A stretch of DNA of 64,000 nt from the NCBI GenBank assembly GCA_035084275.1, contig CM068742.1, forward strand, positions 154,628,001 to 154,692,000, written 5' to 3'. The position numbers were made by a program, and so were the translations under genes. Shown here one piece after another: positions 1 to 64,000 of this stretch. The stretch is from Hydrolagus colliei (Eukaryota). The notes below the pieces were generated by a model. The model was not told the origin of the DNA. It did no database searches and saw only the letters and a program-made list of their open reading frames with translations. The first letter of the stretch is position 1. Each line of letters opens with the position of its first letter.

Positions 1-252
1 CTATGCCAACAATCACCTCAGTAAACCAATGATAGTTTGTGTGGAAGTTGTTACATGAGCATTGGCTGATGTCATTCTCATCAAATACAAAGTCATTACA
101 CTTTACAGTAAATCCTGTGAAGTGCTATAAGACGTCCTCCTGATGTGAAAGACATGGTATCAAATGTGAGGATTATTAACGATGAGGTTTATCTTCCATC
201 CTCTATAAAATGTAAAACATAAAATATAAAATGTTTTCTCTTTATTTTTTAG

Positions 253-314
253 TCGTCAAATGGATTTGGTTGTTGACAACGATTTGGTTCACCCTCAGCT
301 GCCTACATGAGACG
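253..314 (+). CDS. Cytoplasmic-tail exon of an upstream Siglec-15-like paralogue (gene U; 5' part lies left of window); contains in-frame TGA at 308-310
   Basis: Strong acceptor tgttttctctttattttttAG (251-252) and donor ACG|gtaact (315). The 62 bp exon converts phase 2 to phase 1, exactly what is needed to join the 26863-type exon to the 1604 exon. Reads (S)RQMDLVVDNDLVHPQLPT*D. Window position 1 aligns to 27345, downstream of gene B's first tail exon. Confidence 0.55.
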
Positions 315-431
315 GTAACTGTTTTCTCTCGATTACCGATGGCACAATTTTCACCCCGTGCTTTCACTAACCCAGGGCTGTGTCTCAGCTTTGCTCAGTC
401 AGTGACACTCTCACCTCTGGCTCTGGGTGTC

Positions 432-806
432 TTACCTTCAAATCCCTCCACTCCTCTGCACCCCCCCTACCTGTCTAAACTCCTCTCTCCTCAAACCAGT
501 TCCCGTTGCCTTCGCTCCACTGGGTCTGGCCTGCTTCATGTCCCGTGAATCCTCCGCTCCACCCTCGGTGGCTGTGCCTGCAGCCACTATGCCCCAAGGC
601 TCTGGAACTCCCTTCCTCACTCCCTTCATCTTGCCCCTTCTTTTCTCAGTTTCAGGTCCCATCTGAAGACCTTTCTCTTCGACCGTGCCTTTGGTCACCT
701 TTCTCCTGCCCCTGGCTCGGTTCCGGGGTCCACTATTGTGAAGTACTCTGAGATGCCGTCCGTCGTGGAGGGCCCAATATAAATCAAAGTTGTTGTTGTT
801 GTTGTA
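432..806 (+). mobile_element. L2 LINE 3' fragment
   Basis: Similar to the 3' part of the long L2 at 17963-21527; ends in tataaat...(GTT)n tail. Boundaries approximate. Confidence 0.7.
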
Positions 807-959
807 CTATATATACTGTACGATTTTGTTTTTTGTTGTTGGGAGGGCATCCTTGAAGTGCAGTGTTAGAAAAGAGAAAGAAGTTTCTCTGGGTGTCCAG
901 ATTAAATTGTTTATCTACTTCATGGCTCTTTGTGGGTCCATATTGATTATCGCATTCGA

Positions 960-1225
960 CAACAATAACAAAAAGAACAACAAAATTACATATGTGTGGC
1001 GCCTTTCACGTCAGGAGGACATCCCATGGTGCTGGACAGTTACTGCTTCAGACCTGAGCAGAGCACAGGTCTGGGCGGGGGGGGAAGGAGTTGTCGGTGA
1101 GTCTATCGAAGAGGAGATTCTTGAATCGAGACTTGAAAGAGTACAGTCGGGGGGCGAGGCCGAGGATCTTCGGGATGGAGTTCCAGAAGTTGGGGTCAGA
1201 GTGATTGAAGGCTCAACAAATCCAG
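960..1225 (-). mobile_element. L2 LINE 3' fragment
   Basis: Reverse-strand (AAC)n tail followed by gcgcctttcacgtcaggaggacatccc, the L2 3' terminal motif seen throughout the window. Boundaries approximate. Confidence 0.6.
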
Positions 1226-1603
1226 TCGCAACATAACACAGTGAATCCTGTCAAATGCTATCAGATGTACTACGATATGTTTTCTCAATGTCATAGCACC
1301 ACTTTGCTATGTCCCTCAAATGTGAAATACATAATAAATTATTGTTGCTGTTGTTATTAAATCAAATGGAATAATATCCAGCCCCCAGGGCCTGGCATGT
1401 GGTTCCAATTCCCTTTTCATTGTTCATTCCGTGAACCCTTTGTCCGAGCTTTGGGGACTGGGCTTCAGACGTTAAACCCGTATCTCTGGACTTCCACATA
1501 CACAGTACATACACACTCCATTTGATAACTAGTGTCATATTTCCTTTGTGAACCCGATTTCCAATTGCTAATTATTTACCAACATTGTCTGTCTCTCCTT
1601 CAG

Positions 1604-1642
1604 AAGTGTACGGAAATTCTACCATCAGAACCGTCGATGACA
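1604..1642 (+). CDS. Cytoplasmic-tail exon of gene U with membrane-proximal tyrosine (EVYGNSTIRTVDD)
   Basis: Acceptor tgtctgtctctccttcAG, donor A|gtgagt, 39 bp phase 1-1, in frame with the ITIM exon at 2220. Confidence 0.6.
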
Positions 1643-2219
1643 GTGAGTGTTGTCTACCTTTTCTGGTTTATTGTTTATCCTGTCTCTTCTCCGCTCGCAC
1701 TCTGGCTCTGGGTCAGGAAGAGGGGTGTTGGAGCCTCTACGTTGGGGAATTTGAGGTCACACAGTCCAGGCTGATGCTCCAGTGCAGCAATGGGGAGAGC
1801 GCTGCATTGTCAGAAGTGCTGTCCTTTGAATGCGATATTAAACTGAGATCAAGTCCATGTCTGATGAAGTTGTTTTGGTCAGCCACGTGCAGAAACACAT
1901 CTGTTTGTCAAGAGGATCGAAACTTGACTGAGAGGTCCTGTCACCTGTACATCTGGAATGGAACGTGCTGTTGAGAAGGAAATTTCTCTCTCCTTGTGTC
2001 CTGGCCATCATTGTTTCAAATAAAATTGGTTGCTCACTTCATGGCTATTTGTTGGACATTTTAAATGCAAATTGGGCGCCCGGTTTGCTGGTAAAATATG
2101 GTTTTAAGACATTACAATAAAATATGAGGGTTCTAATGACTTTACCCAGGACACACAGTGTATCACAGCTCTCAGCAAGTGGAGGTACATGTCCTGACAC
2201 CATTTTGTTTCTCTTCTAG

Positions 2220-2272
2220 ATGTGATTTATGCTGTCGTCGCCAAATCGAAGAGGAGCTCAGCTGAGCAGTGA
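2220..2272 (+). CDS. Terminal exon of gene U with ITIM (NVIYAVVAKSKRSSAEQ*)
   Basis: Acceptor ttttgtttctcttctAG; VIYAVV fits the ITIM consensus (I/V/L/S)xYxx(L/V); stop TGA 2270-2272; second copy at 54671-54723. Confidence 0.75.
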
Positions 2273-2780
2273 ACTCTGGCCCCTCCCAGAGTCTGCTGTC
2301 CACAGTTTATATCGGGATGTCCTGCAGTGACTTGTATTGGGCCTGGATCAGCAGCCAATACAATAACATTGTACAATCAGTCCCTGAGAGAGCACGGCTC
2401 ATTACAGTCCCAGTGTGTTTGTAGTGTGGCTGTGGCTTGTGGCCTTGCTGTGTGTAAACACATGTTATTGCTGCCTGTGACCTGCTATTTACAATTGTGT
2501 TTATCTCCACTTCAGTGAAATCAAACATGAGGGGGTCAGGCCTAAAAGGAAGAAAGAGTCTATTCTCTGTCAGGGAGAAACACTGCCACTTGGTGGACAT
2601 TCCGGGGTTGAGTACTAAATTTTTTCACAGATACTTTCGATCTACCGTTCAATAATAGTAATCCTTTCTATTGATATAGATGTCTTTAAAACATCATGCA
2701 ATTGCTTGCATCATTGTCCCCAAAACAGTCATAGATTGAGTGACTAAATTATTATTAATCATCAGTTATTAGAAGGGATT

Positions 2781-5700
2781 ATTACCCCCAGAAAAGCAAT
2801 CCATCAATTGACCAACAATTCAATGCTGGGTCAACTGAGGCATGTGGAGTAAGGAAACATGCCGACGTATGAGTGTGCTGCCTTTACACTCTGGGCCACT
2901 GGGGGCACTGCAGGATCGTCATCAGTTCACAAACCAGTGGACAATCTGTCTCAATGTTTTCTAACTGAATGACTTCCTTGATGATTAAACTTCTTTGTCT
3001 CTCTGACCAGTGGATATGTTCCTTATTCCGCAAGTTGTCCCTGAATGTAGATTCGTGGCTGGGCTTTCATTGCTGAAAGCGGCTGCCAAGACTGGTAACA
3101 AGAGAACATGTCTGGGTATGTTACATCTGATGGGTACAGAAAGGGGAGAACTGCGAGAGCCTCAATCGAGCCTAGAGCTGGCAGAGTGAGTGCAACCCGA
3201 GTGAGGCGAGACCAGAGTGAGAAGGAATTGGATGAGAGTGAGAATGAGGTGCAAATTTATAAAATAGACAACAGCCCCCCACTGCCCCAGATCAACCTTC
3301 CTCTCCCTCCGACCACTACGCCTCCTGTCCCTGCTTGACTGGCCCACAGCTTTCCTCTGCTCCTCTCTTCACATTCTCTGTCACACACACCATGGACGCC
3401 ACTATCTGTCCAACAGCACCCACACTGACTGCCCCATCCCCCACTCTCATCTCAATGTCCATCAGTCCCCTTCACTGGGGGCAAACCTTTCCTTCCTCAT
3501 CCATATCCCCACATTCCCTTTCAATGCTCCAGGAGACATGAAGGAGACCAGAGCTCTTTGAATGTAGCGAGCGGGCTCCCTCCTTGCCTCTTCTAGTACT
3601 CTCCTCTAGCCCTTCAATTATCTTACCATCACTTCTTCCTCTCCCTGCCCTCTACCCCTCCTGATCCCAAGCCCCAACTCAGAGTCAAATCCCTCACTGT
3701 CCAATGCTTTATGACATCCTACCGACATGAAAGGCACTATACAGATGTAATTGGTTGTTGATATAATAATTATTCTTGCATTTGATTTAGCACCTATCAT
3801 GTGAGAAGTCTCAAAGCCTTTCACATATATTCACTGGAAAGTGAATTGACTTTACGGTGTATTCTGTGAAGCGCTTTGACACATCACACAGATGATATAG
3901 CAGTTTCACTGTTAATATCAGAAGTTATAGCGGTTTTATTGAGACAGACAGGGGAGAGAATTCCAATGAAAGTTGACAGAAGTAATCTGGGAACTATTGC
4001 TCCGTTAGCCTGACCTCAACAATTTTACTTCTTAATTTTTTCACCAAAGAAAGCAAGTGGACGATTATCACTTGCTTTCTTTAGATATAATAGTAATATA
4101 GTTGACAGTTGGCACATGTTCGGAAAAGGTACATATTGTTTGACCAAACTCATAGACAGTAGAAGCCCATTTATCCGTGACTCGATGAACCGGTACTTCT
4201 GTATAACCGGCACTTCCCAAAAAAGTCCACATTCGATCAACCGGAACGTATCTGGAACAATAGCGGTGGAGCATTTGTGAGTCATTGTCGCATAGGCACA
4301 GTAGTTTGTTTTGCCGCTAGTAGAGGCTAGGTTTATCGGCTTGCTGCAAGTAAGGCTTTTCACCCGCATGGCGTCCTACATTGCAAAAAGAATCGCTGGA
4401 CTGTAAACCTCAACCACAACATCATGGCTTCAAGCGCAGCATCTACCAGTAAAGGTGAACTATGGTACAGTTTACAACATTTACAATAAAGTACCAATAC
4501 AATATCTGGTATTATTTAGTCTGGTGTGTATGGTGTGTGTTAAAATAACTTAAATTTTATTGTGGTGGGTTTTTGGCAGCTGGCCGACCGAATATCCGGC
4601 ATTGGCCAGGTCCAGCTGGTACTGGATGAACGGGCTATTGGTGTAATTTGTTTCAGGAGGTGACAGCTCAGATTAATTTTGGAAAGCTATGTGTTGTAGC
4701 AGAGCGAGATCCAGAAGACTTTCTACAAAACACCACAAGAAACCCAACTTCACAAATGGTAGTCACTGGTTATCAAGAGAAAGACTAGGAACTAGGAACT
4801 GGATTCAACAACGACCACCACAACAACAAAATTGCACTCATATAGCGCCTTTCACGTCGGGAGGACCTCCCAAAGCACTGAACAGTCTGGTCGGAAGCCA
4901 AGTGTGGTATGGTGGGGGTTGGGGTAGGGGGAAGGGGAAGGAGAGTGGAGAGGGGGAAGAGTTTGTGGGGCAGCCGAAGGCGCGGTCGAAGAGGAAGGTC
5001 TTGAGACCGGCCTTGAAGGAGGAAAGGGAGGAGGCGAGGGGGAGGGGCTGCGAGATGGAGTTCCACAGTGTGGGAGCAGAGAGGCTGAAAGCCCGGCCAC
5101 CGATGGTTGAGGGGATTAGGGCAGTGGATGCGGAGCAGGCCTGAGTCTGCTGAACAGACGGGACAGGGGAGGCTGATAGGGGGATAGCAGGTCAGAGAGA
5201 AAGGCGGGGGCAGGCCGTGAATAGCCTTGAAAGTGAGAACGAGGATCTTGAATTCTATCCTCTGGGAGACGGGGAGCCAGTGGAGACGGGCGAGGGTGGG
5301 TGTGTCATGGTCACGACGCCTGATATGGGAGAGTACACGAGCTGCAGAATTCTGAATGATCTGCAGCCTGTGAAGGGAGGAGCTGGGGAGGCCGACGATG
5401 AGAGAGTTCCTGTAGTCAAGCCTGGAAGTGATAAAGGCATGGCTGAGAGTTTCGGGGGCGTCGGGGGTGAGGTAGTAGCGGAGTCTGGCAATATTGCGGA
5501 GGTGATGGAAGGCTGTGCTGGTCATGGAGTGGATGTGATGGAGGAAGGGTATTTGGGGTTGAACAAGTCGCCCAGATTCCTGATTGGCTTCGAGAGGTGG
5601 AGAGAACAGCCTTGAATGCTGATATTGTCAGCACCTGAGGTGTGGAGGCACTGATGTGAGCCAATGAGGAGGACTTCTGTCTTGTTGACGTTGAGTTATA

Positions 5701-6380
5701 GGAAATTTGCCCTCGTCTAGGACTCAATGTCGGACAGACATGCAGACAGAATACCAGTGGTCGTGGAATCAAGGGTTGATGCGAATGACGTTTGTGACAT
5801 TGACCAGGGCAGTTTCTGTTCTGTGGGAGGCACGGAAACCCGATTAGAGGGGTTCGAGGAGTGAGTGTTGTGTGAGGAAAGAGCGGAGCTGGGAGACAAC
5901 CACTCTTTAAAGGACCTTGGTAAAGAAAGGGAGGTTGGAGATGGGCCTGTAGTTAGACAGCTGTGACGCATCGAGGCAAGGATTTTTTACGATGGGGGTG
6001 ATGGTGGCGGTTTTGAAGGCAGTGGAAACAGTCCCTGATGAGAGGGACAGGTTGATAGTGTCAGTGATTACAGGGGCTAGAAGGTGGAGCTGGGTAGTAA
6101 GGAGATGGGTGGGGATGGGATCAAGGGAGCAGGTGGTGAGCTTCATTGAGGGATTGGCTGAAGAGAAGGAAGCAGAGACCTTTGTTGAGTGAACAATGTC
6201 TTAATTTATACTATATGCTGTAGTGCAGTGACCACTTTCCTCACAACAACAACAAACTGACATTTGTATCGTGCCTTTCATGTCACAAGCAAGAGAGTTG
6301 GGTTCAATTCCCAGCAGGGTGAAATGTTGGTCAAATTTCCTTACTCCACAAGCCTCTATTTAACAAACCAGTAAGTCGAC
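2781..6380. repeat. Intergenic spacer of the tandem Ig-receptor unit, present three times (also ~27600-31600 and ~55230-58800)
   Basis: Collinear, highly similar sequence including the same minus-strand L2 fragment in all three copies. Confidence 0.85.
4808..6180 (-). mobile_element. 5'-truncated L2 LINE (RT and 3' end), inactive
   Basis: Minus-strand fragments [13 protein letters not shown]...YRPISNLPF and [12 protein letters not shown]...SRLDYRNSLIVGLP...LHWLPV; (AAC)n-like tail at ~4808. Confidence 0.85.
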
Positions 6381-7025
6381 CTTGTTAGTCAATTACCCTG
6401 GTCCCTTCAGCCTCTGCCATAATTTAGGGGTGATGTAAGTGGGGAAAGCAACGGGTGAAATTGCAATAGATTATTTCCGCTGAACCAACTAGATACCAGG
6501 AACATATCTAAAAAATAACAAAAAAGGAACTCAGTGAGAGTGGGGTTACAAACCCCGTCTTTACACAGAAGTGATGCAATAGTGAAAATCTTCACAAACA
6601 ACATATAATGGCACAATCCGTCAATCTATCAGATGGATCTGAATAGATGTTTGAAGTGGAGGTATATTCTTTACAGCAAGTGGTGGGAGGGGGAGTGATC
6701 CAACTACGAGTTCATGTCAAAATCCCTAATTGTCCAGGGCCTTGGGACATCCTCCCAACATGAAAGTGCTGTAGAATGTCATGTATTTGGGATGTAAAGC
6801 TGTGGGCAATGTAAACGAGTATTAAACTTCATCCAGTGAGTGTAACATGGGGCGGGGGCAGAGTTAGTGTTGAAACATTGCAGAGGATCAGACAAGGGTG
6901 ATGTGGGGGCTTGAGCTCTGGTGGTGACAAGGGAAATGAGGGGAGGAAGGAAAGAGAGGTGTGGCCAGCTGTGTCAGTGTGAGGCAGGCATGCGAGGGGA
7001 AGGAGTGTGTCCTGAGTGAGGGAAG

Positions 7026-7077
7026 ATGATGCTGGGAGCTGTGCTCTGTGCCCTGGTCCTGTCAGCCTCTGCCTTAC
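7026..7077 (+). CDS. Signal-peptide exon of gene A ([18 protein letters not shown])
   Basis: ATG, hydrophobic leader, phase-1 donor C|gtacgt; same exon at 17822 and 59883. Confidence 0.8.
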
Positions 7078-7109
7078 GTACGTACTTTCCAATCAGTAAC
7101 TATAATAAC

Positions 7110-7722
7110 TGCTCACACGCGATTGTCACCTCAATGCTCGACTCCGGCAACTCCCTCCTTGTCGGCCTCCCCAACTCTTCCCTCCACAAGCTGCAGATAA
7201 TCCCAAACTTTGCACCTCGTGTCCTCTCCCACACCAGGCTCTGCGACCCTATCACCCCCACCCTCGCCCTGGTCCACTGGCTGCCTGTCCCTCAGAGAAT
7301 CAAATTCAAGATCTTGATACTCACATTCATGTCCCTCCACCCTCCTACCTCTCTGACCAGCAGATTCCCTATCAACCTACCTGTCCTTCCATTCAGCAGG
7401 CTCCAGCCTTCTCCATGTCTCCCACCCGACCCTCCCTTCCATCTTTGATGGGCTTTCAGGCTCTCTGCTCGAATTCTTTACGGTTCTATCACACAATCCC
7501 TTTGTCTTGCTTCCTCCCTTGCCTCCTTCAATGCCAGTGTCAAGATCCTCCTTTTTGAGTGTCCCTTCAGCCGCCTTCCTATCTCTCTGGCCGCTTTCAT
7601 CACAAACCTGCACCTACTCCACCACCTCGCCTATGCTTGGGTCCTGGCACCTGACTGGTCAACGCCTTGGGACATCCACCCAACATGAAAGGCGATCCAT
7701 AAATATAGTTGTTGTTGTCGTA
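7110..7722 (+). mobile_element. Old L2 3' fragment in intron 1 (also ~59968-60575; split copy in gene B at ~17906-17962 plus 21536 onward)
   Basis: [16 protein letters not shown]...HWLPV...IKFKIL, then L2 3' motif and (GTT)n tail. Confidence 0.75.
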
Positions 7723-8349
7723 TCTCTTTAGTGGCATGATTACAGAGACAGGTGACATCTGTAAATAAGGTTTTTGTCTTTAATGTTGACAGATCTGCCG
7801 CTGAGTGAGTCACTCACTGAGCCTCACAGGGCAAGTGTGTATTTGTTCATTCTGCTTCCATTTGATTTTCCAAACCTCTCTCTGTCTTGTCTTGTCTGTC
7901 CGTCTTTACTCCCCACTGATTCCCAAGGGATGGTACAAATTACCCCCAACGCATATTCTGCGATCCACAATATTTTCGTTTCCTCTTACATCAGATGCCT
8001 GGGTGACAACAAATTATGGTATTTTTATAATACAATAGACCACAAGAGCGTTTTTCTTTCCACAAGCCACCCATTCTAATCCCTCTGTCCAGTCACTTCC
8101 GATTCCCTACACCCTTAATATTGCTCCTCTTCAAACATCTATCCAATTCCCTTTGATAGACTTGATGGATGATGTCTTGAATCCAGTTTGTGGCAGATAA
8201 TTCCACAATTCCATCCTGTGTAAAGACCAAAGTGTTTGCTTGTTAACTCTCTGCCTCTACTTTATCTGTTTTAAGCTCCTCATAGTTCCTCTTTTGTGAT
8301 AGTATTAGATCTGTTCCTATTGCGATATCAGTGAAAATATATTGCTATT

Positions 8350-8845
8350 TCCCCTGTTCCTTGACCACATCACACCCACCCTCGCCCGTCTACACTGCCT
8401 CCCCAGCCACCAGAAGATCGAATTCACGATCTTTATCCTCACTTCCAAGACCATTCACGGCCTTGCCCCCGTCTATCTCTTCGGCATGCTATCTCCCTAT
8501 CAGTCTGCGTGCGCCTCCATTCAGTGGGCTCTGGTCTGCTCCATGTCCCCCGCCCGAACTGTCCTACCATCGGTGGCCAGGCTTTCAACCTCTCTGCCCC
8601 CACACTCTGGAACTCCATCCCTCAACCACTTCACCTTGCTTCCTGTTTCCTCCTTCAAGGCCGGTATCAAAACCTTCCGCTTTGACCGTGCTTTCTGCTG
8701 CCCACCTAACTATCACCACTTTCCAACTCACCATCCCCCTATCCCTACCCCGACCCTTCCCTCCCCCTGCTCGGGTCCCGACCTAACTGTTGAGTGCCTT
8801 GGACGTGAAAAGAGCTCTGAAAATGTAATTTTGTTGTTGTTGTGA
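8350..8845 (+). mobile_element. L2 3' fragment in intron 1 (also ~61205-61710)
   Basis: [14 protein letters not shown]...KIEFTIFILT; ends gtgaaaagagctctgaaaatgtaatt(ttg)n. Confidence 0.75.
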
Positions 8846-9108
8846 CTTGTTCTGACCTCTATCTGGTCGCCCCAAACCTTCTCAATTTGTGAGCCACCAA
8901 TCTGTCAAATCTCTCTTCGGATATGAAACTAATCATCTCTGTGGACTTGCCAACACACTAGGATGCATCTTTTCCATTTTTTTAAATAATGTTCTTCTAG
9001 GGATCCCCAAATTGTCTACATTAATCCCAGCTGTGACCTAACCAAGCTCTTGTCCAAGCTCAGTGTTGCCTGTTTGCTTTTATATTGTGTTCTGGTTCAC
9101 ATTACACA

Positions 9109-9492
9109 ACTTTGGTGAGGCCTCAGCTGGAATACTGTGTTCAATTCTGGTCACCACACTACAGAAAGGATGTGAAGACATTGGAAAGGGTACAAAGAAG
9201 ATCTACTAGGATGGTGCCAGGATTGAGGGACTTCAGCTATGAGGAGAGGCTAGATAGGCTAGGGTTATTCTCTCTGGAGCAGAGAAGATTGAGGGGAGAC
9301 CTAATAGAGGTTCATAAGATCATGAGGGGTTTCGACAGGGCAAATAGAGAAAAACTATTTCCACTCGTGGGCGAATCTGTGACTCGTGGTCACAGATTTA
9401 AAATAGTTTCAAGGCAAAGTAGAGGGGAGCTGAGGAGAAATGTTTTCACTCAGCGAGTTGTTCGAATCTGGAATGGATTGCCTGAAAAGGTG
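9109..9492 (+). mobile_element. Internal CR1 ORF2 C-terminal fragment replacing the V1 splice acceptor of gene A
   Basis: TLVRPQLEYCVQFWSPHYRKD...RIWNGLPEKV; about 97% identical by eye to ~14392-14772; no ATTCTATG tail; absent from gene C at the homologous site (61975-61995). Confidence 0.9.
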
Positions 9493-9904
9493 TGAATGGC
9501 TGGACAATGGAGACCCTGATACAGTGACCGGCAGGTTAGGGTCACCAGTCATCATGTACTGCAAGTTCACTCACCCTCACCCCAGATACACAGGCAACAT
9601 CACCATCAAGTGGAAGGGAGGCTGGGCTGGTCCTGTGTATTTTAAATATACAAACTATAGGCCAGATTCACAGGGAAAGTATCAAAATGTCATTGATGTA
9701 AACGAGGGAGATCGACACCGAGTGATTGGGAAACTGAGGAGGAACGACGCTACAATACAGATAAACCAGCTGAGGGGAGAGGACAATAATAAGACTTTCT
9801 CCTGTTCAACTGTCAACTGTTCAAAAGTTCAACTGCCGTGTGGAGCTCCAGAGTGAGGGCAGACAGTTTGCAACTGACCCCAGATACATGTCTGTATGTT
9901 ACAG
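9493..9904 (+). pseudogene. Disrupted V1 Ig exon of gene A
   Basis: [25 protein letters not shown]...RRNDATIQI; donor G|gtgagg at 9905; frameshifts as described for gene A. Confidence 0.85.
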
Positions 9905-10196
9905 GTGAGGAACGTTGGGAAGTGGGAATGAGACGTGATGATCCTCACTGGTGCCAGAGTCAGTGGGAAGTGTCTCGCCCAGGACGGGCAATAGGGAGCG
10001 CGTGTTCCCAGTGAAGGAAGGTGTGTAACAGGGGCTGGCAGGGACAGTGAGTGAGCGGCTGATGGGAGGGAGGGCTGTGCTGTACACTGACCTGTCACTG
10101 TGGGAATGTCTATTTGCCAAGGCTCCTCACATGTGTGTAACATGTACTGTGTCACACTGACTGCGCTTCAGTATTCCAATCCTGTTCCTGTCTCAG

Positions 10197-10580
10197 GTCA
10201 TGAAGAGAAGCTCCCGTCAGTGACTGGTACCAAGGGAGGTGATGCCACACTGCCCTGCTCCTTCACCAGGCCCAACACACACCAGAATCCTGCCACAGTC
10301 ACAGTGATTTGGAGGAGAGGGAGGCCACAAGGGCAGCCGGTTACTAATGACACTGTTGACCTCACCTCCCGCTCCAACCCCAGGGAGTCAGAGACAGTGA
10401 ATGAAGGAAAGCGCTATAACCTGGTCGGGAATGTGAGGGATGGAGACGCTTCCCTGAGGATCAGGGACCTGGAGTTAAACGACACCAACCGGTATTTCTG
10501 TAACGTACACGTCATGTTTATCCTTAACAGACAACAACAGGACCAGATGACACAGGACTTATCACGGATACAGGTTTTTG
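10197..10580 (+). CDS. V2 (V-set Ig) exon of gene A, open frame
   Basis: Acceptor cctgtctcAG, 384 bp phase 1-1, GDATLPCSF...VIWRRG...[19 protein letters not shown], donor G|gtaag. Confidence 0.85.
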
Positions 10581-11430
10581 GTAAGAAATCTCTTGTCACT
10601 GCGGGTCACTGAATTGGGTAAATAAACAGGTCAATGTTCACTTGGTTTTAACAACGTTAAGTTTGATTAATTCCATATTCTGCTTCTCATGTGTTAATTA
10701 GCACACAGAATATATTCGGAATGAGCAGAAACTTTAGTTGATACAGGAGACAGTGTTTCTTCCCTCTCGTCTGATGTTGACTGGCTAGTCAAAGCCTTAA
10801 CAATTAGACTCACTTTTACCACCGCATTTCCTACCCTACTCTCTTCCTGATCCCAAATTCCAGCTTTGGTGGTGGTGGAAATCCTGATTTGGGAATTCCA
10901 CCCCGTGTGAAAGCCACGCTACAAATGTGATTGTTTATTGTGGCTTAAAGTAGCAGGAAGCTTGCCATGGGGTGTGTACAAGATTACGGAATGACAAGAT
11001 TGGTCTGGGCGATGAAAGCCCATCTGATGTGAAAAGCGCTAAACAAATGTAACTCTGTTGTTGTTGTTCATCTCATCTTTGCAAAACACACACCTACTGT
11101 CCACGCATCGCATCATCAAGTTGCTTTGTAAATGAATCCAGTGTCCTGGCCTCAAATACCCTACCTGGCAACCTGATCCAGTTGTGCGAGTGTGCAACAA
11201 TGGGGAGAGAATGACTGGGATCAGAGTGGAGAGCTCCAGTGGGGAGTGAGCACAGACATGATGCGGAAATATATTTGGTAACAATAACTCTGTTTCTTTA
11301 TACCCAAAGCTCCGGCCGTCATCCTGACTCTGTCCCTTGTGGCTGGTCCACAGAATGAGGGGAGGATGGAAATAGAAGGGTGAACAGTTGAGTTAGTGTA
11401 AGCAGGCAAGAGAGAGGAAGTGGTTAAGAG

Positions 11431-11480
11431 ATGATGCTGGGAGCTGTGCTCTGTCCCTGGTCCCGTCAGCCTCTGCGGGT
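11431..11480 (+). pseudogene. Non-functional upstream duplicate of the leader exon (also 63937-63983; related copies 59225-59274 and partial ~6397-6420)
   Basis: ATGATGCTGGGAGCTGTGCTCTGT then a 1-bp deletion (tgtccctgg vs tgtgccctgg) and no GT donor at the expected site. Confidence 0.65.
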
Positions 11481-11554
11481 TTTAGTGTTGGCCTAATACA
11501 ACTGTCCGAGGTATAGATAGGCGTTTTTGTGAACGGAAACGCGAATCTCGGAAG

Positions 11555-11986
11555 GTGTGTTGCCTACCAGGTGCCAGGGTTGAAGACTTGACTGAGCGGG
11601 TCCAGGAAATTCTGCAAGGGGAAGGGGAAAATCCACTTGTGGTGGTCCATGTTGGGACCCATGAAGTTGAGAGGAAAAGACCTGAGATGCTCCAGGGAGA
11701 GTACCAGAGACTAGGGAGTAAACTGAAAAGTGGAACTTCGAGAGTGGTGATCTCTGGGTTGCTTCCAGTGCCTCGAGCAAGCCAGTTCCAGAATGCTAGA
11801 ATAAGGCACATCAATGCATGGCTGGAGAAGTGGTGTAGGAAGGAGGGTTTCTGGTTCCTAGACCATTGGGACCAATTCTGGGGTAGGTGGAACCAGTACA
11901 AATTGGATGGGTTACACCTGAACAGGGCTGGAACCAATCTCCTTGCAGGAAGGTTGTTGAGTTTTGTGGGGGGGGCTTTAAACTAA
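11555..11986 (+). CDS. CR1 ORF1 C-terminal SGNH esterase-like domain (partial)
   Basis: CCLPGARV...VVVHVGTH...VVISGLLP...DGLHLN, typical of vertebrate CR1 ORF1. Confidence 0.85.
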   Translation: MCCLPGARVEDLTERVQEILQGEGENPLVVVHVGTHEVERKRPEMLQGEYQRLGSKLKSGTSRVVISGLLPVPRASQFQNARIRHINAWLEKWCRKEGFWFLDHWDQFWGRWNQYKLDGLHLNRAGTNLLAGRLLSFVGGALN

Positions 11987-12091
11987 TCCCGGGGGGTGAG
12001 GGTGGGAAACTGATCAGTAGTTCAAATACGGGAGGGGTAATAAGGAGGACAGGAGAAAAATGCAGAGGAAGTAATTTGTGCCTTAGAGTGC

Positions 12092-14794
12092 ATGTATGTA
12101 AATGCACGAAGTTTGAGAAATAAAATTGGTGAGCTGCAGGCTCAGGTTGCTGTGAGGCGATATGATGTTATAGCAGTAACAGAGACTTGGCTCCAGCATG
12201 GGCAGGAATGGGAGTTGAACATTCCTGGTTATAATGTATTCAGGAGGGATAGAGAAGGGAGAAAAGGGGGCGGGGTGGCAATTTTAGTTAAGGACTCAGT
12301 GACTGCCTTAGAAAGGAACGAGGTGGAAGAAGGACTAAAAACCGAATCTATCTGGTTAGAATTGAGGAATAAAAAAGGTACAGTTACACTGTTAGGGGTA
12401 TACTATAGACCACCAAATAGTGGGGAGGAGATAGACAAGCAGATCTGCAAGCGTATCACGGAGAAATGCAGAGCTAATAGAGTAGTGATAATGGGTGACT
12501 TCAACTATCCCAACATAGACTGGCAGAATAGTAGAGTAAAGGGCAAGGAGGGAGAAGAATTCCTGAAGTGTGTGCAGGACAACTTTCTTGATCAGTATGT
12601 TTCCAGTCCAACGAGGAAAGAAGCATTGCTGGATCTAGTTTTGGGAAATGAGGTAGGGCAAGTTCAACAGGTTTCTGTAGGTGAGCATCTAGGGAATAGT
12701 GACCACAATATCGTTAGATTCAGAATCATTATGGAAAGGGATAAGGAACGATCACAGGTGAGGACACTCAACTGGAAAAGGGCTAATTTCAATGAGTTGA
12801 GGTGGGACCTAGCCAAGGTGGATTGGAAAGAAAAATTGGCAGGTAAGACAACTAACGAGCAGTGGGCAGCGTTCAAAGAGGAGATAGTTCAGGCACAGGT
12901 CAAAAGCATCCCCACAAAGGTGAAATGTAAGGCATCCAAACCTCCCTGGATGACTAAGGAAATCGGGGCCAAAATCAAACAAAAAAAAGAGGCTTATGAT
13001 AAGTGTCAGGCTCAAAATTCAGAAGGGAACCAAGCAGAATATAGGAAGTGTAGGATAGAACTAAAAAAGGAAGTTAGAGGGGCAAAGAGACTGCATGAAA
13101 AACAATTAGCGAGTAAGATTAAGGGGAACCCTAAGGTTTTTTACCAACATATTAAGAGTAAAAGGTTGGTCAAGGAGAGGGTGGGGCCAATTAGGGACCT
13201 AGGAGGAAATCTCATTGTGGAGGCAGAGGGCATGGCTGATGTACTGAATGAGTACTTCGCCTCTGTCTTCACAAAAGAAAATGATACAGCCAATGCCATG
13301 GTATTAGAGGAGAGGGTAGGAGAAATGGATAGAATAATTATAACCAGAGAGGAAGTGCTAAAAAGGTTGACGTCGCTCAAGGTGGATAAGTCACCTGGTC
13401 CGGATGGGATGCACCCTAGGTTACTAAGTGAGGCACGGGAGCAAATAGCAGGGACTCTGGCCACGATCTTTCAATCTTCCTTGGACACAGGGGTCGTGCC
13501 AGAGGACTGGAGGATAGCTAATGTTACTCCCTTGTATAAAAAGGGGCAGAAGGACAAGCCTGGTAACTACAGACTAGTCAGTCTAACGTCGGTAGTGGGC
13601 AAACTTCTAGAGTCCATAATCAGGGACAAGGTAGATCTTCACTTAGAAAGATATAGGCTAATAAAGGACAGTCAACATGGATTTGTTAAAGGCAAATCTT
13701 GCCTTACAAATCTGATAGAATTTTTTGATGAGGTAACGGAATGGGTGGATAATGGTAGCGCAGTTGATGTAGTTTACATGGACTTTCAAAAGGCATTTGA
13801 CAAAGTGCCACATGAGAGACTTATTATGAAATTAAAGGCCCATGGCGTAAAAGGGACAGTGGCAGCGTGGATCCACAACTGGCTGCGAGACAGAAAGCAG
13901 AGAGTTGTAGTGAGCGGCTGTTTTTCAGATTGGAGGGAAGTGAGCAGTGGTGTGCCACAGGGATCGGTTTTGGGACCATTGCTGTTTGTAATCTACATCA
14001 ATGATCTGGACTTGGGTGTACGGAGTACAGTTTCCAAGTTTGCAGATGACACTAAGTTAGGGAGAATAGTAAACAGTGAGGAGGATAGTAGCCATCTGAA
14101 AGAGGATATAGACAAATTGGTAAAGTGGGCAGACACATGGCAGATGAAGTTTAATGCAGAGAAGTGTGAGGTGATGCATTTTGGGAGAAGAAATGAAGGG
14201 AGGCAATATAGGCTAGATAGTACAATTTTAAATGGTGTGAAGGAACAGAGAGACCTGGGGATTTGTGTTAGTGACTCGTTGAAGGTGGCAGGACAGGTAG
14301 ACAAGGCTGTTAAGAAGGCTTATGGGATACTAGGCTTTATAAATAGGGGTATAGAGTACAAAAGTCAGGAAGTGCTGACTAACCTCTATAGGACTTTGGT
14401 GAGGCCTCAGCTGGAATACTGTGTTCAATTCTGGTCACCACACTACAGAAAGGATGTGAAGGCATTGGAAAGGGTACAACGAAGATTTACTAGGATGGTG
14501 CCAGGATTGAGGGACTTCAGCTATGAGGAGAGGCTAGATAGGCTAGGGTTATTCTCTCTGGAGCAGAGAAGATTGAGGGGAGACCTAATAGAGGTTTATA
14601 AGACCATGAGGGGTTTCGACAGGGCAAATAGAGAAAAACTATTTCCACTCGTGGGTGAATCTGTGACTCGTGGTCACAGATTTAAAATAGTTTCAAGGCG
14701 CAGTAGAGGGGAGCTGAGGAGAATTTTTTCACTCAGCGAGTTGTTCGAATCTGGAATGCATTGCCTGAAAAGGTGGTGGAGGCTGATTCGATAA
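12092..14794 (+). CDS. CR1 ORF2: AP endonuclease + reverse transcriptase; 1-bp deletion near the C-terminus
   Basis: YVNARSL, VTETW, MGDFNYP, SDHN (APE); [33 protein letters not shown] (RT). At ~14725 gagaattttttc lacks a base relative to gagaaatgttttc in the 9109 fragment, shifting the last ~20 codons. Confidence 0.95.
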   Translation: MYVNARSLRNKIGELQAQVAVRRYDVIAVTETWLQHGQEWELNIPGYNVFRRDREGRKGGGVAILVKDSVTALERNEVEEGLKTESIWLELRNKKGTVTLLGVYYRPPNSGEEIDKQICKRITEKCRANRVVIMGDFNYPNIDWQNSRVKGKEGEEFLKCVQDNFLDQYVSSPTRKEALLDLVLGNEVGQVQQVSVGEHLGNSDHNIVRFRIIMERDKERSQVRTLNWKRANFNELRWDLAKVDWKEKLAGKTTNEQWAAFKEEIVQAQVKSIPTKVKCKASKPPWMTKEIGAKIKQKKEAYDKCQAQNSEGNQAEYRKCRIELKKEVRGAKRLHEKQLASKIKGNPKVFYQHIKSKRLVKERVGPIRDLGGNLIVEAEGMADVLNEYFASVFTKENDTANAMVLEERVGEMDRIIITREEVLKRLTSLKVDKSPGPDGMHPRLLSEAREQIAGTLATIFQSSLDTGVVPEDWRIANVTPLYKKGQKDKPGNYRLVSLTSVVGKLLESIIRDKVDLHLERYRLIKDSQHGFVKGKSCLTNLIEFFDEVTEWVDNGSAVDVVYMDFQKAFDKVPHERLIMKLKAHGVKGTVAAWIHNWLRDRKQRVVVSGCFSDWREVSSGVPQGSVLGPLLFVIYINDLDLGVRSTVSKFADDTKLGRIVNSEEDSSHLKEDIDKLVKWADTWQMKFNAEKCEVMHFGRRNEGRQYRLDSTILNGVKEQRDLGICVSDSLKVAGQVDKAVKKAYGILGFINRGIEYKSQEVLTNLYRTLVRPQLEYCVQFWSPHYRKDVKALERVQRRFTRMVPGLRDFSYEERLDRLGLFSLEQRRLRGDLIEVYKTMRGFDRANREKLFPLVGESVTRGHRFKIVSRRSRGELRRIFSLSELFESGMHCLKRWWRLIR

Positions 14795-15448
14795 CAACTT
14801 TTAAAAGGGAATTAGATCTTTATTTAGGGAGAACGGGTCTATTAGGCTATGGGGAGCGGGCAGGGCAATGGGATTGAATCGCTCTTTTCAAAGAGCCGGC
14901 ACAGACTAGATGGGCCGAATGGCCTCCTTTTGTGCCGTAAAATTCTATGATTCTATGATTCTATGATTCTAATCGAGGATAAGAATTGGGAAAATAGGAA
15001 AATAGGAATAGATTATTTCTGCTGATCAGCCAGTTAGTTACAAGAGGAACATATCTAAAACCACGACAAAAAAGGAACCAAGGGGAGGTTAGAAACCTCG
15101 ACTTTACACAGAAGGGGTGCAATTGTCCAATTAAGTTACAAACAATAATTAAGGCAAAATCCGTCAAGTCTATCAAGGGGTTTGAATAGATGTTTGAAGA
15201 GGAGATACATTAAAAGGTGTGGTGGGAGGGGGAGTGGCCCAACTCCTAGCTCGGGTCCAAATCCTTAATTGTCCAGGGCCTTGGGACATCCTCCCAACAT
15301 GAAAGTGCTGTACAATGTCATGTATTTGGGATATAAAGCTGTGGGCAGTGTAAACGAGTATTAAACTTCACCCAGTGAGTGTAACATGGGGCGGGGGCAG
15401 CGTTAGTGTTGAAACATTGCAGAGGATCAGACAAGGGTCATGTGGGGG

Positions 15449-17699
15449 CAGGGCCTTACGCAGTATGTTTAATGGGGGGGTGCGAATTGCTAGTGATGGG
15501 ACCAACAATGGCCGGGGGCTTGCGGGCTGCCCCTGAAGCCCCCTCGAGGTCTTCGACGTTTTACACAGTTTGAGGTCTTATTTAATCGATTCAGAAGATC
15601 CAATATGAACGGTAAATGTTTCATGCCCTTGGTGTTTAAGAGCATCATTGTTTATTCAGTGTTTTTATTTTCCCCGGTAGTCCGTGTCTAATTGGGAAGG
15701 TCGAATGTGTTCGCCGATAAAAGCCAACACGATTGTTGACTGGATGATGTAAGGAATGCGAACGATAAAGTAAGTTACAATCCAATTAAAACAGTACAAT
15801 GACGAATGCTTGATAAATGTATGCGTATAGAGAAAATGATCATAAACTACAGATTGACGGTAATTAATAAGTTGTTCTGCATTCTTATCCTAAGACTCAA
15901 TTTCTTTCGGACTGTAATGAACAATAATGTAAGAGTAAAGTATGAATTATGTGCTCAGATATTCCAGCAAAGCAAATTTTATAAAAGACAAGAAAATATA
16001 CAGAAACTGAAAATCAGTGTCAAACAGTTAATTCACACGTGTTACAAGCCTGTTATCAGCATTATCCTGAAAATATCGTTGAACTGTGAGCAATAGTGTA
16101 GTTCGTTTTTATTTATTTATTTAGAATCAAAATGAAAGGCAGTGACCCATCAAGCAATACTGACCTGACGAAAAAATACTTGAAAAAATAAGGGAGGGGA
16201 AATTACTTCTTTAATAGCGTTCCGTATTCGAGACGCCTCGGTCGCTTTGAAGCCAATACGTCAACCGCTCTACCAATATCGATTTCCATATTATAATGAA
16301 TGTGCATTAACGCGAGGGCTGAAAGTCGCTCCTATATGGAGCAGAATGCTGGACACTTAGGCAAACCTCGACCAGGAGATTAGGTGACTCGTGAGGTATA
16401 TACGAGGCTTCTAAGAGACGCCCTGAACGTTTACTGGCGACAGCATCTGACAAATAGTGAGCTATATGGTACACTACCACACTGGTATCACAGACATTAC
16501 CGCAGAGGCGTCTTAGATTTAGCGGACATAGCTGGAGAAGCCGGGAGGAAACTGTCCATAGTCCTACTATCCTATGGGAACCATTGCACGGTCACAGAAC
16601 ACGAGGTAGACCGACCCTAACCTACATCGATACTCTGGAGCGCGATTGGGGTATTGGCAGGCGGGAGTTGTCAGGCTGCATGGAGAGAAGGGATCAGTGG
16701 AGAAGTGTGGTTGTCAATGCCCGAGTTCGCTCGATCGGATGACGGTGAAACTATTTTTATGCCAAATTCGTGCGACATTGATGTTTTTTCACTCTGGGAA
16801 CAAAACTGAACGTGAAATAAAGTCGCACTGTTTATCTTTGCGGTCATATGTTGTTTGCATGCCAGTGGACGTCTCTAAAAGCAATTTTTAATTACAGAAT
16901 ACATCTTTAATAATATAAATCAAATGTGATAATCAAGACAAAACAAGAAACGTGATATTTCAGAAACACGCCTATCAAAACTTAAGTCATTTTTACTTAC
17001 ATTTATCAGATTAAAATACGATTTCAGCTTCCACAAAGTGGTGCTACCTTTTTATGTAGTGACTGTATACGGGATGATTTCCAATTGACACACCACGTAG
17101 ACATAGGCGCCAAAGCATAGGCTACGTCCATGAGTATTTTTTTTAAAAGAGAGGCATTCCCGTCCAGACACATATAACTTTTTTGTTAGGTTCTCAAAAG
17201 CTTTAATTTCTCAGAAGCTTGTAAATATGTTGTCATTGTTTGCTAGCGTTACAGTCACACCTCTCAAAACTTGAATAATTTTTACTAACGGTGATCAGAT
17301 GAAAAGATGATTTTAACTCCAGAATTGGTGCTGCCCTTTGTGGCTGTTTACCGGATGATTTCCAAACGAGGATTTGAGTCTTGCCGCCTATGTTTATCCA
17401 ATCACGAGTCACAGACTCGCCGCGTCATGGACTGGTCTATCGACGCGGTATGTTTTGGGGTAGACGCCGATTCTGGTGCGCGACTCGATAATTTTATATG
17501 AATACTAAATCATTCAAAGATGTGAGTTTATAATTTATACATAGTTTTGAAGAACTGATTGTTACTGAAATGTTCAATAAATTTACTTGGTATTTAAATT
17601 TGATAAAAAACTACAATTCTCTACCCCGGAAAATGTGGACCTTTTATAATTTGGGGGGGTGCGTACTCACCCATCTCACCCCCCCTGCGTACGGCCTTG
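15449..17699 (-). mobile_element. Non-autonomous hAT (Tip100-like) DNA transposon, copy 1
   Basis: 15-bp imperfect TIRs CAGGGCCTTACGCAG (15449) / CTGCGTACGGCCTTG (17685-17699). It interrupts sequence that is contiguous at ~6900 and ~59760. G-rich flanks (tgtggggg / ggggggg) give only a decayed TSD. Strand follows the transposase remnant in copy 2. Confidence 0.85.
16372..16735 (+). mobile_element. RTE/RTE-X-type LINE 3' coding fragment carried inside the hAT element (also ~38790-39150, ~53195-53540)
   Basis: YTRLLRDALNVYWRQHLTNSELYG ... SGHSWRS ... LWEPLHGHRTRG..LTYIDTLERD ... MERRDQWR resembles the RTE-clade ORF C-terminus (from memory of the family). Confidence 0.65.
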
Positions 17700-17821
17700 G
17701 GGGGGGTGGAGCTCTGGTGGTGACAAGGGAAGTGAGGGGAGGAAGGAAAGAGAGGTGTGACCAGCTGTGTCAGTGCGAGGCAGGCGTGCGAGGGGAAGGA
17801 GTGTGTCCTGAGTGAGGGAAG

Positions 17822-17873
17822 ATGATGCTGGGAGCTGTGCTCTGTGCCCTGGTCCTGTCAGCCTCTGCCTTAC
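17822..17873 (+). CDS. SIGLEC15-like: Gene B exon 1, signal peptide
   Basis: [17 protein letters not shown], donor C|gtacgt. Confidence 0.85.
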
Positions 17874-20800
17874 GTACGTACTTTCCAATCAGTAACTATA
17901 ATAACTGCTCACACGCGATTGTCACCTCAATGCTCGACTCTGGCAACTCCCTCCTTGTCGGCTCCAGCCTCGACGCGGCGACTCATAGCCCGGACACAGG
18001 CAGCCCCGGCCCCACAGCCCCAGCCTCGGCCGCAGCCCCGGCCAGGCTTCAGACCACAGCGCCTCTACATCCCCCAGCCCGGCCTCACATCCCTTGGGAT
18101 GATGCCGCCCCATTGATCCCTCGCTCCTGGTCTCCCGCGTGCGCAATATGGCTGCCACCACGACCCGAGCTTCCCTCCCCCTCCTCAAGCTTCCCCCCCA
18201 GCCCCCCCCCCCCCCCCCCCCTCTCCGTTATTCCTTCTCTACCCTTCTCTCTCTTCGCCCTCCTCGCCTACTGTCCCTGCTCGACCCTCCCCCCGCTTCC
18301 CTCTGTTCCAGTATTGGAATCCTCTGTCGGGCTCACTGTGGCACTTGGCGCTGAGTGTCCAACAGCAGCCACACCAAGTGCCCTGTCCCCCACCATCCCC
18401 GCCAGCCCCACCGGGGGGTCAACCTCTCCTCCCTTATCCAGATCCCCCCCCTCCCCGCCGACCATCCCAGCCCCCCCTCACACCCCTCGGCCAACTGCTC
18501 TTTCCGCATCGGCCTCCAAAATGTCCGCTCTGTCTGCAACAAGGCCCTGTCCATCAACGATCTCATCCTTGGTGAGAACGTTGACATCATGGCCCTGACG
18601 GAGACTTGGATCACCCCAGGCCACACTTTCCCCCTCGTTGAAGCCACACCACCCAACTACACATTCCACCATGGTCCTCGACCCAACCGTCGTGGCGGTG
18701 GCGTGGCCCTCATCTCAAAGTCATCCCTCGCCCTATCCCCCTATTCCTCCGGCTCCTTCCCCTCTTTTGAACATCTCACCCTTTCTCACTCCTCCCACAG
18801 TTCTTTCAAAATCCTATTAGTTTATCGCCCCCCCAAACCCTCCCCCACTTTCATTTCAGACTTTTCTTCACTATTAGTTTCCCTTTGTGCCTCCTCTGAT
18901 CGCCTTATTATTCTTGGCGATTTCAACCTCCATTTCACCCCCTCCTGCCCCATTTCCTCTGAATTTTCCTCTTTACTTTCGTCTTTCAACTTCTCCCTTC
19001 ATATCAACACTGCCACCCACACCCACGGCCATCCTCTCGATCTGGTGATCACCCGAGGCCTCAACGTCTCTGGCGTCACCATCACAGACAAGGCCATTTC
19101 TGACCATTTTTTCATTTCCTGCAACACCTCTATCCCTCCCCCCTCCACTTCCAAACCCACCACCATCTTCTACCGGCCCTGGAAGAAGATTCCCCCTCAA
19201 ACTTTCTCCTCTGCCCTAGAAACCTCCGACCTCCTCCCACAATGGCATTCTTTTTGTACAGACCCATCCTCCGCCTCCACCGCCCTCCACAACACCCTCT
19301 CCACTACCCTCGACACCCTGGCCCCCCTCACCTCCAAAACCGTCTCCCATTCCCGATCATCACCGTGGTACACATCTCACCTCCGTTCCCTCAAAAGCCA
19401 AGTGAGAGCAGCTGAACGCACCTGGCTCAAATCTGGCCTCACGGTCCACCGGCAAATCTGGCTGGACCGCATCAAATGTTACCGCTCCACCCTAGCCACC
19501 GCCAAATCAGCCTTCTACTCCAGGATAATCCTGGAAGCGAAGGACAACCACCGCCTCCTCTTCGCCACCACCAACCAGCTCCTCCGCCCCCCCCGCCTCA
19601 CCTCGCAGATCCTCTCCTCAAACGTTCGTTGTGAGGAGATGCTGGATTTCCTCAAATCCAAAATTGAGAAAATCCGCTCTGCGGTATCCTCCCCTCACCA
19701 CTCCTCCACCTTAGCGCCCTAATCAGCTACCTCAACCCCTACTCACCCCCCATTTCACACTTTCAACCCCACCACCCCGCTTTCAATCACAAAAACAATC
19801 ACTTCCATGAAACCCACCACGTGCTCATTGGACCCCATCCCCACCCCCCTCCTCCGCACCCAGCTCCATTTATTAGCCCCACTCATTTCTGACACCATTA
19901 ACCTTTCCCTCTCCTCAGGCACCGTTCCTACCTCCCTTAAAACAGCCACCATCACCCCTATCCTGAAGAAACCCTCCCTTGATGCGTCGCAACCATCAAG
20001 TTATCGACCCATCTCCAACCTCCCGTTTCTATCCAAGGTCCTTGAAAGAGTGGTTGCCTCCCAGCTCCGCTCTTTCCTTTCAAATCACTCACTTCTTGAA
20101 CCCCTCCAATCAGGTTTCCGCCCTATCCACAGCACAGAAACTGCCCTGGTCAAGGTCACAAATGACATCCTAACCGCCTGTGACCAGGGCTCCCTCTGCC
20201 TCCTCGTCCTCCTTGACCTGTCTGCTGCGTTCGACACAGTCGATCACACCATCCTCCTTTAACGTCTTTCCTCCCACCTCCACCTTCAAGGCACAGTCCT
20301 TGACTGGTTCCACTCTTATTTGACCCATCGTTTACATTTTGTTTCTTCCAATGGCTTTTCTTCAAACCCCCGCACAGTTTCCCATGGCGTCCCTCAGGGC
20401 TCTGTCCTCGGTCCCCTTCTTTTCACCCTTTACACGCTCCCCCTGGGCGACGTCATCCGCAGACATGGGGTAAATTTCCACATGTATGCGGACGACACCC
20501 AGTTGTACCTTTCTGCCTCATCCCTCAACCCCCAGACGATCGATGTTCTGACAGCATGTCAGTCCGACATCGAGTCGTGGACGAGGGACAACTTTTTGCA
20601 ATTGAACGTGAGTAAGACCGAGGCCCTCCTGATTGGCTCAAGCCAGCGCCTCCGCACATCGGGCGCTGCCAGCCTCAACATCCAAGGCTGCACTCTCCAC
20701 CTCACAAAGCCAATCAGGAACCTCGGCATCATGTTCGATCAAAAACTTTCCTTCCTCCTCCACATCCGCGCCTTGACCGGCACCGCCTATTTCCATCTGC

Positions 20801-23800
20801 GCAACATTGCCAGGCTCCGCAACTATCTCACCCCCCGCGCTGCCAAAACACTCGTGCACGCGTACATCACCTCACGGCTGGACTACGGAAACTCTCTCCT
20901 AGTCGGCCTCCCAGTTCCTCCATTCATAGGCTGCAGACCATCCAAAACTCTGCAGCCCGTGTACTATCCCGCACCCGCCTCCGTGACCACATAACCCCCA
21001 CCCTCGCCCGTCTCCACTGGCTCCCCATCCTCCAGAGGATCGAATTTAAGATCCTCGTCCTCACCTACAAGGCCTTGCCCGGCCTTGCCCCATCCTACCT
21101 AACCGATCTACTCTCCCCCTACACGCCCACCCGGACGCTCCCTTGAACAGCACTTGGCCTGCTCCAAGCCCCCCGCCCGAACCGCCCCACCATCGGAGGC
21201 CGGGCCTTCAGTTTCTCCGCTCCCACCTTATGGAATGCCATCCCTCAATCCCTCCGTTTCGCCTCTTCCCTTTCCTCTTTCAAGGCCGATTTAAACTCTT
21301 CGATCGTGCCTTTTGTTCCACCCCGAATTCTTTTACCTCCACTTCGTGTTTCACCCCTTCCCAAACACTCCCCTCCCAGCCCGGGTCACACGCCTCTTGT
21401 TTAGCGCCTTGGGACAACAACAACAATTTACATTTATATAGCACCTTTCACGTCGGGAGGACGTCCCAAGGCGCTAAACGTCCTCCCGACGTGAAAGGCA
21501 CTATATAAATGTAAATTGTTGTTGTTGTTGTCGGCCTCCCCAACTCTTCCCTCCATAAGCTGCAGATAATCCCAAACTTTGCACCTCGTGTCCTCTCCCA
21601 CACCAGGCTCTGTGACCCTGTCACCCCCACCCTCGCCCGTATCCAGTGAGGACATCTCAGAGGATTGAATTCCAGATTCACATACTCATGTACAAGACTC
21701 CCAACCCTCCTACCTCGCTGACCTGCTGATCCCCTCTCCACCTATCTGCTCTCTCCATTCAGCAAGCTCCGGCCTTCTCCATGTATCCCGCCTGACCCGC
21801 CCTTCCAACTTTGGTGGGCTTGCAGACCCTCTGCTCCTATGCTTTTTGGAACTCAATTGAATAATCCCTTCACCTTGCTTCCTTACATGCCTCGTTCAAG
21901 GCTGGTCTCAAGCCCTTCCTTTTTGACTGTCCCTTCAGCTGCTATCCTATCTCATGCCAACCCTGGCCACCCAACCCACCTCCCCCATACTTGAGTCCTG
22001 ACTCCTGACTGTTCAGCGCCTTGGGACGTCCTCCCAACATGAAAGGCGCTCTACACATGTGGTTGTTGTGGTTGTTTACCTTTTAGTGGCATGATTACAT
22101 GTGTAATGATTACAAGTGTGTGTTTGTTAACTCTGCCTCCGTTTGATTTCCCCAATCTCTCTCTGTCTTGTCTGTGTTACTTTTCGCTTGCCACTGGAGC
22201 TCTTTACGCCAAACTGATTCCCAAGTGTCAGTGCTAGTTAAACCGTATCAGTTACCCCCAAACCACATTCTGGGGTCCTCTTGCATCAGACACCTGGGTG
22301 ACAACAAATTATGGTATTTTTATAGTACACCCAGACCACAACAGCGTTTTTCTTTCCACAAGCCACCCATAGTAACCCCTCTGACCTGTCACTCCCCTTC
22401 CCCCTCACTCTTAATATGCCTCCTCTTCTATCCAATTCTCTTTGATAGACTTGACGGATGTTGCATGAAATCCAGTTTGTGGCACATAATTCCACAATTT
22501 CACCCATTATGTGTAAAGACAGCAAAACCAAAGTGTTTCCTTGTTAACTCTCTGCTTCTACTTTACCTAATTTAAGCTCTTCATCATTTCTTTTTTGAGA
22601 TGGTATTAGATGTGTTCTTCTTGAGACAATCTGTCTGGTCTATTTCCGGATCAGCTAAAATTTGTTGCTATTTCCCCTGTTGTGACCCGTTGCGACCTCT
22701 ATCTGGTCACCCCAAACCTTCTCCGTTCTTCAGCCACCAATCTCTCAAATCTCTCTTCAGATCTGAAACCCCTCATCTCTGGGAATGTGCCGATAAACTA
22801 GCATTTTGTTTTCCATTGCTGTTATATCGTTCTTACAGGGAATCCCAAACTGTCTCAAAATTCCAAACCAAGCTCTTGTCCAAGCTCAGTGTTGCCTGTT
22901 TGCTTTTATATTGTGTTCTGGTTCACATTACACCATGTGTGTCCTCACAGGGATCAGTGTGAATAGCTGGACAATGGAGACCCCTGATACAGTGACTGGC
23001 AGGTTAGGGTCACCAGTCATCATGTACTGCAAGTTCACTCACCCTCACCCCAGATACACAGGCAACATCACCATCATGTGGAAGGGAGACCGGGCTGGTC
23101 CTATGTATTTTAATTATACAAACTATAGGCCAGATTCACAGGGAAAGTATCAAAATATCATTGATGTAAACGAGGGAGATCGATATCGAGTGATTGGGAA
23201 CCCGAGGAGGAACGACGCTACAATACAGATAACGCAGCTGAGTGGAGAGGACAATAATAAGAATTTCTCCTGTCGTGTGGAGCTCCAGGGTGAGGATGGA
23301 AAGGTTGAAACTGGCCCCAGAACACGTCTGTATGTTACAGGTGAGGAAAGATGGGAAGTGGGAATGAGATGTGATGATCCTCACTGGTGCCGGAGGGTAT
23401 AGATGTGTGGATCTCACTGGTTTAGATATCCTTAACAATGGTGACAGATTTCTCCATGTATAAGGCAAATGTCTGCCCAAATACAAGAGATTTTCTCCTT
23501 GGGTCATCACCAAAAATCCTCCATGTTTATCAGTCAATCATTTCATAACCATTGAGATCTTTGATCTGAGAAAACTGACAACAAAAGTGTCACTATATTT
23601 ATAGTAACCAATAGAAATAATTATTGTTGTTCAAATTACATCTGATTACATTTTCTTGATATACAGATCAATAGAATACTCTATAAAGTGAATTGACTGT
23701 ATATTTTGTTGGCAAAATATGGTAGCCAATTGCATACAGCAGTTTCCTACAAATACTCGTGGATTGAGTAACCAAAGCTTTGTTTAAGGGATTATTACCG

Positions 23801-59882: not shown

Positions 59883-62800
59883 ATGATGCTGGGAGCTGTG
59901 CTCTGTGTCCTGGTCCTGTCAGCATCTGCCTTACGTATGTACAATCAGTAACTATAATAACTGATCACACGCGATTGTCACCTCAATGCTCGACTCCGGC
60001 AACTCCCTCCTTGTCGGCCTCCCCAACTCTTCCCTCCACAAGCTGCAGATAATCCCAAACTTTGCACCTCGTGTCCTCTCCCACACCAGGCTCTGCGACC
60101 CTATCACCCCCACCCTCGCCCGGTTCCACTGGCTGCCTGTCCCTCAGAGAATCAAATTCAAGATCTTTATACTCACATTCAAGTCCCTCCACCCTCCTAC
60201 CTCTGTGACCAGCAGATTCCCTATTAACCTACCTGTTCCCTCCATTTAGCAGGCTCCAGCCTTCTCCATGTCTCCCAGCCGACCCTCCCTTCCATCTTTG
60301 ATGGGCTTTCAGGCTCTCTGCTCCAATTCTTTGGAGTTCTAGCACACAATCCCTTTGTCTTGCTTCCTCCTTTGCCTCCCTTAACGCCAGTGTCAAGATC
60401 CTCCTTTTTGAGTGTCCCTTCAGCCGCCTTTCTATCTCTCTGGCCGCTTTCATCACAAACCAGCCCCTCCCCCACCACCTCCCCTATGCTTGGGTGCTGG
60501 CACCTGACTGGTCAACGCCTTGGGACATCCACCCAACATGAATGGCGCTCTACAAATATAGTTGTTGTTGTCGTTTCCCTTTAGTGGCATGATTACAGAG
60601 TAAGGTGACATCTGTAAATAATGTTTTTGTCTTTAATGTTGACAGATCTGCCGCTGAGTGAGTCACTCACTGAGCCTCACAGGGCAAGTGTGTATTTGTT
60701 AATTCTGCTTCCATTTGATTTTCCAAACCTCTCTCTGTCTTGTCTTGTCTGTCCGTTTTCACTCCCCACTGATTCCCAAGGGATGGTACAAATTACCCTC
60801 AATGCATATTCTGCGATCCACAATATTTTCATTTCCTCTTACATCAGATGCCTGGGTGACAACAAATGATGGTATTTTTAAAATACAATAGACCACAAGA
60901 GCATTTTTCTTTCCACAAGCCACCCATTCTAATCCCTCTGTCCAGTCACTTCCGATTCCCTACACCCTTAATATTGCTCCTCTTCAATCATCTATCCAAT
61001 TCCCTTTGATAGACTTGATGGATGATGTCTTGAATCCAGTTTGTGGCAGATAATTCCCACAATTCCATCCTGTGTAAAAACCAAAGTGTTTGCTTGTTAA
61101 CTCTGTGCCTCTACTTTATCTGTTTTAAGCTCCTCATAGTTCCTCTTTTGTGATAGTATTAGATCTGTTCTTATTGCGATATCAGTGAAAATATATTGGT
61201 ATTTCCCCTGCTCCGTGACCACATCACACCCACCCTTGCCCGTCTTCACTGCCTCCCCAGCCACCAGAAGATCGAATTCACGATCTTTATCCTCACTTCC
61301 AAGACCATTCACGCCCTTGCCCCCGACTATCTCTTTGGCATGCTATCACCCTTTCAGTCTGCGTGTCCCTCCGTTCAGTGGGCTCTGGTCTGCTCCATGT
61401 CCCCCGCCCGAACTGTCCTCCCATCGGTGGCCAGGCTTTCAACCTCTCTGCCCCCACACTCTGGAACTCCATCCCTCAACCACTTCACCTCGCTTCCTGT
61501 TTCCTCCTCCAAGGTCGATCTCAAAACCTTCCTCTTTGACCGTGCCTTCTGCTGCCCACCTAACTATCCCCACTTTCCTACTCACCATCCCCCTACCCCT
61601 ACCTCGACCCTTCCCCCCCCTGCCCAGGTACCAACCCAACTGTTGAGTGCCTTGGAATGTGCGCCCGACGTGAAAGGAGCTCTGAAAATGTAATTGTGTT
61701 GTTGTTGTGACTTGGTGTGACCTCTATCTGGTCGCCACAAACCTTCTCAATTTGTGAGCCACCAATCTGCCAAATCTCTCTTCGGTTATGAAACTTATCA
61801 TCTCTGTGGACTTGCCAACACACTAGGATGCATCTTTTCCATTTTTTTAAATAATGTTCTTATAGTGGATCCACAAATTGTCTACATTAATCCCAGCTGT
61901 GACCTAACCAAGCTCTTGTCCAAGTTCAGTGTTGCCTGTTTGCTTTTATATTGTGTTCTGGTTCACATTACACCATGTGTGACCTCACAGGGCTCAGTGA
62001 GAATGGCTGGACAATGGAGACCCTGATATAGTGACCGGCAGGTTAGGGTCACCAGTCATCATGTACTGCAAGTTCACTCACCCTCACCCCAGATACACAG
62101 GTAACATCACCATCAGGTGGAAGGGAGGCTGGGCTGGTCCTGTGTATTTTAAATATACAAACTATAGGCCAGATTCACAGGGAAAGTATCAAAATATCAT
62201 TGATGCAAACGAGGGAGACGACACCGAGTGATTGCGAACCCGAGGAGGAACGACGCTACAATACAGATAAACCAGCTGAGGGGAGAGGACAATAATAAGA
62301 CTTTCTCCTGTTCAACTGTTCAACTTTTCAAAAGTTCAACTGTCGTGTGGAGCTCCAGGGTGAGGGCAGACAGCTTGAAACTGACCCCAGCTACACATCT
62401 GTATGTTACAGGTGAGGAACGATGGGAAGTTGGAATGAGACGTGATGATCCTCACTGGTGCCGGAGTCAGTGGGAAGTGTCTCGCCCAGGACGGGCAATA
62501 GGGAGCGAGTGTTCCCAGTGAAGGAAGGTGTGTAACAGGGGCTGGCAGGGACAGTGAGTGAGCGGCTGATGGGAGGGAGGGCTGTGCTGTACACTGACCT
62601 GTCACTGTGGGAATGTCTATTTGCCAAGGCTCCTCACATGTGTGTAACATGTACTGTGTCACACTGACTGCGCTTCAGTATTCCAATCCTGTTCCTGTCT
62701 CAGGTCATGAAGAGAAGCTCCCGTCAGTGACTGGTACCAAGGGAGGTGATGCCACACTGCCCTGCTCCTTCACCAGGCCCAACACACACCAGAATCCTGC

Positions 62801-63865
62801 CACAGTCACAGTGATTTGGAGGAGAGGGAGGCCACAAGGGCAGCCAGTTACTAATGACACTCTTGACCTCACCTCCCGCTCCAACCCCAGGGAGTCAGAG
62901 ACAGTGAATGAAGGAAATCACAATAACCTGGTCGGGAATGTGAGGGATGGAGACGCTTGCCTGAGGATCAGGGACTTGGAGTTAAACGACAACAACCGGT
63001 ATTTCTGTAACATACACGTCATGTTTATCTATAACAGACAACAACAGGACCAGATGACACAGGACTTATCACGGATACAGGTTTTTGGTAAGAAATCTCT
63101 TGTCACTGCGGGTCACTGAATTGGGTAAATAAACAAGTCAATGTTCACTTGGTTTTAACAACGTTAAGTTTGATTAATTCCATATTCTGCTTCTCATGTG
63201 TTAATTAGCACACAGAATATATTCGGAATGAGCAGAAACTTTAGTTGCTACAGGAGACAGTGTTTCTTCCCTCTCATCTCATGTTGACTGGCTAGTCAAA
63301 GCCTTAACAATTAGACTCACTTTTACCACCGCATTTCCTACCCTACTCTCTTCCTGATCCCAAATTCCAGCTTTGGTGGTGGTGGAAATCCTGATTTGGG
63401 AATTCCACCCCGTGTGAAAGCCACGCTACAAATGTGATTGTTTATTGTGGCTTAAAGTAGCAGGAAGCTTGCCATGGGGTGTGTACAAGATTACGGAATG
63501 ACAAGATTGGTCTGGGCGATGAAAGCCCATCTGATGTGAAAAGCGCTAAACAAATGTAACTCTGTTGTTGTTGTTCATCTCATCCTTGCAAAACACACAC
63601 CTACTGTCCACGCATCGCATCATCAAGTTGCTTTGTAAATGAATCAGTGTCCTGGCCTCAAATACCCTACCTGGCAACCTGATCCAGTTGTGCGAGTGTG
63701 CAACAATGGGGAGAGAATGACTGGGATCAGAGTGGAGAGCTCCAGTGGGGAGTGAGCACAGACATGATGCGGAAATATATTTGGTAACAATAACTCTGTT
63801 TCTTTATATCCAAAGCTCCGGCCGTCATCCTGACTCTGTCCCTTGTGGCTGGTCCACAGAATTAG
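59883..63865 (+). pseudogene. Gene C: disrupted Siglec-15-like receptor, sister of gene A. Leader 59883-59934, V1 61991-62411 (frameshifted), V2 62704-63087 (open), C2 stub 63816-63865
   Basis: Shares A's 1-bp V1 deletion (giving TAG at ~62028), a 32-bp insertion at 62311-62342 and the C2 truncation; extra 1-bp deletion at ~62219; lacks the CR1 piece. Confidence 0.85.
62704..63087 (+). CDS. V2 Ig exon of gene C, open frame
   Basis: 384 bp phase 1-1, AG/GT intact; several changes at otherwise conserved residues (KRY to NHN, S to C). Confidence 0.75.
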
Positions 63866-64000
63866 GGGAGGATGGAAATAGAAGTGTGAACAGTTGAGTT
63901 AGTGTAAGCAGGCAAGAGAGGGCACATGGTGAAGAGATGATGCTGGGAGCTGTGCTCTGTCCCTAGTCCCGTCAGCCTCTGCGGGTTTTAGTGGTGGCCT

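Follow-up and report, generated by a model that had tools for sequence, protein, structure and literature searches.

The lysine in the transmembrane (TM) segment of Siglec-15 couples this receptor to DAP12/DAP10 (PMC7226832). In primates, the paired Siglecs (Siglec-5/14 and Siglec-11/16) are adjacent genes with near-identical ligand-binding regions and opposite signaling ends, and they show gene-conversion-like homogenization of the ectodomain exons, as well as pseudogenized or null members (PMC4042635, PMC5701461). The window examined here, namely the whole 64,000-nucleotide stretch of Hydrolagus colliei DNA, contains a gene cluster belonging to an activating/inhibitory receptor family that has not been described before. 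We consider it probable that the window represents part of a holocephalan tandem multigene cluster of type I receptors with a leader-V1-V2-C2-TM-tail architecture, which are cartilaginous-fish relatives of Siglec-15 and whose units duplicate and die, with one intact unit, B, devoid of an ITIM.

Family exons were located with Callorhinchus milii proteins (tblastn, P0001/P0002), and the features given below lie on the + strand unless stated otherwise. The head-to-tail tandem arrangement described in an earlier, sequence-only reading of this DNA held up, as we found units A, B, and C, together with a pair of detached 3′ tails and a single intron remnant. The motif positions claimed in that reading were likewise recovered by motif search, all on the + strand: FTHPH at 9566, 23034, and 62073; GNPRRND at 23196; CRVE at 9834, 23271, and 62341; CTAEGEPP at 25587; and IWRRG at 10307, 24272, and 62814. 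The remnant of a further unit (31837-32250) comprises intron-1 sequence only, with no leader exon; it is 82-83% identical to 7955-8318, 22276-22661, and 60808-61161 (self-BLAST), and is ended by a retroelement (RVT_1 fragment at 32228-32479). Both the window and the C. milii comparison locus, L001, hold family members and repeats alone, with a flanking single-copy gene in neither, and about half of the window consists of transposable elements (TEs) and satellites. The N runs number 13, rather than the six counted earlier; all fall within 34728-52367, and each has microsatellite, satellite, or SINE-like sequence on both sides. No family exon was detected in the satellite, microsatellite, and TE zone that includes every gap (33960-52367, unstranded), no exon is touched by any of the 13 gaps, and no statement of the earlier reading depends on reading across one. 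The placement of B and its remnant next to the pre-C tail and C is provisional, as it depends on scaffold joins over these 13 gaps.

The resemblance of V1, V2, and C2 to Siglec-15, proposed earlier, was borne out for all three domains. In phmmer searches of the PDB, V1 of B matched Siglec-15 (7zoz) first (E=1.3e-17) and CD33 next (3.6e-7), V2 of B matched Siglec-15 (7zoz) first (E=2.8e-13) and MXRA8 next (1.6e-8), and the CTAEGEPP motif of C2 is common to mammalian and bird Siglec-15. In an AlphaFold model of B (mean pLDDT 80.7), one V domain superposes on 7zoz (TM-score 0.89, rmsd 1.5 Å, 33% identity), the only near-complete single-domain superposition in the fold search. The F-strand Arg126 of V1 (FSCRVEL) aligns with human YFCRVEF, and this arginine is also retained in what remains of CRVE in A and C; in human Siglec-15, we take R143 to be the F-strand arginine essential for sialic acid binding. 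On the basis of its FTHPH and GNPRRND motifs and of the CRVE arginine on the F strand, V1 is a predicted Siglec-15-type lectin domain. V2 is not expected to bind sialic acid canonically, because a histidine (His250 in YFCHVH) occupies the equivalent position. The V1 arginine is itself variable in the paralogs, being a Cys in P0001, a Trp in P0003, and a Leu in some sharks.

That these domains belong to another V-set family (PILR, CD300/MDIR, or NITR) or to a non-immune Ig family, with convergent Siglec-15 motifs, is hardly credible. The V-set fold is generic, V2 weakly matches MXRA8, TIM, SCN4B, and NKp30, and generic three-Ig proteins top the whole-model fold search; however, Siglec-15 outscores the next match by 10 orders of magnitude in E-value for V1 and by 5 for V2, 7zoz is the sole near-complete superposition, and the TM lysine of the paralogs aligns with that of Siglec-15. 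The PILR likeness suggested earlier did not survive, since PILR is missing from all 19 V1 PDB matches (E up to 1) and from the best 60 of the 182 V2 PDB matches, and the ectodomain has three Ig domains. Membership of PILR (a single V-set domain, closest to PILR alpha/beta) was rejected on these grounds, as was a CD33-related Siglec V domain on the E-values given above; in our tree, CD33 sits on a long branch and belongs to neither the V1 nor the V2 clade.

Self-BLAST revealed a large duplicated block, in which 2121-11494 is 95-97.5% identical to 54572-64000. Its first part, the 3′ tail block of an incomplete unit, U (2121-6376), is repeated at 54572-58820 (95%), and the 3′ tail block of B (27598-31830) matches 2779-6376 and 55228-59018 at 89-94%. 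Unit A has a leader exon (7026-7077; tblastn with P0001/P0002, 89%) in a region 96.7% identical to that of B, and a V1 pseudo-exon (9503-9904; DNA alignments) that differs from B by (i) −1 nt at 9513/9514, (ii) +31 nt at 9806-9836, and (iii) +1 nt near the 3′ end, with its V1 domain spread over three reading frames. An inserted LINE 3′ fragment (9108-9489; 96% to 14393-14785; A/B/C alignment), which is absent from C, took the place of the original V1 acceptor region. The A V2 exon (10197-10580) has an open frame, and is followed by a fusion (11306-11496) of ∼40 nt of C2 start, pre-leader sequence, and a leader fragment (MMLGAVLC, 11431-11454). From its junction, where 11227-11347 matches B 25435-25562 and 11348-11496 matches 6935-7072, this fusion is the result of a deletion that took out C2, the TM, the tail, and the DNA between the genes. 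At the end of A lies a CR1-type LINE (11486-14791; ORFs, Pfam) with an esterase-like ORF1 (Pfam Lipase_GDSL_2) and an open ORF2 of 916 aa, whose relatives have RVT_1 and Exo_endo_phos.

Unit C comprises a leader exon (59883-59934; C. milii protein mapping), with a second, degenerate leader-like copy nearby (59225-59272); a V1 pseudo-exon (61991-62411; DNA alignments) that differs from B by −1 nt at 62020/21, −1 nt at 62218/19, +32 nt at 62308-62339, and +1 nt at 62391; and a V2 exon with an open frame (62704-63087), in which the conserved RY motif is gone (NHNN) and an extra Cys is present. Its 3′ end (63007-64000) is 98% identical to A 10500-11494 and contains the truncated C2 of A along with the same leader fragment (63937-63960). 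Both A and C are pseudogenes. Their V1 exons share frameshifts, and C has the same truncation as A, two points absent from the earlier reading; a single deletion, which starts within the C2 exon and reaches the following leader exon, is common to both. The decoy status suggested for copies that had lost the ITIM does not, therefore, apply to A and C.

The U tail with A and the pre-C tail with C go back to a single segmental duplication, of a copy that was dead by then. It is very improbable that they instead represent a single locus entered twice, as haplotype or mis-assembly duplicates, a concern that the sequence-only reading had itself raised. While the second copy of the block begins right behind the 13-gap zone and the two copies are collinear across 9.4 kb, their identity is only 95-97.5%, with many indels, far above the usual allelic divergence; moreover, the 382-bp LINE fragment is present in A but not in C, C has an extra 1-nt deletion, and the insertion in V1 measures 31 nt in A but 32 nt in C. 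An inverted element copy (52548-54458, − strand; 98% to 15448-17364) adjoins the start of the second copy.

The earlier claim of an ITIM in the ancestral tail proved sound, as intact ITIM-bearing paralogs exist in C. milii (P0001 and L001 unit 2). In the window, the ITIM exon peptide includes DVIYAVVAKSK in both of its occurrences, namely (i) the last exon of U (2220-2272; DVIYAVVAKSKRSSAEQ and a stop; acceptor present; 82% to the P0001 C-terminus) and (ii) an orphan exon (54671-54723; DVIYAVVAKSKRSLAEQ and a stop) at the 5′ edge of the second block copy, and VIYAVV (2222-2239 and 54673-54690) fits the canonical ITIM, [ILVS]xYxx[ILV]. No copy in the window joins this ITIM to an intact ectodomain. 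In U, whose upstream exons lie beyond the window, cytoplasmic exon 2 (253-314; S-RQMDLVVDNDLVHPQLPT-stop-D; AG/GT flanks, translation) is interrupted in frame by a TGA at 308-310, two codons short of the splice to the ITIM exon, whereas the homologous L001 27197-27265 has GGA there and reads ...PPAGD. In B, a deletion of ∼2.5 kb, the equivalent of U 250-2778, removes both cytoplasmic exon 2 and the ITIM exon, with its junction at 27597-27598 (U 1-249 corresponds to B 27345-27599, and U 2779-2900 to B 27598-27719). A is interrupted ∼40 nt into its C2 exon, and the orphan exon, whose position is the boundary of the segmental duplication, has no upstream exons. Thus, each of the four routes of ITIM loss described earlier is visible, but they are not all independent. 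Because A and C, each with its upstream tail, are duplicates of a single block that was already dead, independent loss occurred twice and not four times, through a nonsense codon in U and the 2.5-kb deletion in B.

Among the units in the window, only B has an intact reading frame (431 codons), with ten canonical splice sites. It comprises a leader exon (17822-17873; ATG, GT donor, phase 1), intact V-set exons for V1 (22951-23340; AG/GT; Pfam V-set) and V2 (24162-24575; AG/GT; Pfam V-set 3.3e-15), an exon encoding C2, stalk, and TM (25525-25932; AG/GT; CTAEGEPP; alignment A1), whose C2 gives Ig_3/I-set matches that fall below Pfam's curated cut-offs, and a cytoplasmic mini-exon (26863-26893) homologous to L001 26113-26169, with AG/GT and phase kept. 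Intron 1 of B holds a 3-kb sense LINE, which is degenerate (18120-21288; Pfam Exo_endo_phos and RVT_1) and resembles TE copies in L001. B is without its normal 3′ end, and possibly also without a poly(A) site. The TM helix, residues 396-428 in the AlphaFold model, has no Lys and includes Arg401, a new arginine specific to B, which may mean nothing, as it is one substitution at the helix edge.

A serious competing explanation, to which we assign somewhat less than an even chance, is that every copy in the window, including B, is non-functional debris at the edge of a functional cluster, the ITIM losses being ordinary, non-adaptive decay. A and C are plainly dead, B is missing two exons and its native 3′ end, TEs and satellites make up their large share of the DNA, V2 dN/dS is 0.9-1.15 among the window copies, and the best database protein match to B is at most 75%; since no database protein exceeds this value, no annotation pipeline appears to have called B. 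Against this, all 431 codons and 10 splice sites of B are intact, whereas A and C, at ∼5% exon divergence from B, gained, within just the V1 exon, 3-4 indels that shift the frame, a density at which, by rough inference, ∼4-5 indels would be expected in B; and dN/dS is 0.36-0.57 when V1 of B is compared with the ITIM unit of C. milii. On our preferred reading, B, and perhaps U too, would be expressed now, or was until recently, as an ITIM-less receptor, and only B, and possibly U, could serve as an ITIM-less partner in the window.

The best database matches to B are C. milii loci (71-75% identity), together with proteins of sharks and rays that bear the name Siglec-15 or Siglec-12 and have the same V-V-C2 layout. 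The double V, presented earlier as a peculiarity of the cluster, is therefore nothing of the kind: V1-V2-C2 is found in B and in all of the chondrichthyan homologs, and a two-domain V-C2 ectodomain was not encountered among them. The V1 clade (support 96/92) and the V2 clade (90/92) each span chimaera, sharks, and rays, indicating that the two clades predate the chimaera/elasmobranch split; within the latter, the window V2 copies form their own subclade. Exons in the window are 95-97% alike versus 79-82% for introns (unique intron sequence; self-BLAST), and A-B dS is 0.03-0.05, with dN about equal. This exon homogenization looks like gene conversion, and a V2 dN/dS of ∼1 between window copies fits relaxed constraint as well as diversifying selection. 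Birth-and-death tandem evolution, as proposed earlier, is supported by the self-BLAST duplications, V1 frameshifts, and shared truncation.

The paired-receptor system inferred in the sequence-only reading is supported at the level of the family. In L001, Lys-TM and ITIM-tailed genes alternate, and units of the two kinds share 92-94% identity between the leader exon and the C2 end, diverging at the TM; in the window, there is no Lys-TM (activating) exon anywhere, and all visible TM/tail exons are of the ITIM lineage. A TM lysine is found in C. milii P0002, P0003, and L001 unit 1; in P0002, P0003, and proteins of sharks, it aligns with the lysine of tetrapod and lungfish Siglec-15, while ITIM tails occur in P0001 (VIYSEV and VIYAVV), P0015, and Heptranchias P0157. 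As judged from these genes, true activating/inhibitory pairs exist outside the window, shown, for a window that is not from C. milii, only in a relative. A more far-reaching version, in which an ancient paired Siglec-15 with Lys-TM and ITIM genes, a lectin V1, and a fast-evolving, non-lectin V2 predates the chimaera/shark split, and B is a third signaling type at birth, strikes us as unlikely. On that version, B would be an inhibitory-lineage gene that has deleted its ITIM exons and gained a membrane arginine placed as in FcR-gamma-coupled receptors, and thereby a recently formed activating or decoy partner, such as has been proposed to arise when pathogens drive receptor evolution.

The family has two signaling forms, a Lys TM with a short tail, as in tetrapod Siglec-15, a partner of DAP12, and a Lys-free TM with an ITIM tail. 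Its units duplicate in tandem, with homogenization of their exons, and copies then die via frameshifts, deletions, and LINE insertions, a dead gene having been copied together with the tail of its upstream gene to give A and C. We propose that B would share the ligands of its inhibitory relatives, acting as (i) a silent decoy or (ii) an adaptor-coupled activating receptor via Arg401, near the outer end of the TM helix.

Compared with the Siglec-15 (SIGLEC15/CD33L3) of bony vertebrates, the family shares the V domain with FTHPH, GNPRRND, and the essential arginine of CRVE, the CTAEGEPP of C2, the top PDB match for both V domains, and, in C. milii and shark paralogs, the TM lysine. It differs in having an extra V2 between V1 and C2 and in forming a multigene tandem cluster, whereas Siglec-15 is a single gene; Siglec-15 has no ITIM-type tail, whereas the window copies have a Lys-free TM with such a tail, and most of them are pseudogenes. 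Pairing, homogenized ectodomain exons, and dead members also mark the primate paired CD33-related Siglecs; however, these are of a different lineage, CD33 being a weak second match for V1, the chondrichthyan pairing, common to chimaera and sharks, is far older, and its activating member uses the Siglec-15 Lys-TM, unlike those of primates. In contrast to the primate pairs, we know of no pathogen ligand for the chondrichthyan family. A lungfish Siglec-15 isoform X2 (Protopterus annectens XP_043934105) also has two V domains before C2, a TM Lys, and a tyrosine motif in its tail, but because both of its V domains are V1-type, with CRVEL in each, its double V looks like an independent internal duplication and not the chondrichthyan V1/V2 pair. 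Also close are the annotated chondrichthyan Siglec-15, Siglec-12-like, or uncharacterized LOC proteins, which share leader-V1-V2-C2-TM at 41-75% identity (LOC103188801, LOC103174418, and LOC103188796 in C. milii; others in Heptranchias, Chiloscyllium, Mustelus, Pristis, Amblyraja, and Mobula). Their TM is Lys-bearing or Lys-free, the latter with ITIM tails in P0001 and P0157 and with no tail tyrosine in Pristis P0012. Three skate genes whose LOC numbers are nearly consecutive share a single 131-Mb record. The window copies differ from these proteins in reaching at most 75-82% per domain and in being mostly disabled.

Both V-set domains of the cluster, V1 and V2, were called V-set by Pfam, and the third Ig domain (C2) of unit B matched Ig_3 and I-set, but below the curated cut-offs. 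Against all PDB sequences, human Siglec-15 (7zoz) ranked first for V1 (1.3e-17; CD33 second, 3.6e-7) as well as for V2 (2.8e-13; MXRA8 second, 1.6e-8), and was also among the matches of C2. PILR, to which the sequence-only reading had likened the domains, was missing among the PDB matches listed for V1 and V2, and the resemblance was rejected. The essential arginine of Siglec-15, R143 in the human protein (PMC7226832), is present in V1 (FSCRVEL, for YFCRVEF in the human protein); the equivalent V2 position is a histidine (YFCHVH), and is non-arginine in every chondrichthyan V2 examined. An AlphaFold model of B (mean pLDDT 80.7) has, besides three Ig domains, a helix spanning residues 396-428, and one V domain of the model can be superposed on 7zoz with a TM-score of 0.89, an rmsd of 1.5 A, and 33% identity. 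The whole-model fold search returned mostly generic three-Ig proteins (titin, IgLON, and DIP), and among its matches the single-domain 7zoz superposition is the only informative one.

The nearest proteins are from Callorhinchus milii, namely LOC103188801 (71%), LOC103174418 (75%), and a Siglec-15 isoform X1 model (54%), followed by shark and ray proteins with the NCBI names Siglec-15 or Siglec-12. All of the C. milii, shark, and ray relatives are V1-V2-C2. In the domain tree, V1 (support 96/92) and V2 (90/92) form clades of their own, each holding chimaera, sharks, and rays, which makes the double V an old chondrichthyan feature, ancestral for the group, and not a peculiarity of this cluster. 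The phylogeny separated V1 from V2, and it set the tetrapod Siglec-15 V domain on the V1 side, in a region that is poorly resolved. The MAFFT alignment A1 sets the single tetrapod V domain under V2, a placement that we rejected as a positional artefact, because motifs, scores, and tree put this domain closer to V1. In an exhaustive profile-free search, V2-like domains were also found in lungfish, amphibian pIgR-like, teleost, and lamprey proteins. A lungfish Siglec-15 isoform X2 (P0156, Protopterus annectens), which has two V domains, both V1-type with CRVEL, as well as a transmembrane (TM) lysine and the tail motif STYENV, seems to have arrived at the double-V form of Siglec-15 independently. 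Three family members from the skate Amblyraja radiata (P0005/P0014/P0150; LOC116971575, LOC116971577, and LOC116971578) have near-consecutive locus numbers on one 131-Mb record, and some contain repeated V2 domains (V2-V2-C2...V1), so that clusters and domain shuffling occur in rays too.

Two kinds of signalling end occur in the family. Alignment A1 pairs the lysine in the TM of Siglec-15 from tetrapods and lungfish with a lysine of the C. milii proteins P0002 and P0003 and of several shark proteins (the putatively activating Lys-TM form), whereas B, P0001 of C. milii, P0012 of Pristis, and P0157 of Heptranchias have in common a different, lysine-free TM. Long tails with ITIM-type tyrosines are carried by P0001 and P0157, and their endings, ...DVIYAVVTKSKGRSAEQ and ...AAIYAAVVKSTKQN, respectively, are close to the last exon in the window. 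A search with the P0001 TM and ITIM tail matched P0001 itself only, so the evidence for how old this tail is consists of P0001, P0015 (also of C. milii), P0157, and the short last-exon similarity. For gene structure only, a C. milii locus (chromosome record MU249832.1, 137.75-137.79 Mb) was used in comparison; it contains in order a Lys-TM unit, an ITIM unit, and a Lys-TM unit. Its first two units are 92-94% identical from the leader to the end of C2, introns included, and begin to diverge exactly at the TM. This arrangement has the structure of a paired receptor system, and with the P0001 tail its ITIM unit supplies the intact ITIM-bearing paralogue on which the sequence-only reading depended. 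Exon identity between window and C. milii locus is 80-91%, and the locus is paralogous to the window DNA and not another copy of it. A Lys-TM exon was looked for across the window and none is present; the activating partners are Lys-TM genes sited outside it. A tandem repeat of ~72-nt period also occurs in the C. milii locus (11507-12205, 24454-24791, and 25631-25931 of that locus), where it closely precedes the C2 exon in both units and recurs downstream of the TM exon of the ITIM unit.

Mapping of the C. milii proteins onto the window gave the layout of the units, and all motifs quoted earlier were found at their reported positions. Unit A has its leader at 7026, V1 at about 9503-9904, V2 at 10197-10580, and, of its C2/TM, just the first ~40 nt of C2. 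Unit B has its leader at 17822, V1 at 22951-23340, V2 at 24162-24575, C2/TM at 25525-25932, and a mini-exon at 26863-26893. Unit C has its leader at 59883-59934, V1 at 61991-62411, V2 at 62704-63087, and a C2 truncated as in A, the window ending at 64000. The ITIM last exon occurs in tails at 2220-2272 (DVIYAVVAKSKRSSAEQ, then stop) and 54671-54723 (DVIYAVVAKSKRSLAEQ, then stop). Self-comparison showed 95-97.5% identity between 2121-11494 and 54572-64000, a mutual identity of 89-94% among the tail blocks 2779-6376, 27598-31830, and 55228-59018, and an intron-1 fragment at 31837-32250. The 13 N runs all lie within 34728-52367, each bordered by microsatellite, satellite, or SINE-like sequence. 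The protein mapping placed no family exon within or beside this zone, and therefore no exon or reading frame of the finding spans a gap; that B and its intron-1 remnant adjoin the second duplicated block depends on scaffold joins across the gaps. A scan of the minus strand for other genes gave only TE fragments and low-complexity ORFs.

In unit U, of which the window holds the 3' tail, cytoplasmic exon 2 (253-314) reads TGA at 308-310 in place of the GGA of the C. milii gene, two codons before the splice that would join in frame to the ITIM exon. Relative to B, units A and C have three V1 lesions in common, namely (i) a 1-nt deletion near the start, (ii) a 31/32-nt insertion before CRVE, and (iii) a 1-nt insertion close to the donor; C carries one additional 1-nt deletion, and in A a LINE fragment takes the place of the V1 acceptor region. 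In both, the remaining ~40 nt of the C2 exon is joined to DNA that derives from immediately upstream of a leader exon, and across this junction A and C are 98% identical. These common lesions and junction indicate that A and C derive from one dead gene; they are pseudogenes, and not the decoy or activating partners previously proposed. The duplicated block starts at U 2035, equivalent to 54458, adjoining a 98% identical inverted TE copy. Hence the duplication boundary separates cytoplasmic exon 2 from the ITIM exon, which is why the second ITIM exon is orphaned. Degenerate extra leader-exon copies lie at 59225-59272 (640 bp upstream of the C leader) and, one after each truncated V2, at 11431-11454 and 63937-63960; such copies suggest that leader exons were repeatedly sites of unequal exchange.

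Unit B has five exons with AG/GT boundaries and compatible phases, which give a 431-codon open frame. It lacks an equivalent of U 250-2778, and the deletion (junction 27597/27598) removed cytoplasmic exon 2 and the ITIM exon; read-through past the TM exon or the mini-exon predicts tails of 3-20 residues with no tyrosine. ITIM loss in every copy stands, but not by four separate routes: two uncoupling events (U and B) are independent, and one truncation is shared. The B TM contains Arg401, at a position occupied by Gly, Val, or Met in relatives. The 122 nt that begin exactly at the junction (27598-27719) are 100% identical to U 2779-2900, within tail blocks of 92-94% identity; either chance or a short tract of conversion could account for this. 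Compared with A, C, and the C. milii proteins, B has 10 additional codons where V2 ends (last strand/linker), an in-frame difference of 30 nt (24511-24542, versus 10545-10548 in A and 63052-63055 in C). As a rough indication, the 3-4 frameshifting indels in one exon of A and C, against none in 1295 nt of B, suggest that B was under protective selection until recently. On present sequence evidence, the odds are about even between B as a functional decoy or activator and B as simply the youngest corpse.

The leader, V1, and V2 exons of A and B are 95-97% identical, whereas unique intron sequence is 79-82% identical or unalignable; exon dS is 0.03-0.05, with dN about equal. This pattern would fit gene conversion better than purifying selection. 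For V2, the window copies gave dN/dS of 1.1-3.0 against the C. milii units (uncorrected binomial p 0.03-0.28), values that are suggestive of positive selection but do not establish it. The corresponding value for V1, between B and the ITIM unit of C. milii, was 0.36-0.57.

Several mobile elements and satellites accompany the units. A CR1-type LINE at 11486-14791 (+), whose ORF1 is esterase-like (Pfam Lipase_GDSL_2) and whose ORF2 is open over 916 aa, with best matches of only 59% identity, looks young and is possibly active; a 96% identical 3' fragment lies 2 kb upstream, at 9109-9502. An element of 2-2.6 kb is present in three copies at 96-98% identity, 15448-17666 (+), 37467-40076 (+), and 52548-54458 (-), and two of its ORFs (16461-16739 +, 37911-38795 -) gave no Pfam match. 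The inverted copy adjoins the second duplicated block at its start, and is a possible mediator of the block rearrangement. A retroelement fragment at 32228-33456 (+), with a reverse-transcriptase piece and a downstream ORF that contains a GIY-YIG-like motif (RLYIGETG) and matches no Pfam family, recalls Penelope-like elements. A GA-rich 38/74-bp satellite at 42814-44282 (+) faces a reverse-complement CT-rich 32/66-bp array at 49703-51726, ~5 kb apart and ~72% identical, and between them lies a (CCCTCC)n array (45060-46006; 950 bp, 68% GC).

In summary, the domain matches, the Lys-TM/ITIM pairs in C. milii, and the duplicated and dead copies bear out a Siglec-15-like paired receptor family that evolves by birth and death. 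Full-text literature on Siglecs in cartilaginous fishes and lungfish yielded no description of such a Siglec-15-like family, and public databases hold its genes solely as automatic annotation models. In a survey of fish Siglecs, with cartilaginous fishes outside its coverage, Siglec-15 is presented as an activating receptor that is conserved (PMC7226832). The window is mostly a decaying fringe of the family, which limits its direct value; if our reading is true, the family would offer a natural series of copies (intact inhibitory, ITIM-deleted, nonsense-truncated, and dead) in which to study the change from inhibitory receptor to decoy or activator. Paired Siglec signalling, so far known mainly from primate CD33-related Siglecs, would then date to early jawed vertebrates. 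Siglec-15, now a target for drugs against cancer and bone disease, is regarded as old, conserved, single-copy, and purely activating. Our data indicate that its cartilaginous-fish relatives differ from this view in being three-domain (V-V-C2) receptors, in forming tandem multigene clusters, and in existing as Lys-TM and ITIM-tailed pairs with homogenised ectodomains.
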